Shown: positions 1 to 64,000 of the stretch, one piece after another | Numbering within the stretch: position 1 is the first letter of the stretch | Layout: the number at the start of each line of letters is the position of its first letter | Assembly (NCBI GenBank): GCA_016187515.1 | Contig: JACPJN010000006.1 | Coordinates: 64,856 to 128,855 of the forward strand | Source of the DNA: Candidatus Uhrbacteria bacterium | GTDB taxonomy: Bacteria; Patescibacteriota; Patescibacteriia; GWA2-47-26 | Direction: 5' to 3' | DNA: 64,000 nucleotides | The notes under the pieces: model-generated | Databases searched by the model: none | What the model was told of the DNA's origin: nothing | What the model saw: only the letters and a program-made list of their open reading frames with translations | Program-made: the position numbers and the translations under genes

Positions 1-998
1 GGTTCGCCTAAAAAGGCCCCGTATTCATCATAGCGCCAGACCTGTCCATGATCCAAGACCCCATAGTCAAAACTGTAATACCCGTCTGCCAGAAGCGCGC
101 TAGCCAGCCCAAAACGTAATCCCCGATAATCGTCCGGTTGGCCATTTTCACTGATGCGATTAATGGCCGCTAGCGGCGGCGCTAAATTATCTTTGATGGA
201 CTGGACATAACGGCTCATGGTCAGGGGCCATCCTTCGCGGGGAAAATATTCAAACAACACCCCGTGGACGTCTGGCGCGTAATCCGCGCCATTGCCATTA
301 ACCATCACCAAGGAGCGCCCTTGGAGCGCCTGCTGCGTATTTTCAAAAAGCGTGGTCATGCCTTGTTTCCAAAGCCGATTCACTTCTTCCGGCGATTCAG
401 CATTACCGTCGCGATCAAGATCAACTCCCACTCCGGTGTGATGCGACGGATCGCCCCAGCCATTATCATAAAATACGCCGTCCCAAAGACCGCTCCTAAT
501 AATTTCATCCCTCACAAAAATCGGCAGCACGTCCGCCCAGCGTCGGCCTTCAAATGCCGGAGCGCTCGCGGTGATATTTATAATATCGGTCCCGGGCCAA
601 AAAGAACGGCGATTCCGGGCCGTATCCAAAAGATACCAATCTTCCCGAAGATAGCGCGTCAGCAGCCGATTGCGCAATGGCGCGGCCTCTTTAAGTTTAT
701 CCGCATCATCACGAATCTCTACCGGGGTCAGATAAGCGAGAATAATAATCGCAGGATTAAGCTGACGAATGATCTTCAGCGCTTCCGGGCTGCGGTACTG
801 CACTTCCATGTCCAAAATCAGCAGATCCCACTTGGCTAATTCGCGCGCCTCTTCCTCTGAAATCGTCCAATGCAAAAAATAATTGGCCAGACGGGGAAAA
901 GTCGGCTTGATGTCGGGAAGCGCGTAGGCCGGGCCAATAACCAATAACCAATAACTAATAACCAATAACCCGACCGTAGATTTCCATGATCTTCTCAT
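1..998 (-). CDS. Putative secreted glycosyl-hydrolase-like TIM-barrel protein. The C-terminus runs past the window start, so this is the N-terminal 332 aa.
   Basis: Manual minus-strand translation gives a signal peptide, MRRSWKSTVGLLVISYWLLVIGPAYA, followed by protein-like sequence (...ANYFLHWTISEEEARELAKWDLLILDMEVQ...NGNGADYAPDVHGVLFEYF...DYGVLDHGQVWRYDEYGAFLGE). The ATG at 998 overlaps the 3' end of the upstream GT gene. The tracked plus ORF 264..839 is antisense to this gene and low-complexity. Confidence 0.5.
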   Translation of the reverse strand, partial: MRRSWKSTVGLLVISYWLLVIGPAYALPDIKPTFPRLANYFLHWTISEEEARELAKWDLLILDMEVQYRSPEALKIIRQLNPAIIILAYLTPVEIRDDADKLKEAAPLRNRLLTRYLREDWYLLDTARNRRSFWPGTDIINITASAPAFEGRRWADVLPIFVRDEIIRSGLWDGVFYDNGWGDPSHHTGVGVDLDRDGNAESPEEVNRLWKQGMTTLFENTQQALQGRSLVMVNGNGADYAPDVHGVLFEYFPREGWPLTMSRYVQSIKDNLAPPLAAINRISENGQPDDYRGLRFGLASALLADGYYSFDYGVLDHGQVWRYDEYGAFLGE

Positions 999-2307
999 AA
1001 TGCTTTTCCGGGTCATGCGCGCGCTTAACATACTCTTGCGCGGCCTTTCCGACTCGCTTTAACAACGCCTCATCATAATAGATTTTTCGAATGGTGTCAA
1101 GGATAGGACCTATAGGTCTTATATGTCCTATCGGACTTATAAAGAATCCGGTCTTCCCCTCCTCAATCAACTCCGGTATCCCTCCGATTTGCGAGGCGAC
1201 CACGACTTTACCGGCCGCCATGGCCTCGAGCACGGCGTACGGCGACGGCTCGTACCAAAGCGAAGGTACGATTATCAATTTTGCGCCCTGTATAAGCTGC
1301 TGCAGTGTACTCTTATCTTGAAATCCAAGGAGTTCAACATTCCGTAATTGGTAATTAGTAATTCGTGATTGAAGTTTGTCTGCTTCGGGGCCAGTGCCGA
1401 CGATTTTGAATTTAATTTCCGGCAAATGCTTGGCCAACTCGAGAATAAGATAGACACCCTTCTCCACTGTGAGACGACCGGCGAAAAGAATATAACCCCT
1501 GCCCCCTCCCCTAACCCCTCCCACCGAGGGAGGGGGATTTTGCTGCACTCCCTCTCCCTTTATGGGAGAGGGTAGCCGAAGGCCGGGTGAGGGTGCAACC
1601 GGAAGCGGTATCACGATAATTTTCTGCGCATCCATCCCGCCCCGCACTAACTTCTCTTTCACAAATTCCGTCGGCACGATAAACTTCGCCACATTTTTCT
1701 CGTACACGCGTAACATACGGTGTACGCGCCGCTCCACCACATCCGCAAGCGTGGCGAGGTAAGAATTTTTAATACAGCGGTACGCGATCGCGGCAATCCC
1801 CTGCCGCTCACAAATCTCGCCATGGTCAAAAAGCGCGTAATTCGGATTTATCAGATGATAATCATGTACGCTTCCGACCACCGGAGTATTATAACGCGCG
1901 GCCACGGATAAAATTGAGGGTGAAATGTGGTGATAAATATTGTGAATATGCACAATATCCGGCCGGAATTCATGCATCACGCGCTCAAACTTCCGCGCCG
2001 CTTCGCGCGACCAAACCATGTGTCCGAATTTTTGTATATCGCGCCACAGTCCTTCCCGGCGATCAAAATTCAGCGGTTCCACAAGAAGATCTTCAAACGT
2101 CGTAACCCCCCTATCCCCCCTTACCCTAAGGGGGGAATTGCGATCGTCTCCTCCCCTTAAGGTAAGGGGAGGTGGGGAGGGGTTATGAGCCGTGCCCCAC
2201 AACCCTACCTCCTGTCCATGCTTTACCAGCAACTGCGCCAAATCCAGCACATACGCTTCCGCTCCGGCTTTGCGATAAAGATATTTGTGGACTTGGAGAA
2301 TTTTCAT
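955..2307 (-). CDS. Glycosyltransferase family 4 (GT-B fold, Glycos_transf_1). It carries two in-frame GC-rich palindromic insertions.
   Basis: N-terminus MKILQVHKYLYRKAG...PDIVHIHNIYHH; C-terminus GGIPELIEEGKTGFFISP. The internal ATG at 2307 is preferred over the track start at 2400. Insertions encode ...PSPIKGEGVQQNPPPSVGGVRGGGRGY... and ...PLTLRGGDDRNSPLRVRGDRGV... Confidence 0.75.
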   Translation of the reverse strand: MKILQVHKYLYRKAGAEAYVLDLAQLLVKHGQEVGLWGTAHNPSPPPLTLRGGDDRNSPLRVRGDRGVTTFEDLLVEPLNFDRREGLWRDIQKFGHMVWSREAARKFERVMHEFRPDIVHIHNIYHHISPSILSVAARYNTPVVGSVHDYHLINPNYALFDHGEICERQGIAAIAYRCIKNSYLATLADVVERRVHRMLRVYEKNVAKFIVPTEFVKEKLVRGGMDAQKIIVIPLPVAPSPGLRLPSPIKGEGVQQNPPPSVGGVRGGGRGYILFAGRLTVEKGVYLILELAKHLPEIKFKIVGTGPEADKLQSRITNYQLRNVELLGFQDKSTLQQLIQGAKLIIVPSLWYEPSPYAVLEAMAAGKVVVASQIGGIPELIEEGKTGFFISPIGHIRPIGPILDTIRKIYYDEALLKRVGKAAQEYVKRAHDPEKHYEKIMEIYGRVIGY

Positions 2308-2342
2308 ATTTGTGTACGAATCAACAAATAACATTGCGAATA

Positions 2343-3641
2343 TCACGAATGTGCATCGAATAAATTCGTAGTATTCGTGCGAGATTCGTAATTCGTACAC
2401 AGATTATTTAACACCTCCTCCAGCCCCGCAATGGCTTTCTCCCAAGAATAATCACGCTCGACAATCTCGCGCGCTAGGCGCCGCAGCCGCGCTTTATCTT
2501 CCGGAGTCCTTTCTAAAAATGACATAATGCCTTCGGCAAGCTCCGGAGCGCTGGTTCCCCGAGTAATCAAACTCATGTCCAATTTGCGCAGAATCTCCGG
2601 AGTCGCGCCCGCCGGAGTTCCCACTACCGGGACTCCGCAAGAGAGCGCCTCGAGGGTGGCCATGCCTAAACCCTCCAGGGCTTCGGTGGGCAGTACAAAA
2701 GCGTCGGCGGCCTGATAATAAAGCGGCAGATCTTGAAGCGGCACCGCGCCAATCAAGGTTACCGTATTGCCGAGATTTCGGCGCGCGATTTCTTTTTGAT
2801 AACTGGCGCGCAGCGGCCCTTCGCCCACAATCAACAGTCGTACCGCGGGCAGCTTACGGCGTACGATTTCCATCGCGCGAATCAGCTCGATGATCCCCAT
2901 GCGCGGACTAAAACGCCGCACGGTTAAAAGCAGATTTCCCTCGCGAGACAGTCCTAAGCGCGCGCGCGCCTCGCCAATATCCGCCGGACAAAATACCTGC
3001 TGATCAATGCCCACCGGGATAATCGTCGCGCGATTTTTCGTGAAAGGCGCGATGCTATAGAGCAGCTGCTTGGAAAACTCGGAAAACACTCCCACGGCGG
3101 TTGAACGCGTAAGCACCTGGCGCTCAATTCGACTGGCCATCCGGACAAAAAAACGCGCCAGGAGGGGACGCAGCGGCTCTATAAAAAACGGCAGTGCTCG
3201 CTGCAGTCCCTCCAGTTCAACTTCCTTGGCCGCTGAACCGTGAAATAGATAAAGCGCAGGTAACTTTCCGGCGGAGCCGGATCCGCCTTGGGCGGAAAAA
3301 AATCCCTGCGCGGCAAACGGGTGGTGCAGAATGGCCGCGTCAAACATACTCGTAATTCCGTAATTCCGTAATTTCGTAATTTCTCCCAGCACCCGCGGCA
3401 CCTCGCGCAGCGCCGTTCGCGTTTGCCCGCCGAATTTTTCCAGTTCGGCCGGAGCGCCATATCGAAAAATACGCACGCTCCCCTGGTCCTCAAAAGCCGG
3501 CAGGGTTTCCTTCATCCGCGCGGTAACTACCGTTACCGCGTGCCCGCGGCGCGCCAAATACCGCGCTTGTTCAGCCGCCACATGCTCGGAACCGCCAAAA
3601 CTATCCGGATAAAAGCGTTGAGTGATGATGATAATGCGCAT
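2343..3641 (-). CDS. Glycosyltransferase family 4. It contains a heptanucleotide repeat tract (attacgg/attacga x4) in the coding frame.
   Basis: MRIIIITQRFYPDSFGGSEHVAAEQARYLARRGHAVTVV...; C-terminus GVPVVGTPAGATPEILRK. The repeat at 3351..3388 encodes EITKLRNYGITS. Confidence 0.75.
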   Translation of the reverse strand: MRIIIITQRFYPDSFGGSEHVAAEQARYLARRGHAVTVVTARMKETLPAFEDQGSVRIFRYGAPAELEKFGGQTRTALREVPRVLGEITKLRNYGITSMFDAAILHHPFAAQGFFSAQGGSGSAGKLPALYLFHGSAAKEVELEGLQRALPFFIEPLRPLLARFFVRMASRIERQVLTRSTAVGVFSEFSKQLLYSIAPFTKNRATIIPVGIDQQVFCPADIGEARARLGLSREGNLLLTVRRFSPRMGIIELIRAMEIVRRKLPAVRLLIVGEGPLRASYQKEIARRNLGNTVTLIGAVPLQDLPLYYQAADAFVLPTEALEGLGMATLEALSCGVPVVGTPAGATPEILRKLDMSLITRGTSAPELAEGIMSFLERTPEDKARLRRLAREIVERDYSWEKAIAGLEEVLNNLCTNYESRTNTTNLFDAHS

Positions 3642-3709
3642 AGTGTATTGAGTAAATCAAGCGAGGCAAGCCCTGTAGTGAAGCTTCGCTCTACTACGGG
3701 GCAAGTAAA

Positions 3710-5155
3710 TCAAGTACCTGCTTTACTTGATTCACCTGATTTACTTGATTTACCCAATTGCCCAATCGCTACCGCGATCGCGAGCGGCACCCAAAGTTTG
3801 GAAGTGTAGTAGGTAGTATTAAACAACTGATAACTAATCGCCCCTAACGCGATTAAAAGCGCCACCCCAGTCGCCATTCGCGTTTCCGCATTCAGCATCG
3901 CGCTTTTTGACCAGAGTGGTTTTGCGATATAGTAAAGAATACTGCCGATCAGAATTATAAATCCGGCGAGCCCCAGCAGTCCTTGCTCAAACATCAATTT
4001 GAAAATAATTCCGTGCGCGTCTAAGGGTTCGCCATATTCCAAAAGAAAGGCCTTGGTTTGCCAAAGCGTCGGGATAAAGGTGCCGATCCCCTGCCCCAAA
4101 ATCGGCGAGCGCGAGAAATAAAAAGTCGCGATACGCGCTTGATCCAGGCGCGAAAGAGTTGAACCGCGAACCGCTTCGGTAAAAGTGGTCGCCGCTAAAG
4201 TCAAGGTCATGGCCGCAAATAGAATCAGCGCCGGAGTGGCTTCTTTAAGAAACGCGCGCACCCGTCCCCGATGCATTACCGCCAGATAACACATCGCCTG
4301 GATCAGTACGGCAATCCAGGCCGAACGGGAAAAGGTCAAAAGCGCTACCGCCCATTGCAAGAATGTAAAATGTAAAATGTAAAATGTAAAATTTTTGCTT
4401 TGCAATTCGCCAGTTTTAATTTTCAATTTTGCATTTTGCATTAACAATAGTCCTACGGGCGCGGTAGCGACCAACGTTTCCGCCAGCAAATTGTGATTCG
4501 CGCCCAAGGGGTTCAAACCAAACGCGCCGAACGGACGGGCGCGCGGAAAATCTCCGTGCGCTCCTAAAACAAGCCCGAGCAGACCGTCCAAGGCGGCGAT
4601 CAGTCCGGTTGCAAAAAACACCAGGAGCACGCGATCAATTTTATCCTTATGCCGGGCAATAATGCTTACCGGCACGATAAAAAACACCAGGTAAAAAAAG
4701 GTAAAAGGGCGGGCGAAATATTTAAACGAGGCGTTAAATTGAATCGCCGGAACTTTCAAAAGTGAAAGCAACCCGGATAACCAAAACAACAAATAGGATC
4801 TCCAATGCGGCAACGGCCGCGCTAATCTCCAATTTCTAATTTCTAATTTCCAATTACCAGCGATATTGATTCCCCACGCTGCAAAAAGCAGCAATCCGTA
4901 CAGATCAACAAACGGGGCGTTGATGCTTTTAAGATAGGGAACATCTTTAAAAATTTCAAAGGCGCTAAAATCAATCACTAGCCCGAGATAGGGAAAGAAA
5001 AATACCAGGACCAGCAGTCCAAACAGCAGATTACGCGCCAAAAACCAAACGGCCGCCGCCAAAAATACAATACTTAAAGAAAGCAACGGATGCACCAAGG
5101 CCGCCACCGCCGCGGCAAAGATAATCCCTAACGCCAGCCGGATAAAACGCTTCAT
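3710..5155 (-). CDS. O-antigen ligase/Wzy_C-like polytopic membrane protein. It has two in-frame heptamer tracts.
   Basis: About 12 TM segments and the motif TFSRSAWIAVLIQ. Heptamers aatgtaa x4 (4363..4392, encoding FTFYILHFTF) and aatttct x3 (4829..4853). Confidence 0.6.
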   Translation of the reverse strand: MKRFIRLALGIIFAAAVAALVHPLLSLSIVFLAAAVWFLARNLLFGLLVLVFFFPYLGLVIDFSAFEIFKDVPYLKSINAPFVDLYGLLLFAAWGINIAGNWKLEIRNWRLARPLPHWRSYLLFWLSGLLSLLKVPAIQFNASFKYFARPFTFFYLVFFIVPVSIIARHKDKIDRVLLVFFATGLIAALDGLLGLVLGAHGDFPRARPFGAFGLNPLGANHNLLAETLVATAPVGLLLMQNAKLKIKTGELQSKNFTFYILHFTFLQWAVALLTFSRSAWIAVLIQAMCYLAVMHRGRVRAFLKEATPALILFAAMTLTLAATTFTEAVRGSTLSRLDQARIATFYFSRSPILGQGIGTFIPTLWQTKAFLLEYGEPLDAHGIIFKLMFEQGLLGLAGFIILIGSILYYIAKPLWSKSAMLNAETRMATGVALLIALGAISYQLFNTTYYTSKLWVPLAIAVAIGQLGKSSKSGESSKAGT

Positions 5156-5382
5156 AGTTTCTAACTATACCACATTTTCATAAAATTAAAAGAGTCCCCA
5201 ACAGGCACATTGCGCGAAGCGTAAAACAAAACACCCTCGAGTGGTTTGGCTATCAAGGTAAAAGAGTAAGGAGGAGATACTCTAAACCGATTGCCAAACC
5301 GCCCGAAGGCGCTGTTAAGGCGCGGGGTAAACCACCCAAAGGTGCCGCATCGTGTTACGTGCTGCGCGTATCGTGACGGTAT

Positions 5383-5411
5383 ACTCTACCACGTTTCTCA
5401 TCCCCTGTCAA
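5383..5411 (-). promoter_or_regulatory. Putative sigma70-type promoter upstream of the ligase gene: TTGACA-N17-TAGAGT.
   Basis: Minus-strand read ccTTGACAggggatgagaaacgtggTAGAGT, about 230 nt upstream of the ATG at 5155. Confidence 0.3.
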
Positions 5412-5429
5412 GGGCCCCCGTTATCAGAG

Positions 5430-5476
5430 AAGGAAAAATATGGCGCCTGGGAAAGAAGGTTCTCTTCTCTCCCAGG
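5430..5476 (-). terminator. Putative intrinsic terminator downstream of the MopE-like gene.
   Basis: Hairpin cctgggaaagaa-ggttctc-ttctctcccagg, followed on the minus strand by a U-rich tract. Confidence 0.35.
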
Positions 5477-5578
5477 GCGGTGTTCGCGCCTACACGCGAA
5501 ACGTTGAAAGAGCCAATCACGGGCCACGATTGTAGGTTCGTGGAATTTCCCGCGCTTTGTGTTTGTTGTGCTGGCCTG

Positions 5579-7696
5579 CTACGGCGTGGCCGGACCAACC
5601 ACGTCGTTTCGGGGCACGCAGTTGCCGCCCCCGGCGATTTCCTCCGCGGTCACGCGCTCGATCGGGTCGGTCAAACCCGTCCCGTCCGAGCACTCGGTGA
5701 CGAACCGCAGATCGGTGAACAGACCGTCGATCCGTCCCGCTCCCGCGAAGTAGTTGCAGGCCCATCCTTCGCCGGACTCGGCCGAGAACTCTACGTCCTC
5801 GTCCGCATCCGCGTCCACCTCCACCTGGAAGCACGAATCGGCCGTGGGCACCGGCAAACAGAAGTCCACCGCGCTCACCTGCGCCGCCGCGCTTCCCGCG
5901 ACCACCGGCGCCTCGGGCCCGCAGGTTCGAGCCGTGAGGATGCCGTCCACGTCGCCGAAGGTGCCGTCGCCGTTGCGATCCGCGGTCTCGTACGTACCGC
6001 AGAGGGTGACCGCACAGGTCCCCACCGGCTCTCCCTCCGACTCCGACTCGCTCTCGGACTCGGACTCACTTTCCGATTCGCTCTCGCTCTCGGACTCGGA
6101 TTCGGACTCGCCTTCGCCCGGATCCACGGGACACGTGGAACCGAGACACGTGAGCATGCCATCCTCGCAGATGGTCAGCCCGACCGTGCACTCCGGCGCA
6201 CTCTGACACAAGGCCAACTCGTCCGACGTGGGGGCCTCGTCGGCCTCCTCGTCGCAGTCGTTGTCCAACCCGTCGCACAGCTCGGGGCTGGAGCCCACGG
6301 CGTCGCCGCACGGTCCCCATGCTCCGCCGGAGCAGAGCTGGGTACCGGAAACGCACTCGCCGATGTCGCTGCCGCACGGCAGGGTTTCCCCATCCGTGCA
6401 GTCGCAGCCGTTGTCCACGGCTCCGTCGCAGTCCTCGTCGGTCTCGCCGTCGCACGTTTCCGTGCTCGGGACGATCCCGTTGAGGCAGGCGGACCAGAGT
6501 CCGCCGTCGGTACAGAACTGCGTACCGAACTCGCAGGATCCGACGTCCGAGCCGCACGGGCGGGAAACGCCCGGCAGACATGCGAACCCCTCGTCCACGG
6601 AACCGTCGCAGTCGTTGTCGCGACCGTCCGGCACTTCCGGGCTCGGATCGCCCGGGGCGCAGGAGTTGATCACGAGACCGTCCACGCACGAGGTTTCCCC
6701 CGTGGAGGCGCAGTCGCCGCCTCCGCACCCGGTGGACTGGGACTCGAAATCCTCATCCACCAAGCCGTCGCAGTCGGTGTCGCCACCGCCGCAGACGTCC
6801 GAACCGAGGAGGGGTTCGACGTTGCCGACGCACTGCAGGTTGCCGCCCACGCAGATCGTGCTCCCGAAAGAGCAATTCCCCGCGTTGGTGGTCCCGCACG
6901 CTCCACCCGTCTCCACCGTCACGCCGTCCACCACGCCGTCGCAGTTGTTGTCCAGCCCGTCGCAGAACTCAGGGCTGGGCAGGGTCGCGCCAAGGCACGG
7001 TCCCCAGGTCCCGCTCGCGCAGGTCTGGGTGCCGAACTCGCACGTGCCCATCTCCGAGGCCGGGCCACACGTCCGGGTCGCCCCGTTCGTGCAGTCGCAG
7101 TCCTCGTCGGTTGCGCCGTCGCAATCCTCGTCGGTCAGCCCGTCGCAGGTCTCGGGCGCCGGACCCACACTGCCGAAGCAGGTGGCGCTCCAGAACCCGT
7201 CCGCGTCGCAGAGCTCAACGCCCGCGACGCAGGACCCGACGTCGGATCCGCACGAACGCATGACGCCCGAAAGGCAATCCACGCACTCGCCGGCGACACA
7301 CACCTGGTCCTCGAGGCAGAGATCGCAGGGGTCTTCCCCCTCGGACTCGCTCTCGGACTCGGACTCGCTCTCGCTTTCGGCTTCCGCTTCCGCTTCCGCC
7401 TCGGCTTCGGCTTCCGCCTCGGCTTCGGCTTCGGCTTCGCTCTCCGCCTCCGCTTCGGATTCGGCTTCGGACTCGCCTTCGTCCGGCATGCCGGCATCGG
7501 GCTGGGCGTCCGGACCCATGTCCGGCTCACCCTCGGCTTCCGCCTCTGCTTCGGCTTCGGCTTCGGCCTCGGCCTCGGACTCGCCTTCCATGGGTACGAT
7601 GCCCGCGTCCGGCTCTTCCGCATCCGGCGCCTGCGCCGGAGAATCCAGCAGGTTGCAAGCGGCGGCGACCGCCGCCATCCAAATGCTGTACCTCAT
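5579..7696 (-). CDS. Secreted/lipoprotein with acidic EA/ES low-complexity tracts and about 8 MopE-like Cys-rich repeats (CDGxDxDCDGxxDE).
   Basis: Start is the ATG at 7696 with RBS AAGGAGGAA (MRYSIWMAAVAAACN...), preferred over the TTG at 7771. It is homologous to the small proteins at 27897 and 30392. The overlapping plus ORFs 5291..7750 and 6228..7763 are GC-rich antisense artefacts. Confidence 0.6.
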   Translation of the reverse strand: MRYSIWMAAVAAACNLLDSPAQAPDAEEPDAGIVPMEGESEAEAEAEAEAEAEAEGEPDMGPDAQPDAGMPDEGESEAESEAEAESEAEAEAEAEAEAEAEAEAEAESESESESESESEGEDPCDLCLEDQVCVAGECVDCLSGVMRSCGSDVGSCVAGVELCDADGFWSATCFGSVGPAPETCDGLTDEDCDGATDEDCDCTNGATRTCGPASEMGTCEFGTQTCASGTWGPCLGATLPSPEFCDGLDNNCDGVVDGVTVETGGACGTTNAGNCSFGSTICVGGNLQCVGNVEPLLGSDVCGGGDTDCDGLVDEDFESQSTGCGGGDCASTGETSCVDGLVINSCAPGDPSPEVPDGRDNDCDGSVDEGFACLPGVSRPCGSDVGSCEFGTQFCTDGGLWSACLNGIVPSTETCDGETDEDCDGAVDNGCDCTDGETLPCGSDIGECVSGTQLCSGGAWGPCGDAVGSSPELCDGLDNDCDEEADEAPTSDELALCQSAPECTVGLTICEDGMLTCLGSTCPVDPGEGESESESESESESESESESESESESEGEPVGTCAVTLCGTYETADRNGDGTFGDVDGILTARTCGPEAPVVAGSAAAQVSAVDFCLPVPTADSCFQVEVDADADEDVEFSAESGEGWACNYFAGAGRIDGLFTDLRFVTECSDGTGLTDPIERVTAEEIAGGGNCVPRNDVVGPATP

Positions 7697-7743
7697 GAGT
7701 TCCTCCTTGCGCCTACGGCGCATTGTTGTTGCGCCGCAGACGC

Positions 7744-7772
7744 TTTTTAAACGTCTGGGCTGATCTGTCAAT
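7744..7772 (-). promoter_or_regulatory. Putative promoter TTGACA-N17-TAAAAA for the MopE-like gene.
   Basis: Minus-strand ttcaTTGACAgatcagcccagacgtttAAAAAG, followed by leader ...gcaaGGAGGaactcATG. Confidence 0.35.
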
Positions 7773-7864
7773 GAACATCTTCGCCATCGGCGAAGTTTGC
7801 CTTAAATTGCCACCTGCTCGATTTCGCTGGTCTACAATCTAAGGTAAATCTCGCCATACTGGGG

Positions 7865-7993
7865 CCGTTGAACAATTGATTATTCGTGCACATTCGTCAG
7901 GCCGCCTCGTAATCGCCTCGCAGGAACACTGCGGTTTTGGCGGCCGTCTATTCGTGGATATTCGTGTAAACTGCGCAGGAGTTAATTCTTCAA
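7865..7993 (+). promoter_or_regulatory. Copy 1 of a conserved ~130-bp element containing four ATTCGTG direct repeats, a GGCCGCC...GGCGGCC stem and imperfect terminal inverted repeats.
   Basis: About 85% identical to 27683..27812. Both copies lie upstream of MopE-like lipoprotein genes, but in opposite orientation relative to the gene. Confidence 0.5.
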
Positions 7994-8011
7994 CACTCTC
8001 ATAATAGATCC

Positions 8012-8048
8012 GGGGGACGGAACGCACACGTATGTGCGTTCCGTCCCC
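8012..8048 (-). terminator. Perfect 19-bp inverted repeat (gggggacggaacgcacacg-ta-cgtgtgcgttccgtccccc). Putative terminator of the 9886->8067 operon.
   Basis: Lies 19 nt past the stop at 8067. The downstream U-run is weak. Confidence 0.4.
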
Positions 8049-8066
8049 GCGGTTGATTGCCTACTC

Positions 8067-9233
8067 CTATCGCGCCGGAGCCAGCGGCATGGGCACCGCC
8101 CACTCGCCGCGCACCTCCCCCCGCCTGCGAACCGGAGCCGGCTCCCCGAACGGGAACCGTCCCTTCAGAAACGCCCCGACCCCGAAGTCCATGGACTGCG
8201 GGTGGCTGACCTGGCCAGCCAGGTCCACTTCCTCGCGCCGCAGCCCGCCGACCAAGGCCTGGAGTTCCAGCCGGACTACGTCCGACCCGATCTCCAGTAC
8301 CGGCCCGGCCTGGACCAGATTGCTCTGTCCACGCTCGGACTCGTCATGGCCCCGACCGCACCAGCCCGCCAGACCGCCGATCGACACCGCGCTTTCGCGG
8401 GCGATCGGGGTCAGGGCTCCGGCCTGAATGCAGACAAACTTGTCCGCGTCCGCGTCCAGATCCAGGCCCCCGGCCGCCACTCGCAGGGTGGGGCTCCAGG
8501 TCGTGGACTTGAGATCCAAGTCCGCACCCAGCTGAACCCCGGCGCCGGACCCGAAGTCGTGAAACCCGACTCCGCCGGCACCCACGGTGAACGCGGACCG
8601 CTGGTCCTGGTCCCGCGGAGCACAGATCACGCCGGCCGGGCACTCCTCGCCAGAGCCGATCAAGAGTCGGCCGTGCGAGTCGTACGCGGCTGCTTCTGCC
8701 GCGGCCCGGTCCGCCTCCGCGAGTGCGGTGTCCACGACTTCCAGGGCCGCGCGGTCCTGGTCGGTCCGCTCCCGCGCCGCACGCAAGGCCCGGGCCCGCT
8801 CGGCGAGCTGGTCCTTGCGGGCCTGCAGCGCCTCCTGGTCCACCGGCAGACGATCCGCCGGCGCAGGACGCTCCGAAGCGGCCTTGAACACGATGCAGGG
8901 CGTATCCCCGCACCGGGCCGCGGCACACTCCTGGTAGATCCTGTCTTCCACCGTGCCGGGAGCGAACGCGAAGTTCTCGCCCGGACGACGGTTGAGCTCC
9001 ACGAGACGGGCACAGGTGGGGCCATCCACTGACCCGCGCACCTGCCTCCCGTTTTCCAACTGCCAGGCGCAAACCTGGCAAGCCGAACGAGTGGCCTCCG
9101 CCTGCTTGACCGCCTCGTCGCCGAAGCAGCGCAGACAGAACTTGCTCACGTCCCTCACGTCCCGCCCCTGCGCCACTGCCGTGAACGGCAGAGCGAGAAG
9201 GGCGAGAACGGAAAACACGCTCTTGATTCTCAT
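8067..9233 (-). CDS. Secreted protein with a central coiled-coil and a Gly-rich C-terminal domain; function unknown.
   Basis: Clear signal peptide MRIKSVFSVLALLALPFTAVAQG. RBS GAAGGAG sits upstream of the ATG at 9233. Overlapping GC-rich ORFs 8034..9032(+) and 8344..9405(-) lack such signals. Confidence 0.55.
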   Translation of the reverse strand: MRIKSVFSVLALLALPFTAVAQGRDVRDVSKFCLRCFGDEAVKQAEATRSACQVCAWQLENGRQVRGSVDGPTCARLVELNRRPGENFAFAPGTVEDRIYQECAAARCGDTPCIVFKAASERPAPADRLPVDQEALQARKDQLAERARALRAARERTDQDRAALEVVDTALAEADRAAAEAAAYDSHGRLLIGSGEECPAGVICAPRDQDQRSAFTVGAGGVGFHDFGSGAGVQLGADLDLKSTTWSPTLRVAAGGLDLDADADKFVCIQAGALTPIARESAVSIGGLAGWCGRGHDESERGQSNLVQAGPVLEIGSDVVRLELQALVGGLRREEVDLAGQVSHPQSMDFGVGAFLKGRFPFGEPAPVRRRGEVRGEWAVPMPLAPAR

Positions 9234-9265
9234 GGTTTTTCTCCTTCTCGGCTTTCGGTTTCGGT

Positions 9266-9886
9266 CTACTCGGCCTGAATGACCGTTGCCTCACCTCCGC
9301 CAGGCGGCGGAGGCGCAAGGTCGGTCTCGGCCGGAGCCGCTGCCCGCGCTGGGGCCGGCTTGGCTGCGCTGGCCGCCGGGGCCGCCGCCGCATTTGCCGT
9401 ATCACACGGCGGACACGGCTTGGCTACCTTCTTGGCCGCCGGCTTGGCCACCACGGGCCGGGGCTCGCGCAACTGTGCCAGGCGCGTCTCGAGCGCGTCG
9501 GGGGTGGTGAGCGGGAGGTACTCGTTCCTCCAGTGCCCCTGCTCGGACTTGTCGGTCTTCCACAGGCCCTTCAGGCAGTACTGGGGCACGGTGTGGCGCC
9601 CCTTCATGCCCTCGTGGGTGGACTCGACCTCGGCCAGGCGGAAGGCGCCGCCCGTGCAATCGAACGCTGCCAGGTTCTCCGGCGGCGCGGGCTCGGCCTT
9701 CTTGGCCGGGGCCGGCGTGGGCTCGGACGGCTTGGCCGCCGCCACCGGCTTGTTCTCCGGCGCCGCGGCCGGGGCCGGCTTGGCCTCGCTGTTGCTGCAG
9801 GCGCAGAATGCAAATCCAGCGCCCACGATCGCGGCCGTACCCGCAATGAGCACGGTCCACAGAATCGCTGCGATTCGTCGGTTCAT
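9266..9886 (-). CDS. Pro/Ala-rich lipoprotein; function unknown.
   Basis: Signal peptide with Cys (MNRRIAAILWTVLIAGTAAIVGAGFAFCAC). RBS AAGGAGAAG upstream of the ATG at 9886. Confidence 0.55.
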   Translation of the reverse strand: MNRRIAAILWTVLIAGTAAIVGAGFAFCACSNSEAKPAPAAAPENKPVAAAKPSEPTPAPAKKAEPAPPENLAAFDCTGGAFRLAEVESTHEGMKGRHTVPQYCLKGLWKTDKSEQGHWRNEYLPLTTPDALETRLAQLREPRPVVAKPAAKKVAKPCPPCDTANAAAAPAASAAKPAPARAAAPAETDLAPPPPGGGEATVIQAE

Positions 9887-10092
9887 CTGACTTCTCCTTG
9901 TTGTGCGCCTTGCGGCGCGGTTGTGCGCGCCAGGCGCCGTGTAAATGACTCAAAGATTCAATGAACAAAGGACTGGTCTAAGCCAGCTCTTGTCTGTCCT
10001 CCAAAAGTATTGGAATCCAGGCAAGATTCCGGCTGATTGGTTAGATTTTGCCCCAAAATGGCCTATTTGGGGCATTCTGGTCTTAACGCGTT

Positions 10093-10121
10093 AATATAAC
10101 ATAAATAGCGGGATTTGTCAA
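10093..10121 (-). promoter_or_regulatory. Promoter TTGACA-N17-TATATT for the 9886->8067 operon.
   Basis: Minus-strand cTTGACAaatcccgctatttatgtTATATT; the -35 box lies inside the terminator hairpin of the upstream kinase gene. Confidence 0.45.
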
Positions 10122-10150
10122 GTCCTTGATGGCTTGAACAAATCCCGCTT
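10108..10150 (-). terminator. Intrinsic terminator after the kinase gene.
   Basis: Stem agcgggatttgt...acaaatcccgct, followed by atttatgttat on the minus strand. Confidence 0.5.
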
Positions 10151-10158
10151 TCGTATCA

Positions 10159-11493
10159 CTACTCGGCTTCAAACACCGCGGCCTTGCCGCCTCCGGCCGG
10201 CGGCGGTGCGGGCACACGCTGTCCCGCACTCTGCCTGGACGCGGCCTGGCGCGCCCGCTGCCGCTTCACCGGCTTGAAAGCGGGCTTTTCCGTCTTGACC
10301 GGCTCCGGAGTTGCTGCCGGCGGCGGAGAAGACGGCGCAGCGGCCGCCACAGGAACAGTGGTCACCGGCGGGCTCGGCGGCAGGATCGGCTGAACCAGAG
10401 GGACCGACGGGCTGGACTGCAGCAGTACGATGAAAAGCAGTACTGCGAAAACGAAGACCAGCGCAAAACCCGCAAGTAGGGCCAATCCCTTCCGCCCCTT
10501 CCACCCGTAAGGATCGGTCGCGGTTACGGCACGCGCAACTGCGCCTCCCTGCGTAAACGCGCTAAGCGCGGCCCGGAACTCCTCGACCGAGGCGTACCGC
10601 TCCTCTGGTTGCCGCGCGATCGCCTTGAGAGCAACCGAGCTGACATCCTCGGAAACCGCCGCGCGCACTTCGTGAGGCGGCCGGGGCTGCTGCGTGGCCT
10701 GGCGGTGGAAGATCGTGAGCAGATCCTCGCGCCCAAACGGCGGCTCGCCCGTGAGCATCTCGTAGAGCACGGCGCCAAGCGAGTACACGTCCGCGCGGCA
10801 GTCCACGATCTTGCCCGCGGCCTGCTCCGGCGCCATGTAGGCCGGAGTGCCGATGATCAGCCCGGCCTGCGTGCGCGCGGCGCCCTGGCGGTTGACTTTC
10901 GCGATCCCGAAGTCAATCACCTTGACCAGGTCGCCTTCCGGCGAGTCGGTCAAGAAGATGTTGTCCGGCTTCAGGTCCCGATGGATGATGCCCCTGGCGT
11001 GCACGGCCTCAAGCGCGTGCGCCGCTTGCATGATGATTGCCAGCGCGCGATCCGAATCGATCGCGCCGGAAGCCAGCAGCCGCTGGAGCGACTGGCCTTC
11101 GAGCAGTTCCATCACGTAGAACGGATGGCGAACCCCGCCAATCTCGATTGCGCCCGCATCGGTGACCGAGACGACGTTGCCGTGGCGAATCGCGACGAGC
11201 AGTCGCGCCTCTTCCACAAAGCGCTCGGCAAACTGCGCTGCCGGAGTTGAACCGCTGGCCGGGTAGTAGATCTTGAGCGCGTGATGGCTCCCCAAGGTCA
11301 GATGTTCAACCTTGTAGACCTGGCCCATTCCGCCGTGATCCAGGGCGGTAAGCACCCGATAGCGGCCCTCCACGATCTGACCTACGAAAAGCAAGGGGGT
11401 GATGCCGGAGCCGGTAAAGGCGCCGGCGTCGGAGGCCGGCAGCGTCGGATCGCTGCCCAGGCCGTTTCCAACCGGTCCTTTTCCATTGCTCAT
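10159..11493 (-). CDS. Hanks-type Ser/Thr protein kinase with a C-terminal TM segment and a Pro-rich tail.
   Basis: Motifs GQIVEGRYRV...GGMGQVYK...ALKI...HRDLKPDNIFL...DFGIAK...GTPAYMAPE. The ATG at 11493 has RBS GGAAGGAG; the track start at 11601 is less likely. Confidence 0.8.
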   Translation of the reverse strand: MSNGKGPVGNGLGSDPTLPASDAGAFTGSGITPLLFVGQIVEGRYRVLTALDHGGMGQVYKVEHLTLGSHHALKIYYPASGSTPAAQFAERFVEEARLLVAIRHGNVVSVTDAGAIEIGGVRHPFYVMELLEGQSLQRLLASGAIDSDRALAIIMQAAHALEAVHARGIIHRDLKPDNIFLTDSPEGDLVKVIDFGIAKVNRQGAARTQAGLIIGTPAYMAPEQAAGKIVDCRADVYSLGAVLYEMLTGEPPFGREDLLTIFHRQATQQPRPPHEVRAAVSEDVSSVALKAIARQPEERYASVEEFRAALSAFTQGGAVARAVTATDPYGWKGRKGLALLAGFALVFVFAVLLFIVLLQSSPSVPLVQPILPPSPPVTTVPVAAAAPSSPPPAATPEPVKTEKPAFKPVKRQRARQAASRQSAGQRVPAPPPAGGGKAAVFEAE

Positions 11494-11627
11494 GGCAATG
11501 CTCCTTCCTGAAGATGTGGCTCGAGACATCGCTCGAGCAAGTTTTCGAGGAACAATCGCTGGGATTTTCAAGCCCGTCCAAACACCCTGTTTCACAACCA
11601 ACGCGGGCCTAAAATCACCAACAATTC

Positions 11628-11656
11628 AGTATACACAAAAAAGACCTGGTTGTCAA
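11628..11656 (-). promoter_or_regulatory. Promoter TTGACA-N17-TATACT for the kinase gene, embedded in a bidirectional hairpin.
   Basis: Minus-strand cCTTGACAaccaggtcttttttgtgTATACTg; hairpin gacctggttgtc-aagg-acaaccaggtc at 11643..11669. Confidence 0.45.
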
Positions 11657-12015
11657 GGACAACCAGGTCCCGTCGTTCTTTTTTCCCCATCCACACCAGA
11701 CGCGGCATGGCGGTGTGCCCGAGCAGCATTGGGGGAACGCCCCGACACGACAGCGCAGGCAGGCAGGACGGTTGGGGATCCTGCCAAGGAGACCCGCAGA
11801 CCCCACCATTCACCCAAGCGAGAGACGCCTGACGGCGATGTGGCAAGGCAATTTTGGGAGCGTCTGCAGTCCTCTGCGCAATTTATTTCCTCATAATCCT
11901 AAATTGCGCAGGGACGGAAGAGGACCCTTGTATTGCCGCCCACCCTGACGGGACACGCCGCGCCCTCTCCTTACCGCGAGTTCCGCAGCAAGGAAAGCGG
12001 GGCGGCGCACGGACG

Positions 12016-13161
12016 CTACCTCCCCCCGCGCATCCGCATCGCCTCGCAGTGCTTGAGCCGGCGCAGGACCTCGGCAAGCGCCGGACGGCGAACCGGGTCA
12101 AAGCTCGTCATCTCCCGCCACAGATCCTGCATCCAGACGCGCACCGCCGGGTGAAGATCCGGATGCGTACAGTCCGGAAGCGGCCGACGCGCCACCTCGA
12201 GAAGTTCTCCGGCATTCACGGAGTCCGGAAGCGCCTGCGACCCCTGCGACATCTCGCAGAGCATCCGACCCAAGGCAAAGGTGTCCGTGGCCTCACTCAC
12301 CGCGCTGCCGATCAGCTGCTCCGGCGCGCAATAGCGCGGCGTGGCTCCGGCCGCGCCGAATACCGCGGTCAAATCCGGAAGGTCCTCGGCATCGCGGACG
12401 AGCTCCTTGGCCACTCCCAGATCCAGGATCACGACCTCGAAAAACGCCTCGCCGGAGGCGGTCAGCGGGACCACCACCATGTTCTCCGGCTTCAGATCCC
12501 GATGCACCACCTGGGCGCGCAAGTGAAGACGCGTGACCGCGCGCGCGATCTTGGAAGCCGCAAAGTAGATGAAGCGCCAGGGCAGCCGCCAACCAGCCGG
12601 GGTAAATCCCAGCTCGGAAACCAGGCCCGGATTTCCCACGATGTCATAGAGCGAAAGGCCGGCGATAAAGCTCAACACCAGATGCGGAAGCGGTTCATCA
12701 GCGCGACCCAGATACACCGGGAAGCTCGGATCCCCGACCATTCCGGCCAGCAGCCGCCCTTCTTGCCGCAGCCGTTCGCGGCAATGCGCGGCAAGCTCCG
12801 CGCTGGCGCCCGGCGGCGGATTCAAGAGCTTGACCACTTGGAGCAATGGACGGATTCCGGGCTGGCGGCGCAGCTCGGCGACCTCGGAAGCGGTGAGAAT
12901 CTGGTAAACACCCGGATCCCTGGGAAGCGCCATCAGGTAGCTTTCGTCCAGGGTTCCGTCGGAAGCCGCCGTCGCGAGCGGCACGCAGACGTTAACTGCC
13001 GCGGTACCGCCCTGTCCCAGAGGCGCCCAGATGAGCAAGGGCTCACCCCAGGGGCGGACAATGGCCGTGCCCGGCTTCAGTGCGTCCGGATGAAGTCCGG
13101 AAACGCGCTGCAGATGCGGCGCCGGCCACATCCGGAACGCAACAGCATTGCTAGCAGACAT
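12016..13161 (-). CDS. Protein-kinase-like protein, probably a pseudokinase.
   Basis: Has HRDLKPENMVV and a Gly loop LGQGGTAAV, but no beta3 Lys (VNVCVPL) and DLG in place of DFG. Strong RBS CCAAGGAGG before the ATG at 13161. The plus ORF 11854..13260 is an artefact. Confidence 0.6.
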   Translation of the reverse strand: MSASNAVAFRMWPAPHLQRVSGLHPDALKPGTAIVRPWGEPLLIWAPLGQGGTAAVNVCVPLATAASDGTLDESYLMALPRDPGVYQILTASEVAELRRQPGIRPLLQVVKLLNPPPGASAELAAHCRERLRQEGRLLAGMVGDPSFPVYLGRADEPLPHLVLSFIAGLSLYDIVGNPGLVSELGFTPAGWRLPWRFIYFAASKIARAVTRLHLRAQVVHRDLKPENMVVVPLTASGEAFFEVVILDLGVAKELVRDAEDLPDLTAVFGAAGATPRYCAPEQLIGSAVSEATDTFALGRMLCEMSQGSQALPDSVNAGELLEVARRPLPDCTHPDLHPAVRVWMQDLWREMTSFDPVRRPALAEVLRRLKHCEAMRMRGGR

Positions 13162-13211
13162 GGTAACGCCTCCTTGGCGGTTTGGTCTTGGAAAGAACGC
13201 ACTCTAAGCCC

Positions 13212-13241
13212 ATTACAACACAAAAACGGCCGCTTGTCAAG
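13212..13241 (-). promoter_or_regulatory. Promoter TTGACA-N17-TGTAAT for the pseudokinase, overlapping the terminator hairpin 13223..13249 of the Wzz-like gene.
   Basis: Minus-strand aaaacggccTTGACAagcggccgtttttgtgtTGTAATggg. Confidence 0.45.
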
Positions 13242-13270
13242 GCCGTTTTGTGATTTGTGATTTGGAATTT

Positions 13271-13894
13271 CTACAATAGGTGTCCGTGATGCTTTTTTCT
13301 CCGATGATCCAGCCAAACCCAGCCGCTTGCTAAAAATGCTCCGAGAATTCCGCCCACTACCGCGTTTAGGGGAAGGTTGGGGCGGACCGGGAATTTGGAA
13401 GCCAGCGGCGGATCAACCAGGCGAACCGTCAGCTCGCGGCCGACATAATCCGATCCCTGCGCTGAAAGCAGAAAGGCGCTGGCGGCGACAATCCGTTTCG
13501 CTTGATCGCGGTCCGGATGAAACGCGGTAATCCTAACGAGTCCGGTCCCGCGCGCCACGTCCACTTCAACAGTATCATCCCAAAGCCGGCGCTTAAGATG
13601 TTCGGCTTTATCAAAATAGCGCGGATCGATCTTATAGCCGCTCTCGAGAATCCGCGAGAGAAAAGTGCTGGTCGCGACCACCTGGGCCAAACTGTCGCCG
13701 ATCAGCTCATTGGAGCGCAGCGCGGTATAGGGATCAAGAGTAAACGCTTCCTTTTGGGTAATCAAGAGCCGCACGGAGGCGCTATACTTAAACGGCAGCA
13801 CCAAAGAAATCGCGGCCGCGACCGATGCGGTTACGAGCGCGAAAAATACAATAAACTTGCGGCTGGTTTTCAGTATCGGTAAAAGCTTTTCCAT
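13271..13894 (-). CDS. Wzz/CapA/CpsC-like polysaccharide chain-length determinant, short form.
   Basis: N-terminal TM, then KYSASVRLLI (compare the Wzz Y-x-S-x-LL motif), and a C-terminal TM VGGILGAFLASGWVWL. Size is 207 aa. Confidence 0.55.
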   Translation of the reverse strand: MEKLLPILKTSRKFIVFFALVTASVAAAISLVLPFKYSASVRLLITQKEAFTLDPYTALRSNELIGDSLAQVVATSTFLSRILESGYKIDPRYFDKAEHLKRRLWDDTVEVDVARGTGLVRITAFHPDRDQAKRIVAASAFLLSAQGSDYVGRELTVRLVDPPLASKFPVRPNLPLNAVVGGILGAFLASGWVWLDHRRKKHHGHLL

Positions 13895-13915
13895 GCCTAA
13901 ACATTATATCACCTT

Positions 13916-14968
13916 TTAAGGCAGCGCGCCAAGCGAGACGCGCACGGTCTCTTCCTGGCCCTGCCGGATAATCCCAAGCTCCACTTCCGCGCCCGGGGGA
14001 TACCGCTGCAGCAGCAGTTGAAAAGGTATCGCGCTGTCGAGCCGCCGTCGGTCAAACGCAGTCAGCACATCGCCTTCTTTAAGCCCGGCCGTAAAGGCCG
14101 GCGACTTGGGTAAAACTGCCGGACGCCCTTTGGCCCCTTTGAGCAGGAGTCCGAAAGTCGGCGCGCCGGGAAGCGGCGCGGTACGATTTAAATCCATAAA
14201 ATTAATTCCCAGCCAAGTGGGGCGATATTCCCGATTATCCAAATATTGCCGCAGCGCCTTTTGCATAAACTCCGCGGAAATGGCCTCGCCATGCTCGCGG
14301 CTGATCCCCGTCAGCTGTCCTCGGTAATCAAAAAGGAAATGTCCCGGACCCGGATCGCCGTCAATCCAGAAAGACGGCGGCCGATCTTCGGAGGATTCCA
14401 CCGCGGCCCCGGTTGCCGTAGTATAGGTCGCGATCACCCGATGGATACGAACTGCTCCGCCCTCGCCGAATGCAAAAAGCGACTCGCCAACTTTAACCTG
14501 TTCATAGGCCGATAGGATAAACGGACTTACCGACGAGGATTGCTCGCCGGCAATATTGTAAAAAGCAATTCGCAGCTCGGGCAGGTAAAACCGCTTGCCT
14601 TTCGCGTTTAAGGCCTCCTTGAGCGTAAGGATACGGCGATCGTTGGAAACCGCTTTCAGCTTTATCCGCTCGCGGATCGTGTCGGGAATTCCGACCAGCC
14701 CGTCAGAGGTCAGGGCCAAGGCATATCCGCTCACCTCCGGAACCACTGCCGCCGGCAGGCGCGATTGATGCAGGGTCAGCAGGGTCTTTCTGGCCTGCTC
14801 GATATCAAAGGTCACCTCCTCCAGTACACGGACCGGAGGGGAACTTGGCTGGCGCGCGGGAGACGCTCCGGGGAAAAGCGCTTTGGGAATCACGATATTT
14901 AACAAAAATATCCCAAAAATTCCTCCCAAAAATCCAAAAATAAATGGCTTGACTATACTACGAAACAT
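13916..14968 (-). CDS. Membrane-anchored trypsin-like (HtrA/S1C-like) domain protein with a C-terminal PDZ domain. It is possibly catalytically inactive.
   Basis: An N-terminal TM after the ATG at 14968. The position of the GNSGGP serine motif reads GDPGPG (Ser->Pro). A PDZ-like domain follows (LGINF...GLKEGDVLTAFD). Confidence 0.45.
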   Translation of the reverse strand: MFRSIVKPFIFGFLGGIFGIFLLNIVIPKALFPGASPARQPSSPPVRVLEEVTFDIEQARKTLLTLHQSRLPAAVVPEVSGYALALTSDGLVGIPDTIRERIKLKAVSNDRRILTLKEALNAKGKRFYLPELRIAFYNIAGEQSSSVSPFILSAYEQVKVGESLFAFGEGGAVRIHRVIATYTTATGAAVESSEDRPPSFWIDGDPGPGHFLFDYRGQLTGISREHGEAISAEFMQKALRQYLDNREYRPTWLGINFMDLNRTAPLPGAPTFGLLLKGAKGRPAVLPKSPAFTAGLKEGDVLTAFDRRRLDSAIPFQLLLQRYPPGAEVELGIIRQGQEETVRVSLGALP

Positions 14969-14973
14969 AACCC

Positions 14974-15762
14974 CTACAACCACTCCGCGGTTAAAAGCAG
15001 CACGGCAAGCAGCGCCCCGCCAAATCCCAGATGCCGATACAGTATCTTCTTGGTCATCAGATTGAGCAGCTGCGTGCGGCTCAACATTACCCCCACATAC
15101 CAGCATACCGTCAGTATCGCTCCGCTGGCCATGAAATAAAGCGGTAGAATATTGAACACTAAGAAAAGTTCAAATCCCAAGAGCGCGACTACCCAGACCG
15201 TGACCGACGCGGAGGATCCGCGCAGTCCGCTAAACCAAAAAATCGAATGGGTAAGCAAGGAGATGAGCAGGATAAAGAGCGCCGCGACGAAGGCGATATT
15301 CAGGCCTAACAGCAGACGCATTCCCAGAAGCGCGCTGACTCCCAAAAATATGGCCAGCGTCGCGGTATATCCTCCCAGATTTTCAAGCGAATACCCCTTG
15401 AATACCGAAGGATTTTTTTCATACATCACCATGCTTTCAAAAAATAGCGCCGTGAGCGCCGCGACAAGCAGGCCCAGCGCCTGTCTCGCCAAGGCCCGCT
15501 CGACCAACAATTCAAAAGCCAAGGCGGACCAGATCAAAAAAAGCGGAACGGCCGCTAAAGCCAGCCGATAGGCGAGCCGCTCCTTTTTGGAAAGATCGGG
15601 GGCGGCCTTAAAAAAAACTTTGACTATCCCGGCGACGAGAAGGAGAGCGCCGACGGCTGCCATAACTACTGCCGTTGGCCGCAGCTGGATGGTCTCAAAA
15701 AGCGCCAAGACGGCAAATGCGGTCCCCAGCGAAAAAAAACGGCGAATATTGACCATGACCAT
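14974..15762 (-). CDS. Polytopic membrane protein, about 8 TM segments; function unknown.
   Basis: Highly hydrophobic 262-aa ORF; its stop lies 5 nt upstream of the next gene's start. Confidence 0.5.
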   Translation of the reverse strand: MVMVNIRRFFSLGTAFAVLALFETIQLRPTAVVMAAVGALLLVAGIVKVFFKAAPDLSKKERLAYRLALAAVPLFLIWSALAFELLVERALARQALGLLVAALTALFFESMVMYEKNPSVFKGYSLENLGGYTATLAIFLGVSALLGMRLLLGLNIAFVAALFILLISLLTHSIFWFSGLRGSSASVTVWVVALLGFELFLVFNILPLYFMASGAILTVCWYVGVMLSRTQLLNLMTKKILYRHLGFGGALLAVLLLTAEWL

Positions 15763-15777
15763 AGTGGTGGCACCGGG

Positions 15778-16827
15778 CTAACTCTTTTCACTCCCATGCA
15801 ATATCTCACGGATTATCACGTCCAGCGCGGTGGCCACCGGAATCGCGAACAGGGCGCCCATAATCCCGGCCAGCTTGGCCCCGATCACCAGCGCCAGGAT
15901 CGAAATAATCGGATTTAATCCCACGGCCTTCTGCATGACCTTGGGAACCAGGATATTATTTTCCAGCTGCTGAATAACCACGAACATCAGCACCACAAAA
16001 AACGCTTTGGTGGTGGATTGGGCCAGCGCGAAAAATACCGCGACTACCGCAGCCAAAAACGGTCCGGCGTAGGGCACGAGTTCGACGAGAGCGGCAAAGA
16101 GTCCGAGAACCAGCGCGTAATTCACGCCAATTATCGAGAGTCCAATGTAAACCAGCGTTCCGACCGCCGCCGACAAAACCAGCTGACCTTTAACCCAGGA
16201 CGTGATCTTCCGCTGCACCTTCGAGAGCGTCCCCAACATGAACGATTGGTAGCGATCCGGGATAAGCGCGCGAAATACTTTTTTAAGCCCATCCTCCTGA
16301 ATGACCATGTAAAAAGTAATCACCAGTATTAAAACAAAGGAAACCACTCCCCCAAACACATTGACCACCGTAGTAAAGGCCCCGCCCACCGCGCGGGTCA
16401 GCGCCGTCTGTACTGAACTCAAACCCGCCTCGATATTTTTCGAAAATCCGCTTTGCACGGAATATTCCTTGAACAGAATCGCTCCGGAGACCAGCCGATC
16501 CCAAACCGCGGAAAAATTGGAAGCCAAATCGCGAATTTCCTGCACCAAGGGCGGAATCAGCACTCCGATCACTAAACCAAAGATGGAAAGGAGGGCGACA
16601 TAGACGATCAGCACCGCCACCGCGCGAGGAACCCGCCGCACCTCAAACCAATCGGCCAAGGGATCAATAATCGCGGAGAGAATCAACGCGACAAAAAGGA
16701 TCGCGATAATATCGCGAATAAAATACACAAACCACAGGATAAAGAGGATCCCGACTATTTTAAGGACAGTCCCGGTCGAGACGGTCCATTCGACTTTAGC
16801 GCGGTTTGATTCGGAGGGTAGATTCAT
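15778..16827 (-). CDS. AI-2E family transporter (PerM/YhhT-like).
   Basis: 8 TM segments; LVLGLFAALVELVPYAGPFLAAV and NNILVPKVM motifs. Start ATG at 16827. Confidence 0.7.
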   Translation of the reverse strand: MNLPSESNRAKVEWTVSTGTVLKIVGILFILWFVYFIRDIIAILFVALILSAIIDPLADWFEVRRVPRAVAVLIVYVALLSIFGLVIGVLIPPLVQEIRDLASNFSAVWDRLVSGAILFKEYSVQSGFSKNIEAGLSSVQTALTRAVGGAFTTVVNVFGGVVSFVLILVITFYMVIQEDGLKKVFRALIPDRYQSFMLGTLSKVQRKITSWVKGQLVLSAAVGTLVYIGLSIIGVNYALVLGLFAALVELVPYAGPFLAAVVAVFFALAQSTTKAFFVVLMFVVIQQLENNILVPKVMQKAVGLNPIISILALVIGAKLAGIMGALFAIPVATALDVIIREILHGSEKS

Positions 16828-16922
16828 ACTGCCTACAGTATACCACACGGTGGGGGTGAGATTCTCCGCCGGAGGCGGATGCGCCTCCCGCCCAAGGCGG
16901 ACAGGCGGGCGCAGAACCTATA

Positions 16923-17005
16923 CGGAGGGTGCAGGACTCGAACCTGCAAGGGCTTTCGCCCGCTAGTTTTCAAGACTAGTGCCTTGCCATTCGGCGCAAC
17001 CCTCC
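16923..17005 (-). tRNA. tRNA-Ser (anticodon UGA); no encoded CCA.
   Basis: Manual fold: acceptor GGAGGGT/ACCCTCC; anticodon stem CTAGT/ACTAG with loop CTTGAAA; long variable arm; T-arm CAGGTTCGAGTCCTG. Confidence 0.7.
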
Positions 17006-17006
17006 T

Positions 17007-17096
17007 TGGCGGAAGGGGTGGGATTTGAACCCACGAGCCCCCTTTCGGGGGCAAAGTTTAGCAAACTTTTGCCTTGGACCACTCGGCCACCCTTCC
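17007..17096 (-). tRNA. tRNA-Ser (anticodon GCU), with encoded CCA.
   Basis: Acceptor GGAAGGG/CCCTTCC; anticodon stem AAAGT/ACTTT with loop TTGCTAA; long variable arm GCCCCCGAAAGGGGGC; T-arm GTGGGTTCAAATCCCAC. Confidence 0.7.
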
Positions 17097-17130
17097 GTGC
17101 CACCTATACTATCACAGTATCCACCCTTTT

Positions 17131-17835
17131 TCAACCCTTGGCAAGGACCATCCCCCAAACCTCGCTGGCCCTCGCTTGCCGAAGCGCGCGGCCGCACTCG
17201 CCCAGAGTTGAGCCGGTCGTCGCCACATCATCAACCACGCAGACGAATTTCCCACGGATCGCTTCGGGTTCAACACACCAGATATTGTGCCGAATATTGC
17301 GGGCGCGATCAATTTCATCCAAAGATGCTTGCGGCGGACGATGTCGGCGCCGTACCAGGGCAGGAACGGACTGTCCTCCAGAAATTGCGGCAAACCGCCG
17401 CGCGATTATTTCGGCTTGATTAAACCCGCGATCGCGCAGACGGCGCGGGTGGAGCGGCACCGGAACAAAGATGAGCGCGCGCGGGTCAGCATCCAGAAAC
17501 TCGAGTTTGGAAAGAAAATAATCCTCGACAATCCGGATCAGCGGATCCAGGGCGCCTCGCACATAGCCATACTTGGCAGCTTTGAGAATACTTTTGACCA
17601 ACCCATAATCATAATCCAGAAAACTAAACACGCCCTCGAGCGTAAAAATTTTCCGGCAAGCAAAACAGGTCTTGCCCCGCTTTACGGGCAGCTTGCAAAC
17701 CAAACAGCAATCTTCGGTCTGGATTGGAATCCGCTTTAAGCAGCGTAAACAAGCCCAAGTCCCCTCTTTTTTACAACCCAGACATTCAATCGGGAAAAGC
17801 GTATCCAGAATAAAACGGGCGGATTTTCCAATCAT
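17131..17835 (-). CDS. comF: ComF family protein (phosphoribosyltransferase domain plus N-terminal Cys4 zinc finger).
   Basis: CLGC...CLRC...CLVC...CFAC zinc finger; a PRTase motif FVCVVDDVATTGSTL; start ATG at 17835. Confidence 0.65.
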   Translation of the reverse strand: MIGKSARFILDTLFPIECLGCKKEGTWACLRCLKRIPIQTEDCCLVCKLPVKRGKTCFACRKIFTLEGVFSFLDYDYGLVKSILKAAKYGYVRGALDPLIRIVEDYFLSKLEFLDADPRALIFVPVPLHPRRLRDRGFNQAEIIARRFAAISGGQSVPALVRRRHRPPQASLDEIDRARNIRHNIWCVEPEAIRGKFVCVVDDVATTGSTLGECGRALRQARASEVWGMVLAKG

Positions 17836-17837
17836 AC

Positions 17838-18416
17838 TCACCTCCACTCCACCCCATCGACTTTCCATTGTTCTCCATCCTTAATAAAAACGAGCATAAT
17901 TTCCTGATAATAAATCCTGGGGGATTCCGCGTCCCGAACTTCTTTGCGCTGGGTCTGTACTGCTGTCCGAGCGCTCTCCGCAGTCCGCTCCTCCACCTTT
18001 ACACTCATGGCTTTGGTGGTCACCCCTAAATATCCAGCAGCCGAACTGGACGTACTTAACTCTTGCGCTTGCGCAATTTCCCGCGCCGCTTTGCTGCGCA
18101 ATCCGTCCGTCATAAACGGATAAAGGTCTTTGACATTTTCAAATTGGTTCTGATTGGAATATGACCCATAGCGTTCCGCGAAAGAACGCGCCAGGGTCTC
18201 GAGCGAAAGCTCCAAAGCCAGTTCAGCGCGCTCACTTTCATTAAGTACCGGCGGGGGAATAACGACTGCGGGCGGAATACTGGCCGGCTGTACGACATCG
18301 GTCCGCTGTCCCCTGTCTTCTGTCTTCCGGACCCTCCCCCGCAATCCTAACGCGAAAAGTAGGCCGAGGATAATAACAATGCCAATGGCAATAAAAAATT
18401 TGACGCGACGCGACAT
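17838..18416 (-). CDS. Membrane-anchored hypothetical protein in the T4SS-like module.
   Basis: N-terminal TM (FFIAIGIVIILGLLFALGL); 4-nt overlap with comF; preceded by a GTAAATCAG x3 spacer. Confidence 0.45.
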   Translation of the reverse strand: MSRRVKFFIAIGIVIILGLLFALGLRGRVRKTEDRGQRTDVVQPASIPPAVVIPPPVLNESERAELALELSLETLARSFAERYGSYSNQNQFENVKDLYPFMTDGLRSKAAREIAQAQELSTSSSAAGYLGVTTKAMSVKVEERTAESARTAVQTQRKEVRDAESPRIYYQEIMLVFIKDGEQWKVDGVEWR

Positions 18417-18439
18417 ATGATTTACCTGATTTACCTGAT

Positions 18440-20284
18440 TTACTTTGTCAACTGTTGTTCAAACTCCTTTTTTGCCGCTTCAATCTCAAGGAGCTGCCTT
18501 GGGTCAGTCGTCACAATCTGATCTTCCGTATAGGAGGCGACCACTTTAATCGCCGCGTGCTTAGGCCCGGCAAAAAATATCCCTTCCCCCACGGCGGACT
18601 CCAGCAATAGATATTTTTCTCCCTCGGTAAGCATGAATGTCTTTTGAATGAGTTCAATGGCCGCCGGGGATTGTTTTAGGAGCAGCTGCAGGGCGGAGTT
18701 GGTCACAATCGCTTTGCCATAGTCATTCAGCAGGAAATCATTGACATCTTGAGTAATTGTCGTCACCCCCAAATAATACTTCCGCGCGCGTTTAACCAGG
18801 GCAAAAATGAATTTTGCCGAGTCCTCATGCTGCATCAGCCACCAGGCCTCGTCAATTACGAGAATCCGCTTTTTGCGCTCGGAACGCACAATGTTCCAGA
18901 GGTAGTTAACCAAGGTATAGATGGCAATCGGCCGCAGTTCATCTTCCAGATCGCGCACGGAAAACACCACCAGCTGATTGCGCATATCCACATTGGTGGG
19001 ATTATTAATCAGCCCGGAAAAAGTTCCGCTGGTGTATTTCTTCAAACGCTCGGCTAAAGAAGCGCCGCCTTCCATGCCTTCCAGAACCTCGAGCAGATCA
19101 GTCACGACCGGCGCCTCTACTTTGGCAAGATCGGCGGCGGCAGTAATATCTTTTTTCGCGTAGGTTTCCAAAAGCGCCCGATCCATCAGCGCGTCCTCTT
19201 CCGGCGTAAACTGGCTTAACATCAGGCGCAGCAGTCCTTTCAAGGTAATCACCGCCGAACGGATCACGTCTTCGGTCCGGGTTTCCTCCCCCACCGGACG
19301 CGGGAGGTCAAAAGGATTGACTTTGGCCGGCGAGGCCAGCGAGATATTCACATACGTGCCGCCGACCGCCTCGGCCAGGTGCTTATACTCGGCCTCCGGA
19401 TCAATGACAATGACGTCGGTCCCGAGCATTAAGGAACGCAGAATTTCCAGCTTGACCGAATAACTTTTACCGGCTCCGGAGGTCGCGAAAACCACCATAT
19501 TGGCGTTCTGCAGTGAAAAACGATCAAACAGGATCAGCGAGTTATTATGCCGGTTGATTCCATAGAGAATGCCGTTGTCCGAGGTAAGATCCGCGGAAAT
19601 AAACGGAAATGACGAAGCAATCGGGCTGGAATTCATGTTAAACGGCACCATCAGCTTATCCACGCCCAGGGGGATTGTGGCGTTAAAGCCCTGCTCGGCC
19701 TGAAAAAATACTTTTTTGGAGTAAATCAGCTTTGATCCAAACAGTTCTTCCACCATGATGGAATGTTTATCCAGCTCTTCGAGCGAGCGCGCGTAGACGG
19801 TAACATAGAGCGCGAACTGGAAAAATTTTTCAATCCCTTGCGTAAGATCGTCGCGCAGTTTTTCAACGTCGCGAAGCGCGGTCTCGCGGATCGGATCGCG
19901 CGGCGCGCCTTTTTCGGTGTCCCCGAGAATCTGGGCCTCCAGCGCTCCGGCTTTCTTCTTTAATTGTTTCAAAATAATGCTGGACGCGACCGGATAGAAA
20001 AACATGCCGATATCCAGCGAGCTGGCAAGATTAACAATCGGCGCAAACCACCCGACTGCGATATAGCGGGGATAAGCCACCACAAAAATCGTGCGCGTAA
20101 AAGTACCGCCCAATTTCACGTGCGCAGGAGTGATCTGCAAGGAGGCCGGAGCGACAATATCGCGAACCGATACTGCCCCGCGGCGGTAAATCCGCTCTTC
20201 TTCCAGAGTAATCAACTCTTCCCGCTCTTTTGCGGCAGAAACGCCTTTCGGCTCGGTCTCCTTGGTTTTTCTAAATAAAGACAT
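18440..20284 (-). CDS. VirB4/TrbE/CagE-family conjugation ATPase, C-terminal ATPase portion.
   Basis: Walker A FATSGAGKS; ...ILVIDEAWWLM...; C-terminus typical of VirB4. Confidence 0.65.
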   Translation of the reverse strand: MSLFRKTKETEPKGVSAAKEREELITLEEERIYRRGAVSVRDIVAPASLQITPAHVKLGGTFTRTIFVVAYPRYIAVGWFAPIVNLASSLDIGMFFYPVASSIILKQLKKKAGALEAQILGDTEKGAPRDPIRETALRDVEKLRDDLTQGIEKFFQFALYVTVYARSLEELDKHSIMVEELFGSKLIYSKKVFFQAEQGFNATIPLGVDKLMVPFNMNSSPIASSFPFISADLTSDNGILYGINRHNNSLILFDRFSLQNANMVVFATSGAGKSYSVKLEILRSLMLGTDVIVIDPEAEYKHLAEAVGGTYVNISLASPAKVNPFDLPRPVGEETRTEDVIRSAVITLKGLLRLMLSQFTPEEDALMDRALLETYAKKDITAAADLAKVEAPVVTDLLEVLEGMEGGASLAERLKKYTSGTFSGLINNPTNVDMRNQLVVFSVRDLEDELRPIAIYTLVNYLWNIVRSERKKRILVIDEAWWLMQHEDSAKFIFALVKRARKYYLGVTTITQDVNDFLLNDYGKAIVTNSALQLLLKQSPAAIELIQKTFMLTEGEKYLLLESAVGEGIFFAGPKHAAIKVVASYTEDQIVTTDPRQLLEIEAAKKEFEQQLTK

Positions 20285-20292
20285 AATTCCGG

Positions 20293-20979
20293 CTAAACCC
20301 CTTCTAGCTGTAACTTAGTGACATCCTGCAAGGTCTGGATCTCGGCCAGATCCGGGTTATAGACCCGATAATACAATTCAATCAGCGCCGGGGTGTCCAA
20401 CATCCGGGCCGCCAAGCCAATCCCCGACAGACCAGATTGCGCGTGTCCCGCGCGCCGCGTGAGCTCCACGCGCTGCCGTTCAAACCGCTCGGAACTCAAA
20501 GACAGCGCGGTAAGCGGCCGGAGCACTTCTCCCAGGCGCGTCCAAAAACCTTTCCGTTTGTCGGAGACCGGCGAATAAGGAATCACCAGAAAAAATCGCT
20601 TGGTCATAATCTCGCCCAGCTCAACAAGCTCTTTAATAAATGAAAGGTAATCGGTAATCTGGATTCGCAACAGCTCATTGGATTGATTTTTCTCCGCCTG
20701 CTTAAGGCGCGCCAGATAATCGTCAATATTTAACTTCCGGGACTGAATCACAATCTGTAAAGGATAGTCCAGCGCGTTTAAAAACTGCGCGTAAGCGCTA
20801 ATCAGCGCGTTCTGCTCGTTTTCCGATTTAAGCGCGAAATTAAGGGAGGAAACCGCCAAGACCGCGCGGAGCGTGCCATCCTTTAAAATCACGGTATCTT
20901 CCTTGATCTCCGCGATATCCAGATAGTGCTGCACCGGCACGCCTTTTTTTAAAGATTTTTTAGCAATGCTCTTTTCCAT
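20293..20979 (-). CDS. VirB4-like N-terminal domain, in a separate ORF.
   Basis: 229 aa directly upstream of the ATPase ORF with an 8-nt gap; together about 840 aa, the usual VirB4 size. Confidence 0.4.
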   Translation of the reverse strand: MEKSIAKKSLKKGVPVQHYLDIAEIKEDTVILKDGTLRAVLAVSSLNFALKSENEQNALISAYAQFLNALDYPLQIVIQSRKLNIDDYLARLKQAEKNQSNELLRIQITDYLSFIKELVELGEIMTKRFFLVIPYSPVSDKRKGFWTRLGEVLRPLTALSLSSERFERQRVELTRRAGHAQSGLSGIGLAARMLDTPALIELYYRVYNPDLAEIQTLQDVTKLQLEGV

Positions 20980-20989
20980 AATTCCTGAT

Positions 20990-21421
20990 TCATACTTCCT
21001 CGGCGCTGTATACTCCGCCGGTGTCCACTTGCAAAGCAATCTCGGCCAGCCGCGAAGCGGTTAGCGGCGTTTTGCGCGGCGCGACTTTGGCGGGCGGGGA
21101 GGGGGGTAACTTTAGCGACTGCTTCAGAATCGCGTTCGGAGTGGTCTTGTCCCATATTTGAAGATTGGGCGAACGCCAGGTCTGCAGGATGTTCAGCAGG
21201 AAAAAGTGAAACGGCTGTCCGTTGATGCGCACAAAAGCCAAGACGATCGAACCGATAAAAACCAGCCCGGCAAATATAATAAAGTAGGTAAAGGCGAAAA
21301 TTTTGTAAAAAGTAAAAATAAGCAGCGCGCCCGCCAGCATAATAATAAACTGCCGCGTGGTAACCGGGCCGATAATCTTGTCTTCAACATCGATGAATTG
21401 GGGGACGGTGAATTGATTCAT
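20990..21421 (-). CDS. PrgI/VirB3-like small two-TM conjugation protein.
   Basis: N-terminal motif VPQFIDVEDKIIGPVTTRQFI followed by two TM helices. It is positioned immediately upstream of VirB4, as in Gram-positive T4SS. Confidence 0.45.
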   Translation of the reverse strand: MNQFTVPQFIDVEDKIIGPVTTRQFIIMLAGALLIFTFYKIFAFTYFIIFAGLVFIGSIVLAFVRINGQPFHFFLLNILQTWRSPNLQIWDKTTPNAILKQSLKLPPSPPAKVAPRKTPLTASRLAEIALQVDTGGVYSAEEV

Positions 21422-21424
21422 AGA

Positions 21425-21535
21425 TACCGCGGAACTTATACAGAACTAGAACGGATCTTACACTGACGTTTCCGCATATGTTCCGCTATGGTTCCGTATA
21501 TGTTCAGTGTCAGAAACGGAGTTTCTGATTCAACT
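21425..21535 (+). promoter_or_regulatory. Copy (rearranged, inverted) of the 90-bp CGGAAC/GTTCCG upstream element family.
   Basis: Shares gaacatatacggaa, cagtgtaag.tccgt and the start-proximal ATAAGTTCCG with 47771..47870 and 52401..52500. Confidence 0.4.
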
Positions 21536-22817
21536 CCATTATAGCATAGAATTCCTCGCGGGTAAGGGTAGCTTCGCCGCTCGCCAAGGTTTCGGGAGCA
21601 ACTTTCTGGTAAAGCGCCTCTCCGGTAATCTTCGCGTATAACCCGTAAAGCGGCGATTTTTTCCAGGCCGCGATCGCCGCCAGCCGCCGCGCCAGGGATT
21701 CCTGCCCGATAAACTCGATTTTACCCGAAATTTTAGTCACCCTTTCATCAACGGTGCCGGCTAGTTTTCTAAAATCCTCCAGTGTCAAACTTTGCAATTC
21801 GTCAACCGGCCCCAGAAGTTTCGGCGCCGGGCGGATGTCGGTAACTTTCGAGGGCGTAGGGCGTAGGGCGTAGGGCGTAGGGCGGAGAGTCGGCAAAGCT
21901 TCTGTTTTCTGTCTTCTGTTTTCTGTTTTCTGGATTGGCGGCGGGGGTGGGGGTGGAATAACCGCCGGAAGAGAAGCCGGCAACCGCGCGGGTTTGGGGG
22001 GTTGGGAAATGACTGGCGCTGGCGGGGGTGGCGGTTTTGGAATGGTAATTTTGGGTTTGGAACTTACGCCAGTAAGGCGTCGATACCGTTCTTCTAATTC
22101 TTCTTCCTCTTTCTTTTTTAGCAACTGCACTTGCTTGGCTTGCGCTTCATATTGCGCTCGCCTGCGTTCCTGCCGCCGCTTCTCCTCCATGGCTTTCCAT
22201 TTCGCCTGAAATTCTTTAAATGCTTTTTCAATAATCTCCACCACCAAAGTTGTATCTAATTCGCTAATCTCTAATCCGCCAATTCGCCTATTCCGCGTGA
22301 GCATCTCCCGCGTCTCTGTCGCATCCCGCACCTCGCGCAGCCGCGCCGACACAATCATTCGAAATCTTTTACTTAACACCGGATCGCCTAACCAATCAAC
22401 ATTTTGAATTTTTTCAGCCTGAGGCTGATCCGCCTTTGGCGGAAATTTTACATTTTTCATTACCTGATCAATCAATTCCTCCAGCTCCACCCGCAACGGA
22501 TGTTCTTCGTGGGAAACCGGCGCACTTGCTATCGGTTTGGATATTGGAGATTGTCCGCCCAAGGCGGACCCGCCTCGGGCGGGGATATTGGATATTGTTT
22601 CGAGTTTCGTGCTTCGGATTTCGGATTTCTCTCCCATCTTCTCATACTCCTCCCTCGTCACCCCCTTGGGCAACTCTTTCATAACTAGCCCCTGACCCCT
22701 AGCCCCTAGCCCCTTTTCCTCGTACGGCAAAAGCTCCTCCCCTTTAAGGATATACCATTTTCCGTCCGTTCCTTTGACTAAAATCTCGTCCATATTTTTG
22801 TACAAATCCTTATCCAC
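21510..22817 (-). CDS. Hypothetical coiled-coil/Pro-rich protein carrying two heptamer tracts and a GC-palindrome insertion.
   Basis: gggcgta x4-5 (21852..21885) and tctgttt x4-5 (21901..21932) encode ...QKTENRRQKTEALPTLRPTPYALRPTPS... Confidence 0.5.
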   Translation of the reverse strand: MDKDLYKNMDEILVKGTDGKWYILKGEELLPYEEKGLGARGQGLVMKELPKGVTREEYEKMGEKSEIRSTKLETISNIPARGGSALGGQSPISKPIASAPVSHEEHPLRVELEELIDQVMKNVKFPPKADQPQAEKIQNVDWLGDPVLSKRFRMIVSARLREVRDATETREMLTRNRRIGGLEISELDTTLVVEIIEKAFKEFQAKWKAMEEKRRQERRRAQYEAQAKQVQLLKKKEEEELEERYRRLTGVSSKPKITIPKPPPPPAPVISQPPKPARLPASLPAVIPPPPPPPIQKTENRRQKTEALPTLRPTPYALRPTPSKVTDIRPAPKLLGPVDELQSLTLEDFRKLAGTVDERVTKISGKIEFIGQESLARRLAAIAAWKKSPLYGLYAKITGEALYQKVAPETLASGEATLTREEFYAIMELNQKLRF

Positions 22818-22879
22818 ACCCCGCCTCTTGATAAATTATACAAGGTGCCAGATGATTGATCAAAGTATTCCGAACTTGA

Positions 22880-22975
22880 CATAAATATCTCTTATATGAT
22901 ACCATAGTATTATCACGATGAGAGGGCACACCTAAGGTTCGTCCGAAGGTTACTCCCTCTCTTTGTTATGTTATC
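22880..22975 (+). ncRNA. Candidate small RNA unit 1: promoter TTGACA-N18-TACCAT, then a hairpin (gagaggg...ccctctc) and a U-run.
   Basis: Tandem with unit 2; no ORF. Confidence 0.25.
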
Positions 22976-22989
22976 CCCACCCTCTCTTG

Positions 22990-23100
22990 ACAAATTATTT
23001 CAGTATGGTATAGTATTATTGTGATAATGCTCTGGCGTATCCCCCTCGGGGATAGCGTCAGATGACGAACCTCTCCCCACCGCAAGGTGGGGGGATTCTT
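22990..23100 (+). ncRNA. Candidate small RNA unit 2: promoter TTGACA-N16-TATAGT, then two hairpins, the second (ccccacc-gcaa-ggtgggg + ttcttttt) an intrinsic terminator.
   Basis: Its 5' part resembles unit 1. Confidence 0.3.
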
Positions 23101-23114
23101 TTTATCATGAACTG

Positions 23115-23633
23115 TCAAACAAGTTCAATTTGATCACGCAATTTCTTCAAATTTATAAACTTAGCACGCTGTAAGAGTTCTCGAGAAATGTGATCTTTCA
23201 CTGACATTACAATAATCCGCTTGCCGTGCGACTTTACACGATCAACCACTGGCGCAAAATCACTATCGCCCGATAAAAGGATAGCGGTATCATATTCAGT
23301 AATATGATCCAGTATATCCATCGTGAGCTCCACATCAAAGTCACCCTTCCACTCATAAATACCATGAGCAATACGGATTTTCTTGACTGGTTTGGTACGA
23401 ACAATATAACCGTTCGTTTGCAGCATACGGAGAAAACGCTCCTGCTGTGGTCGCATTGCATCATGAGCGGTGTAGACAAACATTTTGCTCGCATTGCACT
23501 CTTTAGTAAAGTATTCCCGTAATCTGACGTACGATATTCGCCACTTCAATGATCGCTGAGAATAAAATATATTCGCGGCGTCAATAAACACATATACTCG
23601 CCCCTTGACAAAATTTCTGATCATAGTTTCCAT
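23115..23633 (-). CDS. NYN/LabA-like domain protein (predicted RNase).
   Basis: Motifs VYVFIDAANIFY and LLSGDSDFAPVV. Confidence 0.6.
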   Translation of the reverse strand: METMIRNFVKGRVYVFIDAANIFYSQRSLKWRISYVRLREYFTKECNASKMFVYTAHDAMRPQQERFLRMLQTNGYIVRTKPVKKIRIAHGIYEWKGDFDVELTMDILDHITEYDTAILLSGDSDFAPVVDRVKSHGKRIIVMSVKDHISRELLQRAKFINLKKLRDQIELV

Positions 23634-24874
23634 CTGAACATGCCTGACTGCTGATCGTAGTACGCCATATCAAAGTACTCCGGCTTGCCGTTTTGCTTCA
23701 AGATATTGCCCAGGCGCACGGCCACCGCCGCGGCCTCGGATTCATTCATCCGCATCCGGCGAACCAGTACAAAGCGCAAAAATTTACCGAGCGACACCGG
23801 TGAAGTCGGCGCCAGCGCAAACGCCGGCGCCTCCTCCGGTCTCCCCTCCTGCCGCAGATATTTTTCAAACTGCTCGCGCACCGGATTTTGCTCTTCAAGA
23901 AGCTTCAATAGCCACCCTTGACGCGCAAGCACAACCAGTGCTCCCAGCACCAGCGCGCGATCATGCGAGGCGCCCGGAAGCGGAAAAAGGTTATCATATA
24001 AGACCCGCGCTGTTTTTGAAAATTCACCTTGGCCTATCTCGTTCACTCGCTTCGCAGTAGATATAAGCTCATTATTAAATATTTCTACTAATTCTTTTAG
24101 TCCGGCTAATCCTTGTCCTTGGGGAGGAATGGCGCGCGGCGGTAGAGAGGCAGGCGATGCGGATGCTGAAATTATCCTCCGCTCTTTAAGCGCAACAGTT
24201 GGGAAACGTATAAAATCGTATACCTCCATTATTTTTAACAGTATTTGGCGATCCTGCGGATTAAGGCGTCTCGCGTTTGTTCCTTCATTAAAATATCGAA
24301 GCCGCTCAAGACTTCCGCGCATCGTAAAGGCCGGGAAAAACTGATCATAGTCCTTCAGCCAATCCCCCGCTGTCGGCGGCTTCGCCTGGAGTCCGCTACC
24401 AACAACAAGCGGATCACTGCCCACTGGCTCGCTGTTATTTTGAAGAGTTTGCATCAACCTCTTGCGCATCGCACCGTGAGCGACTCCATCTTCGAACGCA
24501 GAAAACCGTTCAGTAAGAAGACCAATTAAGTTGATGTCATCTTTTACCGCTGAAAGAAGGTGTTTTTCTAACAATTCCTCGACTTCTTCGGTTTTAATCA
24601 CAGCAAACGCCGCGAATTTCAAACGCACAATCAACCCTTGCGCCTGCGCATATTCGTCTGGCGCCTCTATTTCAAACTGGCTAAACTTCTTCAATAATTC
24701 TTCTAGCGCGCGAAATAGATCCTGCGCTTCTCCCGGTTCCGCTTCCTCCACTACTCTATCCACAAGCGCAGTTAGCGCTTTGATAGTTGCAGGATCACGA
24801 AAATTCGTTGCGTCAATCCTGCTGACCTCGTCCAGCACCGGAGTAACTCCAAAGATCGGGTGAAGTTCAAGCAT
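23621..24874 (-). CDS. Hypothetical protein, 417 aa.
   Basis: Long ORF embedded in the T4SS-like operon; no recognisable motifs. Confidence 0.45.
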   Translation of the reverse strand: MLELHPIFGVTPVLDEVSRIDATNFRDPATIKALTALVDRVVEEAEPGEAQDLFRALEELLKKFSQFEIEAPDEYAQAQGLIVRLKFAAFAVIKTEEVEELLEKHLLSAVKDDINLIGLLTERFSAFEDGVAHGAMRKRLMQTLQNNSEPVGSDPLVVGSGLQAKPPTAGDWLKDYDQFFPAFTMRGSLERLRYFNEGTNARRLNPQDRQILLKIMEVYDFIRFPTVALKERRIISASASPASLPPRAIPPQGQGLAGLKELVEIFNNELISTAKRVNEIGQGEFSKTARVLYDNLFPLPGASHDRALVLGALVVLARQGWLLKLLEEQNPVREQFEKYLRQEGRPEEAPAFALAPTSPVSLGKFLRFVLVRRMRMNESEAAAVAVRLGNILKQNGKPEYFDMAYYDQQSGMFRWKL

Positions 24875-24877
24875 AAG

Positions 24878-27661
24878 TTATTTTGAAATATCACTGAAAA
24901 TATCTCCTAAATCACGCCGCACCTCATCTTCTGATAACCCGGCCCTAGAAAGAGAATCGCGTATTTCCGTAACAGATGCACCCTCGCTTGGCAATGCCGT
25001 ATCAAGTTTTACGAGCTTCTTGGAAAGTTCGCCAAATTCCACGCCCATTCCTCTTTCTAACCCGGAGATCTCGCTATTCAGATCTTTAATGAGTTTTCTA
25101 ATGGCACGAAATATCGGTTGATTTTCAACAAACCCGGGCCGTGCAATATCGCGCATGACCGCACCCATTTGCGGCTTAATCGAGGTCTGAATAATCGTGG
25201 ATTGCTGTATGATCTGCTGGGGAGCAGCGCCAGCTCCACCGCCAGTCGGCGCTGGACCAACGGGGGCAGGTTCTGATGGAGCAGCTGGAGCAGCTGGGGC
25301 AGGAGTTGGGGCAGCACCGCCAGCAGGCGCTCCGCCTCCTGCCGGAGTTCCTCCAGCAGGAGTTCCACCCGATTCCTCTTCCCTCGGCGGCTGTAATTTA
25401 CCTTTGTATTCGATTGTCTTGATAAGATTTCCTTCCTGGTCCACGATATTAAATTTTTTCTGACTAAGAATCTCTTTCATCGTCTTGTTGGTAATTGCCC
25501 CATACATGGCAAATACATAATCGCTGTTTATCTCGTCATTAAATTTAGAAACGTAATCGGCCATGGCCGTATTTCCTTGAACCTGGGGGTTTCCTCTTGG
25601 ATCTGCGGTTTCATGAATTTCCGTGCCTAAACTCCAAGCTGGCACTCGCCTTTGTATGCGGGTCGGCTCTCTTGCTGCTGATGGCGCCATTGCATGAATC
25701 ATTGCTGTCTCTGCCTCACCTATTGTACCGTAAGTATCTGCAGAATCCTCCGCGTCAATCCTCCCTTCTTTATTGGGGGCTTGTCGTAGCGCATGAAATA
25801 CATGCGGCGCGGCGCCAGTACGATCGCGATCGCCAAGCTTACCAAACTCTTCGAGCGCGTAGTCCTTAAGCCATTCCTTGTTTCCTACTTCATATTTGCC
25901 CTTCTCTGGATTATACCGAGCATGTCCAAGATATTCCCAGTGTTTCGTCTGCTTCCCCGGTTCTTCAAGAGCAGTAATCATGCGCAGTTGAAATTGCCAG
26001 CGATCAGCATCCGTGGTTGCCATATCTATTCCTTTACCGCTGCCCACTCCGGCGCCCGTCATATAATCCATAAGTAATTCCTGCAGCATTTCTTTATTGT
26101 AAAATGTGCCATCCGTATAGCCATACTTCTGACGGCCAAGATCCACTAATTTCTGGCGCAATACCGGCATGCGGGCAATATCATCTAAAAATCCTCCGTG
26201 TGCGGCAACCGAGACAATCGCCGCGCGCGCGCGTTCACCTTCCGGTCCGCCAAGGGTCTCGAGTTCCACCGCTTTTCTCATGACTGCTTCTTTGGACAAG
26301 AACGAAAAATCTTTAGCATATTGACCTACCAGCCCATGCTCCGCGACCTCGCGCAACGGAAGCCGCCGCTTTCCACGAGTAAAAATAATATTCGACTCTT
26401 CTTCTGCTTCAGCCGATGCGATTTTCCGTGATTCCTCCAGCAAAACTTCCCCCCGTTTCAAAAAACCTTTCCAGCCAGTAGGGGTGGCGTACTTGACTGC
26501 GCGGCGTAATACTCCTCCGCCGGGTTTTGTTGAAAAATCCAGCAGTGCTCGCTCTGCCCGATGTAATCCCAACCCTGCCCCAAACGCAACCGGCGCGGCC
26601 AGGGCTTTCCCGCCGAACCTCAAGGCGCGGGTAGCGGCGCTCTTGGCTTTCCCCGCCACGCCCGCAATGGCCCCGCCCATTTGCTGGGACATTTGCACTC
26701 CGGCCAAAAGCATAAAGATCCCGATAATGTAGGTAATGAACGCATCCGTCGAGCCCACTCCCGAGCACGCGGTCTGGATAACCGTGTCCTCCGCCGGTTT
26801 ACCCTCCGGGAAAAGCGTGCTGGCCGACTCTCCGCCGCCTACCGTAATAAGCGCGAGCCAAATAAAGAACGCCAGCATTGGCCCGGCCATGGTTTGATTT
26901 TTAAATTCTTCCCACCACTGCGCGTAATACTTTTGTCCTTGCGGAAACGTGCCGGCTAAAAATGCCACCGGCGAAAGAATCGTCAGCAGCCAAAGCATAA
27001 TAATGCGCAGAGCGAGCACCGCGAAAATCACAAAGATCGTGACAATCGAGACCAGCACCATGCCAAAGGCCAAAGCATAAGCGCCAAACACTTCCCAAAT
27101 CCCAATCTCCTGACATCCGGAAGAAGTAAAACCGCCCTCGGCCTTTTTTAAAATATCCGCGATTTTAAAAAGATTGGCAAAATTTCCGCCAGCCGCGGCT
27201 TTAAAACCATTGACAAAGGTGAGCATGATCACCTGGGAAAAATCAATAAACACGCCCATGATGGTGCGTGAAAAATTCACGAGCACTGCCAAAATGAGCA
27301 GTTTAGGAAGGAGCTTTTTGTAGTGATATTCTTCTTGGCCCAAAATCGTGCCAAAGGCAATCAGGAGGAGCACCACGATAAAAAACATGTTGGCTACGTC
27401 GCGGACAATCACCCAACCCGCGACGACCGGCCGCGCGTTTACAAAATCCGTGTACTGGGCAATCCAAATCACGGCCTGCACCAGCATGGTTAACACCCCG
27501 CCTAAAAATCTGGTAAAGACCTCGAGGATCCGGGTCAAGATTCGCAACACATCATCACCAAGTCCAAAACTCTCCGCCGCGCGAATTGGCCAAGCCAAAA
27601 CCAAAACCCCCAGACCAAACAGGACTAGGCCGGACAAAATAATCTTCTTGCGCTTGGCCAT
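24878..27661 (-). CDS. Large polytopic membrane protein, putatively VirB6/TrbL-like, with an Ala/Pro/Gly-rich linker.
   Basis: Signal plus about 8 TM in the N-terminal 330 aa, then a long soluble region; located next to VirB4. Confidence 0.4.
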   Translation of the reverse strand: MAKRKKIILSGLVLFGLGVLVLAWPIRAAESFGLGDDVLRILTRILEVFTRFLGGVLTMLVQAVIWIAQYTDFVNARPVVAGWVIVRDVANMFFIVVLLLIAFGTILGQEEYHYKKLLPKLLILAVLVNFSRTIMGVFIDFSQVIMLTFVNGFKAAAGGNFANLFKIADILKKAEGGFTSSGCQEIGIWEVFGAYALAFGMVLVSIVTIFVIFAVLALRIIMLWLLTILSPVAFLAGTFPQGQKYYAQWWEEFKNQTMAGPMLAFFIWLALITVGGGESASTLFPEGKPAEDTVIQTACSGVGSTDAFITYIIGIFMLLAGVQMSQQMGGAIAGVAGKAKSAATRALRFGGKALAAPVAFGAGLGLHRAERALLDFSTKPGGGVLRRAVKYATPTGWKGFLKRGEVLLEESRKIASAEAEEESNIIFTRGKRRLPLREVAEHGLVGQYAKDFSFLSKEAVMRKAVELETLGGPEGERARAAIVSVAAHGGFLDDIARMPVLRQKLVDLGRQKYGYTDGTFYNKEMLQELLMDYMTGAGVGSGKGIDMATTDADRWQFQLRMITALEEPGKQTKHWEYLGHARYNPEKGKYEVGNKEWLKDYALEEFGKLGDRDRTGAAPHVFHALRQAPNKEGRIDAEDSADTYGTIGEAETAMIHAMAPSAAREPTRIQRRVPAWSLGTEIHETADPRGNPQVQGNTAMADYVSKFNDEINSDYVFAMYGAITNKTMKEILSQKKFNIVDQEGNLIKTIEYKGKLQPPREEESGGTPAGGTPAGGGAPAGGAAPTPAPAAPAAPSEPAPVGPAPTGGGAGAAPQQIIQQSTIIQTSIKPQMGAVMRDIARPGFVENQPIFRAIRKLIKDLNSEISGLERGMGVEFGELSKKLVKLDTALPSEGASVTEIRDSLSRAGLSEDEVRRDLGDIFSDISK

Positions 27662-27682
27662 AGTATTGCTAATAGTATGAGA

Positions 27683-27812
27683 CCGTTGAACAATTGATTA
27701 TTCGTGTTCATTCGTCAGGCCGCCTGGCCAGGGCAACGCAGGAAACCAGCGATTCCGGCGGCCGTCTATTCGTGAATATTCGTGTGAATCTGCGCCGGTG
27801 TTAATTCTTCGA
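27683..27812 (+). promoter_or_regulatory. Copy 2 of the ATTCGTG-repeat element, about 30 bp upstream of the -35 of the MopE-like gene.
   Basis: See the entry for 7865..7993. Confidence 0.5.
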
Positions 27813-27842
27813 TGGTTTCAGTATACCACGCTCTTCAAATCC

Positions 27843-27871
27843 TTGACAATCCAGGAAAAACTTGTTAGGAT
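27843..27871 (+). promoter_or_regulatory. Promoter TTGACA-N17-TAGGAT.
   Basis: ccTTGACAatccaggaaaaacttgtTAGGATg, then RBS AGGAGGAAACC, then ATG at 27897. Confidence 0.5.
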
Positions 27872-27896
27872 GGGTCTGGGCAACCAGGAGGAAACC

Positions 27897-28580
27897 ATGG
27901 AAAAACTGACGCGCCATGCGGCGCTGACCGCTCTTTTCACGTTCTGTACCGCTTCTTGCACGAGCAAAATCCCGAGCGAGGGGGGCGAGTCGGAACCCGA
28001 GGGCGACCAGCCCTGTCCCAGGGAGGGCTGCGAGACCGATATACCCTGCCGCGATGACGACCATTGCCCGGACGACGATCCCTGCCGCGACTACTTCTGC
28101 GAGGGCCGCGGCGGGTACTGCCGGTACACGGCGACCGACGAAGACGGCGACGGCTATGTGCGCGCCAGTTGCGGCGGAGGCGATTGCGATGACCGGCCGT
28201 CACATGGTCGGTACACCAATCCCGGCATGGAGGAAAGGTGCAATGGCGAAGACGACAACTGCGATGGCGAAGTGGATGAGGATCTGCAGGATCAGCCCTG
28301 CGGCCCCGCAACAGCAGTCGAATTCTGTCGCCTGGGAAGTCGGTCCTGCGCGGACGGGGCCTGGACCGAATGTACATGGAAGTTCTTCCCTCCGCAAGAA
28401 GAGGTATGCAGCGGCGGGGACGACGATTGCGAGTGGTGTTCGATGCTGTGCGATCCTGCCCATGATGGCTGTTGCTGTTCTTATCCTGATATCTGTTTTA
28501 GCGTGCGAGACGCAGACCGAGCCACAGACTACGGGGTCTGTATGTCCTACGATGAATTCACGTCTTACGATGAACTCTGA
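27897..28580 (+). CDS. Secreted Cys-rich lipoprotein with MopE-like repeats, a paralog of the 5579..7696 gene.
   Basis: MEKLTRHAALTALFTFCTASC...; DEDGDGY...CGGGDCDD...NPGMEERCNGEDDNCDGEVDED. The track start at 27798 is unlikely, because the promoter and RBS place the start at 27897. Confidence 0.6.
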   Translation: MEKLTRHAALTALFTFCTASCTSKIPSEGGESEPEGDQPCPREGCETDIPCRDDDHCPDDDPCRDYFCEGRGGYCRYTATDEDGDGYVRASCGGGDCDDRPSHGRYTNPGMEERCNGEDDNCDGEVDEDLQDQPCGPATAVEFCRLGSRSCADGAWTECTWKFFPPQEEVCSGGDDDCEWCSMLCDPAHDGCCCSYPDICFSVRDADRATDYGVCMSYDEFTSYDEL

Positions 28581-28610
28581 CCCCCTGCCAGCCGTCCTTT
28601 TGACTTCAAA

Positions 28611-28667
28611 GCCGGCCGGGAAGGCGGCGCGCCACGCGCCCCTTCTCCGGCCGGCGATTTTTTTACA
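28611..28667 (+). terminator. Intrinsic terminator (gccggccgggaagg...ccttctccggccggc + T7).
   Basis: Lies 30 nt after the stop at 28580. Confidence 0.55.
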
Positions 28668-28669
28668 TC

Positions 28670-28740
28670 GCCCCTCACCCCATCCCCCCCTTCGCGAAGG
28701 GGGGACCAACCCTCTCCCCACGGGGAGAGGGGGTGTCGAG
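28670..28740. repeat. GC-rich two-hairpin palindromic element, intergenic copy.
   Basis: cccctcaccccatcccccccttcgcgaaggggggacc...ctctccccacggggagaggg. Confidence 0.6.
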
Positions 28741-28781
28741 GTAATACGCGAAATCAATGGCGCGCAAGCGCCGTTCCCTTT

Positions 28782-28991
28782 TTATTGTTCCGGCGCGACA
28801 ATGATTCTACCTTGATAGAACGTCCAGGGACTAACGGGGCCTGGCGGGGGAACAGGCGGATGACTGCACTCCTCATCAAGGGCAAGGCCTCCGCCCGGAC
28901 TCGAATTATTTCCATACCCTCCATTGCAATATCCCCAATTATCTTTTATTTGCACTGCCGGACGGAACACACAGCAACCCCCGCGCACGCC
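28782..28991 (-). pseudogene. Orphan copy of the C-terminal module of the giant protein (GVRGGCCVFRPAVQIKDNWGYCNG + variable tip + GRIIVAPEQ). There is no upstream gene body.
   Basis: The conserved block differs from the true tail only by synonymous changes in the minus frame. Similarity begins exactly at GVRGG, adjacent to a terminator. Confidence 0.55.
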
Positions 28992-29155
28992 TAAACCATC
29001 TGTGCAAAATAAGGTCCGGCCGGACCTTATTTTGACTACTTGTTTTTGCCGCATTTACCGCAATTGAATTGACGGTATTTCAATTTGTGATATTTTCCAT
29101 TAACTTGACAAACCCCAGCCGCCTTGATACTCTGCGTTTGAGGAGAAAAACATGC
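28905..29155 (+). repeat. Duplicated cassette A: tail block + bidirectional terminator + TTGACA-N17-TACTCT promoter + RBS, up to the start codon.
   Basis: About 90% identical to 30150..30395, but fused to a non-homologous CDS. Confidence 0.7.
29105..29133 (+). promoter_or_regulatory. Promoter TTGACA-N17-TACTCT (cassette A).
   Basis: taacTTGACAaaccccagccgccttgaTACTCTgcgtttgaggagaaaaacATG. Confidence 0.45.
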
Positions 29156-29949
29156 AAAACCAGTACGCAGTTGCCAGAATTGGCAGAGTTTCCGTTCTTT
29201 TCATCATGCTCTTTGGAGCAGAAAACATCAGCTGTGGTGGAGAAGAAGGCCCTGCTGGACTGAGTTCCAATCCTCAGGACTGGCCGGTCCCGCCGCGGTG
29301 CGACTCAAGGGTCTGCGAGGTGGAAGCGCTGATAGACAATATGTGCGTTGAAGTGGAGGGAGTGGAGGACACAGAACTGGTCGGTATGTCCTGTAACATT
29401 AATAGCGACTCCTGCGAAGATGGGGTGTATGTGTGCCAGATGCTAGACTGTACACCGTTTATCGAGGAATGCTGCGACAACTGTCCCGAGTGGGAACGGT
29501 GGAAAGTTGGTTGTGAGCCGCGGTGCGCAGAAGAGGAAGATAAGCAAACGCAAAAACTCTTAAATGACCAGGCTGCAGAGCAATTCTGCGGCTGTCTGGA
29601 GGAAGAGGGGCTCTTGGGTGAATACCAGCTCTCGTGCACCGGACTTTGCCCCAGGTTTAATGGAGGTATTCCCTATGGAGAGCCCTTGTATGAACTTGAA
29701 AACGAGGCCCACTGCATTTGGGAGATGGCAATACACGGTATGCTCCATTACCTCACCGTAGACAGCAGTTGTCTTGACTCGGGCATTGGTCCCAATAGTA
29801 ACGGTGGAGAATGTGTAATCAATGCCAAAACATGCGACGAGGTGATTGCCTGTTTGTCTCCGGAGCAGAATCCGCATGATTACTGCGCAAATATCTGTGG
29901 CAACGCGCAAGATAGATGTATGAATGAATGCTGTTCTGCCCAAGAGTAA
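29152..29949 (+). CDS. Cys-rich secreted protein (about 30 Cys), unrelated to the MopE paralogs.
   Basis: Signal peptide MQNQYAVARIGRVSVLFIMLFGAENISC; RBS GAGGAG; terminator at 29986..30015. Confidence 0.55.
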   Translation: MQNQYAVARIGRVSVLFIMLFGAENISCGGEEGPAGLSSNPQDWPVPPRCDSRVCEVEALIDNMCVEVEGVEDTELVGMSCNINSDSCEDGVYVCQMLDCTPFIEECCDNCPEWERWKVGCEPRCAEEEDKQTQKLLNDQAAEQFCGCLEEEGLLGEYQLSCTGLCPRFNGGIPYGEPLYELENEAHCIWEMAIHGMLHYLTVDSSCLDSGIGPNSNGGECVINAKTCDEVIACLSPEQNPHDYCANICGNAQDRCMNECCSAQE

Positions 29950-30112
29950 GGGGTGAAAAATAAAGAGGACACCCATCCCGCACGTCCCAGCCTACTTTCT
30001 AGGCTGGTCTTTTTTATCTCACCCGCTGCGGAGCGGTGAGGTAAATTGTTTGCGTAGCCGGAATCCAAGGGCCGGCGGCATTCGGAGTATCCGGATTCCA
30101 TTGCGCATTGCA

Positions 30113-30235
30113 CTAATTATCAAAACAGGCCGTACCTCCGGGCGAAGTATTGCCGCCACATGTCCCGTTACAATATCCCCAATTATCTTTTATCTGCACT
30201 GCCGGACGGAACACACAGCACCCCCCGCGCACGCC
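30113..30235 (-). pseudogene. Second orphan C-terminal module (GVRGGCCVFRPAVQIKDNWGYCNGTCGGNTSPGGTACFDN*).
   Basis: Same conserved block and same upstream junction as 28782..28991. Confidence 0.5.
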
Positions 30236-30395
30236 TAAACCATCTGTGCAAAAAAGAGTCCGGCCGGACCCTTTTTTGATTACTTATTTTTGCCGCAATT
30301 GAATTGAATTGGCGGTATTTCAATTTGTGATATTTTCCATTAACTTGACAAACTCCAGCCGCCTTGATACTCTGCGTATAAGGAGGAACACATGC
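30150..30395 (+). repeat. Duplicated cassette B (tail block + terminator + promoter + RBS).
   Basis: See cassette A. Confidence 0.7.
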
Positions 30396-31279
30396 ACATC
30401 AAAACGTTCTTTTTCCTTTTTGCGCTGACATCTGGCGGGTGTACCAAATCTCTCATTTCTGACATGCACCGCGATGGTGGCATTGAAGGCGACCAGCCGT
30501 GCCCGGAAGAAGGGTGCGCAACCGATATCCCCTGCGCCTCGACGGACGACTGCGTTCAATTGGATGATTCACCATGCCACGCTACGTTTTGCCACTCCGG
30601 TTTAGGAACTTGCTGGTGGCATCCATGGGACGGCGACGGCGACGGATTTCTGTCTACACTATGCGGGGGACGTGATTGTTTGGAGGCAGCGCCTTGTTCG
30701 GATCCTGTCACGCCGAAGTGCCTCCTCAGATATAAAAGTGCGCAGAGAACCTATGAAGGTGCGCCAGAGGTGTGCGATGGGCTGGACAATGATTGTGACA
30801 AGCGTGTAGATGAAGGCATCCACTGCGAAGTAGAGGATACTTGTCCTAAGGATACATTCGCGCTTGAATCCACCGAGGGAAATCCGGACGACTGTGACGC
30901 GCCAGAGTCGGAACGCTTTGTGGAGCCGTCCAACAACTCGTTTGCAGGCGCTCCGCTGCTGAATGCGAACGCTGCAGGTTCTGTCTTCGGCGAGTTCCAT
31001 GTGTGTTGGCCCGGCGATGTGGACATCTACGGCTGGCGTATGACCAGACCCGGCCCCTACCGATTCTGCGTGAATTTCACCCATCGCCATGGTGATTTGG
31101 ATGTTGCCTTCTTTGGTCCCGCGCACCAAATAGTCGCGCGTTCACAGTCATGCACCGACAATGAAGAGATTGAGGTACAAGTGCCGCCACAGCAAAAGGA
31201 CGCTCTGTGGTTTATCGCGGTCAACGGCTGGGATGGCGCAACCAACAGCTACACGATCGCTTTGGGCGATTGCCGCTAA
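30392..31279 (+). CDS. Lipoprotein with a MopE-like Cys-rich repeat and a C-terminal pre-peptidase C-terminal (PPC)-like domain.
   Basis: MHIKTFFFLFALTSGGC; the N-terminal region is paralogous to the 27897 gene (EGDQPCPEEGCATDIPC); the C-terminus GDVDIYGWRMTRPGPYRF...DLDVAFFGP...YTIALG is PPC-like. Confidence 0.6.
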   Translation: MHIKTFFFLFALTSGGCTKSLISDMHRDGGIEGDQPCPEEGCATDIPCASTDDCVQLDDSPCHATFCHSGLGTCWWHPWDGDGDGFLSTLCGGRDCLEAAPCSDPVTPKCLLRYKSAQRTYEGAPEVCDGLDNDCDKRVDEGIHCEVEDTCPKDTFALESTEGNPDDCDAPESERFVEPSNNSFAGAPLLNANAAGSVFGEFHVCWPGDVDIYGWRMTRPGPYRFCVNFTHRHGDLDVAFFGPAHQIVARSQSCTDNEEIEVQVPPQQKDALWFIAVNGWDGATNSYTIALGDCR

Positions 31280-31334
31280 ACCACGCGCAATAGAACTCCG
31301 TGCCGCCGTGCGCGGGACATACGATATATGCACA

Positions 31335-31367
31335 AAGCCGAGGTTAGGAGAACCACGGCTTTTTTTA
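31335..31367 (+). terminator. Intrinsic terminator (aagccg-loop-cggctt + T7) in the convergent junction with the giant gene.
   Basis: aaagccgaggttaggagaaccacggcttttttt. Confidence 0.45.
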
Positions 31368-31417
31368 GGTCCAAACTACCTGTCACCGTTTAGTTTCCAC
31401 TCGGCCATCATCCGCGA

Positions 31418-34400
31418 TCATGGCGCTACAATTATCCGTCCATCAAACACTGTCCATCCGCCTGGGGATTGCGACGCGGGCCGATCAGGGTTCCAAGGAT
31501 GGTTACAGGCCGAATCAATACAACTCCCATTAACCGCCCCGTCAATACCACCGCATATTCCATTGCAATATCCCCAATTATCTTTTATTTGCACTGCCGG
31601 ACGAAACACACAGCATCCGCCGCGCACGCCAGAAGCCGGACAGGTATCAACCCAATTCGGACCCACCCCTCGTTCACAAGTATAGAGAGTTTCAAATTGA
31701 AATGGCTGTCCAATACAGCTGACATTTTCTTGCAAGCCAAAGTTGGTTCCGTCGCATAATGGCGCATGATTTTGGAATAACCCGTCTAATCGCGTGATCT
31801 GTTGGTCATCATCCCAATCAATACTAACCCGCCCAATCGGCATGTGGTCTTTATCAGCAACTCCATAAAATTGTAGTGTGGTTAGTAATGAACCGCGTCT
31901 GGAGATAATATCTCCTTCTATATATTGACCGCCCTCTGCAATTATACGTACATCGGATACTTCCGGTGTCCTTAACCTGCCTTGCATACGGGCATCCCAT
32001 GCTCCTACTACACCTATTCCGGTCTCCACCGCGTCAAATTGACTATATCGCCCCCTGTGAGGTTTTGTATCAGAATTAACCGGTCCCCAGCTAAATCCTT
32101 TAAATGACCGGGCAAATAATTGTTGTATATCTGCTTCCGCGCGTGCTGCATTAGATGGATCCGCGTCAGTTAAGGGCTCTTCCGGTCCCGCTGTAATCCT
32201 ACTACCTGTACCGGGATTAGGTATGGAAGAATTAACTGCGCATTTGTGAATTGAGTGCCCTCCGCCACAAGTGCCCCCTCTTAACTCGCACAGTCGCCTG
32301 GCATTTCCATACGTCCGGCATGTACCTGTAACACCACCAGGCCTATTGGGTGTAAATTCCGCAGTTATACCATCGCTTGCAGAGCTACTGCATGCTGAAC
32401 TCTCTACATTATAAGATGTACCTAGAGGAATTCGCTCCGAAACACAAGTGTGACCGTCATCCGCTCCCCCAACACAGGTGGATGCTTGCAAACTGTAGGA
32501 AGAGGTATGGTTATTATTTAGTGTACTAAATGGCGCGATGGATTCAGCGCAGGAAAATGGCCATCCAGCAAATTCTGAAAGATCGCGGATGCTATCACTG
32601 GCTTCCATTCTGTTCCAATTAAGAAACCATGGATTGTTATTGCCGCTCGTTGGCGGATCATCTTGCGCGGATGAAGATCCAAATGGAGGTAGGCCTGTAT
32701 TGTAATTATAATCCAGGCCATAATTCTCAACTACATGGGTTGTTGATGGCCATAATCTATCTGTCCAAGGCGCGCTGCGCAAAGGATCCACTTTGGTTAT
32801 GTCAGTACATTGCGGATTCAGACGCACTTTAACATCGAAATATACTTCTGCGCTATGTTCATTAGTACACACTGCCAGACGGATGTACTCTAATCGCTGA
32901 TTATCATCAAACCGAAGCAATACTGCTGCGGCATCATAAGCTGAAGCTGGCAGGTCTCTACCGACGATGTCAGTACAATGTATAATATGCTCGGGAATAT
33001 TAACTGAATAATCTCGCAATGCTTCTGCCAATCCTCTTAATGCAGTACTACTCATCCCACACCCGCGGCCAACTCCAGTATCATTGCAATTATCATCAGA
33101 AGCCCACCACCACCAATCTTCGTCCACTTCGGCAAGGGTATTCCAGCTCAGATAATGAATGCCGTCGTCTACGTCGCCTAGAAGGCGACTATCATTGACA
33201 GCATCGTTATTATTGGCCTCAAGATAATAATTTCCATTTAGCGCAGACGCCTTCCAGGGCTCTCCCGCAACCCCCGCAATCTCCACAATGACTCCTTTAA
33301 TATCATACTTACGTATATCATAATCTAATGGCACCTCAAAGGTACGGATGACTGCTTCGTCGCCGCCACTGCGGCGCCTTCCTTGGTCATCTGCACCGGC
33401 TCTAATACGGAACCCATTTGCACCCAAAATTTCCGGGAACCTTATTTCTCGCACCGGTTCATCTGATGCAAGGCACCAATACTGTCCGCCAACGGGGGGT
33501 ATTTGGTAACCGGCTTGGGCAAATTGATTGTTGATATCAACCGCTGCCGCTAGTTGATCAACCGGCCACCAAGTTAGACAAGCGCTGCGGTCTGGATCAT
33601 TGTAAATGCGGGAGTATGGCGCGGTATCTTGCTCAAGACAGTATCCTTGCCAACCGCGTACAATCAAATCCGCTGTCCTTATAGGACCATCATCACGATT
33701 ATCAAGATTACCCGGCGTAGTTTCGCGGGTAATCGGGTAATATCGCACATTGCCAATACCATATTCTGCTTTCTTATAATCACAACCGCATACCCGTATT
33801 CCATCGTCAATCTCGGCAAAAGGTGTTACGCATTTCGGCGCATTGGAAAATGCGGGAGAGTTAATCGTGCCCGTCCGCTCTCCCACTACTCCACTTTTGG
33901 GGAATGGCGAATTAACCTCTGGAAATCCGCGGCACAGCGGCTGCTGAAGAAGTATGGGGGCTGCTTCGGCAGGTGTAGGGGGTGTAAATGCAAGATAATA
34001 ATTCCGCCCCTGAAATTCAGGACTACTCACATCTATTTCTCTTAATTTTTCAAGAGGATATAAATTTGGAATTGCGTATCCAGCGTATTCCGCACCAAAG
34101 AAAGACCGATCGCGTTTTCGGTATATTTCACTGTTCAAAGTCTGCGATTCGCAAATACCTCCCCTTGCAATACATTCTGATGGTGTTATTTGATCTTCAG
34201 CATAAGGATGCGGCGCACATGCTTTAGTTCTATCTATGCCTACAACACAAACTGCTGGTTCCGGATTGATAATCCATCCTCCGCAATTCTGCAAAGTTGG
34301 ACCCCCGCTGGCGGCAGGAAGCGGAATTTTTGCGCAACGTCCAATTCCCAGACAAGCGGTTTTTATTTTCTGATCTTCCGGGGACCAGACCAACTGCGCG

Positions 34401-37400
34401 CGGGTGCACTGCAGCCACTCGGCGCACTCCCTGTCGCGGGCTACTTTAAGCAAAGTGTTGACATTGTTTATAGGTTCGCATATACCTCCCCCCTCCACGC
34501 AAACCGCTTCACCAATGTCTAAATTTCGATCAGCCAGCACAATGCCGCCGGTTGTTGGCAGGCACCACTTGCTGTTATGTGTGCCCCCACGGCATCGCCT
34601 ATCTCTCCTACCTGATTCGGTAACCGGAGGTACCACCGCCCCGCCCTGTCGTTCGCTTTCGTCGTAGGTTGCTTGCGCCGACCAAAGCTCGGCCGGATTT
34701 TCAGTGTTGTCAAACAGCACGCACCCTTCTTTGCGCGAAACCAAACCTCGGCACTCACTCCGGGCAACGGCCAGCCGTTCATTATCTTTACGGTAATAGG
34801 GCTTGCCGTCCGGGTGCTCCGGCGCTGTATCGGTGGGATCCACAAACTCGGCGCAAGTTGACTCGGCTTTTGGACAAAGCCCTACGCGCCGGCCTGCCGC
34901 ATACCCCGCATCCGCATTGCGCCAAATCCCAAAGGTTGATCCGCCGGTAAGATAGTCGTCTATTGGTTCCAAAAAGTTAAACCTTGTGAAAGGGGAAACC
35001 CCTCCATAGCAAGGTGTGTCTGCGACACATATTCCTTCTGTAGATGAAGTCGCCTGCCACTGGCCCCCAATTCCAGCGGTACACTTTTGTTGACACACAC
35101 TACAGGGTGGATTCGCACCTCCCTGGTCACAACTATCACAATTATCAATCCCATAACCACCAGAAAAAATATCCACACGGCGTCCTTCTGCGTCAATGCA
35201 CTTCTTAATAGATTGATTCCAAGTACCATATCCTTCGCATTGCGATTTAGTGGGAGGCGTCAGAAAAGAAGTAGACACCCTTTGCTTCTCCTTTTTAAAC
35301 CACCCTGAAAAGCTGCCAAGTCCAATCCGCACATTTTCCCGCCACTCGCAAAATCCGCCACCGGCTACTTCCGGGTCTTTGAAGTATGACTCGCTGCCAT
35401 TACTGCGCGACCACGCCGCGCAGCCGGTGGCCTCAACCGCGCAAAGATCAGAACCATAACGAGTGGGATCGTTGCGGCGATACACCGCGGCGGTCTCGCC
35501 GGCATTAACCCCCAGCGCTTGGCATCCTTTTTGTTCGGCTTTACAGACAATGTCCGGCCGCACCTCGGGATTGATGACTACATAACGCAAACGATCCGCG
35601 TCAACCGTAACATCGTCTTCCGAATCCGGAGCGGATGCTCCAGTATTAAAGGTCTCTTCAAACGGGGAGACGGTCAGCCGCGTGTCAATCAAACGGCTGC
35701 AGCCAACCGACTCATCCCGACACAGGCGCGAAAACGAACGCAAGTAGGAAGCGCCGCCCGCGCGATCCGTATAACTATTGCATCCGAGCATTGCTCCGCG
35801 CAGCGGTCCTCCGCCGACGGCCGCGGGCAGCTCATCACAAGCCGCGGGAATATCCCAAGTATGTTTGACCAGATATAGCGTATCGGAAACCGCACGCAAA
35901 CGCACCTCATCAATAAAGTAAGTAATGGCGTTTCCGGAAACATTCTTAAAGGTTAGCGCTGCCGGCACATCCGCCAATACCACCGGACCTAAGTCAAAGA
36001 ATTGCCAATCCGGAGTCAGCCGGAGGTTGCCAAAATTTCCGCCGTTAAGCGCCACGTCCACTGAAGAGTTAATCGAACCTTTAACCACCATACTGACAAA
36101 ATAGGTAGCTCCGCCTTCCAGTCCGGCCCCCTCCAGCGCGCGAGAAAGCGTGGAATCATGCGCCGCCCCGCGCACGCGCAGGGACTTATCGCCCACGCGC
36201 AAGGCCTCCGCGGAAAGCTCTGCCCGGCCCCCGTCGGTCCGGGTCCACCGCACTGTTGCATCATCGCCAGCCGGGAAAGTATCATTAAACAGCATGCGCA
36301 CATTGCCGGCCGTATCGCCCTTAAAGCCGCGGCAGCCGGAAACCTGCGGCCGACACGATTTTGATGCCGACGGCGCGCCTAGATAGACGCACTGCAGCGT
36401 AGCCGTATTCCAGAAACCATGGCTGTCTTCACAGGCCAAGCGTTCGAGCGTCGAGCGCAGCGCGCCTGCGGACTCTCCAGCCAGCGCCGGAACTTCCGGA
36501 AGGCGATCCGTCGTAAACCCGGTCCAGCGGTAGACCTGGCACTCGGGGGTGGAAAGAATGGTCTGCGAAATTCTACGGTGAAAAATGTTGCCGTTTTCAT
36601 CGTAGAAAGCCCGACAATCCGCGCGCTCTTCCAAAGACAAGTCCGGATCAGCTGAATTGCAAACCGCTTGATTTTCCTCGCGATCCTCGCAAGTTACGGT
36701 AATGGCCTGCGTGGCCCTCTCCACGCTGACCGCGTAATTGGTACAAGGCGGAACCGCGCGGTCGCGATTATGCTCCACGGCCAAATCCTCGGAATCAGTC
36801 GTATAGAAAATATTGGAAGATTTCAAATTAAAACTGCGCAACTGATACCCGCGCTCGTCCGAACCCTCCCAGGTAAAGTAGGTTTTTGAATCATCGCCGG
36901 GAACGGGCGTCTGGCACGCGCGCAGATCAGTATAATACTCCCGGGCTTCAGTACGCAGATTAGTAAACTCATCACAGCCGGCCTCTGGCGCGGTGCATTT
37001 CGCGGTGCGGCTGGGAATAATCCTGTACATCTGCTCTTCGGCTCTTCCCGCAGGCCAAAGGCCTCCGCGCCCCTCTTCTCCGAGTTCCTGTCTCGTGAAC
37101 GCCGGCTCAAATCGCGAGGACTGCTTGATATAAGTATCATAGCCCACGCAGGATTGCGGACACTCGTCCAGGGCCGTCTTAATTCCCGGAATCGGATCTC
37201 CGCCTAAGGTGGGGGTATACCGCTCACAGCTCGCTTCTTCCGGTCGGCACATACCCGCGTACTGGCCGCATTCGGGTACGTCCGTGCTCTCCCCGGTACA
37301 ACCCAGGTAATCCGGGGGCAAACGGTAATACACATTTTGCTGCGCGCCAACATACGCATGGCCGTCATGGTAGTCAGTCGGCGCAAATCCTTCTTCAAGC

Positions 37401-40372
37401 TGAATGGCATCAACCATCAAACCCGGGGCCAAAGAATCCTGCGCGTGCGCGGGCATGATCAGGCGATCTAAAATGCTTCCACTGCCGGCGGCAATGGTCA
37501 GGTTATTAGGCACTTCAATCCATAATGTTGAAATTCTCAACTGCGCATCGTCTGCGGCAGTAAAGGGCAGCGCAAAACGGCAGGAAAACCGCTCATAGGA
37601 GCCGCTGGCGCGGATGTATTTGGTTATCGTGCTGTCGCCAACCACATCGCAATCACTCGGCTGGCCGCGCATACTTACGCCCGCTGCGTTCAGCCCGGCA
37701 AAAGTTATTTGCAATCGCGGGGGATTGGCCGGTAAATATGCGGTCTGGGGAGTCAATTTCGCGTACAAAGAAACTGTATAAGTTTTTCCGGGCGTTACAT
37801 TTATGGTTTGGTTCATCCGTAATGAGTGGTACGCCGTAACGGCAGGTTGTTGCGGTGAAACTCTGGTTCCCTTTTGGGTTGCCGCGCCTTTTCCCTGCGT
37901 ATCCCGCACAGTACGACCGCCAGTTCCTGCCGGAGATGTGCCGTCAGCACTACCGGAACGCGCATCCCCGGCCCTTATTCCGCTTGGCGCTCTTGGCGGC
38001 GCGGCTTCATCTTCGTCCGTTTCTTGATCTGAAGTGGAAGCGCCTATTCCGGTACCTCTAATACCGCCGGTCGCGCCCTCTTGCACGGCTGCCCCTGTCC
38101 CTGTGTCATCTTTATCGTCAGTTGGTGCAGTGCCTGTACTACCCAACGTAGTGCCGTGCGAACTTGCTATTGTATAATCCGGGATGGCCGCGCTTAGGTC
38201 TGATGAGCTGATAATCAACATTGCTCCTGCGCCATGATAAGCGTCCCCGACCCCGCGCAGGTAAGAGTTGTATGATGGTATTCTAACCCAACCATCCGGA
38301 AATCCGTTGCTATCCGCGTCGTTTTCAAACGATCCATTGTTTATCAAATTAATGGAGGATCCGACGTTGGCAATAAGCTCGGTACATCCTGCTGCGGACG
38401 AATCGCATGCTGGCGCGTCCTGATCCAGGTAAAGGCGCCCGGACACGCCAAGATCCCAGCGCCACTGCCCATCCGTACTACGGCTCTGCCTGGTTAAATA
38501 GCGCGTACATCCGGCGTTGGCGGCATTGCACACTCCAAAATCCACGGTATTTTCCAAAAGCGACACCTCTTGCGGCCGCGCCCCGCCCTCGCCAGTCCCG
38601 CCTTTGCGGAAAGTATCGCACGAGGCATACTGCTCACCGCAATGCTCGCCGCCCAAGCCCCAGATATTTTTCTCCCGCGTGCAGTATCCGGTGGCGCGGC
38701 AGCTGCCGTCTTGGTCAAGCGCTACACAGTGCCGCAAATCCGCGCAGCTCTCTTGCCGCCCGGCGCCCGACAAATCCACCCGCTCGCCCCAAACCAACGC
38801 GTTACACTTGGCTGCCGGAGCTTTAAGTATCCAGTTGGGATCCACTAAACCGCAAAATGGGGATTCATCATCAATGGTGCCATCCGGGCGTTTCCCGCAC
38901 ACTCCATCTGGCCCGGTTTTATTCCACCCGTCAACCACTTCGCGCAAAGTAAAAGTTTGCCCACTTCCGCGGATTTTAAGCGCGGCAAATTCCCAACCCA
39001 CCGGAATAACGCGCAAAAGACGCAATTTTTTCATTGATGAATAAGGGTAACCCTCGGCAACAGTGGGCTCAATGCCTTCTTCCGGATTGATAAATCCAAA
39101 CGGCTTGGCGCCATCCAGTAGTCCATTGCGCGGATCCATCGCCTGCGCCACCGTGAACGGCTGTCCATCCGGACCGCCTTGCAAGGCCAGCATAAACTTA
39201 TCGTCAATGGTGCAATTAAATTGACTGGCGACGCGGGGATTAGCCGGACAGGCATTCAGCTCGGTCAAATATTCAAACGTGCCTTGGGGAGTGCGTATTG
39301 CTCCCGCGGCGGAAATCAGCCCGATCGCGCTTGATGAAAGACCAGCCGTGCCTTCCTGGGTGGGATCGCGAAACGTTCCGCCGCCAACCAGCGACCGCAG
39401 GTCCGGCGGCTGAAACGGCGCGCCTGGCCCAAAAATACCCTGCAGAGCAAGTCGGAGCATTCGAGAAATCAAGGTGTTGGTAAAAGTAGCCAGAACAGTG
39501 GTCCCCACCGCGGCCCAAACCTGGCCGCTCCCTAACGTCGCTCCCACAATCGCACCTACCTCCGGGGTTTGGTTTTCTCCCTGTTCGGTAATGTTTTCAA
39601 AATTTTTCCTGATCACGACCGAGGGAGTAGTAATATTGCCGGAAATCGGACTGATCTGCGGGCGAATTCCTTGTCCTTCTTCGCGTTCTTTCTCGGCGGC
39701 CTTCTCATCTCTGGCGATTTTGATGCGAAATTGTTCATGCGCGAGAAATGCCTGGCCAAAGTCGGTTTGCTTAGTATCAAAACCTAACGACACGTGGCGC
39801 AGAAGAGCGTTGGGATCTTGTACTTCGCGCACTAAATTCTGCCAATTATTGATTGTGCCGACAAAATCGCAGCGCGGAGTAGGCGGCTGGATTTCGGAAA
39901 TTAGTCCCAGTTGGATAGCCAGCCCAATATCGGGAAGGCGCGGATTGCAAAGATCAAAGCCCAGCTCGGCCCAGGGCTCGGCCAGGGTCCCGATAAATTC
40001 GCCGGCCGCGGCATAGAGCTTGGAAGTCAGATAAGTGCCGAAGGAGTCGCGAAACGCGCAAGCATTCTGACCGCGGCAGCCCGAAGCCAGCCCCACGGCT
40101 AAATCATAGGCAATCTGCTGGCCAAACAGCGTAATCGCGTTAATCAGTCCGACCGTGGCAGAAGCAATAATCGCTTGGCCAAAACCTAGGCGCACCTCGC
40201 GCTGAACTTCGATTGTCTCCAGCGCCGGGGCGCTGACCACCAGTTGCGCGCGCGCGCCTTGTGGAGTTCCCAACGCGCTTACCGCAAACACAAACGTAAA
40301 ACAGAAAAGCACGACACTGCCAATAATTTTCTGCCGCTTGATTGAATTTCTTTCAGATCCGCTAGGCGCCAT
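31418..40372 (-). CDS. Giant (2984 aa) secreted Cys-rich surface protein with CBM-like domains and a Gly/Thr-rich linker; likely an adhesin.
   Basis: Signal peptide MAPSGSERNSIKRQKIIGSVVLFCFTFVFAVSALGTPQGARAQ. NGSFEND...GFPDGW and TVRWTRTDGG...SLRV segments typical of carbohydrate-binding modules. The C-terminus carries the module that is duplicated downstream. Confidence 0.7.
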   Translation of the reverse strand: MAPSGSERNSIKRQKIIGSVVLFCFTFVFAVSALGTPQGARAQLVVSAPALETIEVQREVRLGFGQAIIASATVGLINAITLFGQQIAYDLAVGLASGCRGQNACAFRDSFGTYLTSKLYAAAGEFIGTLAEPWAELGFDLCNPRLPDIGLAIQLGLISEIQPPTPRCDFVGTINNWQNLVREVQDPNALLRHVSLGFDTKQTDFGQAFLAHEQFRIKIARDEKAAEKEREEGQGIRPQISPISGNITTPSVVIRKNFENITEQGENQTPEVGAIVGATLGSGQVWAAVGTTVLATFTNTLISRMLRLALQGIFGPGAPFQPPDLRSLVGGGTFRDPTQEGTAGLSSSAIGLISAAGAIRTPQGTFEYLTELNACPANPRVASQFNCTIDDKFMLALQGGPDGQPFTVAQAMDPRNGLLDGAKPFGFINPEEGIEPTVAEGYPYSSMKKLRLLRVIPVGWEFAALKIRGSGQTFTLREVVDGWNKTGPDGVCGKRPDGTIDDESPFCGLVDPNWILKAPAAKCNALVWGERVDLSGAGRQESCADLRHCVALDQDGSCRATGYCTREKNIWGLGGEHCGEQYASCDTFRKGGTGEGGARPQEVSLLENTVDFGVCNAANAGCTRYLTRQSRSTDGQWRWDLGVSGRLYLDQDAPACDSSAAGCTELIANVGSSINLINNGSFENDADSNGFPDGWVRIPSYNSYLRGVGDAYHGAGAMLIISSSDLSAAIPDYTIASSHGTTLGSTGTAPTDDKDDTGTGAAVQEGATGGIRGTGIGASTSDQETDEDEAAPPRAPSGIRAGDARSGSADGTSPAGTGGRTVRDTQGKGAATQKGTRVSPQQPAVTAYHSLRMNQTINVTPGKTYTVSLYAKLTPQTAYLPANPPRLQITFAGLNAAGVSMRGQPSDCDVVGDSTITKYIRASGSYERFSCRFALPFTAADDAQLRISTLWIEVPNNLTIAAGSGSILDRLIMPAHAQDSLAPGLMVDAIQLEEGFAPTDYHDGHAYVGAQQNVYYRLPPDYLGCTGESTDVPECGQYAGMCRPEEASCERYTPTLGGDPIPGIKTALDECPQSCVGYDTYIKQSSRFEPAFTRQELGEEGRGGLWPAGRAEEQMYRIIPSRTAKCTAPEAGCDEFTNLRTEAREYYTDLRACQTPVPGDDSKTYFTWEGSDERGYQLRSFNLKSSNIFYTTDSEDLAVEHNRDRAVPPCTNYAVSVERATQAITVTCEDREENQAVCNSADPDLSLEERADCRAFYDENGNIFHRRISQTILSTPECQVYRWTGFTTDRLPEVPALAGESAGALRSTLERLACEDSHGFWNTATLQCVYLGAPSASKSCRPQVSGCRGFKGDTAGNVRMLFNDTFPAGDDATVRWTRTDGGRAELSAEALRVGDKSLRVRGAAHDSTLSRALEGAGLEGGATYFVSMVVKGSINSSVDVALNGGNFGNLRLTPDWQFFDLGPVVLADVPAALTFKNVSGNAITYFIDEVRLRAVSDTLYLVKHTWDIPAACDELPAAVGGGPLRGAMLGCNSYTDRAGGASYLRSFSRLCRDESVGCSRLIDTRLTVSPFEETFNTGASAPDSEDDVTVDADRLRYVVINPEVRPDIVCKAEQKGCQALGVNAGETAAVYRRNDPTRYGSDLCAVEATGCAAWSRSNGSESYFKDPEVAGGGFCEWRENVRIGLGSFSGWFKKEKQRVSTSFLTPPTKSQCEGYGTWNQSIKKCIDAEGRRVDIFSGGYGIDNCDSCDQGGANPPCSVCQQKCTAGIGGQWQATSSTEGICVADTPCYGGVSPFTRFNFLEPIDDYLTGGSTFGIWRNADAGYAAGRRVGLCPKAESTCAEFVDPTDTAPEHPDGKPYYRKDNERLAVARSECRGLVSRKEGCVLFDNTENPAELWSAQATYDESERQGGAVVPPVTESGRRDRRCRGGTHNSKWCLPTTGGIVLADRNLDIGEAVCVEGGGICEPINNVNTLLKVARDRECAEWLQCTRAQLVWSPEDQKIKTACLGIGRCAKIPLPAASGGPTLQNCGGWIINPEPAVCVVGIDRTKACAPHPYAEDQITPSECIARGGICESQTLNSEIYRKRDRSFFGAEYAGYAIPNLYPLEKLREIDVSSPEFQGRNYYLAFTPPTPAEAAPILLQQPLCRGFPEVNSPFPKSGVVGERTGTINSPAFSNAPKCVTPFAEIDDGIRVCGCDYKKAEYGIGNVRYYPITRETTPGNLDNRDDGPIRTADLIVRGWQGYCLEQDTAPYSRIYNDPDRSACLTWWPVDQLAAAVDINNQFAQAGYQIPPVGGQYWCLASDEPVREIRFPEILGANGFRIRAGADDQGRRRSGGDEAVIRTFEVPLDYDIRKYDIKGVIVEIAGVAGEPWKASALNGNYYLEANNNDAVNDSRLLGDVDDGIHYLSWNTLAEVDEDWWWWASDDNCNDTGVGRGCGMSSTALRGLAEALRDYSVNIPEHIIHCTDIVGRDLPASAYDAAAVLLRFDDNQRLEYIRLAVCTNEHSAEVYFDVKVRLNPQCTDITKVDPLRSAPWTDRLWPSTTHVVENYGLDYNYNTGLPPFGSSSAQDDPPTSGNNNPWFLNWNRMEASDSIRDLSEFAGWPFSCAESIAPFSTLNNNHTSSYSLQASTCVGGADDGHTCVSERIPLGTSYNVESSACSSSASDGITAEFTPNRPGGVTGTCRTYGNARRLCELRGGTCGGGHSIHKCAVNSSIPNPGTGSRITAGPEEPLTDADPSNAARAEADIQQLFARSFKGFSWGPVNSDTKPHRGRYSQFDAVETGIGVVGAWDARMQGRLRTPEVSDVRIIAEGGQYIEGDIISRRGSLLTTLQFYGVADKDHMPIGRVSIDWDDDQQITRLDGLFQNHAPLCDGTNFGLQENVSCIGQPFQFETLYTCERGVGPNWVDTCPASGVRGGCCVFRPAVQIKDNWGYCNGICGGIDGAVNGSCIDSACNHPWNPDRPASQSPGGWTVFDGRIIVAP

Positions 40373-40386
40373 AGGTCCTATTGGTC

Positions 40387-41208
40387 TTATCTTTGCAAAT
40401 CTTTTAGCGCGTCTTTATATAAGCCAATCAACTGCTCATCATTAAATTTTTCCAGTACGGATTTTTCAATCCCGGAACCGGAAAGCAGCTCGCGGATCTG
40501 GGCAGCCGTCGGATTCTCCGGCAACTGCCCGGCTTTCCCCTCACCCGACCCCGCTCCCCGCACTATCCCCCTCTCCGCCCCCGGCTTTCCTCCCCCTTCC
40601 GGGGGGAGGATTAAGGTGGGGGGCGGGGGTGAGGGGTTCCGCGCGGACTCTTGAAAAATTTTCACCAGCGCCTTATCGTCAAACTGTCCTAAAATCTCCT
40701 CTGCAATTCCCGCCTGACGCAAAAAATTCCGAATCGCGGGCGCGTCCGTCACGCCCGGAATTCCGCTTTCGGCCAGTTTCGCGGCGAGCGTTGATTCGTA
40801 AAGACTCTTGGCAATCCGCTCTTGCTCCACTTCGCGAGCGGAAGGAAAACGGAACGCTTGGCAGTCCGTGCCGCGGGGACAATTCGGATCTTCCCCGGCG
40901 TCCAGCTCTTCTTTATCCGAGAACCCGTCCGAGTCGGTATCCGGCAGGTACGGACTGGTTCCGTACACTTCCCGTTCCCGAATATCCGGAATTCCGTCTT
41001 GATCGGTGTCTTTGGTCGCACCTTCCAGCTCATTCTCAAAATCTCCGGAAAATGCCAAGGGATTGGCCGCGCCAGGAGGGGGTAAGTTAAAAGGGGCTCG
41101 CAGACGATCCGGAAAAGTATGAAACGCCAAGGCAAAGCTGCCAATGCCCAGCAAAAAAAGGGCTAAAAATCCAAAAACTATAGCGCGTGGCGCCCGGTCC
41201 TCGTTCAT
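40387..41208 (-). CDS. Membrane-anchored protein with thrombospondin-type-3-like Ca-binding repeats (DTDQDGIPD / DTDSDGFSD) and an in-frame GC-palindrome insertion.
   Basis: N-terminal TM; lies 15 nt upstream of the giant gene, so probably in the same operon. Confidence 0.5.
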   Translation of the reverse strand: MNEDRAPRAIVFGFLALFLLGIGSFALAFHTFPDRLRAPFNLPPPGAANPLAFSGDFENELEGATKDTDQDGIPDIREREVYGTSPYLPDTDSDGFSDKEELDAGEDPNCPRGTDCQAFRFPSAREVEQERIAKSLYESTLAAKLAESGIPGVTDAPAIRNFLRQAGIAEEILGQFDDKALVKIFQESARNPSPPPPTLILPPEGGGKPGAERGIVRGAGSGEGKAGQLPENPTAAQIRELLSGSGIEKSVLEKFNDEQLIGLYKDALKDLQR

Positions 41209-41244
41209 ATATACCCAATAATTTACCGCTCTCCAATCATTATA

Positions 41245-42201
41245 TCAAATAATCCGCGCCAGAGCAATCCAATCTTCTACCGCCAGGTCTTGCGCGCGTA
41301 TTTTCGGATCAATTCCGACTTTACTCAAGGACGTAAGCGCCCTTTGCCGTGAAATATGTAAACCCCTTAAAAGGTTATTCTGGAGTTGCTTGCGTTTACC
41401 GGAAAACCCGGCCCGCACCACCTCAAACAACCGCTTCGTCTCAACAGCTGTGAACTGTGAACTGACGTCTGTGAACTCGATACGAAGTATCGCGCTCTCC
41501 ACCTTGGGCTGGGGCCAAAAGCAGCCGCGCGGCACTTTGGCAACTATTTCCGGTTTTCCGTAAAACTGCACCGCTACGGAAAGGATGGACATATTCCCGC
41601 CTCCCCCTCTCCCCTTGGGAGAGGGCCGGGGTGAGGGTTTGGCGCACACCCGCTGCGCCACTTCTTTCTGCACCAGCACGACAATCAGTGACGGCCGCGG
41701 CTCTTCCTCGGTAAATTTCCGCAGCGCGGCGGAGGTAATGGAGTAGGGTAAAGAGGCAACGAGTTTGTAGGGTTTCATAACTCCCCTCGCCCCTCTTATC
41801 TTAAGAGGGGGTTCCGATCGATCTCCCTCCCTTAAGTTAAGGGAGGGTTGGGGAGAGTTATGCAATAATTCCACAAGACGCTCATTGTCAATCTTCAAAA
41901 TATCGCCGTTAATAATTTCTACATTTTGATATGACTCCAGCTGTTCCTTGGCCGCCTCGTAAAGCTTCTGATCAATTTCAACCGCCAGCACTTGACCCGC
42001 GCGCTCCGTAAGCTCCCTCGTCAGCGCTCCCAACCCGGGCCCAATTTCTACCACTCGGTCCTCTTTAGTAAGTTCGGCGGCCTGGCACATCTTCTCCGCC
42101 ACCCAGTCCGCGATTAAAAAATTCTGCCCATATTTCTTTGACGGATAAATACCATATCGGCTGCAAAGTTGTTTTACAGTTTGTAAAGCACTCACATCCA
42201 T
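41245..42201 (-). CDS. rsmA: 16S rRNA (adenine1518/1519-N6)-dimethyltransferase RsmA/KsgA, with two in-frame GC-palindrome insertions.
   Basis: YGQNFLIAD...VVEIGPGLGALT...; insertions encode PSLNLREGDRSEPPLKIRGARGV and PSPRPSPKGRGGGGN. Confidence 0.85.
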   Translation of the reverse strand: MDVSALQTVKQLCSRYGIYPSKKYGQNFLIADWVAEKMCQAAELTKEDRVVEIGPGLGALTRELTERAGQVLAVEIDQKLYEAAKEQLESYQNVEIINGDILKIDNERLVELLHNSPQPSLNLREGDRSEPPLKIRGARGVMKPYKLVASLPYSITSAALRKFTEEEPRPSLIVVLVQKEVAQRVCAKPSPRPSPKGRGGGGNMSILSVAVQFYGKPEIVAKVPRGCFWPQPKVESAILRIEFTDVSSQFTAVETKRLFEVVRAGFSGKRKQLQNNLLRGLHISRQRALTSLSKVGIDPKIRAQDLAVEDWIALARII

Positions 42202-42305
42202 GGCCGAAACTCTAAATTCTAAACTCTAAATCCTAAACAAATCACAAATCCCAAACGTTTTGAATTTTGAAAATTAGAATTTGTTTAGAGTTTAGAAATT
42301 ATGAT

Positions 42306-43389
42306 TTAGGATTTCTTCGCCTTTAGGCGCAGATAACTTTCCACAAACTCCTCCAATTTTCCATCCAACACGGAGTCCGTATCCGCGGTTTCAAACTTAG
42401 TGCGCAAATCTTTCACCATCTGGTAGGGATGGAGCACATAGGAACGGATCTGATTGCCCCAAGCCGCTTCTTTATATTCTCCGCGGACTTTTTTAAGCTC
42501 TTTTTCCTGAACCTCTTCGGCCATTAGATGTAATTTCCCGCGCAGAACTTTCATCGCGGTTTCTTTATTCTGCTGCTGACTGCGCTCATTCTGACAAGTT
42601 ACCACGATCCCGGTTGGCAGATGCGTAATGCGCACCGCGCTATAGGTCGTCTGCACGCTCTGGCCGCCATGACCCGAAGAAAGATAGGTGTCAATGCGCA
42701 AGTCCTTGGGATCAATCGTAACCGCGACTTCTTCAAGTACCGGTAAAACTTCCACCAGAGCAAAAGAAGTGTGCCGCATTTTTTCCGCGTCAAATGGGCT
42801 GATGCGCACCAGCCGATGCACCCCGCGTTCGGATTTAAGCCAGCCATAGCCGTACGGGCCGCTGATCTCCAAAACCGCGGACTTAATCCCGGCCTCGCCG
42901 CCGCGCGATTCATCCACCATCCGCGCGGAAAGTCCTTTTCGTTCACAAAATCTTAAATACATCCGCAAAAGCATTTCCGCCCAGTCCTGCGCTTCAGTCC
43001 CGCCCACTCCGGCATGGATTGCCAAAATGCAATCGCTCTGGTCATAGGCGCCGGAAAACAAAACAAAAAACTCCAACTCTTCGAATTTTTTCTGGAGTGC
43101 TTCGTACTCGGTGGCCAGGCCGCTATCATCTACGCCCTGGCCAGAAACAATTCCGGCCAGCGCGGCTAGATCATCCTTTAGTCCCTGCCACTGCTTAATT
43201 TCACCAACCAGCTCTTCGCGCCGTTTGGATTTCTTTTTGGCCGCCTCTGGATTAGACCAAAAATCGGGCCGCGACATCTCGGCCTCGATTGTAATTATCT
43301 CTTGCTTCGCGGTATCTAGGTCAAAGCAGCCTCCAGGTCTGCTCGACCCTGGAGGCAAGGGAGGTTAAATTTTTGAGGAGTTCTTTCAT
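42306..43389 (-). CDS. prfB: Peptide chain release factor 2, requiring a programmed +1 frameshift at CUU UGA C (~43320..43326).
   Basis: Frame 0 reads MKELLKNLTSLASRVEQTWRLL* with an SD-like GGAGG 3 nt before CTT TGA C. The +1 frame continues DLDTAKQEI... and carries the SPF and GGQ motifs. Confidence 0.85.
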
Positions 43390-43475
43390 ATTTTGATTGA
43401 GTAAATCAAGCGAGACAAGTAAATTAGGTAAATCAGGGATTTGATTTACTTGCTTTACCTGCTTTACTTGATTTA

Positions 43476-43832
43476 CTACAATTTGATTTGCTTCGCGTAC
43501 TTCCCCAATACCGGCATTTCCCAATACTTTCCCTGGAGCGCCTCCCGAATCCCGGTAACCGCGAGCGTCAGCAAGCCAATCGTCCCAAAAAATCCAATCA
43601 CCCAGCCAACGAGCGGTACCCAGGCGACCAACCACACGATAAATGAAGCAATCGTCAGCACCAGGCCTTGTTTTCCATGATGTTGCGCAAACTCGCTGTC
43701 CCGCTTTCCCAATAGCGGCAGCAAACACAAAATCCAGATATATCCAATGGCGGCCAGCACCCGCGTGTCCTTACTCCGCTCCGCGCCCGCGCTGGATGCG
43801 GACGCTGATTCTTGAGTTTTTGATTTAGGCAT
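43476..43832 (-). CDS. DUF4870-like small membrane protein.
   Basis: AIGYIWILCLLPLLGKRDSEFAQHHGKQGLVL followed by two TM helices. Confidence 0.45.
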   Translation of the reverse strand: MPKSKTQESASASSAGAERSKDTRVLAAIGYIWILCLLPLLGKRDSEFAQHHGKQGLVLTIASFIVWLVAWVPLVGWVIGFFGTIGLLTLAVTGIREALQGKYWEMPVLGKYAKQIKL

Positions 43833-43915
43833 AGAAGTTGAGTTATTAGTTATTAGGTTATTAGATTATTGACTATTTTCATGAGCTCAGTTAAAGGACT
43901 ATTGAAATTGTACCA

Positions 43916-43950
43916 TAAAAAGAAAAAGGGGGCAACCTGATAGTCGCCCC
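43916..43950 (-). terminator. Intrinsic terminator (ggggcgactatcaggttgcccc + uuuuuucuuuuu).
   Basis: Lies directly after the stop at 43969. Confidence 0.55.
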
Positions 43951-43968
43951 AGCGGCTTAGGAAACCGC

Positions 43969-44451
43969 TTACCTCCCGAGCCGATAACTCTTCACGGCCG
44001 GATCACCTTCCCCTGGCTCTGCGGAAGGCACCCACTCATCAGTGGAAGTACATCTGTATCGTACATGCCACTCATCTTTTCGCGGATATGCATCCGTGAT
44101 ATCCGCAGATCCACCGGGGAAAACCCAGAGCCGAAGACCGGTGCTGATGAGTCCTCCGCGCTCCCGCGCCTTTTGTTTCCAGTGAGCCAACGAGCGTCCC
44201 AGCTCTGCGAGCTGGGCTCGTGCCTCTGCTGCCTCACGCTCGGTCTTCTCCGCCCGCGCCTGGGCCTCTTGGAGCTTGGCACTGAGTGTATGGGATGCGG
44301 CGGCAGTATTGAGGAACAGCATAAGGGTCATAAGAAGAACGAGCATCGCTCCCAGAAACAACACGATCACGGTGATGGTCGAGCCCCCGAGGATGTCGGA
44401 CTGCGCCTCGCCATGGCCGACCCTCGTGTGGAGGTTAAGCTGGTCGGTCAT
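43969..44451 (-). CDS. Membrane-anchored coiled-coil protein; possible partner of the MotA/ExbB-like protein.
   Basis: One TM, then a coiled-coil region. It overlaps the upstream gene by 4 nt. GC is about 58%. Confidence 0.4.
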   Translation of the reverse strand: MTDQLNLHTRVGHGEAQSDILGGSTITVIVLFLGAMLVLLMTLMLFLNTAAASHTLSAKLQEAQARAEKTEREAAEARAQLAELGRSLAHWKQKARERGGLISTGLRLWVFPGGSADITDAYPRKDEWHVRYRCTSTDEWVPSAEPGEGDPAVKSYRLGR

Positions 44452-45401
44452 GGCGTACCTCCATCTTCTTTCGCATCGCCTTTTGTCGGAGATGCATCAA
44501 GGAGGCGAACTTCGACGCCCCCTGCTACGTAGTTGACGGCAAACGCGACCCCTCCTCTGACTTGCAATCCCTTCGCCGTGGCTCGCACAACCTCAACCGC
44601 AGTGCGGAGCGATCCTGCCGCCTCCTCTAGGGGCCCGCGTAGCTCTCCGAAGTCAGCGATCCTCAAGATCGCCTGCACACGTGAGGGAAGCGTCATCCTA
44701 GCAAGAATCTCATCCCGGAGCCATACCTCCACCTCGCTGATGCTGGTCAACTCCTGGACCATGCGGCGATCGAGCCACCCTCCGATGTACGCCTTTGCGC
44801 CCCAGCCCAGGATGCTCGTGAAGAATGCTGTAGAGACCGTGATCAAATCGATGCGCCGCAGGTTCTCTGCGATCTGTGAGACGAACCCTATTGCATCGAA
44901 GTGATCCCCATCGATCGAAGGGAAATTGAAGAGTACAGTCGCCTGGGCCATGAAGGCAACGAGCCCGATAAGGGTTCCGATGATACCTTCGAACCCGATC
45001 ACATTGACTTCGCTTGCAGTGCGCGAGTACCGCTCATTTATACTGCGTCGCATAGCAGCTAGCTTCCCGGCGACGAACTCATAAATGGCGGTCTCGTCAG
45101 CGGCATGGGCGATCTTCGTGCACACCGTCTGGACGAGCTGCACTACCGGATCATTCTTGTCTACCTTGGTCTCATCTTCGAGAGTGGGAAGGTGCTCTCG
45201 ATCCACGGTATCGGGAATCGCCATTTTCGGGCGACCGTAGAGCTTCTGATCCGGCATCTTGAATAACAGGATGAGCCAGATCTTAATGCCCATGTAGGCC
45301 ATGAAGGCCCAGGCCAGGAAGTTCAGCGTGACGATTGGATCACGGCTTGCGATGTACTGCCCCACCGTGCCGCAGAGAACGAGTGCGAGCAACCAACCCA
45401 T
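44448..45401 (-). CDS. MotA/TolQ/ExbB-family proton-channel-like membrane protein.
   Basis: GIIGTLIGLVAFMAQATV...ITVSTAFFTSILGWGAKAY resembles the MotA_ExbB TM3-4 region. A promoter TTGACA-N17-TATGGT lies at 45521..45549. Confidence 0.4.
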   Translation of the reverse strand: MGWLLALVLCGTVGQYIASRDPIVTLNFLAWAFMAYMGIKIWLILLFKMPDQKLYGRPKMAIPDTVDREHLPTLEDETKVDKNDPVVQLVQTVCTKIAHAADETAIYEFVAGKLAAMRRSINERYSRTASEVNVIGFEGIIGTLIGLVAFMAQATVLFNFPSIDGDHFDAIGFVSQIAENLRRIDLITVSTAFFTSILGWGAKAYIGGWLDRRMVQELTSISEVEVWLRDEILARMTLPSRVQAILRIADFGELRGPLEEAAGSLRTAVEVVRATAKGLQVRGGVAFAVNYVAGGVEVRLLDASPTKGDAKEDGGTP

Positions 45402-45648
45402 GGTGGCCCTCCTATTTTTTGGCTTGATTCCTCTTTATTTTTTATAAGAACTAAACGTAGTAGTAGAACGATCGAGACCCAGCACTCCATAGATCCACAA
45501 CCACAGGTCACGATCGCCCCACCATACCACTGCATCCTCGTCTTGTCAAGTTGACTGCATATACCAAGAGAACAAGGATTGTCTTAAAACAAAAAACCAC
45601 TTTTGTGGGGTTTCCTACCCGGGATCCGAGATCCGATATGCTACCTTG

Positions 45649-45689
45649 TGAAAACCTAAAAGGACAGTCCTTGGCAAGGACTGTCCTTT
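45649..45689 (-). terminator. Intrinsic terminator after groEL.
   Basis: aaaggacagtcctt-ggca-aggactgtccttt + uuuuagguuuuc. Confidence 0.55.
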
Positions 45690-45721
45690 CTTAATCCGCG
45701 ATCCGCGGCCATCTGTCTTAA

Positions 45722-47487
<1,766 letters not shown>

Positions 47488-47497
<10 letters not shown>

Positions 47498-47769
47498 ATT
47501 CCCATTATGTCACTTTCCTCCAACACCAAATATTCTTTTCCTTCGACCTTGATTTCGTCCGGACTGTACTTTTTAAACATGACCGTATCGCCGACTTTGA
47601 CCTCGAGCGGCGCGCGCTGGCCATTGTCCATAAGTTTGCCCGGCCCGCAGGCAATAATTTTCCCTTTCTCGGCCTTTTCTTTGTCCGCCGTCTCCGGCAG
47701 AATAATCCCTCCCTTGACCTCTTCTTTAAGAGGTTCGACTACCACGCGGTTGCCCAGTGGTTTAAGCAT
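47488..47769 (-). CDS. groS: Co-chaperonin GroES.
   Basis: MLKPLGNRVVV...GKIIACGPG... Confidence 0.9.
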
Positions 47770-47770
47770 A

Positions 47771-47870
47771 TAAACGCTGAATTTATGCGGAACTTGAGCA
47801 GAACATATACGGAAATTCCGCGTAGGTTCCGTTTATAGTTCAGTGTAAGTTCCGTCGTTATTTATAAGAG
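47771..47870 (-). promoter_or_regulatory. Copy of the 90-bp CGGAAC/GTTCCG element directly upstream of the groES ATG.
   Basis: Aligns with 52401..52500, including the start-proximal ccgcATAA(A/G)TTC. Confidence 0.45.
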
Positions 47871-47871
47871 A

Positions 47872-47898
47872 TTAGCACTTAGTAAAAGAGAGTGCTAA
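47872..47898. promoter_or_regulatory. CIRCE operator (HrcA binding site).
   Basis: TTAGCACTT-agtaaaaga-GAGTGCTAA. Confidence 0.8.
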
Positions 47899-47916
47899 CC
47901 GACTGGCCCTATCTTG

Positions 47917-49470
47917 CTACAAAGCGGTTTTTTTGTCAAGCCCTGGTTGTGCCAGGGCTGTGGATAGACCTAAAAATCCCCAAAACAACAGAATTCCAAA
48001 GGGTAAAGTCCAAAGATAGTGATCAAACATTAGTAGAATTAAAAATGTAAGCAGAGCTTGCTCCAGCGGCACTCGTCGAAAATGTCCAAGCGGAGCTTGT
48101 CCATTTTGCGCCTCGTTTGCTGGAGTAAAATGTAAAATGTAAAATTTCGATTGACGGACGATTGTGTAAAGCGCGGCCACAAATAATAGCAATCCTACTA
48201 CTCCCAACTCTGCCAGCACCAGCAAAAACACATTATGTGCCGGTTGATACGACCACAACGGCTGTCCCGGCCGCACATCACGCGCAAGGGCTTGGGTGTA
48301 ATTGCCGATTCCAACGCCGGCCACGGGATGCGCGCGCGCCAGCTGCCAGGCCTCGCGCACGCCTTCCACGCGTTCCGCGCGCGATTTTACTTCCAGGCGC
48401 GAATCGCCGTGAAAACGCGTGGCCACAAGCGGACGAAAAGTGAGTGTAAGAAGTAGTACGTAGAAGATAATCAAAAAAATATAAAAACGATCGTGTGCGA
48501 CTTCTTGCCCCTCACCCCCGCCCTCTCCCACACAGGGAGAGGGAGATCGTTTTGCTTCCTCTCCCTTTATGGGAGAGGATTGAGGTGAGGGTTTCCCTAA
48601 TACCTTAATAACCCAATAACTTAATAACACGATCGTCGCCGCCCACGCCGCGCGAGAGAATGAGAAAAAAATTCCCGTGATTAAAATCGGCACTGTTATT
48701 TTTAGCAATAACACTTTTATGCTTCTTTCCTTCCCCTCTTCTAATAACCTAATGACTAAATAACTTAATAGCCCCAACGCCACCACTAAATATCCTCCCA
48801 GCACATTGGGGTGCGGCAATCCCCCGTAGGCGCGCAGCCACCGCTCATCCGCAAACTCCACTACCGACGTGCCGAGTACGGCTGGATCATGGAGCGCCAG
48901 GCCCAGCAGTGTGGACGCGAATGTGGATTGGGTGAGGAATTGATGGATACCGAGGATTGCCTCCAGGGCGGCGCCGATAAGGAAAGCGTACACCCACCAC
49001 TCTGTCATTCCGAGCGAAGCGAGGAATCTCTTCCCTTTCGCAGGCGTAGCGGTAGAGATTTCTCCACTCCGCCCCGACTGAAACGTCGGGGCTACGGTCG
49101 AAATGACGATGTAGAGAAGTACTCCTTCCAAAAGCCGCATCGCCGCCTGCAGCGCCACGAGTTTATCCGGCGCCCAGGCGATCGAAAAAAACGCCAATAA
49201 AGGCAAACCCAAAAACCAAATATTTTTCATTTTTAATTTTTCATTTTTAATTTTGATTGCCCCCATGGCAATCACCACCCACCCCAAAATCTCGGCCAAA
49301 AAAACGGATAATGTGCCGTACTCGTACAACTGCGCTGCTCTAAAAACATACCGGGTCTGCAGCGGCAATAAAAAAAAGAAAGCCGCCAGCAGCGCGTAAA
49401 ATGCCTGATCAAAGGCCAACCGCGGCCAAACGCGCGGCATACTCTTTTTTAAAGTATTCTCGTTTGTCAT
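47917..49470 (-). CDS. Second O-antigen ligase/Wzy_C-like membrane protein, carrying at least four insertions.
   Basis: FSFSRAAWAATIV motif. Contains a heptamer tract (48125..48146, giving KFYILHFT as in ligase 1), a GC-palindrome element (48508..48596), a GTCATT MITE (48985..49085, giving RFLASLGMT) and taataac repeats. Confidence 0.55.
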   Translation of the reverse strand: MTNENTLKKSMPRVWPRLAFDQAFYALLAAFFFLLPLQTRYVFRAAQLYEYGTLSVFLAEILGWVVIAMGAIKIKNEKLKMKNIWFLGLPLLAFFSIAWAPDKLVALQAAMRLLEGVLLYIVISTVAPTFQSGRSGEISTATPAKGKRFLASLGMTEWWVYAFLIGAALEAILGIHQFLTQSTFASTLLGLALHDPAVLGTSVVEFADERWLRAYGGLPHPNVLGGYLVVALGLLSYLVIRLLEEGKERSIKVLLLKITVPILITGIFFSFSRAAWAATIVLLSYWVIKVLGKPSPQSSPIKGEEAKRSPSPCVGEGGGEGQEVAHDRFYIFLIIFYVLLLTLTFRPLVATRFHGDSRLEVKSRAERVEGVREAWQLARAHPVAGVGIGNYTQALARDVRPGQPLWSYQPAHNVFLLVLAELGVVGLLLFVAALYTIVRQSKFYILHFTPANEAQNGQAPLGHFRRVPLEQALLTFLILLMFDHYLWTLPFGILLFWGFLGLSTALAQPGLDKKTAL

Positions 49471-50296
49471 GATCGTGGAATTTTAAAAACTCCTCGTTCA
49501 TCACTACGCCCTTTCCTTTATTCGCCATCTCCCGCAAATGCGCGGGCATGATATTCATCTGCACCCATCGCAATAATTTCTCCAGAATATCGCCTCCACC
49601 GCTCCTTTTTCCCCTCACCCTCCCCTCCCCGGGGCCTGCGCTCGCTCGGCCCGTCTTCGACCCCCGCGGGAGAGGGTGGCCGAAGGCCGGGTGAGGGTGC
49701 GTCAGCGGCAGCAAATTCTTCAACCAATACTCAAAGTACACATCCCCGCCTCCGGGCAATGCCGCGCGCCGCATCTGCGCCCCCTCCGCCGCGAAAAACG
49801 AAAGACAAAGGCCGTCTTTGGCGTGCGCGCTGGTTGGCCGGCCAAAACATTTCGCGAGCAGGATTAGAAAAAACCGCGCGGACCAGATCCGGCCGCGCCT
49901 GATCGTAATAAAAAGATCAATATCGCTCTCTGATCGCGCGTTCAAAAATCCCAGCGAGTTACAGGCATAGATCGCCCGCACAAATGGAATCCGAAGCGCC
50001 AACCGCGCAAAGCGCCGCGCTTTATCAAGTTTGTATTTTGAAGCGCGGTAGCGTCGCGCTCGTTCGCCACTTTGCGGTGGCGCGCCGCCGCAAAGTGGCG
50101 AACGCAAACTCCATACTCCGTCCTGAAATACTAAACGCGCTTTTAGCCGCTCGCTTTCCAAGAGCAGCCGCGCCACCTCGCTATACTGCGCTGCTCCGCC
50201 AATACTCCGCCAAATCTCTAAAGTAGTCAACGGATACGAAAAAAGATCAAAATAGACCAGCACCTCAAGGATTTCCTGCTCGAGATGACCTGACAT
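49409..50296 (-). CDS. Putative nucleotidyltransferase-fold protein, interrupted by a GC element and a perfect 16-bp palindrome.
   Basis: GFLNARSESDIDLFI (Pol-beta-like GS...DxD); palindrome gttcgccactttgcgg/ccgcaaagtggcgaac at about 50030..50110. Confidence 0.35.
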   Translation of the reverse strand: MSGHLEQEILEVLVYFDLFSYPLTTLEIWRSIGGAAQYSEVARLLLESERLKARLVFQDGVWSLRSPLCGGAPPQSGERARRYRASKYKLDKARRFARLALRIPFVRAIYACNSLGFLNARSESDIDLFITIRRGRIWSARFFLILLAKCFGRPTSAHAKDGLCLSFFAAEGAQMRRAALPGGGDVYFEYWLKNLLPLTHPHPAFGHPLPRGSKTGRASAGPGEGRVRGKRSGGGDILEKLLRWVQMNIMPAHLREMANKGKGVVMNEEFLKFHDHDKREYFKKEYAARLAAVGL

Positions 50297-50345
50297 AAAT
50301 TCGAAATCACAAGCACCAAATTACAAGGAAATTACAAGCTCCAAA

Positions 50346-51095
50346 TTACAAATTTTTTGGATTTTGAATTTGTTTGGGATTTGGGATTTGGGATTTGGGA
50401 TTTTTCAAAAAAACATATTGCTGGGCAATGCTCAAAAGATTCGTAACCAGCCAGTACAAAATAACGCCGCCGGGAAGCGAGGCACCGATCACCACCGTCA
50501 TGGCCGGCATCACATAAAGCATCTGCTTGTTCATCATCGTGAGCATCGCCTCGTCTTTGCTGCCCTCCACTTTTGGTTTAATTTGTTTGGTCGACATCAT
50601 TTTGGCTTGCACATATTGTGAAAGACCGGCCAGAAACGCGATGGGCAGGTTCGCGGCGGCCAGATCAAGAAATCCAAAGGCCAGGGCCTTGACCGTGCCG
50701 GGGCTCGCTACAAAAGCATAAAGCAATTCTGCCCCGCCGCTTTTAAGGCCAATGGTCATGGCCTGATAAAGGGCGATAAAAATCGGGAGCTGCACCAAAA
50801 GCGGCAAACAAGACGAGGCCGGGTTCACTTTCTCCTTTTTGTAAAATTCCATGGTGGCCTTCGCCAGCGCTTGCTTGTCGCCTTTATGTTTCTCTTTCAG
50901 CTCATTCAGCTTCGGCTGTAGATCTTGGAGCGCCTTTTGCGACTTGAGCGCTCGAAGAGTTACCGGAAAAATCAGCAAGCGCACTGCCACGGTAAGCAGA
51001 ATAATCGCCACCCCAATATCACCCACGACATTGTAGAGCGCGATCAGCGCGTTAAAGGTGGGTTTTAGAAATACGCTTTGATAGAGAGCAATCAT
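50346..51095 (-). CDS. yidC: YidC/Oxa1 membrane insertase, short form. Its C-terminal tail is encoded by a gggattt heptamer tract.
   Basis: CLPLLVQLPIFIALY...; the tract at 50385..50409 encodes QIPNPKQIQNPK. Confidence 0.85.
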   Translation of the reverse strand: MIALYQSVFLKPTFNALIALYNVVGDIGVAIILLTVAVRLLIFPVTLRALKSQKALQDLQPKLNELKEKHKGDKQALAKATMEFYKKEKVNPASSCLPLLVQLPIFIALYQAMTIGLKSGGAELLYAFVASPGTVKALAFGFLDLAAANLPIAFLAGLSQYVQAKMMSTKQIKPKVEGSKDEAMLTMMNKQMLYVMPAMTVVIGASLPGGVILYWLVTNLLSIAQQYVFLKNPKSQIPNPKQIQNPKNL

Positions 51096-51128
51096 TGGTT
51101 TTGAAGTAAATCAGGTAACTCAAGTAAA

Positions 51129-52400
51129 TCAGGCGCTTGATTTACTTGTCTCGCTTGATTCACTAGATACTTCCCCCGGCGTGGCCGCCGGTTCACCGGG
51201 CGGCAGGGTTCCTTCCTCCGGAGTTAAAGTTGTAATTGGCGCGCCGCCTTCTCCTAAGATATTAATCTTCCAGCCGGTAAGTTTGGAGGCCAGCCGGACA
51301 TTCTGGCCGGCGCGCCCGATCGCCAAAGACAGCTCCTCGGCAAGGACGGTAACGTTGGCCGTTTTTGTCTCCTCGTCAAAAGCAACTTTTTTTACCTTGG
51401 CCGGCGCCAGTGAAGCAGCGATGAATTTATCCGCGTCCTCGCTCCATTGTACCACATCAATCTTCTCCCCGCCTATCTCGGCGATAATCGTCTGGATCCG
51501 GCCGCCGCGCTGGCCAATGCAAGAACCGATCGGGTCAATGTTTTCATCATGGGAGACCACCGCGATTTTCGAGCGAGCCCCGGCCTCGCGAGCCACCCCT
51601 TTCACCTCCACCACCCCGCTTTGCACTTCCGGAATTTCCAGACGAAAAAGTTCGGCGACCATCGCCGGATCAGTCCGCGAAAGCACGATCTCCGGCCCTT
51701 TTGAACCCATCGCGACGGATTTTACATAAAACTTCATCCGCTCCCCGGCGCGATACGACTCTCGTTCAATCTGTTCGCCCAAAGGCAAAATCGCGGAGGT
51801 TCTTCCAAAATCAACCAGCTGCAGCCGCCCTTCCTGTCTTCCCAAAATACCGGTAACAATCGTGCCGCCCTTGCCGGACCATTCCTCAAAAATGGTCTGC
51901 CGCTCGGCCTCGCGCAGCCGCTGGGTAATCACCTGCTTGGCGGTCTGCGCCGCCATGCGTCCGAAAGCGTGGGGGATTTCCAGCTCGATTCGAAGCTCCT
52001 CTCCCAATTCAGCATTGGGCTTAATCGCGCGCGCCTCGGAAACCATCAGCATGGTTTTGGGGTTAAACTTTTCCTCGACTAACCCGCCTGAATTTTCCTG
52101 CTCCGCGCCAGGCACGCCAGCCGAAGGCACTGCAGGAAAATTCTGTGCGGGCTCCTCTTCTTTTTTCTTTTGTGCCTCCAATTCCTCTTCGCTAAAATCC
52201 CGCACCACGATCTTTACGTCAAAAGCGCGCATGGCTCCGGTCTCCGGATCAAACTCCACTTTAATATTCTGATTTTTGTGGCCAAAATCTTTGCGATAGG
52301 CCGCGGCCAGCGCGGCTTCCACCGTTTGCAGGACTTGCTCATGCGCCAGTCCTTTTTCCTCGCAGATTTGTTTAATTGCTTGAACTATTGGAGATGCCAT
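51129..52400 (-). CDS. nusA: Transcription termination/antitermination factor NusA.
   Basis: S1 and KH domains (GSCIGQRGGRIQ...), acidic C-terminus; start ATG at 52400. Confidence 0.85.
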   Translation of the reverse strand: MASPIVQAIKQICEEKGLAHEQVLQTVEAALAAAYRKDFGHKNQNIKVEFDPETGAMRAFDVKIVVRDFSEEELEAQKKKEEEPAQNFPAVPSAGVPGAEQENSGGLVEEKFNPKTMLMVSEARAIKPNAELGEELRIELEIPHAFGRMAAQTAKQVITQRLREAERQTIFEEWSGKGGTIVTGILGRQEGRLQLVDFGRTSAILPLGEQIERESYRAGERMKFYVKSVAMGSKGPEIVLSRTDPAMVAELFRLEIPEVQSGVVEVKGVAREAGARSKIAVVSHDENIDPIGSCIGQRGGRIQTIIAEIGGEKIDVVQWSEDADKFIAASLAPAKVKKVAFDEETKTANVTVLAEELSLAIGRAGQNVRLASKLTGWKINILGEGGAPITTLTPEEGTLPPGEPAATPGEVSSESSETSKSSA

Positions 52401-52500
52401 ACAAAGCACGGAACTTATGCGGAACTTTAGCAGAATATATACGGAATCCGTATAGGTTCCGTTGTAGTTCAGTGTGCGTTCCGCGGTTATTAAAAAACCA
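52401..52500 (-). promoter_or_regulatory. Copy of the 90-bp CGGAAC/GTTCCG element directly upstream of the nusA ATG.
   Basis: cggaacttatgcggaac...gttccgttgtagttcagtgtgcgttccg. Confidence 0.45.
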
Positions 52501-52655
52501 GTTCCCTATCAGGAACTAGTCCAGTGTGGATATACTATCACACCTTATAAATCCTGTCAAATCAGCCAAGCAACTCCTTCACCATTTTGCCGACCACCGG
52601 CCCCTCCGCGGCGCCTTTAAGTTCTTTCATTGCCGCGCCCATGAGTTTACCAAAG

Positions 52656-53081
52656 TTATTGTTTCAGTGTGACTTCAATCTCTTCCTGTTGATGATTTAA
52701 AGTAACTTTAAACTGATCAAAGAAACCAACTTGCCCAAGAATACCATAACCATCAGCCGGGATATCCCGAGAAAATCCGCAATACAATTGGTACGAATAT
52801 TCTCCCACCGTTGCAGTGATCGTATGGAAATACGCGTGCATACCGCCACCGCCTACGCCTCTAAATTCTGCTTCCTTGCCCTGCTCCACTTCAAGCCCAA
52901 GCAGTTCACCCACCAAACTATGGAATATACAGAAATCCGCTCCGGAATCTATAAGCGCTTTGTATCGTCTCTCTGTGCCTTGGTGCTCAAGTGTGATGAG
53001 AATAATCGGACGCAACGAAACGAAACTATTGGGAAATGCAGGACACGGCGCGACTTGCACACGCTCATAGAAAAATCTCAT
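52656..53081 (-). CDS. Retropepsin-like (clan AA) aspartic peptidase.
   Basis: ALIDSGADFCIF (DSGA catalytic motif). Confidence 0.55.
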   Translation of the reverse strand: MRFFYERVQVAPCPAFPNSFVSLRPIILITLEHQGTERRYKALIDSGADFCIFHSLVGELLGLEVEQGKEAEFRGVGGGGMHAYFHTITATVGEYSYQLYCGFSRDIPADGYGILGQVGFFDQFKVTLNHQQEEIEVTLKQ

Positions 53082-53098
53082 ACACGGGTCTCGCGCAC

Positions 53099-53284
53099 TT
53101 AACCAATAAAAAATCCCGCATGTGCCGGAACGTGGTAGAGAATGGGGCGCTCTACTTTCTTTTGGGCCTCCTCAAATACCTTTTTCCCATCTTCACCGGC
53201 AGCAACCACCTTATTCTCCTCGGTAAGCGCAACCCAAAGTCCGGGATATTTGCGATAAATTTCAGTCATGTCAATGGCTGGCAT
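53099..53284 (-). CDS. Small hypothetical protein (61 aa), possibly DUF5678-like.
   Basis: Within the islet; weak family resemblance only. Confidence 0.3.
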   Translation of the reverse strand: MPAIDMTEIYRKYPGLWVALTEENKVVAAGEDGKKVFEEAQKKVERPILYHVPAHAGFFIG

Positions 53285-53307
53285 ATATGCTTTATTGCAG
53301 TGGCTAT

Positions 53308-53547
53308 TTATCTTCCGTATTTTTCTATTAAAACGTCCAGATCACCACCACATTCATCTTTGAATTTAAGCCAAATTTCATCGCCCTTGCCTAAATTGGG
53401 CACGACTCTGTCATATACTTCAGGGCCTCTTTGGAGAATACGCCTTAACAATATTAAGTTACCTGGAAGACCGTCATATCTGTCCAGTATATCTTGCTGA
53501 TAATCTTTTGGTTTTTCGGGCCTGCTGCCCCGACTTTCGGGTTTCAT
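53308..53547 (-). CDS. Small hypothetical protein (79 aa).
   Basis: Within the islet. Confidence 0.3.
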   Translation of the reverse strand: MKPESRGSRPEKPKDYQQDILDRYDGLPGNLILLRRILQRGPEVYDRVVPNLGKGDEIWLKFKDECGGDLDVLIEKYGR

Positions 53548-53578
53548 AATAGTATTTAAGTTAGTATACCATGTATTA

Positions 53579-54046
53579 TTAAAATATCAACATCTCCTTC
53601 ACTATCCGACTTACCACCGTCCCATCCGCGCCACCTTTAAGTTCTTTCATTGCCGCGCCCATGACGCGGCCAAAATCGGCCGGTCCCACACTGCCCATGC
53701 CGGAGATCACGCGCTTGACCGCCGCGCGCACTTTTTCTTCATCCATCATTGCCGGCAGATATTTTTTCAGCACGTTGAGTTCCGCGTCGTTCTGCTCTTT
53801 TAAATCCGCCCGGCCGCCTTGGACAAAAAGTTCACCGGCCTCTTCCAATTGTTTAACTTGCCGCTTCACGATGGCTAGCGCTTCCTCCTCGGTAAGCTTG
53901 GCTTCGCGGTCGCCGGATTTTCCGCGTTTTTCAATCTCGGCATTTTGAAACGCGGTCTTCAGCAACCGCAACACTTCCGTGGCGGTCCTTTGACCGCCGC
54001 GGAATGCGGCTTTATATTCATCTTCGATACGCTGCGCAAGCGGCAT
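53579..54046 (-). CDS. yqeY: GatB/YqeY domain protein.
   Basis: MPLAQRIEDEYKAAFRGG...; typical size. Confidence 0.75.
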   Translation of the reverse strand: MPLAQRIEDEYKAAFRGGQRTATEVLRLLKTAFQNAEIEKRGKSGDREAKLTEEEALAIVKRQVKQLEEAGELFVQGGRADLKEQNDAELNVLKKYLPAMMDEEKVRAAVKRVISGMGSVGPADFGRVMGAAMKELKGGADGTVVSRIVKEMLIF

Positions 54047-54069
54047 AACTCTGCACAAAATAGAAACTT

Positions 54070-54312
54070 CTATGAACGGCGTCTTGATCGCGTCGGTTCC
54101 GGAAGCTGGCCCATTTTTTTCAGCTTATCATAATGCCGGTGCAGTTCCAGTCGGCGCAACGCGGACCGCTTCGCCGCGGTCTTATTCTTTTGATCAACTC
54201 TGAATCTGTTGCGCTTGGCCTGACGAAGCTGGCCGGAAAGCTGCATCCGGCGGGAAAATCTTCGCAGCATCGCTTCAAACGATTCACTTCTTCGGCGTTT
54301 TACCTCTAACAT
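54070..54312 (-). CDS. rpsU: Ribosomal protein bS21.
   Basis: MLEVKRRRSESFEAMLRRFSRRMQLSG... Confidence 0.8.
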   Translation of the reverse strand: MLEVKRRRSESFEAMLRRFSRRMQLSGQLRQAKRNRFRVDQKNKTAAKRSALRRLELHRHYDKLKKMGQLPEPTRSRRRS

Positions 54313-54386
54313 AAATCCCGTAGTGAGCTGCGCTCACTACGCCGCGACACCTCCTTTCCCTTGCGGTGTTGTTCTTGGCCGCATAA

Positions 54387-55787
54387 TCATAACCGTTCAC
54401 CCAATTTCTTTTTGATTTCATTAAAGACCTTATTGCAGTCAACCACTTCTTGAATCCCGGCTTCCATGTCTCGGATTATTGCCGTTTTGTCGATAATCTC
54501 TTTCTGGCCAATGATAATGGCGTAACGCACCCCGAGGCGGTTGGCAATCTCCAGTTGGGCTTTAAGCCCGTCTTTCGAGATTGCGGCGGCCACCGGAATT
54601 TCTTTGCGGAACTCTTGGAGCAAAGCCAGCGCGCGGCGCCGCGCCCCTTCGCCAAGCTGGGCAATAAAAATTTTGGGTACGACCGGCGGGGCCGGGGTTT
54701 TCCCCAGTGCGCGCATAAAACCAACCACCCGCTCCAGACCCATGGAAAATCCCACTGCCGGAGTGGATCTTCCGCCTAACTCCTCGACTAGTCCGTCGTA
54801 GCGCCCCCCTCCGCCAAGCGCGCTCTGCCGGCCGGACCGCTCCAGCTCTAACTCTGGCGGCGCGGGGTTTTCGTCTGCCGCTCCGGATTGCCCGCCTGAC
54901 GCTTGAGCCGCGCTTACGGGACTTTCCGGCGCTTTTTCCGGTATTTTCGCCGGAAAAATTTCAAAAGTCGTTCTGGTGTAGTAATCCAGGCCGCGCACAA
55001 TATGCGGATTAAGGTTATAGGCCACTCCGACATCGTCAAGATATTCCAGAACTCTCATGAAATGCTCTCGGCAGCTGTCGCAAAGCATATCCGGGAGCTG
55101 CGGCGCGCCTTCCCGCAAAAGTTCACACTGCGCTTCTTGGCAGTCGAGCAGCCGCAGGGGATTCGTCTTCAATCGGCCTTTACACGATTCACAAAGCAGC
55201 TCCGCCTTGGGCTGATAAAAATTCACCAGGGCTTCCCGATAAGGAACCCGGCAGGAAACGCACCCTAGACTATTGACCTGAAGCGCAACCGGAAGATCCA
55301 GGTCCTTAAAGAAAGACATCGCGATCGCGATAATCTCCGCGTCAAGCACGGGATGAGGGTCGCCAAGCGCCTCCAATCCCCATTGATGAAACTGACGATA
55401 ACGTCCGGCTTGCGGGCGTTCTCTTCGGAAAAAAGGCCCCCGGTACCAAAGCTTAACCGGTTGAGGAAGATTGACCATCCCGTGGTTAATATAGGCGCGA
55501 GCGACCGCGGCGGTTCCTTCCGGCCGCAGCGCCAAAGTATCGCCGCCTTGATCCTTGAAAAAATACATTTCTTTCTGCACGATATCGGTCGCCTCGCCCA
55601 CTCCGCGCAAAAATAAGGATCGATATTCGAGGATGGGAGTGGCGATGTAGCCATAGCCAAAAGCGCGCGAAAGCTCTTTGGCCTTTGCTGAAACGGCATC
55701 CCAAAACGCTTCGTCTTGGGGCAGGATATCGCGCATCCCGCGCGGGGGCTGCAGGGCCGCAAGCGGCGGGGGTAAAGCCGCCGGCAT
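54387..55787 (-). CDS. hisS: Histidyl-tRNA synthetase, with a low-complexity insertion.
   Basis: LQPPRGMRDILP...LRPEGTAAVARAY...; ATG at 55787 with a GGGGGAG RBS. The track start at 55943 runs into lepB and is unlikely. Confidence 0.85.
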   Translation of the reverse strand: MPAALPPPLAALQPPRGMRDILPQDEAFWDAVSAKAKELSRAFGYGYIATPILEYRSLFLRGVGEATDIVQKEMYFFKDQGGDTLALRPEGTAAVARAYINHGMVNLPQPVKLWYRGPFFRRERPQAGRYRQFHQWGLEALGDPHPVLDAEIIAIAMSFFKDLDLPVALQVNSLGCVSCRVPYREALVNFYQPKAELLCESCKGRLKTNPLRLLDCQEAQCELLREGAPQLPDMLCDSCREHFMRVLEYLDDVGVAYNLNPHIVRGLDYYTRTTFEIFPAKIPEKAPESPVSAAQASGGQSGAADENPAPPELELERSGRQSALGGGGRYDGLVEELGGRSTPAVGFSMGLERVVGFMRALGKTPAPPVVPKIFIAQLGEGARRRALALLQEFRKEIPVAAAISKDGLKAQLEIANRLGVRYAIIIGQKEIIDKTAIIRDMEAGIQEVVDCNKVFNEIKKKLGERL

Positions 55788-55860
55788 TTCCGCTCCCCCG
55801 CGCGCGGCTTCGGGAACCGACGCTGGGGGGACAATCTTTTTCGGTCGTCCGACTTTTTTA

Positions 55861-56484
55861 CTAATTTTCTTTTTCAACATATAGAGGAGCGATAAATCTG
55901 GTAACTTTATCAAGCGGCCAGCCGCGAATCCAAGCCCGCCCAATCAGTAATTGTTTCGCCACTGGTCCGAATTGGCGAGAATCAAGCGAAGAAGAACGAT
56001 TATCGCCAAGCAAATAATACTCGCCATTGCCAAGTGCAACTGAAAAATTTCCGTAGATTACCGCTCCGGAATCAAGATAATCCTCCGTAAACACCACCCC
56101 CTCCGGATATTGCGCGTTCTTAATTTTTAATGCTGAATTCTGAATTTCAACGGTTTCCCCGGGCAAGCCGACAATCCGTTTGATAAAGAATTGGGCCGGG
56201 TCAGCCGGATACCTAAACACCACGATCTCTCCGCGCCTCGGCTCCCGCAGCCGGTAGCTTAATTCGTCAATGATCAAATACTCATGATCATAAAAATTCG
56301 GCTCCATGGACGCCCCTTTTACATAAAAGGGCTGCACCAGAAAATAACGGATCGGCAAAATAATCGCGAGCGATATAACCACCACGCGAATCAGCTCTCC
56401 GATATATTCCAGCGCCGCTCTAATAATCGAACGGCCGGCCGCCGCCGGGATTTTTTCACCTCCTGGTCTTTGCTCTTCTTCCAT
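55861..56484 (-). CDS. lepB: Signal peptidase I.
   Basis: VKGASMEPNF...; GDNRSSSLDSR. Confidence 0.8.
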   Translation of the reverse strand: MEEEQRPGGEKIPAAAGRSIIRAALEYIGELIRVVVISLAIILPIRYFLVQPFYVKGASMEPNFYDHEYLIIDELSYRLREPRRGEIVVFRYPADPAQFFIKRIVGLPGETVEIQNSALKIKNAQYPEGVVFTEDYLDSGAVIYGNFSVALGNGEYYLLGDNRSSSLDSRQFGPVAKQLLIGRAWIRGWPLDKVTRFIAPLYVEKEN

Positions 56485-56597
56485 ATAAACGCCAATATTA
56501 ACGCCAATACAAAAAAATCCTAAGGATATTCTACCATATCGTCAAGAAATCGGCAACATCGGCCTGCTTAATGTCAGCGACCAATCCGCACCAGACC

Positions 56598-56672
56598 TGG
56601 TGGGCGATGCTGGGATCGAACCAGCGACCTTTCCGATGTGAACGGAACGCTCTACCACTGAGCTAATCGCCC
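56598..56672 (-). tRNA. tRNA-Val (anticodon CAC), with encoded CCA.
   Basis: GGGCGATTAGCTCAGTGGTAGAGCG...; anticodon loop TTCACAT; T-arm GGTTCGATCC. Confidence 0.7.
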
Positions 56673-56778
56673 GGACAATACCACCCCTACTCTACCAAGC
56701 GAATATCGCGCAGTCAACCCCGCTCCCCCTTGTAATTTTCTACAATAACGACTATAATGAATAATCTGCAATCCATAT

Positions 56779-58254
56779 ATGGCCAATTCTCCATCGGAAA
56801 CTAATCCGCCGGAACTCGGCGAGAGCCGGCGCACGGTTGCCCTGCTTATTGCCGCGCTCTTCTTTCTGATTGTCAGCGCGACAATCGGCGGGATGCTGTT
56901 TGTAAGCGCCGCCGGATTTACTCCGTCAAAAGTATTCGCCAAAATCCGCTCGCTTACTTTAGCGCGGGAAAAAGCTCTGCAAGGAGAAGACGCGGACCGC
57001 GTTAATATCCTGCTTTTGGGCATGGGCGGGGTGGGACACGAAGGCGCCACGCTTACGGACACCATTGTGGTCGCTAGTATCCGTCCTTCGGATACCCAGG
57101 TCGGACTGCTCTCGATCCCGCGCGATCTCCAAATTAAGATCCCGGGTTATGGCTATGGACGGATCAATACGGTCAATGCCTACACCGAACGCGACAGCCC
57201 CGGGACCGGCGCGGCGCAGACCGCGCGGATAATTTCGGAAATCCTGGATCAGCCAATCCACTACTACATCCGAGTGGACTTTGCCGCCTTTAAAAAAATC
57301 ATTGACACCGGCGGAGGTATTGAAGTTAATGTCGAACAATCTTTCTACGACCCTTTTTATCCAGATGATAATTTCGGATATGCGCCGGTTTCCTTTGAAA
57401 AAGGCGTACAAACCATGAATGGCGAGCGCGCCCTGCAATTTGTGCGCTCGCGCCACGGCACGGGTGGCGAAGGCAATGACTTTGCTCGGGCTCGGCGGCA
57501 GCAAAAAATTCTTCTGGCCCTTAAAGATCGGCTGCTTTCCTTTGATGTGCTCCTGCGCCCCAAAAGGATCAAAGCCATCATCGAATCCCTAAAGGACCAT
57601 ATCCAGACCAACATCGCGCTGTGGGAAGGCCTGCGGTTTGCCAACCTCCTCAAAAACATCGATCCGGCCAAAATAAAAAGTCAGGTGCTGGACAGCAGCC
57701 CGGAAGGACTGCTGCGCGAGCGTAATTATAATGGGGCTTTTGTGCTGGAACCAAAAGATCAGACCTGGGGCGAGGTTCGCTCCCTGGCTGCTCAAATATT
57801 TGAAGAAAATCCACCGGCAAAAAGTTCAATCTATTCCCCTCCCACCCCCCCACTCCCACCCCTCCCTCCCACCCCCTCTTTATCTCCCCCTCGGGCAGGG
57901 GGAGAACACGAGACAATTTCTCCCCCTCTCGGAGGGGGAGCTAGAGGGGGTCTGGTTATCACCGACACTCCTACCGTCGAAATCCAAAACGGCACCTACA
58001 TCACCGGCCTGGCCGCCCGCACCGCGGAAAAACTCGAAGGGCTTGGCTTTAATCCGGTAGGTCTGGGCAACTCCGCCACCCGGGACGTGGCCACCACGGT
58101 AATTTATGACCTCGCCGCCGGAAAAAAACCAGCGGACTTTGAAAAACTAAAAACCCTGCTTAAGGCCGTCGCGGGCGAAGGTGAACCACTGCACATTATC
58201 AGCAAAGAACGACTGGATTTTCTGATCATCCTGGGGGCCAATGCCGCGCAATAA
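56779..58254 (+). CDS. LytR-CpsA-Psr (LCP) family protein, with a GC-element insertion.
   Basis: NILLLGMGGVGHEGATLTDTIVVASI...SIPRDL...; insertion PPTPPLPPLPPTPSLSPPRAGGEHETISPPLGGGARGG. Confidence 0.75.
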   Translation: MANSPSETNPPELGESRRTVALLIAALFFLIVSATIGGMLFVSAAGFTPSKVFAKIRSLTLAREKALQGEDADRVNILLLGMGGVGHEGATLTDTIVVASIRPSDTQVGLLSIPRDLQIKIPGYGYGRINTVNAYTERDSPGTGAAQTARIISEILDQPIHYYIRVDFAAFKKIIDTGGGIEVNVEQSFYDPFYPDDNFGYAPVSFEKGVQTMNGERALQFVRSRHGTGGEGNDFARARRQQKILLALKDRLLSFDVLLRPKRIKAIIESLKDHIQTNIALWEGLRFANLLKNIDPAKIKSQVLDSSPEGLLRERNYNGAFVLEPKDQTWGEVRSLAAQIFEENPPAKSSIYSPPTPPLPPLPPTPSLSPPRAGGEHETISPPLGGGARGGLVITDTPTVEIQNGTYITGLAARTAEKLEGLGFNPVGLGNSATRDVATTVIYDLAAGKKPADFEKLKTLLKAVAGEGEPLHIISKERLDFLIILGANAAQ

Positions 58255-58255
58255 G

Positions 58256-58328
58256 TTATTAAGTTACTAAGTTATTGAGTTATTAAAGTTGACTCCCCAA
58301 TAACTTAGTAACCAATAACTCAATAACT
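58256..58328. repeat. AT-rich inverted repeat (taagttattaagttactaagttattgagttatt / aataactcaataact) between lytR-like and der.
   Basis: Arms of about 33 bp, imperfect. Confidence 0.45.
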
Positions 58329-59795
58329 ATGCACCCGCTTCCAACAATTGTCATCATCGGCCGACGCAATGTCGGAAAGTCCGCGCTTTTCAATCGTCTG
58401 ATTGAGGAACAAAAAGCGATCGTTTCGGATATTGCCGGCACGACCCGCGACCGCACCGAAGGAATTTGCGTGTGGCGCGGACAAAATATACGCGTGGTGG
58501 ATACTGGCGGTATGGATGTCGGCGATGCTGACACGATTGATCGGGAAATTAAAAAACAAGCGCGGTTTGCCATTAAAGAGGCGGATCTTATTTTATTTTT
58601 GGTTGACGCGCGAGTGGGACCAGTACCCGCCGAGGCCGCTTTGGCCAAAGAACTCCGCCGATCAATTTCCCCCCCTGCCCGAGGGGGGGCAAGGGGGGGT
58701 GGGAGCATCCTTCTCGTTGCCAACAAGGCGGAAACGGAAAAGTGGCGCACCGCAGGGCAAGATCCCGGATGGAAGCGCCTCGGTTTTGGCGTGCCGCAAA
58801 CAATTTCCGCCCTCACCGGCCAAGGGGTGGGCGACCTGCTTGATACAATTTTCAAACAACTCAAGCCGTCAGCCGTCAGCCGTCAGCCGTCAGCCGATAT
58901 AAAAATCGCGATTATCGGCAAACCCAACGTCGGCAAATCCTCGCTCCTTAACAAAATTCTTGGCGAAGAGCGCGTCATCGTCTCCCCTATTCCGCACACC
59001 ACTCGCGAGCCGCAAGACACTTTATTCACGTATCACGCAGCACATAACACGTATCACGTATTGTTGATTGACACCGCGGGCCTGCGCAAAAGGGCCAAAA
59101 GAAAAGAGGGACTGGAACAAATGGGGGTGTATAAAACACTGTCCGTGATCGGGCGCTCGGAGGTGGTAATTTTCGTGCTTGACGGAACGCAGCCGCTGGA
59201 CGCCCAGGACAAACACTTAGCGCAGATGATTGTGGAAAAAGGGGTGGGAGTAGTTATTGCGGTCAATAAGTGGGATTTACTTTCGGGAAAACCCTCACCT
59301 CCATCCTCTCCCATAAAGGGAGAGGAAGCGGGAAAAAATCCCCCTCCCTTGGTGGGAGGGGTTAGGGGAGGGGGACGCACCACACAAGAGGGCGACCTTC
59401 TAATGAAACAAATCCACTTTGGCCTGCCGGGCCTTACTTTTGCGCCAGTCGTCTTCATCTCAGCGCTCACGGGCCACAGTGTCCACAAACTCCTGCTGCT
59501 TGCCATGCACGCGCACGAAAATCGCAAGCGTGTCATTGCTGACGAAGACCTTAAAGCACTTTTGCCAAAACTTATTTTGCGCCACCGTCCCGCGCGCTCC
59601 AAGGCCGGCAGCCGCCACCCCATTATCCGGGCGATTGTTCAAACCGGCACTGAACCACCCGCTTTTGTAATTATTATCGGCCCCAAACAGTCGCTCCACC
59701 AAACTTATCTGCGTTTTATCGAAAATCAACTCCGCCGCTACTACGATTTTGAAGGAACCCCCATCAAGGTTTGGGTAAAACAGGAACGCGGCTAA
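58329..59795 (+). CDS. der: GTPase Der/EngA, with two GC-element insertions and a cagccgt x4 heptamer tract in the inter-domain linker.
   Basis: Two G-domains (GRRNVGKSALFN; GKPNVGKSSLLN); insertions PPARGGARGGGS and SPPSSPIKGEEAGKNPPPLVGGVRGGGRT. Confidence 0.85.
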   Translation: MHPLPTIVIIGRRNVGKSALFNRLIEEQKAIVSDIAGTTRDRTEGICVWRGQNIRVVDTGGMDVGDADTIDREIKKQARFAIKEADLILFLVDARVGPVPAEAALAKELRRSISPPARGGARGGGSILLVANKAETEKWRTAGQDPGWKRLGFGVPQTISALTGQGVGDLLDTIFKQLKPSAVSRQPSADIKIAIIGKPNVGKSSLLNKILGEERVIVSPIPHTTREPQDTLFTYHAAHNTYHVLLIDTAGLRKRAKRKEGLEQMGVYKTLSVIGRSEVVIFVLDGTQPLDAQDKHLAQMIVEKGVGVVIAVNKWDLLSGKPSPPSSPIKGEEAGKNPPPLVGGVRGGGRTTQEGDLLMKQIHFGLPGLTFAPVVFISALTGHSVHKLLLLAMHAHENRKRVIADEDLKALLPKLILRHRPARSKAGSRHPIIRAIVQTGTEPPAFVIIIGPKQSLHQTYLRFIENQLRRYYDFEGTPIKVWVKQERG

Positions 59796-59992
59796 CTCCT
59801 CCCCTTGAGGTAAGGGGAGGTTGGGAGGGGTTATGAAAAAGCCGGACCCACCCATGTGGCTATCCGGCTGGCCTGGAACTGCGCTGGCCTTGTAATGCCC
59901 TTGGACTCTCGGTTTTCCGGCCAGAAAACCTACCTTCCCAAAAATCCGTAGTCGCCTGTCTGGATGAGAAAGCGCAGCTATATGCCCGGACG

Positions 59993-60508
59993 CTACGGTG
60001 ATGTAGGTGATGTAGAAACTACTTCGCCGCCCAGCTTCCTGACCAGATACTCAAAGATAAACAGTACAACAATCCCGCCAAGGGCAATCCCGATACTCCA
60101 ACCTTTGTCTGCCCTTGTAAGTGCGATCCCGATTGCAACCGCCTCAAGTATGTATGCGCCAATAGTAGCTGGCGTAGCAACCTGATCTTCAGCAGCACCA
60201 GCGGTATAGATAACGGCCACGAAGGCGGTGAAAAAGGCAATTACTGCAAAACCGGTATTGTCCAAAGCATCATTGACAAAGGCGATGTTCACAGCAGTCG
60301 CAACGATGAAGGCGACCATGCTGGCGACCGTGGCGAAGGCCGCAGTCGTGGCCACCATGACCGTGGCAAGAATCGTGGCAAAGGCAAATGTAGTCGCCAC
60401 AGCCACCATACTGGCAAGGTGTTCGCTTACCCCCATCACACGCGCGATGTGATACGTGCCCACGGTTACAACAATCGCCACCACTGCGGAAAGAACGATC
60501 TTTCTCAT
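59993..60508 (-). CDS. Small Ala/Thr/Val-rich polytopic membrane protein with internal repeats.
   Basis: RBS GGAGGAGG before the ATG at 60508; terminator hairpin at about 60680..60715 upstream. Confidence 0.45.
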   Translation of the reverse strand: MRKIVLSAVVAIVVTVGTYHIARVMGVSEHLASMVAVATTFAFATILATVMVATTAAFATVASMVAFIVATAVNIAFVNDALDNTGFAVIAFFTAFVAVIYTAGAAEDQVATPATIGAYILEAVAIGIALTRADKGWSIGIALGGIVVLFIFEYLVRKLGGEVVSTSPTSP

Positions 60509-60741
60509 AACTTCCTCCTCCCATGCGGGTAATTGCGATAGAACGACGGCGTGCTGCTTTGCCGTTCCAGTATCGGTACACCCGACACGAGTATGCCAGC
60601 GCTGCTGAAACCGGCGACATGCCGATTCCAAGCGCCCGCACTTTCAACCTACTCTCCTTACTGAATCTGGTCAAGACACAAAAAAAGAGCCGGAGGCCAC
60701 CAAGGTGGCTATCCGGCTGACTTGGGAACTTGACCGAGCGG

Positions 60742-61206
60742 CTACGTGTACATGTGCTCGGCGAGGCGGCGCTCGTGGAGGATACTCCTGCACTTCTGGC
60801 AGTCGCAGGCCCGCAGGAGCGTCTCGCGATCCGCAGTCCTGGACAGCGCGGGCTCGCCCATGAAGAAGATCTCCTGCGCCGCGACGAAGGCGCTGTTGAA
60901 CAGGCACTTGGCCTCCGGCGGGCAGAGCTCCATGATCGCCTCGGCGATGATCTTGCGCGCCGCGGCTTCGTCGTAGCGCTCCATGTTGAGCACCCGACTG
61001 GCCACCGCGGCGGCCGCGAGCAGCACGTTCTCGATGTAGGTCGACCAGTTCCGGGCGCCCTCGGGGCCGTAGTAGCCCTGCGCGTCCTTCTCGTCCGAGA
61101 GCTGCAGGACGTAGAGCACGTCCTGCGTGTACGGGATCTGCGGGAACACGCCGTCCCGACAGTAGTCGAAGCGGATGCCGGCCTTCTTGAGCGTCTCGAG
61201 GTTCAT
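60742..61206 (-). CDS. Hypothetical protein in a GC-rich (~65%) segment.
   Basis: RBS GAGGAGG before the ATG at 61206; promoter TTGACA-N17-TAGGAT at 61270..61298. The plus ORF 60730..61314 is antisense. Confidence 0.45.
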   Translation of the reverse strand: MNLETLKKAGIRFDYCRDGVFPQIPYTQDVLYVLQLSDEKDAQGYYGPEGARNWSTYIENVLLAAAAVASRVLNMERYDEAAARKIIAEAIMELCPPEAKCLFNSAFVAAQEIFFMGEPALSRTADRETLLRACDCQKCRSILHERRLAEHMYT

Positions 61207-61332
61207 GGTTCCTCCTCTAGGTGCCTTGTTCACGTGCACGGGGACAATTCCCCATACCGCGATAAACGCATCCTATTACAAAATCGACAATTTGTCAAGG
61301 GGGTGGTAAAATAGGCGAGACAGATAAAACCT

Positions 61333-61905
61333 ATGCAAAAACAAAAGCTGTACTGCTATGTGGATGAAAGCGGACAAGATGCTAGATCAACATTTTTCGT
61401 GGTGGTGGCGGTAATTACCGAAGAGAATGAACGACTAAAAGAAAAACTCCAACGCATTGAAAAAAGCGCGGGGGTGGGCAACAAAAAATGGCGCAAGACG
61501 CGCTCATCAAACCGTTGTAGATATTTACAAACACTTCTTGAGCAACAAATAGGATTTGGTTCGGTTTTCTTTGGTGCCTACAAAAAACCACTTCCTTACT
61601 TTTTCCCAATCCTTGAAATCATTGAAAAAAGTATTCAAGCAAAAGCTGCCCAAACCTACCGGGCAATCGTTGTGGTCGACGGCATTGACAACAAAAAGGC
61701 CGCCGAGCTCACTGGAGCCCTGCGCTTGAAAGGCATCGTTTTAGATTTCGTACGTTCTGGACGCGATGAAAGTGAGGCACTCCTTCGGCTTGCAGATCGC
61801 TGGGTTGGCTGTGTCCGTAAAGCGCGCGAGGAGAAAAACAGTGAAGAGGATTTGATTATGCAAAATGCCATTGCACAAGGATATCTTCAGTCCTTGTCAA
61901 AATAA
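61333..61905 (+). CDS. DUF3800-like protein.
   Basis: N-terminal YCYVDESGQD motif typical of DUF3800. Confidence 0.4.
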   Translation: MQKQKLYCYVDESGQDARSTFFVVVAVITEENERLKEKLQRIEKSAGVGNKKWRKTRSSNRCRYLQTLLEQQIGFGSVFFGAYKKPLPYFFPILEIIEKSIQAKAAQTYRAIVVVDGIDNKKAAELTGALRLKGIVLDFVRSGRDESEALLRLADRWVGCVRKAREEKNSEEDLIMQNAIAQGYLQSLSK

Positions 61906-62043
61906 AAAATCCGCTAAAAGCGGAGTCCTCGGCTATTCCCTTACGGGACCAATCTCTGCCAAAAAGGGCAGGCCTTCGCCGAGGATCACGATATCAGCAT
62001 ACCATATCTGTAAAATCTGTCAATACCATCTTATACACATCCT

Positions 62044-62658
62044 ATGAAACTCATCGTCGGCCTGGGCAACCCGGGAAAAGAATACGAAAAAACCCGACAT
62101 AATGTTGGGTTTCTTGCGGTTGATGGAATCGCGCGGGATTTGCAATTTTCCAAATGGAAAATGGAGAAAAAATTAGAGGCCGAGGTCTGCCGCGGCTTTA
62201 TTGCAAGTTGCTGTGAAGATGTTATTTTAGCCAAGCCGCAAACCTTTATGAACAACTCCGGCGCAGCCGTCAAAAAACTTACTGTGAACTATCGACTGAC
62301 GACTGACGACTTACTGATAGTCCACGATGATCTGGATTTAGAGCTTGGCACGCTGCGCTTATCTTATGGTTCTGGCAGCGCCGGCCACAACGGCGTGCAG
62401 TCCATAATTGACGCGCTCGGCACCAAAGATTTTTGGCGTTTGCGTGTTGGTATTGGCCGCCCCCCACAAGCTCCCTCCCTTAAGATAAGGGAGGGTAGGG
62501 AGGGTTATGACGATACAACAAAATTCGTGCTCCAACGCTTTCCACGTTTAAGCCAAGGCAAAGTAAGAAAAGCTATTGCGGCTGCGGTCGCTGCCGTGCA
62601 ACTCATGTTTCAAAAAGGTCCGCACGCGGCACAGACGGAGATTAATAAAAATAAATAG
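62044..62658 (+). CDS. pth: Peptidyl-tRNA hydrolase, with an in-frame GC-element insertion.
   Basis: MKLIVGLGNPGKEYEKTRHNVGF...; insertion PPQAPSLKIREGREGYDD. Confidence 0.85.
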   Translation: MKLIVGLGNPGKEYEKTRHNVGFLAVDGIARDLQFSKWKMEKKLEAEVCRGFIASCCEDVILAKPQTFMNNSGAAVKKLTVNYRLTTDDLLIVHDDLDLELGTLRLSYGSGSAGHNGVQSIIDALGTKDFWRLRVGIGRPPQAPSLKIREGREGYDDTTKFVLQRFPRLSQGKVRKAIAAAVAAVQLMFQKGPHAAQTEINKNK

Positions 62659-62692
62659 CCCAGGACATTGCGCGCCAAAGTCCTTTCAATTC

Positions 62693-62855
62693 GTCATTTC
62701 GAGGAATCCTCGAGGCGACCGAGAAATCTCTTTCTCATGCTATGAGAGAAGACAAGAAACAAAATCCCGCCCTGCGGGACTTATCCATTCAATGGAGGTG
62801 AAGAGATCTCTCACTGCGGCGTTCGAGATGACGAATCGTTTGTCCGCCTCACAAG
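62693..62855. mobile_element. MITE with TIRs TTCGTCATTTCGAG / CTCGAGATGACGAA; same family as 48985..49085.
   Basis: The terminal inverted repeats were read directly from the sequence. Confidence 0.45.
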
Positions 62856-62873
62856 GGCGGATTTTTGTTTTGG
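62844..62873 (+). terminator. Intrinsic terminator (ccgcc-tcacaag-ggcgg + atttttgtttt).
   Basis: Downstream of pth. Confidence 0.5.
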
Positions 62874-62950
62874 ATAAGATAAAAAAAGCGCCCGGATGAC
62901 CGTGAAGTCAGAGCCGGGACGCGGAAACCAGCGCGACGCTGGGTACAAAA

Positions 62951-63562
62951 CTACTTGCGGACGGCGAGAAACCGCCAGCTCGAATTCCAGCCGTCGTCAG
63001 TCCAGTATAGGCTCAGTCCACGTCTGCCATGCCAGCCGTCGAGGCCGGGCACGTTGCGAAGACCGTTGGGATGGACCAAGGAGGAACCGAGCGCGACGAC
63101 CATGAGCTCCCACTGATAGTCAGCCTTGGCAAACGCGCGAAGCTCTCGGCCGGTTGCGGGACGAAACCCCAGGGCATCGAGCCGCCGTTCAGCTTCTTCG
63201 GTCGAGATCGAAACCTCGCCCTCGTGGTGGAGCTTGAGCGGGGTTAAGCTGACCGTCGCCGTTCCTCCTGCCTCCGACGGAAAATACTCGTCCGTGATGC
63301 GCGAGTTTACTAAGTCAAACTCGTCCTTCACGCCCTCCCACGGTTGGGAGTAGTTGACCGTCGCGACCGTCGGCTTGTCCTGCTCGAGCGCGACGACTTG
63401 GACGGACGCCGTGCTGGCTAACGTGGTCGCAGGTGCCGCCGCGGACTTGTCCGCCTTCGCCGACTGCGCCTGGCACTTCTTGAGCGCGAACTCGAGCTCG
63501 GACACGCGGCTCGCGGAGCTGTTGCAACCGAACACCAAAACTGCCAACAAGAGTTTCTTCAT
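62951..63562 (-). CDS. Lipoprotein; function unknown.
   Basis: MKKLLLAVLVFGCNSS lipobox; RBS AAGAGGTG. Confidence 0.5.
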   Translation of the reverse strand: MKKLLLAVLVFGCNSSASRVSELEFALKKCQAQSAKADKSAAAPATTLASTASVQVVALEQDKPTVATVNYSQPWEGVKDEFDLVNSRITDEYFPSEAGGTATVSLTPLKLHHEGEVSISTEEAERRLDALGFRPATGRELRAFAKADYQWELMVVALGSSLVHPNGLRNVPGLDGWHGRRGLSLYWTDDGWNSSWRFLAVRK

Positions 63563-63671
63563 CACACACCTCTTTGTGGGCTTTTGTATGCCCGTTTGGG
63601 TTGGGAACAACTGTGTGCATGATAGGACATTTTTGCCCTTTTGTCAAGAGGTGGGGTATAATACACAAATT

Positions 63672-63775
63672 TCCTCCCCTTAGGGTAAGGGGAGGTGCAG
63701 GAGGGGTTACGCAATTTCCCTCCCAAGGCGGACAGGCATAACCCCCTCTAACTCCCCCTTACCTTAAGGGGGAGA
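63672..63775. repeat. GC-rich two-hairpin palindromic element, intergenic.
   Basis: cctccccttagggtaaggggagg...ccccttaccttaagggggag. Confidence 0.6.
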
Positions 63776-63848
63776 AATATTGAAGATTAAAAAAGGCGGC
63801 GCCAGTTGGACCAGCGCCGGCCTGCGGTTTTACGCAGGGCTTTGGCGT

Positions 63849-64000
63849 CTAGAACTCGGCTCCGAGCGTGGTATCGCCATCCTCAGCCCATCGCAGCTCC
63901 TCGTCGACCTCCTGCTGCCTGCGGACGTCCTCCTGCCACGCCAGCACCTCCGAAGTGCCGATGCCTTCGTGGTGGGACCCATGCACGGTCACGCCACGCT
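63849..64000 (-). CDS. C-terminal fragment of an unknown GC-rich gene; the upstream part lies beyond the window.
   Basis: Open frame ending ...DGDTTLGAEF*. Confidence 0.3.
   Translation of the reverse strand, partial: RGVTVHGSHHEGIGTSEVLAWQEDVRRQQEVDEELRWAEDGDTTLGAEF

Follow-up and report, generated by a model that had tools for sequence, protein, structure and literature searches.

Triplex-motif repeats of the BoxC/PIT/TM_ECO family in conserved genes of a Candidatus Uhrbacteria genome and their possible origin from a DUF559 nuclease module

Architecture and location of the repeat units

The stretch of DNA analysed here (the window, 64 kb of a Candidatus Uhrbacteria genome) contains the genes for GT4, a TSP3-repeat protein, RsmA, Wzy_C, LCP, Der and Pth, in and between which short hairpins recur. 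A systematic scan for perfect hairpins (stem 8-9, loop 3-5) yielded 21 pyrimidine-first hairpins, i.e. hairpins whose 5' arm is pyrimidine and whose 3' arm is purine, and no purine-first hairpin in the window; ~0.1 hairpins are expected by chance, and none or one was found in each of 20 third-order Markov shuffles. The 21 hairpins group into 14 elements, 11 of which lie inside eight ORFs with the reading frame kept. Per hairpin there is a third arm, a G-rich tail that follows after a linker of ~3 nt and mirrors the purine arm. This mirror is perfect in 17 of the 21 hairpins and has one mismatch in two, and a 3-nt linker is present in 14 of the 19 units concerned. Read on one strand, a unit consists of pyrimidine arm, loop of 3-5 nt, purine arm, linker of ~3 nt and G-rich third arm, and units occur as singlets or as inverted, "tails-out" pairs (doublets). 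The mirror-arm rule also holds in 80 loci chosen without regard to repeat sequence, where 174 hairpins are pyrimidine-first and three purine-first, and where, among asymmetric arms, perfect matches number 89 as mirrors, 16 as direct repeats and 13 against permuted arms.

The scan confirmed the motif positions given in an earlier note on this DNA, as well as its description of a family of palindromic repeats that are dispersed and occur in either orientation. The repeating unit, however, is not the two-hairpin element proposed there, but a hairpin with its mirror tail, the two-hairpin form being an inverted pair of units. Similarly, the reported ending GGGGTTATG is present, but represents the end of a third arm (..GGGGTT) plus ATG and no start codon. 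Two of the reported copies belong to the family but are degenerate doublets with no strand assigned: the intergenic one at 28670..28740 has two hairpins with poor third arms (7/8 and 6/9), and in the one at 49605..49700, located in ORF 49409..50296(-), for which a family search gave no match, only the right purine arm, the linker hairpin and the third arm are intact. The supposed variants at 16845..16920 and 22540..22580 have to be reassigned to another hairpin family, GTCCGCCTTGGGCGGA, with six copies in the window versus 0.03 expected.

GT4 harbours two doublets. The first is tails-out and consists of a unit on the - strand (1504..1535, CCCCTCCC/TCGGT/GGGAGGGG/TTA/GGGGAGGG) and one on the + strand (1550..1593, mirror 9/9), whose 12-nt linker carries an extra small hairpin (GCCGAAGGC), a variant also found in other phyla (loci L046, L015 and L047). 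It occupies the inter-domain linker (aa 267-302), the Pfam domains ending at aa 268 and resuming at aa 301. Both units of the second GT4 doublet are of type B (2104..2136, -; 2150..2184, +, CCTCCCCTT/AAGGT/AAGGGGAGG/TGG/GGAGGGGTT) and lie within the Glyco_transf_4 domain (aa 72-99). The TSP3-repeat ORF (40387..41208(-)) contains a singlet (40588..40622, +; aa ~190-225, predicted C-terminal coding part) that is preceded by a C-rich run (40535-40587). RsmA carries a singlet of canonical TM_ECO sequence (41605..41637, +; aa 188-202) and a type B doublet (41779..41810, -; 41825..41859, +, mirror 8/9) at aa 112-141, and the O-antigen ligase-like Wzy_C gene carries a type A doublet (48509..48543, -; 48557..48591, +) at aa 292-321. 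The doublet of LCP (LytR_cpsA_psr; 57871..57905, -; 57920..57952, +) is located in a variable linker, and its right unit has an ortholog in relative L211. In Der, a singlet common only to relative L129/P0010 is found at site 1 (58669..58700, +; aa 114-126) and a doublet at site 2 (59292..59326, -, type A; 59341..59372, +; aa 321-349), where L129 has a different singlet. Just 3 nt past the Der stop codon lies an intergenic type B singlet (59798..59832, +), of which L129 and the independent assembly L001 have a copy as well. Pth has a type B singlet (62473..62506, +; aa 143-156), and an intergenic tails-in pair of type B units (63673..63708, +; 63740..63774, -) encloses a spacer with a copy of the GTCCGCCTTGGGCGGA family.

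Family identity

TM_ECO repeats are defined as CCCTCNCCC N3-6 GGGNGAGGG N3 GGGNGAGGG (Holder et al. 2015, PMC4666352). With one mismatch allowed, this pattern is matched by the units at 41605, 48509, 48557 and 59292, and type B units have the same three-arm architecture with other arm sequences. Moreover, the window units have the class II order, i.e. pyrimidine, purine and reverse-Hoogsteen arm with an antiparallel match of G*G, A*A or T*A. In a blastn search the RsmA unit (41600-41640) matched 5,079 of 5,426 E. coli genomes with 80-95% identity over 37-38 nt, most genomes being above 90%, at a median of six places per genome; these matches lie in unannotated intergenic DNA, and the copy between cpsG and wcaJ was read directly. 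The TM pattern occurs in at least 120 stretches and in most bacterial phyla. Judged by sequence, the window elements are BoxC/PIT/TM_ECO class II purine-motif intrastrand triplex motif (TM) repeats.

As in E. coli BoxC/TM_ECO, an 8-9 nt pyrimidine arm is followed by a 3-6 nt loop, a purine arm, a 3-nt linker and a mirror arm, inverted pairs are built of two sub-types, there is no adjacent transposase, and the repeats are associated with locally variable DNA. In contrast to TM_ECO, which is "always intergenic" in E. coli, 15-16 of the 19 units of the window are inside ORFs, with domains on both sides and several of the genes being essential; the intergenic placement, reported without exception for E. 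coli K-12, concerns where the repeats lie and not which sequence family they belong to. The density is ~0.3 per kb here versus ~0.03 per kb in the richest genome named by Holder et al. (PMC4666352), who report Proteobacteria (and other TMs in cyanobacteria), whereas the present host is a CPR bacterium. For E. coli the same study reports inverted pairs, copies without nearby mobility genes, and a triplex that forms in vitro and went undetected in vivo (PMC4666352). By analogy, a triplex fold appears possible for the window unit as single-stranded DNA. What is new is the family in CPR at ~0.3 units per kb, its lack of depletion from genes, which differs from TM copies in other phyla, where ORFs are depleted of them, and an extra sub-type with the loop TTAAGGTAA and arms such as AAGGGGAGG / GGAGGGGTT.

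Rickettsia palindromic elements (RPE) are ~100-150 bp long, restricted to Rickettsia, and add surface peptide segments while sparing function; reportedly, these short palindromic repeats sit in-frame in conserved protein genes. The earlier note regarded the window elements as their analogue, i.e. as a lineage-specific, undescribed CPR MITE. The colonising behaviour indeed matches, as palindromic repeats are inserted in-frame into conserved protein genes in both cases, type B (loop TTAAGGTAA, third arm ..GGGGTT) is found only in this genome and the Uhrbacteria relatives L006, L129 and L211, and our literature search found no paper on such elements in CPR. Nevertheless, since the RsmA unit matches E. 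coli genomes and the pattern occurs in most phyla, the family is no CPR-specific counterpart of RPE, which, as described, belong to an unrelated sequence family, are longer and are devoid of a triplex-type mirror arm. Type A is 80-95% identical to E. coli BoxC/TM_ECO, type B follows the three-arm mirror rule and shares doublets with type A-like units, and BoxC/PIT/TM_ECO repeats have been in print since the 1990s (Bachellier et al. 1990s; Hoyne et al. 2000, 2002). Near-identical E. coli copies and the presence in most phyla argue against an undescribed lineage-specific element; for the family as a whole a CPR MITE is largely refuted and unlikely.

Presence among relatives

Presence or absence of the units in related genomes is patchy. 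The Pth unit recurs in L211, L005 has a degenerate form of it, and L006, L212 and L213 lack it. Der site 2 carries a doublet in the window versus a singlet in L129, and among relatives TM density varies between 0 in 21 kb and 19 in 64 kb. In the orthologs of the Der site 1 and Pth units, all three arms are conserved and the changes lie in loops and linkers, and at Der site 1 the unit shared with L129 is identical at 38 of 41 nt compared to ~75-80% in the flanks. This might point to structures selected by the host, e.g. recombination or replication-pausing sites, or mRNA structures that slow inter-domain translation. Folding of the doublet mRNAs, an analysis suggested earlier, gave very stable structures of -45 to -62 kcal/mol (Watson-Crick folding only; -61.6 kcal/mol with a z of -7.8 for Wzy_C), several inserts are located at domain boundaries (GT4 aa 267-302, LCP linker), and the G-rich strand is the + strand in all six singlets. 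However, gene conversion among copies would likewise keep the arms, the inserts are absent from most orthologs including close ones, the host genes have no function in common, and earlier experiments detected neither promoter nor terminator activity nor any blocking of polymerase in vivo, rendering host selection improbable as the general explanation.

In-frame insertion into conserved genes

In GT4, RsmA, Wzy_C, LCP, Der and Pth the elements are spanned by Pfam domains, and comparison with solved structures reveals 12 extra residues in Pth (versus M. tuberculosis Pth) and ~25 and 10 extra residues at the doublet and singlet of RsmA, respectively (versus B. subtilis KsgA). Der insert 1 is carried by one of 119 Der homologs and the 29-aa insert 2 by none, and comparison with orthologs confirmed the insertion status for Der, LCP and Pth. 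Thus, the elements are inserted in-frame into conserved genes, as had been claimed. The added segments, described as Pro/Gly/Arg-rich, are Pro/Gly/Ser/Arg/Glu-rich, and in an AlphaFold model of Der (pLDDT 85) both inserts are predicted as coil in low-confidence loops (pLDDT 43-76), in line with the expected surface-loop location. In-frame copies are also found outside CPR, in DnaX, MetRS, LigA and YgiQ-like genes.

Each of the 11 in-gene copies is read in a frame free of stops and leaves the downstream frame intact. As only survivors are seen, and only two of the six frames are open in doublets, the frame is kept in the copies that we observe. Since the frame is kept in essential genes, we infer that the inserts in Der, Pth, RsmA and the other hosts are translated as part of the protein. 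Excision from the transcript or bypassing by the ribosome would instead keep them out of the proteins, and very stable RNA structures within essential genes, together with a Der gene that is out of frame beside the element in relative L129, may seem to favour this. Yet excision would not demand stop-free copies with the downstream frame kept, and a 7-nt tandem duplication (ATGGAAC) in a metagenome contig of low coverage accounts for the frameshift in L129. To our knowledge, there are no splicing signals in the BoxC/PIT/TM_ECO family, and we consider this possibility very remote. Native low-complexity linkers or assembly artefacts, for which one may invoke that the LCP element region is variable and Pro-rich in relatives as well with similar total protein length, are refuted and barely conceivable, as the units reappear at nucleotide level in unrelated genes and in intergenic DNA of the window, unrelated genes encode identical peptides (e.g. 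SPIKGEEA..PPP.VGGVRGGG in Der, GT4 and Wzy_C) that homologs lack, and independent Logan assemblies from several sequencing runs encode an identical Pth and carry the same units, which identifies the elements as real DNA.

Association with DUF559 nuclease genes

In five of 120 loci selected for TM repeats, a DUF559 ORF is bracketed by TM units. We further examined 80 loci picked by DUF559 motifs alone, which are the best 80 relatives of the TM-flanked seed proteins, so that this sample describes one subfamily: 56 of the 80 have TM units within -350/+250 nt of the DUF559 gene, and TM density is 2.12 per kb near the genes versus 0.070 per kb farther off, i.e. a 30-fold local enrichment. Upstream units are oriented "+" in 30 of 38 cases and downstream units "-" in 38 of 44. 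TM units form the inverted ends of ~440-bp modules that encode a DUF559 (YcjD/Vsr-like PD-(D/E)XK) nuclease. Where correctly oriented units lie on both sides of the gene (20 loci), modules measure 403-463 bp, both ends have a loop sequence in common in many cases, and inverted ends are present without any visible target-site duplication. Locus L177 has the order doublet-ORF-doublet, and in E. coli a TM unit lies downstream of ycjD, whose 3' end bears a further, degenerate unit. A Pfam scan of ~45 of 60 candidate ORFs found no DUF559 gene or transposase in the 64-kb window, and the literature searched contains no description of the TM-repeat/DUF559 association.

REP/REPIN sequences are short hairpin units that occur as singlets and inverted doublets, and the RAYT gene (IS200/IS605-type Y1) is flanked by them. 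TM repeats resemble this system in their many dispersed singlets and inverted doublets and in a single-copy gene bracketed by repeats, but the bracketed gene encodes a DUF559 PD-(D/E)XK nuclease instead of a Y1 transposase, TM units have no conserved GTAG head, and they are conserved across phyla, whereas REPs are genome-specific. Neither Y1_Tnp nor another transposase was found among the window ORFs scanned, i.e. a RAYT-type partner was not seen. By analogy, free-standing PD-(D/E)XK homing endonuclease genes and solo-LTR-like remnants are also similar, as a small nuclease gene lies between palindromic repeats that far outnumber it. DUF559/YcjD, however, is not known to cleave DNA, to have a target site or to home, and the module, with hairpins outside, third arms inside and, in places, doublets on both sides, is unlike a classical homing site as well as unlike a transposon with target-site duplications.

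Discussion

Taken together, we consider it probable that the window elements are BoxC/PIT/TM_ECO copies that act as non-autonomous selfish DNA in this Candidatus Uhrbacteria genome, with the DUF559 module as proposed partner. Units would land in, or be copied into, coding sequence and would survive only if insert length keeps the frame, the frame is free of stops and the peptide position is tolerated, i.e. if a loop or inter-domain linker accommodates the extra Pro/Ser/Gly/Arg/Glu-rich peptide. Surviving inserts would then be translated within the host protein. As a point against this reading, the units that Der site 1 and Pth have in common with relatives may have been kept by selection on the structure instead of persisting neutrally.

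We propose the nuclease module as autonomous partner because TM units end DUF559 modules and because whole doublets are, in places, repeated directly on both sides; how it spreads is suggested with less confidence. More tentatively, and with the balance tipping slightly against it, BoxC/PIT/TM repeats in general could derive, as ends and as remnants, from a pan-bacterial, ~440-500 bp selfish DUF559 module. As part of the same reading, the candidate nuclease may act on the hairpin/triplex-forming ends and thereby propagate the module. Mobilisation by the nuclease does not follow from the association, and a DUF559 gene could also home into pre-existing repeats. Solo doublets and singlets, including those in Der, Pth and RsmA, may be remnants or non-autonomous offspring of the module and could arise, like solo LTRs, from recombination between flanking doublets.

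The triplex-motif repeats belong to the short repeats with the widest conservation in bacteria, and in ~30 years neither an origin nor a mechanism of mobility has been assigned to them. The DUF559 association provides a concrete, testable candidate enzyme and, for E. coli YcjD, a first hypothesis on its function. Our results further indicate that TM repeats can occupy coding sequence on a large scale, contributing loops of 10-30 residues to essential proteins in a reduced CPR genome, a behaviour hitherto tied mainly to Rickettsia. This is relevant to the annotation of CPR proteins and to the understanding of their many "lineage-specific insertions".

Triplex motifs with a mirror-image third arm

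The GC-rich hairpins within genes that the earlier note had described were confirmed, and both hairpin consensus motifs it named lie at the places given for them, with approximately zero expected by chance. A scan of the window for perfect hairpins (stem of at least 7, loop of 3-8, 5' arm of pure pyrimidine) yielded 21 pyrimidine-first hairpins and 0 of the opposite polarity, as compared to 0-1 hairpins of either kind in 20 third-order Markov shuffles. As a pyrimidine-first hairpin stays pyrimidine-first when read from either strand, 21 versus 0 is a real asymmetry. Alignment and inspection of the copies revealed a G-rich tail next to each hairpin, at one of its sides, that mirrors the purine arm and in which A may be replaced by T (purine arm, linker and tail being, e.g., AAGGGGAGG, TGG, GGAGGGGTT; AAGGGAGGG, TA, GGGAGGGTT; AAGGGGGAG, TTA, GAGGGGGTT; GGGGGAGGA, TTA, AGGTGGGGG; and GGGAGAGGG, CCG, GGGTGAGGG). 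This mirror arm is perfect in 17 of the 21 window hairpins and has one mismatch in 2 more, the linker being 3 nt in 14 of these 19, and the side opposite the tail reaches a mirror score of just 2-7/9.

The third arm might be an alternative Watson-Crick hairpin partner of the pyrimidine arm. Inspection of the arm sequences shows that this fails for asymmetric arms, whose tails cannot form such pairs, i.e. the mirror relation does not reflect an alternative hairpin, but follows the code of an antiparallel purine-motif triplex (G*G-C / A*A-T / T*A-T). The rule also holds outside the window: in 80 DUF559 loci, chosen without reference to the repeat sequence, 174 hairpins are pyrimidine-first and 3 purine-first, and asymmetric arms give 89 perfect mirrors versus 16 perfect direct repeats and 13 perfect permuted-arm matches. 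The window also contains a distinct TM sub-type, type B (e.g. CCTCCCCTTAAGGTAAGGGGAGGTGGGGAGGGGTT), which is new. An interpretation of GGGGTTATG as a Shine-Dalgarno sequence plus start codon was ruled out, as the copies fall within domains on both strands and are not the start of any ORF.

A known and widespread family

The window elements belong to the BoxC/PIT/TM triplex-motif family and are hence not a new element; the suggestion that they are undescribed was not borne out, as this family is already published and present across many phyla. The E. coli name BoxC dates from the 1990s, the term 'potential intrastrand triplex' (PIT) element was coined by Hoyne and Maher, and the later TM_ECO is defined by the pattern CCCTCNCCC N3-6 GGGNGAGGG N3 GGGNGAGGG and forms a stable class II purine-motif triplex in vitro, none having been detected in vivo (Holder et al. 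2015, PMC4666352). E. coli MG1655 carries 23 TM_ECO copies, including five inverted pairs of two sub-types each, which have no promoter or terminator activity, have no mobility genes nearby and are associated with local genomic instability (Holder et al. 2015, PMC4666352). Of 5,426 complete E. coli genomes, 5,079 contain a match to the unit within RsmA of Uhrbacteria, with 80-95% identity and without exception in unannotated DNA, e.g. between cpsG and wcaJ. Salmonella, by contrast, is reported to lack TM_ECO. A scan with CTCTCCC N3-5 GGGAGAGG N3-16 GGTGAGGG, using one genome per species, matched in at least 120 stretches, many of which contain several copies, and the variant with an extra small linker hairpin was seen again, too. 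Among the matches listed are Proteobacteria, Chloroflexota, Planctomycetota, Acidobacteriota, Cyanobacteria, Verrucomicrobiota, Nitrospirota, Omnitrophota, Elusimicrobiota, Bifidobacterium and others.

Arrangement in the window

The window contains five singlets (40588, 41605, 58669, 59798 and 62473), six 'tails-out' inverted pairs, one 'tails-in' pair (63673/63740) and degenerate copies at 28670 and 49605. The two-hairpin elements proposed in the earlier note thus exist as doublets, the 'tails-out' inverted pairs, whose building block is a hairpin plus tail. The computed folding energy of doublet-bearing mRNA is -45 to -62 kcal/mol. Rfam at gathering threshold detected three tRNAs and nothing else in the window, and neither a transposase nor a RAYT nor a DUF559 gene was found among the window ORFs scanned.

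The G-rich, triplex-forming strand of all five singlets is the + strand, whichever way the host gene runs, and the GC skew is negative over all of 1-64000. This preference might reflect a bias in orientation with respect to replication, though the sample is very small. CGATCG or GATCG is located at or near the centre of three tails-out spacers, at 2137-2149 (ATTGCGATCGTCT), 41811-41824 (GTTCCGATCGATCT) and 48544-48556 (GGAGATCGTTTTGC). The window contains 31 CGATCG and merely 8 GCGATCGC, so that this is not a HIP1 genome and cyanobacterial HIP1 was ruled out; nonetheless, CGATCG recurs in the doublet spacers.

Occupation of coding sequence

Whereas TM_ECO is 'always intergenic' in E. coli MG1655 (Holder et al. 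2015, PMC4666352), the window units lie mostly inside ORFs, with 11 of 14 elements (15-16 of 19 units) located within 8 ORFs. TM units of non-CPR loci are under-represented in long open frames (85/200 versus 329/400 random positions), in contrast to the window, where no depletion is found (16/18 versus 336/400); genuine in-frame copies outside CPR nonetheless occur in DnaX, MetRS, LigA, an IcmF-like fusion and a YgiQ-like radical SAM protein. This unhindered occupation of coding sequence, essential genes included, is new, as is the very high TM density in a CPR genome.

The elements are in frame inside conserved genes, as claimed earlier, and Pfam domains continue across them in GT4, RsmA, Wzy_C, LCP, Der and Pth. 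Alignment of the host proteins shows extra residues at the element sites of Pth, RsmA and Der, i.e. 12 residues after GIGRPP in Pth and about 25 and 10 residues at the two RsmA sites as compared to solved structures. The same peptides in orthologs of unrelated taxa, which would speak against insertion, were not found for Der: its 29-residue insert is present in none of 119 homologs, and its 12-residue insert occurs in a single one, from a relative at 75% identity. In the AlphaFold model of Der (mean pLDDT 85), both inserts are predicted as coil between secondary-structure elements (pLDDT 43-76), consistent with the proposed location in loops. In GT4, one element lies exactly between the two Rossmann domains, and the LCP element is in a linker that is variable among relatives as well. 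NCBIfam gave nothing useful for unannotated window ORFs, including 49409..50296. Logan assemblies from several independent sequencing runs encode an identical Pth and contain the same units, so that the elements are not assembly artefacts. The Der protein is identical to an NCBI entry of Candidatus Uhrbacteria (Patescibacteria/CPR).

Only 2 of 6 frames of the doublets are stop-free, and one doublet type is read in one frame across different genes, so that Der, GT4 and Wzy_C share recurring peptides such as SPIKGEEA..PPP.VGGVRGGG. The intact frame hence reflects survivorship, acting as a filter, and not a designed property. The suggested likeness to the behaviour of Rickettsia palindromic elements, i.e. 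in-frame insertion in conserved genes, holds, although the family itself is BoxC/PIT/TM.

Patchy presence among relatives

As the gene order signal peptidase, LCP, Der, Pth is conserved in relatives, element sites are directly comparable, and presence proved patchy for the Pth, Der and LCP sites. The Pth unit is common to the window and the relative's locus L211, degenerate in L005 and absent in L006, L212 and L213. At Der site 1, locus L129 has the unit as well, with 38 of 41 nt identical (flanks about 75-80%) and the differences in the linker. Site 2 is occupied by a doublet in the window and by another, different singlet in L129, which also carries the unit directly past the Der stop codon. 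The right-hand LCP unit is common to the window and L211, its left-hand partner being a gain in the window. TM density ranges from 0 in 21 kb up to 19 in 64 kb. Such a distribution points to units being gained and lost repeatedly, and to sites being used more than once.

Two further observations concern Der. Der and Pth are adjacent in L006, L211 and L213 and 2.2 kb apart in the window (59798-62043), the gap holding two ORFs without family hits and a DUF3800 gene and beginning exactly at the TM unit past the Der stop codon. In L129 (ERZ4903125, 1170-1195), the 75%-identical relative, a tandem duplication of 7 nt (ATGGAAC ATGGAAC) directly before the TM unit breaks the Der gene into two ORFs. 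The frameshift beside the repeat is either genuine or an assembly error, and fits the instability reported for the surroundings of TM sites.

Association with DUF559 genes

In L024, a locus of a beta-proteobacterial MAG, two TM units flank an in-frame DUF559 domain within the MetRS gene, and in a local search 5 of 120 TM-selected loci had a DUF559 ORF with TM units on both sides. For the reciprocal test, 80 metagenome loci were fetched by two DUF559 core peptide motifs only, representing the subfamily closest to the TM-flanked seeds. A strict TM unit lies within -350/+250 nt of the DUF559 match in 56 of the 80 loci, in 26 on both sides. Upstream units are present in 38 loci, the nearest pointing towards the gene in 30, and downstream units in 44, the nearest being inverted in 38. 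TM density is 2.12 per kb beside the DUF559 gene versus 0.070 per kb farther off. Where correctly oriented units flank the gene on both sides (20 loci), module length is 403-463 bp, and many of these modules have the same loop sequence at their two ends; no target-site duplication was seen at the modules.

In locus L177, a whole tails-out doublet and the start of its spacer are directly repeated on either side of the DUF559 ORF. Recombination between the doublets would leave a solo doublet; alternatively, the arrangement may be the product of circle integration. The sole DUF559 gene of E. coli K-12 is ycjD, whose product is known just as a predicted Vsr-like PD-(D/E)XK nuclease, and which has a degenerate unit at its end, followed by a full TM_ECO and fabI.

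No report linking DUF559 or YcjD to these repeats was found in the literature searched, and the strong association is apparently new. It is an association, from which mobilisation does not follow, and provides a testable mechanism for a long-unexplained repeat family.

The L024 module (2110-2650) is a complete, in-frame TM-DUF559-TM unit between the anticodon-binding and tRNA-binding domains of MetRS. On L155, a metagenome contig of 40% GC, a module and more TM units (2294-3306) appear to interrupt a sequence that, judged by eye only, is similar to a glycogen-branching-enzyme gene. In the ycjD-fabI spacer of E. coli K-12 (L130, 2700-2920), the final ~40 nt of ycjD occur a second time, in part (tggagacggtgctggagaatattc...), ahead of the full TM_ECO, which looks like the remnant of a duplicated module end.

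Other features of the window

A high-GC island (6000-14000; 62-69% versus about 52% elsewhere) is free of TM units and has long, overlapping ORFs on both strands without Pfam hits (5291..7750+, 5579..7771-, 8067..9233-), followed by a Ser/Thr protein kinase gene (10159..11601-). A single ORF of 2,984 residues (31418-40372, - strand) also lacks TM units.

The 'variants' previously assigned to 16845 and 22540 are a separate hairpin family, GTCCGCCTTGGGCGGA (TCCGCCCAAGGCGGAC), which is not a triplex motif and has 6 copies at up to 2 mismatches versus 0.03 expected (3281-3296, 16887-16902, 22428-22443, 22554-22569, 55200-55215 and 63718-63733). Copies lie in the second GT4, HisRS and ORF 21510..22817; one adjoins tRNA-Ser and one is located between the two units of the tails-in TM pair.

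What the first reader, a model, noticed from the sequence alone, without database searches (positions are those of the whole stretch)
5291..13260. ~8 kb island of ~70% GC inside the polysaccharide locus: MopE-like lipoprotein, secreted proteins, kinase plus pseudokinase
GC content jumps from about 50% to about 70% between the ligase-like gene and the Wzz-like gene. The block encodes proteins atypical for a minimal genome and reminiscent of Myxococcota-type proteins: MopE-like CDGxDxDCDG repeats, a Hanks kinase with a Pro-rich tail, and a kinase-like protein lacking the beta3 Lys with DLG in place of DFG. Yet it uses the same TTGACA-N17 promoters, shares a regulatory element with the 27.8 kb locus, and contains terminator/promoter composite hairpins like the rest of the window. 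It is either an acquired island or, alternatively, an assembly chimera.
Basis: partly seen in the sequence, partly recalled or inferred. Interest (0 to 1): 0.55.

Follow-up and report, generated by a model that had tools for sequence, protein, structure and literature searches.

The report
Foreign high-GC envelope/kinase gene block
An 8-kb stretch of unusually GC-rich DNA in the chromosome of a tiny groundwater bacterium (Candidatus Uhrbacteria) is real rather than an assembly error, and is most likely an old horizontally acquired block of five genes: three cell-surface proteins and two protein kinases.

Summary
The GC jump is real: 0.654 inside 5291-13260 against 0.524 outside. Third-codon-position GC is 0.76-0.85 against about 0.5-0.65, and Lys AAA codon use is 0.07 against 0.64.

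Five minus-strand genes fill the block:
- a MopE-motif lipoprotein;
- an exported orphan protein with a possible 8-stranded beta-barrel;
- a Pro/Ala-rich membrane protein;
- a receptor-type Hanks kinase;
- a second kinase.

An assembly chimera is effectively excluded. Per-run assemblies from several sequencing runs match the window at 100% across both borders. The deposited MAG carries the genes under consecutive accessions on one 355,817-bp contig. A 111-nt element inside the block recurs at 27.7 kb.

Acquisition is the best reading, but it is neither recent nor traceable. Apart from one sister lineage (63-67% amino-acid identity, same architecture, same high GC3), the best kinase matches are at most 46% identical and cover the kinase domain only. 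There is no integrase, bordering tRNA or flanking repeat.

The "pseudokinase" call is wrong. K111 sits in the conserved beta3-Lys column, and E134, HRD, N227, D247 and APE are all present. MopE motifs also occur in two normal-GC genes of the same window.

This is an ordinary kind of thing (a genomic island) in an unusual host, so interest is moderate.

The parts
5156..5578 (-). Left border spacer (GC 0.51). Holds the hairpin after the MopE gene and the promoter-like site TTGACA-N17-TAGAGT (5411-5383) upstream of the Wzy_C/O-antigen-ligase-like gene 3710-5155.
5579..7696 (-). MopE-motif lipoprotein, about 705 aa from the ATG at 7696 that follows AAGGAGG (the open frame runs up to 7771). Features: lipobox Cys conserved in the sister copy (…AAAC|NLLDSPA), acidic EA/SE repeat tracts, about 7 Cys-rich modules with CDGxDxDCDG, and GC3 0.83.
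7860..7970 (-). Repeat D10, 83% identical to 27678-27788 (upstream of the VirB6-like gene 24878-27661). It has four CACGAATA-like boxes arranged as two tandem pairs 10 nt apart, around a GGCCGCC/GGCGGCC inverted repeat. Probable transcription-factor site; there is no RNA-structure signal.
8013..8048 (-). Perfect hairpin (terminator-like) after the 388-aa gene; conserved in the sister locus L012.
8067..9233 (-). Exported orphan protein of 388 aa: Sec signal peptide, Cys-containing helical N-domain, long helix 133-181, then 8 predicted beta-strands (214-361) whose low-confidence model matches OmpA/OmpX/NspA-type barrels. GC3 0.83.
9266..9886 (-). 206-aa protein with an N-terminal membrane anchor and Pro/Ala-rich linkers. 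No family match. GC3 0.85.
10093..10150 (-). Hairpin (-27 kcal/mol) whose 3' arm carries the -35 of TTGACA-N17-TATATT (10121-10093), upstream of the 206-aa gene. The promoter is conserved in sister locus L011.
10159..11493 (-). Receptor-type Hanks Ser/Thr kinase of 444 aa (NCBI MBI2551962): kinase domain, one transmembrane helix, and a Pro-rich external tail. GC3 0.78.
11628..11671 (-). Composite terminator/promoter: a 14-bp hairpin with TTGACA in its loop and 3' arm, then a T-run and TATACT.
11874..11911 (.). Perfect 12-nt inverted repeat CTGCGCAATTTA-N14-TAAATTGCGCAG, 5 nt from the recurrent contig break at 11846/11869.
12016..13161 (-). Second Hanks-type kinase, 381 aa, cytoplasmic. All catalytic residues are present (K111, E134, H220-R221-D222, N227, D247-L-G, P280-E281, R359). 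It has a 45-residue insert between beta2 and beta3. GC3 0.76.
13162..13270 (-). Right border spacer (GC 0.47): hairpin ACGGCC…GGCCGT enclosing TTGACA (13240-13235), a T-run, TGTAAT and the RBS AAGGAGG. It lies directly downstream of the CpsC/Wzz-like gene 13271-13894.

Best explanation
This is a genuine, chromosomally integrated block of five genes in a Candidatus Uhrbacteria (CPR/Patescibacteria) genome. It entered by horizontal transfer from an unidentified GC-rich donor, and the transfer is old rather than recent.

The block sits between a CpsC/Wzz-like gene and a Wzy_C ligase-like gene of a surface-polysaccharide locus. It runs in the same direction as its neighbours and is split into at least four transcription units. 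Each unit is preceded by a terminator-like hairpin that overlaps or abuts a consensus TTGACA-N17 promoter.

It most likely works as a cell-envelope sensing and surface module:
- three exported or anchored proteins (a Cys-rich MopE-motif lipoprotein with acidic spacers, a signal-peptide protein with a beta-rich C-domain, and a Pro/Ala-rich anchored protein) make up the surface part;
- a single-pass receptor kinase and a soluble second kinase, both apparently catalytically competent, phosphorylate cytoplasmic targets, plausibly the neighbouring polysaccharide machinery.

Shown: the composition, the gene content, the integrity of the assembly, the presence of the catalytic residues, purifying selection, and the shared host element. 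Inferred: the transfer itself, its age, and every functional link.
For: Composition:
- GC 0.654 against 0.524. GC3 0.76-0.85 against roughly 0.5-0.65 in most host genes.
- Synonymous codon choice differs sharply: Lys AAA 0.07 against 0.64, Gln CAA 0.06 against 0.48, Asp GAT 0.29 against 0.64. Three of the five genes lie 2.6-2.9 SD from the host mean.
- Amino-acid usage is shifted to Ala/Gly/Pro and away from Ile/Lys/Asn/Phe/Tyr.
- GC-normalised tetranucleotide correlation with the host is 0.65, against 0.90 +/- 0.07 for host 8-kb pieces.

Assembly integrity:
- L006 equals window 3685-7423. L001-L005 (5 runs) equal 11846-22445. L007 equals 7973-11869 and is seen in 12 samples. All are 100% identical to the window.
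- NCBI proteins MBI2551957-64 and -70 lie on one 355,817-bp contig.
- The rest of the window is core housekeeping: GroEL, RF1, NusA, YidC, HisRS, Der, Pth.

Age and selection:
- Sister copies (L011, L012) have dS 0.6-1.0, dN/dS 0.31-0.49 and GC3 0.80-0.86. One promoter, one terminator and the sec388-to-MopE gene adjacency are conserved.

Rarity:
- The 388-aa family has only 4 members among 1.84 billion representatives.
- The second kinase's next relative is 29% identical and lies on a uniformly GC-rich contig.
- No relative of any island gene was found in 80 related CPR loci, apart from MopE-motif hits.

Regulatory integration: element D10 is shared with the 27.7-kb locus.
Against: - There is no integrase, no tRNA at the borders (the nearest is 3.7 kb away) and no flanking direct repeat of 11 nt or more.
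- No relative with conserved flanks was found, so 'absent from close relatives' could not be tested.
- Spacers inside the block have host-like GC (0.47-0.58 against 0.475). Their promoters resemble those of other CPR genomes, for example L020 and L023.
- MopE motifs occur in normal-GC genes of the same genome and in other CPR loci.
- The island's tetranucleotide signature is closest to a 57.6%-GC Uhrbacteria locus (r 0.83) and a 65%-GC Patescibacteria locus (r 0.77). The donor may therefore be another CPR bacterium, or the signal may partly reflect residual GC dependence.
- No donor was identified. Kinase-domain matches of at most 46% identity to Myxococcota, Acidobacteriota and Chloroflexota are uninformative.
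Confidence: 0.68

Rival explanations
1. Assembly or binning chimera: a fragment of a GC-rich organism joined to a CPR contig.
For: There is a sharp compositional step. Per-run contigs always break inside the block at 7423, 7973 and 11846/11869.
Against: - Both outer borders are crossed by kilobase-long contigs that match the window at 100%, assembled independently from single runs.
- The left-border, middle and right-border contigs all occur in the same run, SRR12113401.
- The MAG deposited at NCBI, a separate assembly, shows the same order.
- The block holds element D10, which is also present at 27.7 kb.
- The promoter of the host ligase gene lies inside the block's left spacer.
- The internal breaks fall at repeats (EA/SE-coding tracts, the D10 edge), not at the GC borders.
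Confidence: 0.03
2. Native genes, not transferred. Under this reading an old lineage-specific gene set is kept GC-rich by selection or by a local mutational or repair bias.
For: - Host-like spacer GC and CPR-style promoters.
- MopE motifs elsewhere in the genome at normal GC.
- GC3 stays at 0.8 in both sister lineages after dS 0.6-1.0.
- No mobility genes.
- A second extreme-GC3 gene in a 39%-GC Magasanikbacteria locus (L038) suggests a recurring phenomenon in this CPR class.
Against: - No known mechanism holds GC3 at 0.8 in five adjacent genes while the neighbours sit at about 0.57.
- Amino-acid usage is also of the GC-rich type.
- None of 80 related CPR loci holds relatives of the kinases or of the 388-aa or 206-aa proteins.
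- The closest non-sister relative of the second kinase lies on a uniformly GC-rich contig.
Confidence: 0.15
3. Recent transfer from Myxococcota.
For: Named top kinase hits include Myxococcales, Polyangia and Sandaracinaceae. MopE-type Cys-rich repeats and abundant Hanks kinases are typical of that phylum (general knowledge).
Against: - The best non-sister identities are 37-46% over 60-66% of the kinase (the kinase domain only), and Acidobacteriota, Chloroflexota and Planctomycetota rank equally high.
- The second kinase reaches at most 29-37% identity.
- The 388-aa protein has no Myxococcota relative at E <= 1e-3 among 1.84 billion representatives.
- The sister copy shows long residence in a context with about 50%-GC spacers.
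Confidence: 0.05
4. A cassette that moves among CPR bacteria, with a GC-rich CPR relative as donor, and that carries its own hairpin-promoter units.
For: - The composite hairpin/-35 units are specific to the island spacers (4 of 4, against 0 of 8 host promoters). At least one island promoter and one terminator hairpin are conserved in the sister copy.
- The tetranucleotide signature is closest to higher-GC CPR loci L023 and L020.
- GC-rich CPR with the same T4SS block exist (L020, GC 0.65).
- The same promoter style is seen in L020 and L023.
- Recurrent graph breaks bracket the 3.9-kb middle segment.
Against: - No recombinase or transposase is present.
- No homologues were found in the roughly 1.2 Mb of CPR loci examined.
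- Tetranucleotide similarity after mononucleotide normalisation still tracks GC.
- The flanks of the sister copies are unknown.
Confidence: 0.09

Closest known systems
Horizontally acquired genomic island recognised by atypical composition
   Same: It is a contiguous multi-gene block with deviant GC, codon usage and oligonucleotide signature, inserted in a core chromosomal region. Its cargo is surface proteins and signalling genes.
   Different: It has no integrase, no tRNA attachment site and no flanking repeats. It is not recent, because a sister copy has diverged to dS 0.6-1.0. Its spacers have host-like GC and it carries a host repeat. No donor was identified. The host is a reduced CPR genome.
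Bacterial Hanks-type (eukaryote-like) receptor Ser/Thr kinases such as M. tuberculosis PknB
   Same: The 444-aa protein has a PF00069 domain (E 4.9e-41), a transmembrane helix and an external tail. The model of the 381-aa protein superposes on PknB (TM 0.81, rmsd 3.3 A), and all catalytic residues are present.
   Different: There are no PASTA or other known sensor domains; the external part is only a Pro-rich tail. The 381-aa protein has a 45-residue insert between beta2 and beta3 and DLG instead of DFG. No PP2C phosphatase or FHA partner is present in the window.
Proteins carrying the Pfam 'Cu-binding_MopE' putative metal-binding motif (PF11617)
   Same: It has repeated CDGxDxDCDG motifs above the Pfam cut-off, and it is exported and lipid-anchored.
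   Different: Only the short motif is shared. Nothing links it to copper handling as in Methylococcus MopE. It has long acidic EA/SE tracts and an unrelated C-terminal domain.
Small 8-stranded outer-membrane beta-barrels (OmpA N-domain, OmpX, NspA, Ail, PagP)
   Same: The predicted C-domain of the 388-aa protein has 8 antiparallel Gly/Ala-rich strands. Foldseek hits are almost exclusively such barrels (E 6e-4 to 1e-2, target TM 0.45-0.62). The relative P0242 ends in …GVGGVLPF.
   Different: The model confidence is low (pLDDT about 50-65). There is no sequence-family match. The window protein has a 26-residue extension after the …GRFPF motif. CPR bacteria are not known to have an outer membrane (general knowledge).
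CpsC/CpsD-type (PCP2b) chain-length regulator pairs of Gram-positive capsule loci
   Same: The gene just upstream of the block is a short CpsC/Wzz-like adaptor (TIGR01006 over its full length, weak). A kinase gene follows it directly, inside a Wzy/glycosyltransferase locus.
   Different: The following gene is a Hanks-type kinase, not a P-loop BY-kinase. No BY-kinase is present in the window. The adaptor match is far below the family cut-off (32 against 296 bits).

Membership tests
Horizontally acquired genomic island | Base composition and codon usage deviate from the host genome | tested here: met
   GC 0.654 against 0.524. GC3 0.76-0.85. Codon-usage distance z up to 2.9. Tetranucleotide r 0.65 against 0.90 +/- 0.07.
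Horizontally acquired genomic island | Mobility genes, tRNA insertion site, flanking direct repeats | tested here: not met
   No integrase or transposase domain in the five genes. The nearest tRNAs are at 16.9-17.1 kb. The longest border repeat is 9-10 nt.
Horizontally acquired genomic island | Absent from closely related genomes with conserved flanks | tested here: inconclusive
   In 80 related CPR loci, synteny ends just after the T4SS-ComF block and none holds the flanking genes. Two JGI metagenome scans were empty.
Horizontally acquired genomic island | Closest homologues lie outside the host lineage | tested here: inconclusive
   Named hits are non-CPR but only 29-46% identical. The only close relatives (63-67%) come from unlabelled short contigs.
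Assembly chimera | The junctions are not reproduced by independent assemblies | tested here: not met
   Both junctions are reproduced at 100% identity in per-run Logan contigs and in the NCBI MAG. Read-level coverage is not testable here.
Hanks-type Ser/Thr protein kinase (PF00069): 444-aa protein | Kinase domain above the curated cut-off, with catalytic Lys, HRD and DFG | tested here: met
   141 bits against a cut-off of 31.7. ALK, HRDLKPDN, DFG and APE are seen in alignment A4.
Pseudokinase: 381-aa protein | Loss of at least one of beta3 Lys, catalytic Asp (HRD) or Mg-binding Asp (DFG) | tested here: not met
   K111 lies in a column that is at least 90% conserved. H220-R221-D222 and D247 are invariant. 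Beta3 108-113 and alphaC 121-139 appear in a model with pTM 0.80, which fits the whole PknB domain. Activity itself was not tested.
MopE motif proteins (PF11617) | Repeated CDGxDxDCDG motif above the gathering score | tested here: met
   E 2.3e-17, 3 stretches. About 7 modules are visible in the self-comparison and repeats.
MopE copper-binding protein of methanotrophs | Copper site and secreted copper-acquisition role | not testable with these tools
   Only the short motif is shared. No full-length similarity was sought or found.
8-stranded outer-membrane beta-barrel (OmpA/OmpX-like): 388-aa protein | Barrel fold, OMP sequence family, C-terminal aromatic beta-signal | tested here: inconclusive
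   The fold hits are OMP barrels, but the model pLDDT is about 50. No Pfam hit even at E 10. The terminal Phe motif is followed by 26 more residues here, although it is terminal in relative P0242.
CpsC/CpsD (PCP2b) adaptor + BY-kinase pair | Short Wzz-like adaptor followed by a P-loop tyrosine kinase | tested here: not met
   An adaptor-like gene is present (PF02706 27.8 bits; TIGR01006 32 bits, below the cut-off). The next gene is a Hanks kinase, and no BY-kinase domain occurs in any window protein scanned.

The most novel reading that the evidence does not exclude
The block may be a host-interaction cassette that this presumably episymbiotic bacterium took from a GC-rich, double-membraned partner, or that it trades with other CPR bacteria.

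Under this reading:
- the 388-aa protein is a true OmpA/OmpX-like barrel. A cell without an outer membrane could use it only by inserting it into the partner's outer membrane;
- the Cys-rich lipoprotein acts as an adhesin;
- the Hanks kinase that directly follows the CpsC-like adaptor replaces the missing BY-kinase in controlling surface-polysaccharide length.

The recurrent assembly breaks around the 3.9-kb middle segment, and the second extreme-GC3 gene in L038, would then be signs of a wider, still mobile class of GC-rich cassettes in this CPR class.
Probability: 0.08. Interest if true: 0.7.

Novelty: new member of a known kind. Interest (0 to 1): 0.35.

Why it matters
CPR bacteria have small genomes and unknown partners. 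A well-supported foreign block that brings two active-looking Ser/Thr kinases and three surface proteins into a surface-polysaccharide locus shows how such cells can gain envelope and signalling functions. Its composition may also hint at who they exchange DNA with.

There is a practical point too. A 13-point GC step in a MAG need not be a binning or assembly error, and per-run public assemblies can settle that question without reads. Finally, the correction of the pseudokinase call shows that an insert in the N-lobe can hide the catalytic lysine from reading by eye and from Pfam.

Tried and rejected
- Syntenic relatives with or without the block. The genome-contig scan with the VirB4-like ATPase gave 80 CPR loci, but synteny ends after ComF. 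Two JGI metagenome scans, one with the 388-aa alignment and one with the PDZ protein, found nothing.
- Anti-phage defence system. The strong PADLOC PD-T4-6/mad6 hits are generic kinase-domain matches, and the other genes give no hit. All NCBIfam hits are far below their cut-offs.
- D10 as a structured RNA. There is no covariation, the folding z-score is -0.5, and there is no Rfam hit.
- tRNA fragment in the sister spacer as an att remnant. Neither ARAGORN nor Rfam supports it.
- The 84-91-aa ORF at 11592-11867. It overlaps the terminator/promoter hairpin and is not annotated in the NCBI record, whose accessions are consecutive there. I treat it as spurious.
- Cluster mates P0247 and P0248 of the 388-aa protein. 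They are unrelated 51-56-aa proteins, a clustering artefact, and the look-up was wasted.
- Literature searches found no description of this block. The runs SRR121134xx appear to belong to the Northern California agricultural groundwater series (PMC7906910); this is an inference.

Full report
**Observation**

A 1-kb profile shows GC of 0.48-0.54 in the first 5 kb. It rises to 0.59-0.71 from 5 to 13 kb and falls back to 0.47-0.61 for the rest of the window. At 300-nt resolution the rise begins near 5.3 kb and the fall near 13.1 kb. There are three internal troughs of about 0.50-0.57, at 7.7-8.0, 9.8-10.2 and 11.4-11.9 kb.

The block has GC 0.654 and the remainder 0.524. Five long minus-strand ORFs fill it. 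Their GC at codon positions 1/2/3 is about 0.7/0.5/0.76-0.85. Most other genes of the window have GC3 of 0.5-0.65.

**What the genes are**

- **5579-7771(-).** It carries the Pfam MopE motif PF11617 (E 2.3e-17), long EA/SE acidic tracts and about seven Cys-rich modules. The real start is probably the ATG at 7696, which is preceded by AAGGAGG. The N-terminus …AAAC-NLLDSPA matches the sister copy's …SVAGC-NLLDSPA, a lipobox.
- **8067-9233(-).** It has a Sec signal peptide and no family match.
- **9266-9886(-).** It has an N-terminal anchor and Pro/Ala-rich linkers.
- **10159-11493(-).** It is a Hanks kinase (PF00069, E 4.9e-41) with one transmembrane helix and a Pro-rich tail.
- **12016-13161(-).** Pfam matches it only over the C-lobe.

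The flanking genes are a Wzy_C ligase-like gene (3710-5155), two GT4 glycosyltransferases, a short CpsC/Wzz-like protein (13271-13894) and a PDZ protein. The rest of the window is core CPR chromosome. It holds a T4SS-like block (PrgI, TraC-like, VirB4-like, VirB6-like) and ComF-like, GroEL, RF1, KsgA, YidC, NusA, HisRS, signal peptidase, Der and Pth genes.

**Host**

The kinase and seven other proteins are exact matches to NCBI proteins of "Candidatus Uhrbacteria bacterium". The accessions MBI2551957-64 and -70 run consecutively on one contig of 355,817 bp.

**Chimera test**

Exact-protein look-ups returned contigs assembled separately from single sequencing runs.

- L006 (SRR12113401) equals window 3685-7423 and crosses the left border.
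- L001-L005 (five runs) equal 11846-22445 and its sub-ranges, and cross the right border.
- L007-L010 equal 7973-11869 and its sub-ranges, and L007 recurs in 12 samples.

All are 100% identical to the window. Run SRR12113401 alone yields left-border, middle and right-border contigs.

Two further points tie the block to this genome. It contains a 111-nt element that is 83% identical to one at 27.7 kb. The promoter-like site of the host ligase gene lies in the block's left spacer.

I regard the chimera as excluded, apart from read-level checks that I cannot run.

The internal contig ends at 7423, 7973 and 11846/11869 are constant across runs. The first lies in the EA/SE-coding repeats and the second at the D10 edge. 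The third lies 5 nt from a perfect 12-nt inverted repeat at 11874-11911. Their cause is unexplained. Further repeat copies outside the window, or a population variant of the 3.9-kb middle segment, are both possible.

**Foreignness**

- Synonymous codon choice is that of a GC-rich organism.
- Codon-usage distance to the host is 2.6-2.9 SD for the three surface-protein genes, 1.7 for the kinase and 0.8 for the second kinase.
- Amino-acid usage is shifted in the same direction.
- After normalising for base composition, the tetranucleotide pattern of the block correlates at 0.65 with the host. Host 8-kb pieces correlate at 0.90 +/- 0.07, with a minimum of 0.72.

**Relatives**

The kinase has one close relative, P0002 (63% identity), on a 1.6-kb contig. 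Everything else is at most 46% identical and covers only the kinase domain. Named sources span Myxococcota, Acidobacteriota, Chloroflexota and Planctomycetota.

The 388-aa protein has one close relative, P0121 (67% identity). An exhaustive profile search of 1.84 billion representatives found only three more, each partial.

The second kinase's next relative is 29% identical. It lies on a uniformly 60-73% GC contig beside a serine recombinase.

None of the 80 related CPR loci holds relatives of the kinases or of the 388-aa or 206-aa proteins.

**The sister copies**

L011 and L012 show the same pattern of GC-rich genes (0.65-0.75) and spacers of about 0.46-0.52. They share the sec388-to-MopE order, a conserved terminator hairpin and a conserved promoter.

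Between the window and the sister copies, dS is 0.6-1.0 and dN/dS is 0.31-0.49. GC3 is 0.79-0.86 on both sides. The genes are therefore under purifying selection, and the block predates the split of two lineages.

If the block has sat in genomes of about 52% GC since then, simple amelioration arithmetic requires an original GC3 of about 0.9 or more. That is possible for very GC-rich donors. This step is inference.

**Regulatory anatomy**

Spacers inside the block have GC 0.47-0.58, like host spacers at 0.475. Exact TTGACA-N17-TAnnnT sites precede the ligase gene, the 206-aa gene and the kinase gene. A TTGACA-N17-TGTAAT site precedes the second kinase.

At all four sites the -35 hexamer lies within or next to a stable hairpin (-17 to -27 kcal/mol). 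None of the eight intergenic host TTGACA promoters that I folded has this arrangement. The composite units are therefore a property of the block, not of the window in general.

Promoters of the same style (TTGACAAA, then a C-rich and a T-rich stretch, then an extended -10) occur in other CPR loci such as L020 and L023.

D10 carries four CACGAATA-like boxes as two tandem pairs 10 nt apart. There are 4 matches against 0.46 expected. It shows no RNA-structure signal. I read it as a transcription-factor site shared with the VirB6-like locus.

**The "pseudokinase"**

In a 40-sequence alignment, K111 falls in a column that is at least 90% conserved, and so does E134. H220-R221-D222, K224, N227, D247, P280-E281, D293 and R359 are invariant.

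The AlphaFold model (pTM 0.80) places beta3 at 108-113 and helix C at 121-139. A low-confidence insert at 62-105 lies between beta2 and beta3. The model fits whole kinase domains, for example PknB at TM 0.81 and 3.3 A.

DLG keeps the metal-binding Asp. By sequence this is an unusual but complete kinase.

**The 388-aa protein**

The model is poor (pLDDT 50). It gives a helical N-part, a long helix and eight strands. Its PDB neighbours are almost all 8-stranded outer-membrane barrels. The strands are Gly/Ala-rich and conserved in relatives, and one relative ends in …LPF. This is a lead only. No sequence family supports it.

**Donor**

No donor was identified. The block's tetranucleotide pattern is closest to a 57.6%-GC Uhrbacteria locus (r 0.83) and a 65%-GC Patescibacteria locus (r 0.77). 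It is less close to its own host (0.65) or to the non-CPR GC-rich contigs L093 (0.56) and L094 (0.69).

MopE motifs occur in normal-GC genes of this window (27798-28580 and 30392-31279) and near the T4SS block of other CPR genomes.

**Mechanism**

Most likely this is an envelope module. The lipoprotein, the exported protein and the anchored protein would act at the surface. The receptor kinase and the soluble kinase would pass signals inward. The position between the CpsC-like and Wzy-like genes suggests a link to surface-polysaccharide assembly. No phosphatase, FHA protein or BY-kinase is encoded in the window. All of this is inference from domain content and position.

**Verdict**

This is a real feature, an ordinary kind of thing (a compositionally foreign gene block) in an unusual host. 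It carries several orphan proteins, one corrected annotation and some unexplained details. Interest is moderate.

Noticed in passing
window 7860-7970 and 27678-27788: A 111-nt repeat (83% identity) with four CACGAATA-like boxes as two tandem pairs 10 nt apart, flanking a GGCCGCC/GGCGGCC inverted repeat. It lies upstream of the MopE lipoprotein gene and of the VirB6-like gene. It looks like a response-regulator-type binding region, with no RNA-structure signal.
   Followed up: partly
window 7973 and 11846-11869; inverted repeat 11874-11911: Independent per-run assemblies always break at these two points, which bracket the kinase/206-aa/388-aa segment (an identical 3,897-bp contig in 12 samples). 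A perfect 12-nt inverted repeat lies 5 nt from one break. This may be a repeat family outside the window or a structural variant in the population.
   Followed up: partly
L038 17769-20198 (+) (Candidatus Magasanikbacteria CG11_big_fil_rev_8_21_14_0_20_39_34): A single 809-aa ORF with GC3 0.89 in a 39%-GC genome. It has PE/PK repeats and no Pfam family, and is followed by a terminator and TTGACA-N17-TATTAT. Like the window's block, it lies a few kb downstream of the T4SS-ComF cluster. It is unrelated in sequence to the window's island genes.
   Followed up: partly
window 27798-28580 (+), 30392-31279 (+); repeats 28909-31630: Two normal-GC genes carry the MopE motif (PF11617, E about 1e-7). The region holds a duplicated unit of about 1.24 kb (repeats D3, D5, D12) with near-identical promoters and leaders for the genes at 29152 and 30392.
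   Followed up: partly
window 3693-3758, 18392-18448, 43407-43481, 51103-51168: A family of 9-nt periodic repeats (TTTACTTGA/TTTACCTGA) at gene ends and boundaries, including the 3' end of the ligase-like gene, where it encodes a …KSSKSGESSKAGT tail. It is absent from the GC-rich block.
   Followed up: no
window 2148, 41823, 59796, 62471, 63671; also 1502, 48509, 59292: Two families of G/C-rich hairpin repeats (CTCCTCCCCTTAAGGTAAGGGGAGG… and CCCTCTCCC…GGGAGAGG). Some lie inside long ORFs (the glycosyltransferase 955-2400, the second Wzy_C gene 47917-49470, and Der 58329-59795). None lies in the island.
   Followed up: no
window 31418-40372 (-): A giant ORF of 2,984 aa whose only Pfam hit is a weak carbohydrate-binding-module match. 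Its region has the lowest tetranucleotide correlation among host segments (0.72).
   Followed up: no
L020 (Patescibacteria FW602_bin.41, 855,898-bp contig): A CPR genome with GC 0.65 that carries the same T4SS block (VirB4 76% identical) and a MopE-motif hit upstream of it. This shows that GC-rich relatives exist which could serve as donors.
   Followed up: partly
window 13271-13894 / 12016-13161: A short CpsC/Wzz-like adaptor gene is followed directly by a Hanks-type kinase gene, at the position where Gram-positive capsule loci have a BY-kinase. No BY-kinase was found in the window.
   Followed up: partly
protein cluster of window 8067-9233: In the 90%-identity protein collection, the 388-aa protein is filed under an unrelated 56-aa representative (P0247). 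For this reason its self-hit was missing from the homology search.
   Followed up: yes

What the first reader, a model, noticed from the sequence alone, without database searches (positions are those of the whole stretch)
7865..27812. Conserved 130-bp ATTCGTG-repeat element upstream of two MopE-like lipoprotein paralogs, in opposite orientations
7865..7993 and 27683..27812 are about 85% identical. Each contains four ATTCGTG direct repeats, a conserved GGCCGCC...GGCGGCC stem around a variable core, and imperfect 12-bp terminal inverted repeats (GTTGAACAATTGA / TCGAAGAATTAAC). Each sits just upstream of the predicted sigma70-like promoter of a MopE-like Cys-rich lipoprotein gene (5579..7696 on the minus strand, 27897..28580 on the plus strand). 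Relative to its gene, the element therefore has opposite orientation at the two loci. It could be an orientation-independent transcription-factor binding array co-regulating the paralogs, an invertible ON/OFF switch, or a MITE.
Basis: seen in the sequence. Interest (0 to 1): 0.65.

Follow-up and report, generated by a model that had tools for sequence, protein, structure and literature searches.

The report
Orphan CACGAAT-box repeat in Uhrbacteria
The two 150-bp elements are real copies of a small non-coding intergenic repeat, probably not a switch for the neighbouring MopE-like genes, and their phased CACGAAT boxes are the same boxes that in many phyla flank a tiny nuclease gene of unknown function (GxxExxY).

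Summary
A (7856..8005) and B (27673..27826) are about 84% identical and lie on the same strand. Each has two 10-bp-phased box pairs (three ATTCGTG plus one ATTCGTC) around a conserved GGCCGCC/GGCGGCC stem. Their terminal inverted repeats are about 23 bp, longer than reported.

The regulatory reading is weak. The two MopE-like proteins share only a Cys-rich motif, and a third MopE-motif gene lacks the element. B lies in a divergent region, 11 nt from the start codon of a TrbL-like gene. No recombinase is nearby.

The box pattern hit at least 119 loci in many bacterial phyla and in archaea. There the arrays are about 93% intergenic and show no orientation preference. Every GxxExxY (PF13366, PD-(D/E)XK) gene I examined in the metagenome-derived loci sits between box arrays, usually inverted. 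Seven of eight such genes on plasmids of cultured organisms also have boxed flanks. The box word changes as the protein diverges. Gene-less palindromic units also occur, and one is in this window (2304..2400).

Best reading: A and B are MITE/REP-like non-autonomous members of this box-repeat family. The link to GxxExxY acting in trans is inferred, because no such gene lies in the 64 kb. I found no description of this association in the papers searched.

The parts
7856..8005 (.). Element A, full extent (about 150 bp), between the terminator hairpin of the 388-aa gene (8067..9233, -) and the MopE-like gene 5579..7696 (-)
27673..27826 (.). Element B, full extent (about 154 bp), in the divergent region between the TrbL-like gene 24878..27661 (-) and the MopE-like gene 27897..28580 (+). 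Its left end is 11 nt from the ATG at 27661.
7856..7879 (+). Left terminal inverted repeat of A (ATACTGGGGCCGTTGAACAATTGA)
7980..8005 (-). Right terminal inverted repeat of A. Read on the minus strand it is TATTATGAGAGTGTTGAAGAATTAAC.
27673..27697 (+). Left terminal inverted repeat of B (TAGTATGAGACCGTTGAACAATTGA)
27800..27825 (-). Right terminal inverted repeat of B. Read on the minus strand it is TATACTGAAACCATCGAAGAATTAAC. Its TATACT is the -10 of a predicted minus-strand promoter.
7882..7898 (-). Box pair 1 of A (ATTCGTG cac ATTCGTC on +, which is GACGAAT/CACGAAT on -), 10-bp period
7950..7966 (-). Box pair 2 of A (ATTCGTG gat ATTCGTG)
27700..27716 (-). Box pair 1 of B (ATTCGTG ttc ATTCGTC)
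27768..27784 (-). Box pair 2 of B (ATTCGTG aat ATTCGTG)
7900..7945 (.). Central GC hairpin of A (GGCCGCC - 32 nt - GGCGGCC). The stem is invariant and the core is not conserved.
27718..27763 (.). Central GC hairpin of B
2304..2400 (.). Third box cluster in the window: 4 forward then 4 inverted (N)NCGAAT boxes (TACGAAT, TGCGAAT, CACGAAT, ATCGAAT | ATTCGTA, ATTCGTG, ATTCGTA, ATTCGTA). It is a gene-less palindromic unit at the 3' end of the gene 2343..3641 (-).
27820..27849 (-). Predicted minus-strand promoter TTGTCA-18-TATACT (10/12, TG-extended). Its -35 is in flanking DNA and its -10 is in the TIR of B. It would make almost all of B the 5' leader of the TrbL-like gene.
27843..27871 (+). Predicted promoter of the MopE-like gene 27897..28580 (TTGACA-17-TAGGAT), downstream of B, so B is not in that transcript
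24878..27661 (-). 927-aa TrbL/VirB6-like membrane protein, first gene of a T4SS-like cluster. It is the gene nearest to B.
5579..7696 (-). 705-aa protein with repeated MopE Cys-rich motifs, downstream of A on the minus strand
27897..28580 (+). 227-aa MopE-motif protein to the right of B

Best explanation
A and B are two copies of a roughly 150-bp non-coding, TIR-bounded intergenic repeat in a Candidatus Uhrbacteria (CPR) genome. The core of each is two pairs of CACGAAT boxes (read on the minus strand), phased at 10 bp, around a GC hairpin.

These boxes are the hallmark of a very widespread family of prokaryotic intergenic repeats. In many phyla, short arrays of 9-10-bp-phased boxes flank the small PD-(D/E)XK gene 'GxxExxY' (PF13366/TIGR04256), usually with forward boxes upstream and inverted boxes downstream. 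The same boxes also occur as gene-less palindromic units and as tandem arrays.

Shown:
- The repeat and its anatomy.
- The family-wide link between boxes and the gene.
- The box word changing as the protein diverges.
- The intergenic, orientation-neutral placement of the arrays.

Inferred:
- The boxes are the recognition sites of a GxxExxY-type protein, and elements such as A and B are non-autonomous relatives, analogous to MITEs and their transposon or to REPs and their RAYT. They would be spread or kept in trans.
- Their position next to MopE-like genes is incidental.
- As a side effect, B occupies the leader and -10 region of the TrbL-like gene and may affect its expression.
For: Anatomy and significance of the repeat.

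Distribution of the box pattern:
They come from Bacteroidota, Chloroflexota, Planctomycetota, Verrucomicrobiota, Desulfobacterota, Acidobacteriota, Omnitrophota, CPR, Gammaproteobacteria and Methanotrichaceae archaea. My rough estimate of the chance expectation is about 0.002 hits.
- These loci hold 1433 boxes in 812 kb against about 99 expected, mostly at periods of 10, 9 or 8 bp.
- 146 of 157 arrays are intergenic. Their flanking genes are co-directional in 55 cases, convergent in 17 and divergent in 7. The box strand relative to co-directional neighbours is the same in 19, opposite in 21 and mixed in 15.

Link to GxxExxY:
- The only neighbour family that recurs is GxxExxY.
- All 10 such genes in the box-selected loci lie between box arrays, 9 of them with forward boxes upstream and inverted boxes downstream.
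- All 6 loci picked without regard to boxes (five through a GxxExxY protein, L156 through the TrbL-like ortholog) also have boxed flanks.
- 7 of 8 GxxExxY genes on plasmids or chromids of cultured organisms have phased boxes of other words.
- The box word tracks protein divergence.

Signs of a dynamic, repeat-like element:
- Strains differ in the number of tandem box units.
- Gene-less palindromic units are scattered in L037, L076, L066 and L027, and one lies in this window at 2304..2400.
- Short-read contigs from many runs stop inside A and B, although A and B share no exact run longer than 24 nt. This points to more copies or to local heterogeneity.
Against: - No GxxExxY gene lies in the 64-kb window, and the rest of the genome could not be read.
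- The three CPR GxxExxY loci sampled use other box words: CACAGAT, CACTAAT, and a degenerate form.
- The boxes in A and B are all direct, not inverted.
- The 23-bp TIRs and the GC hairpin of A and B were found nowhere else.
- No target-site duplication is recognisable.
- No empty site or extra full copy was seen.
- The genome-wide scan had no permuted-pattern control on the same collection. The viral-contig controls were uninformative (1 hit against 0 and 0).
- Pure decamer arrays among the hits could partly be ordinary microsatellites.
- One hit (L075) abuts an Illumina adapter.
Confidence: 0.6

Rival explanations
1. The phased direct repeats are an orientation-independent binding array for a transcription factor, for example an OmpR/PhoB-type response regulator, that co-regulates the adjacent genes.
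For: 7-bp direct repeats at a 10-bp period are typical of winged-helix response-regulator sites (established knowledge). Both copies lie within 100 bp of a putative promoter. B overlaps the leader and -10 region of the TrbL-like gene.
Against: - The two MopE-like proteins share only a motif, and a third MopE-motif gene lacks the element.
- Distance and orientation relative to the promoters differ between the two copies.
- No regulator gene was found nearby.
- Family-wide, the same boxes form arrays of up to 35 copies, avoid divergent (promoter-rich) spacers and show no strand preference.
- The nearest TrbL-like ortholog has no such element.
Confidence: 0.12
2. The element is a structured RNA (an sRNA or a cis-acting leader), folded on the + strand into a long outer helix that encloses the boxes and the GC hairpin.
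For: The + strand consensus fold is -34.75 kcal/mol against -19.55 for the minus strand. All five one-sided differences between A and B in the 18-bp outer helix stay paired as G-U on the + strand. My count of independent events is 7 G-U against 1 A-C, p about 0.035.
Against: - Single-sequence folds are no better than shuffles (z from -1.65 to +0.5).
- There are no compensatory pairs, and the hairpin core is not conserved.
- No Rfam family matches.
- Transcription of the + strand is not supported in either context: at A it would be antisense to both neighbours, and at B the + promoter lies downstream of the element.
- G·T-tolerant strand asymmetry would equally fit a single-stranded DNA hairpin.
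Confidence: 0.1
3. It is a plain segmental duplication of a 150-bp stretch of spacer DNA with no mobility or function. The match of its boxes to the widespread family is coincidental.
For: Only two full copies were seen. There is no target-site duplication and no cognate gene in the window.
Against: - Homology ends sharply at inverted-repeat ends.
- A third, palindromic cluster of the same boxes lies at 2304..2400.
- A heptamer plus its phasing matching a pan-phylum family by chance is unlikely.
- The contig breaks suggest more copies.
Confidence: 0.1
4. It is an invertible ON/OFF promoter switch flanked by inverted repeats.
For: It has inverted repeats at its ends and a weak internal minus-strand promoter-like site (TTAACA-18-AATATT). 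The neighbouring genes encode surface proteins.
Against: - No recombinase or invertase domain was found within about 6 kb.
- Both copies have the same orientation.
- The internal promoter is weak in B and weaker in A.
- No alternative orientation appears in the available contigs.
Confidence: 0.03

Closest known systems
REP/BIME repeats and their RAYT (TnpA_REP) genes
   Same: Short intergenic repeats far outnumber a small dedicated nuclease-type gene. That gene is itself flanked by inverted copies of the repeat. The repeats sit mostly between co-directional or convergent genes and form composite and tandem arrangements.
   Different: The associated protein is a roughly 125-aa PD-(D/E)XK fold (PF13366), not an HUH/Y1 transposase. 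The repeat unit is a 7-bp box phased at 9-10 bp rather than a roughly 35-nt imperfect palindrome with GTAG. The same box word recurs across many phyla. The gene is always co-oriented with its neighbours inside gene strings.
Bacterial MITEs (for example Correia/NEMIS, RUP, ERIC, Nezha)
   Same: About 150 bp, non-coding, with terminal inverted repeats, inserted in spacers close to start codons. Such elements can supply promoter parts; here the -10 of a predicted hybrid promoter lies in the TIR of B.
   Different: No target-site duplication was found, and no IS transposase with matching ends is known. The interior holds phased direct boxes shared with an unrelated gene cassette. Only two full copies were seen.
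Direct-repeat operator arrays of OmpR/PhoB-family regulators, and plasmid iterons or ParR centromeres
   Same: 7-bp direct repeats with helical (10-bp) phasing, arranged in pairs.
   Different: No regulon logic, no fixed position relative to promoters, no partner gene nearby. The same word occurs in long arrays in hundreds of unrelated genomes.
Invertible promoter elements (fimS, Bacteroides invertons)
   Same: A short segment flanked by inverted repeats in front of surface-protein genes.
   Different: No recombinase, no evidence of two orientations, and no strong internal promoter.
STRR short tandemly repeated heptamers of cyanobacteria
   Same: Heptamer-based tandem arrays in intergenic DNA. 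This window is full of 7-11-bp arrays.
   Different: STRRs are contiguous heptamers without spacers and without a known associated gene.

Membership tests
MITE | Small non-coding element | tested here: met
   150-154 bp, entirely in spacers between annotated genes
MITE | Terminal inverted repeats | tested here: met
   About 23 bp. The best cross-pair matches 19 of 23, and the pairs within one copy are weaker.
MITE | Target-site duplication | tested here: not met
   The flanks of A (…CTCGCC | GATCCGG…) and of B (…TTGCTAA | CCACGC…) show no direct repeat. A TA dinucleotide cannot be excluded.
MITE | Many dispersed copies, or presence/absence polymorphism | tested here: inconclusive
   Two full copies in 64 kb. 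Contig breaks in many runs hint at more. The specific version is absent from JGI metagenomes. The nearest ortholog locus lacks it, but at only 52% protein identity.
MITE | Autonomous partner with the same ends | not testable with these tools
No locus fetched here has these TIRs.
REP/RAYT system | Repeats flank a dedicated nuclease gene in inverted orientation | tested here: met
   Met for the box family at large: GxxExxY genes between box arrays, mostly inverted. Not met inside this window.
REP/RAYT system | The associated protein is an HUH/Y1 transposase (PF01797) | tested here: not met
   The protein is PF13366/TIGR04256, with a PD-(D/E)XK fold.
REP/RAYT system | A roughly 35-nt imperfect palindrome with a conserved GTAG | tested here: not met
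   The units are 7-bp boxes at a 9-10-bp period.
   Two pairs per element at a 10-bp period
   A and B lie in spacers.
   The boxes of A and B are all direct. The separate cluster at 2304..2400 does have the 4 forward + 4 inverted arrangement. Direct tandem arrays are common elsewhere in the family.
   None in the window. A related CPR genome has one inside the same T4SS-like cluster.
Invertible promoter switch | Site-specific recombinase encoded nearby | tested here: not met
   Pfam scans of 18 ORFs around A and B found no recombinase, invertase or transposase domain.
Invertible promoter switch | Both orientations present in a population | not testable with these tools
Response-regulator operator | Fixed position and orientation relative to the -35 of the regulated promoters | tested here: not met
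   About 32 bp from the -35 at B against about 95 bp at A, in opposite orientation
Any Rfam RNA family | A covariance-model match | tested here: not met
   No hit at gathering score or at E<=10 on either element

The most novel reading that the evidence does not exclude
Phased heptamer boxes (CACGAAT and lineage-specific variants) are the cognate recognition sites of the roughly 125-aa GxxExxY PD-(D/E)XK proteins. Together they would form a selfish or domesticated cassette class, not described in the papers searched here, present in many bacterial phyla and in archaea. Its features are a gene embedded co-directionally inside operons, flanked by box arrays, and large numbers of gene-less derivatives. 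This would be a PD-(D/E)XK counterpart of the REP-RAYT relationship. The Uhrbacteria elements A and B, and the cluster at 2304..2400, would be its non-autonomous members.
Probability: 0.45. Interest if true: 0.75.

Novelty: new variant of a known kind. Interest (0 to 1): 0.6.

Why it matters
For this window, the result removes a tempting but unsupported story of a switch or regulator for the MopE-like lipoproteins.

More broadly, PF13366/TIGR04256 is a very large family: 7976 proteins with E<=1e-10 among the 8000 candidates scored. The 2012 superfamily survey lists its function as 'Unknown' (PMC3424549). Three observations give that family a concrete, testable hypothesis, namely that the protein recognises its own flanking boxes:
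- Its genes sit between phased box arrays.
- The box word changes as the protein diverges.
- Thousands of orphan arrays exist.

The same hypothesis would explain a class of intergenic repeats that break short-read assemblies and generate spurious ORFs (such as '...TNGHEWTRM...') in many phyla. If the boxes also act at the RNA level inside operons, they would matter for operon expression too.

Tried and rejected
- Rfam at gathering score and at E<=10 gave nothing on either element.
- The JGI metagenome scan for the hairpin-bearing version returned only two chance hits inside a coding region.
- The viral contig scan gave 1 hit, against 0 and 0 for two permuted controls, which is too few to be informative.
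- The search for related loci failed with the GxxExxY alignment because no conserved stretch was available. With a single protein on viral contigs it found no relatives.
- A sequence search of the PDB with the GxxExxY profile gave only non-significant hits, T7 endonuclease I at E 0.5-0.9.
- Foldseek gave only weak PD-(D/E)XK matches with TM 0.4-0.58, so no specific activity can be assigned.
- Literature searches for CACGAAT, ATTCGTG, GxxExxY, PDDEXK_3, PF13366 and TIGR04256 found no description of the repeats.
- I considered DnaA boxes, IHF sites, sigma-54 promoters, the hammerhead core (CUGANGA), T-loops and integron attC sites by eye and dropped each for lack of fit.
- I considered a minus-strand leader RNA because a -10-like hexamer sits 7 nt outside the box-proximal end in both copies. 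That hexamer turned out to be part of the TIR, and only B has a matching -35.
Full report
**1. The observation**

Both elements are in the sequence as described. They are co-linear on the + strand, not inverted relative to each other, and 84.4% identical over 128 nt. An extended alignment and a two-sequence profile place the limits of homology at 7856..8005 (A) and 27673..27826 (B). No other full copy exists in the 64 kb.

Each copy has three exact ATTCGTG boxes and one ATTCGTC. They form two pairs with a 10-bp period, and the pairs are 68 bp apart. ATTCGTGNNNATTCGT occurs four times against 0.11 expected, whereas the bare heptamer is not over-represented in the window (12 against 8.7).

The 7-bp GGCCGCC/GGCGGCC stem is invariant, and the 32 nt it encloses are poorly conserved. 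The left end of B matches the reverse complement of the right end of A at 19 of 23 positions. No target-site duplication is visible.

**2. Context in the window**

The window comes from a Candidatus Uhrbacteria (CPR) MAG. The 927-aa protein next to B is NCBI HYW17_01590. The same genome occurs in Logan assemblies of runs SRR121133xx.

A lies between the terminator hairpin of a 388-aa gene and the 705-aa MopE-motif gene, both on the minus strand.

B fills almost the whole divergent spacer between the 927-aa TrbL/VirB6-like gene and the 227-aa MopE-motif gene. The TrbL-like gene is on the minus strand and is the first gene of a PrgI/TraC/VirB4 T4SS-like cluster. B's left end is 11 nt from that gene's ATG.

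- The + strand promoter of the 227-aa gene (TTGACA-17-TAGGAT) lies downstream of B.
- A strong minus-strand promoter-like site (TTGTCA-18-TATACT, TG-extended) has its -35 in the flank and its -10 inside B's right TIR. B would then be the 5' leader of the TrbL-like mRNA.
- At A, the equivalent TIR hexamer (TATTAT) has no -35 partner, and no promoter passes the scan.

The two MopE-like proteins share only the repeated Cys-rich motif (37% identity over 73 aa). A third MopE-motif gene at 30392..31279 has no element. The neighbouring 29152 gene, which has no Pfam match and is unrelated to the 227-aa protein, shares a different upstream repeat with 30392. None of the 18 ORFs scanned around A and B has a recombinase, invertase or transposase domain.

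The MopE co-regulation and inversion readings therefore have nothing beyond proximity in their favour. The 'opposite orientation' depends on which neighbour of B one chooses.

**3. The boxes belong to a very widespread family**

I took a pattern from A and B, read on the minus strand: CACGAATNNNCACGAAT-N40-70-ACGAATNNNCACGAAT, with 27 specified bases. From the stated size of the collection I estimate that about 0.002 chance hits would be expected. The hits come from Bacteroidota, Chloroflexota, Planctomycetota, Verrucomicrobiota, Desulfobacterota, Acidobacteriota, Omnitrophota, Cloacimonadota, CPR, Gammaproteobacteria, Clostridia and Methanotrichaceae archaea.

In these loci:
- The boxes form tandem decamers (CACGAATnnn).
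- They form composite units of 2-3 boxes plus a 30-70-bp spacer that often holds a hairpin, frequently in tandem.
- They form palindromic units of three forward boxes, a loop and three inverted boxes.
- There are 1433 boxes in 812 kb against about 99 expected, with spacings of 10, 9, 8 and 20 bp.
- 146 of 157 arrays are outside long ORFs.
- Their flanking genes are co-directional (55), convergent (17) or divergent (7).
- The box strand shows no preference relative to co-directional neighbours: 19 same, 21 opposite, 15 mixed.

This is the behaviour of REP- or MITE-like repeats, not of promoter elements. It makes the orientation issue at A and B unremarkable.

**4. The associated gene**

The only protein family that recurs near the arrays is a roughly 125-aa protein. 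It is the 'GxxExxY protein' (TIGR04256) and PDDEXK_3 (PF13366).

All ten such genes in the box-selected loci sit between box arrays. Nine have gcCACGAATnnCACGAATnnnCACGAAT, as one to eleven tandem units, upstream, and the inverted ATTCGTGnnnATTCGTGnnATTCGTGgc downstream. The tenth (L055) carries inverted-type boxes on both sides.

Because those loci were chosen by their boxes, I sampled genes independently:
- Three proteins taken only by similarity (P0012, P0074, P0006) show the same CACGAAT flanks.
- Strain variants of one locus differ in the number of tandem units: 2, 2, 3 and 5 upstream and 2, 3, 4 and 2 downstream.
- The closest available relative of the window's own T4SS-like cluster (52% identity) carries a GxxExxY gene inside that cluster, flanked by CACAGAT x3 and ATCTGTG x3.
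- Another CPR genome has CACTAAT/CACGAAT boxes and inverted ATTAGTG. A third is degenerate.
- Of eight GxxExxY genes on plasmids or chromids of cultured organisms, seven have phased boxes in their flanks, with other words. These are CACGGAT, CGCGGAT, CACAGAGGA (x3 and inverted x3 in Bacteroides finegoldii), CACAGAG, a CGCGAAG-like word (inside fabD-fabG of Sphingomonas) and ACAAATC. In two of the seven the flanking boxes are direct rather than inverted.

The box word tracks protein divergence from the CACGAAT group:

| Score against the CACGAAT-group profile | Box word |
|---|---|
| 167-187 bits | CACGAAT |
| 147 bits | CACGGAT |
| 106-122 bits | CACTAAT, CACAGAT, CACGGAT, CGCGGAT, CACAGAG, a degenerate GCGAAT-like word |
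| 84-93 bits | CGCGAAG, ACAAATC |

The one plasmid locus with no visible boxes (L172) scores 128 bits.

In every locus where a neighbour could be called, the gene is co-oriented with it (both neighbours in all but L073). It often sits inside conserved operons: preT-preA, ftsI-murE, tsf-frr, fabD-fabG, radA.

An AlphaFold model is confident (pLDDT 94.6). It resembles PD-(D/E)XK nucleases only weakly: lambda-exonuclease-like enzymes, Cas4, MGME1, the splicing endonuclease and Hjc. The 2012 survey of the superfamily lists the function of PDDEXK_3 as unknown (PMC3424549). I found no paper that mentions these repeats.

**5. Back to the window**

The window contains no GxxExxY gene. It does contain a third cluster of the same boxes at 2304..2400: four forward and four inverted (N)NCGAAT boxes. 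This is the gene-less palindromic arrangement seen in other genomes. One such cluster was observed against 0.05 expected.

A and B differ from it in having only direct boxes, a GC hairpin and their own TIRs. These features were found in no other locus, so A and B are a lineage-specific composite.

Short-read contigs from many runs end at 7973 (inside A) and at 27705/27707 (inside B), although A and B share no exact run longer than 24 nt. With 31-mer graphs (my understanding of how these assemblies were built), this points to further near-identical copies, or to heterogeneity, in the population.

**6. RNA or DNA?**

Single-sequence folds are not better than shuffles. RNAalifold gives a much better consensus on the + strand (-34.75 against -19.55 kcal/mol). 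It includes an 18-bp outer helix in which all five A/B differences stay paired through G-U. There are no compensatory changes. This asymmetry is suggestive (about p 0.03 by my count), but:
- It rests on two sequences.
- It conflicts with the transcriptional context.
- It would equally suit a single-stranded DNA hairpin.

I rank a dedicated RNA function as a minor rival.

**7. Verdict**

The regulatory and switch interpretations are not supported. A MITE-like nature is the best fit.

The most likely account (0.6) is that A and B are non-autonomous members of a pan-phylum family of phased-box repeats whose gene-bearing form is the GxxExxY cassette.

Shown:
- The anatomy of the repeat.
- The family-wide association between boxes and gene.
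- The change of box word with protein divergence.

Inferred:
- The protein recognises the boxes and moves or maintains them.

For the window itself the element is a fairly ordinary small repeat, with a possible side effect on the TrbL-like promoter and leader. The interest lies in the family it points to, which appears undescribed and gives a testable function for a very large protein family of unknown role.

Noticed in passing
window 3640..3760, 18418..18445, 43398..43480, 51103..51168: A second box-repeat family in the same genome: AAGTAAATC / GATTTACyT boxes at a 9-bp period. Three sites are palindromic arrays (3 boxes, a loop, 3 inverted boxes) and one is a direct triplet in the 24-bp spacer between two T4SS-cluster genes. 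The architecture mirrors the gene-less CACGAAT units of other genomes.
   Followed up: partly
window 21403..21505, 47772..47830, 52404..52460: A third box family (GCGGAACTTAT-like, about 11-bp period) with inverted partners (ttccgc...).
   Followed up: no
whole window (for example 934..970, 4362..4392, 21851..21932, 50373..50403, 58864..58896, 59026..59061): Dozens of perfect or near-perfect 7-9-bp tandem arrays of 4-5 copies in intergenic DNA. They resemble the STRR heptamers of cyanobacteria and are unusual for a small CPR genome.
   Followed up: no
window 1502..1571, 2148..2188, 41594..41640, 48509..48597, 59286..59377, 62471..62511, 63671..63771: A family of C-rich/G-rich hairpin repeats (CTCCCCTT..AAGGGGAGG, then GGGGAGGGG) in both orientations. 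A similar hairpin forms the spacer between CACGAAT boxes in an Anaerolineales MAG (L002).
   Followed up: no
window 28900..31650: Tandem Cys-rich secreted-protein genes (29152..29949, 30392..31279 and the next) share 86-94% identical upstream regions of about 250 bp, including promoter and RBS. This is a local gene-plus-promoter amplification unrelated to the ATTCGTG element (families D4, D6, D13).
   Followed up: partly
window 27843..27849: The palindromic TTGACAA/TTGTCAA serves as the -35 for both predicted divergent promoters, of the MopE-like gene and of the TrbL-like gene.
   Followed up: no
window 2186..2309 (minus strand): A 41-codon ORF that resembles, by eye, the N-terminus of a glycosyltransferase. 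It is cut off by a stop just before the C/G-rich hairpin repeats, next to the palindromic box cluster, and may be a gene disrupted by repeat insertion.
   Followed up: no
L143, L144, L145, L148 (upstream and downstream of the GxxExxY gene at 6001..6375): Strain-level copy-number variation of the 39-bp and 36-bp box units between ftsI and murE in one Chloroflexota population.
   Followed up: partly
GxxExxY loci L027..L176: In every locus where a neighbour could be called, the GxxExxY gene is co-oriented with it, often inside conserved operons (preT-preA, ftsI-murE, tsf-frr, fabD-fabG). This suggests expression by read-through.
   Followed up: partly
L133 3234..3548: A 23S_rRNA_IVP (four-helix-bundle) mini-gene is likewise inserted co-directionally in an operon. 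It is flanked by an 11-bp perfect inverted repeat (ATAGTTATGAG) and may be a parallel class of operon-embedded mini-cassette.
   Followed up: no
L075 1500..1620: An Illumina TruSeq adapter fragment (AGACGTGTGCTCTTCCGATCT) directly abuts a CACGAATAGA decamer array in a public MAG contig. This is an assembly artefact, and some pure decamer hits should be treated with caution.
   Followed up: no
L010, L022, L031, L092 and others: Box arrays are read by ORF callers as spurious peptides ('...TNGHEWTRMDTNGHEW...'), sometimes fused to the N-termini of real genes. This is a likely source of mis-annotation in many MAGs.
   Followed up: no
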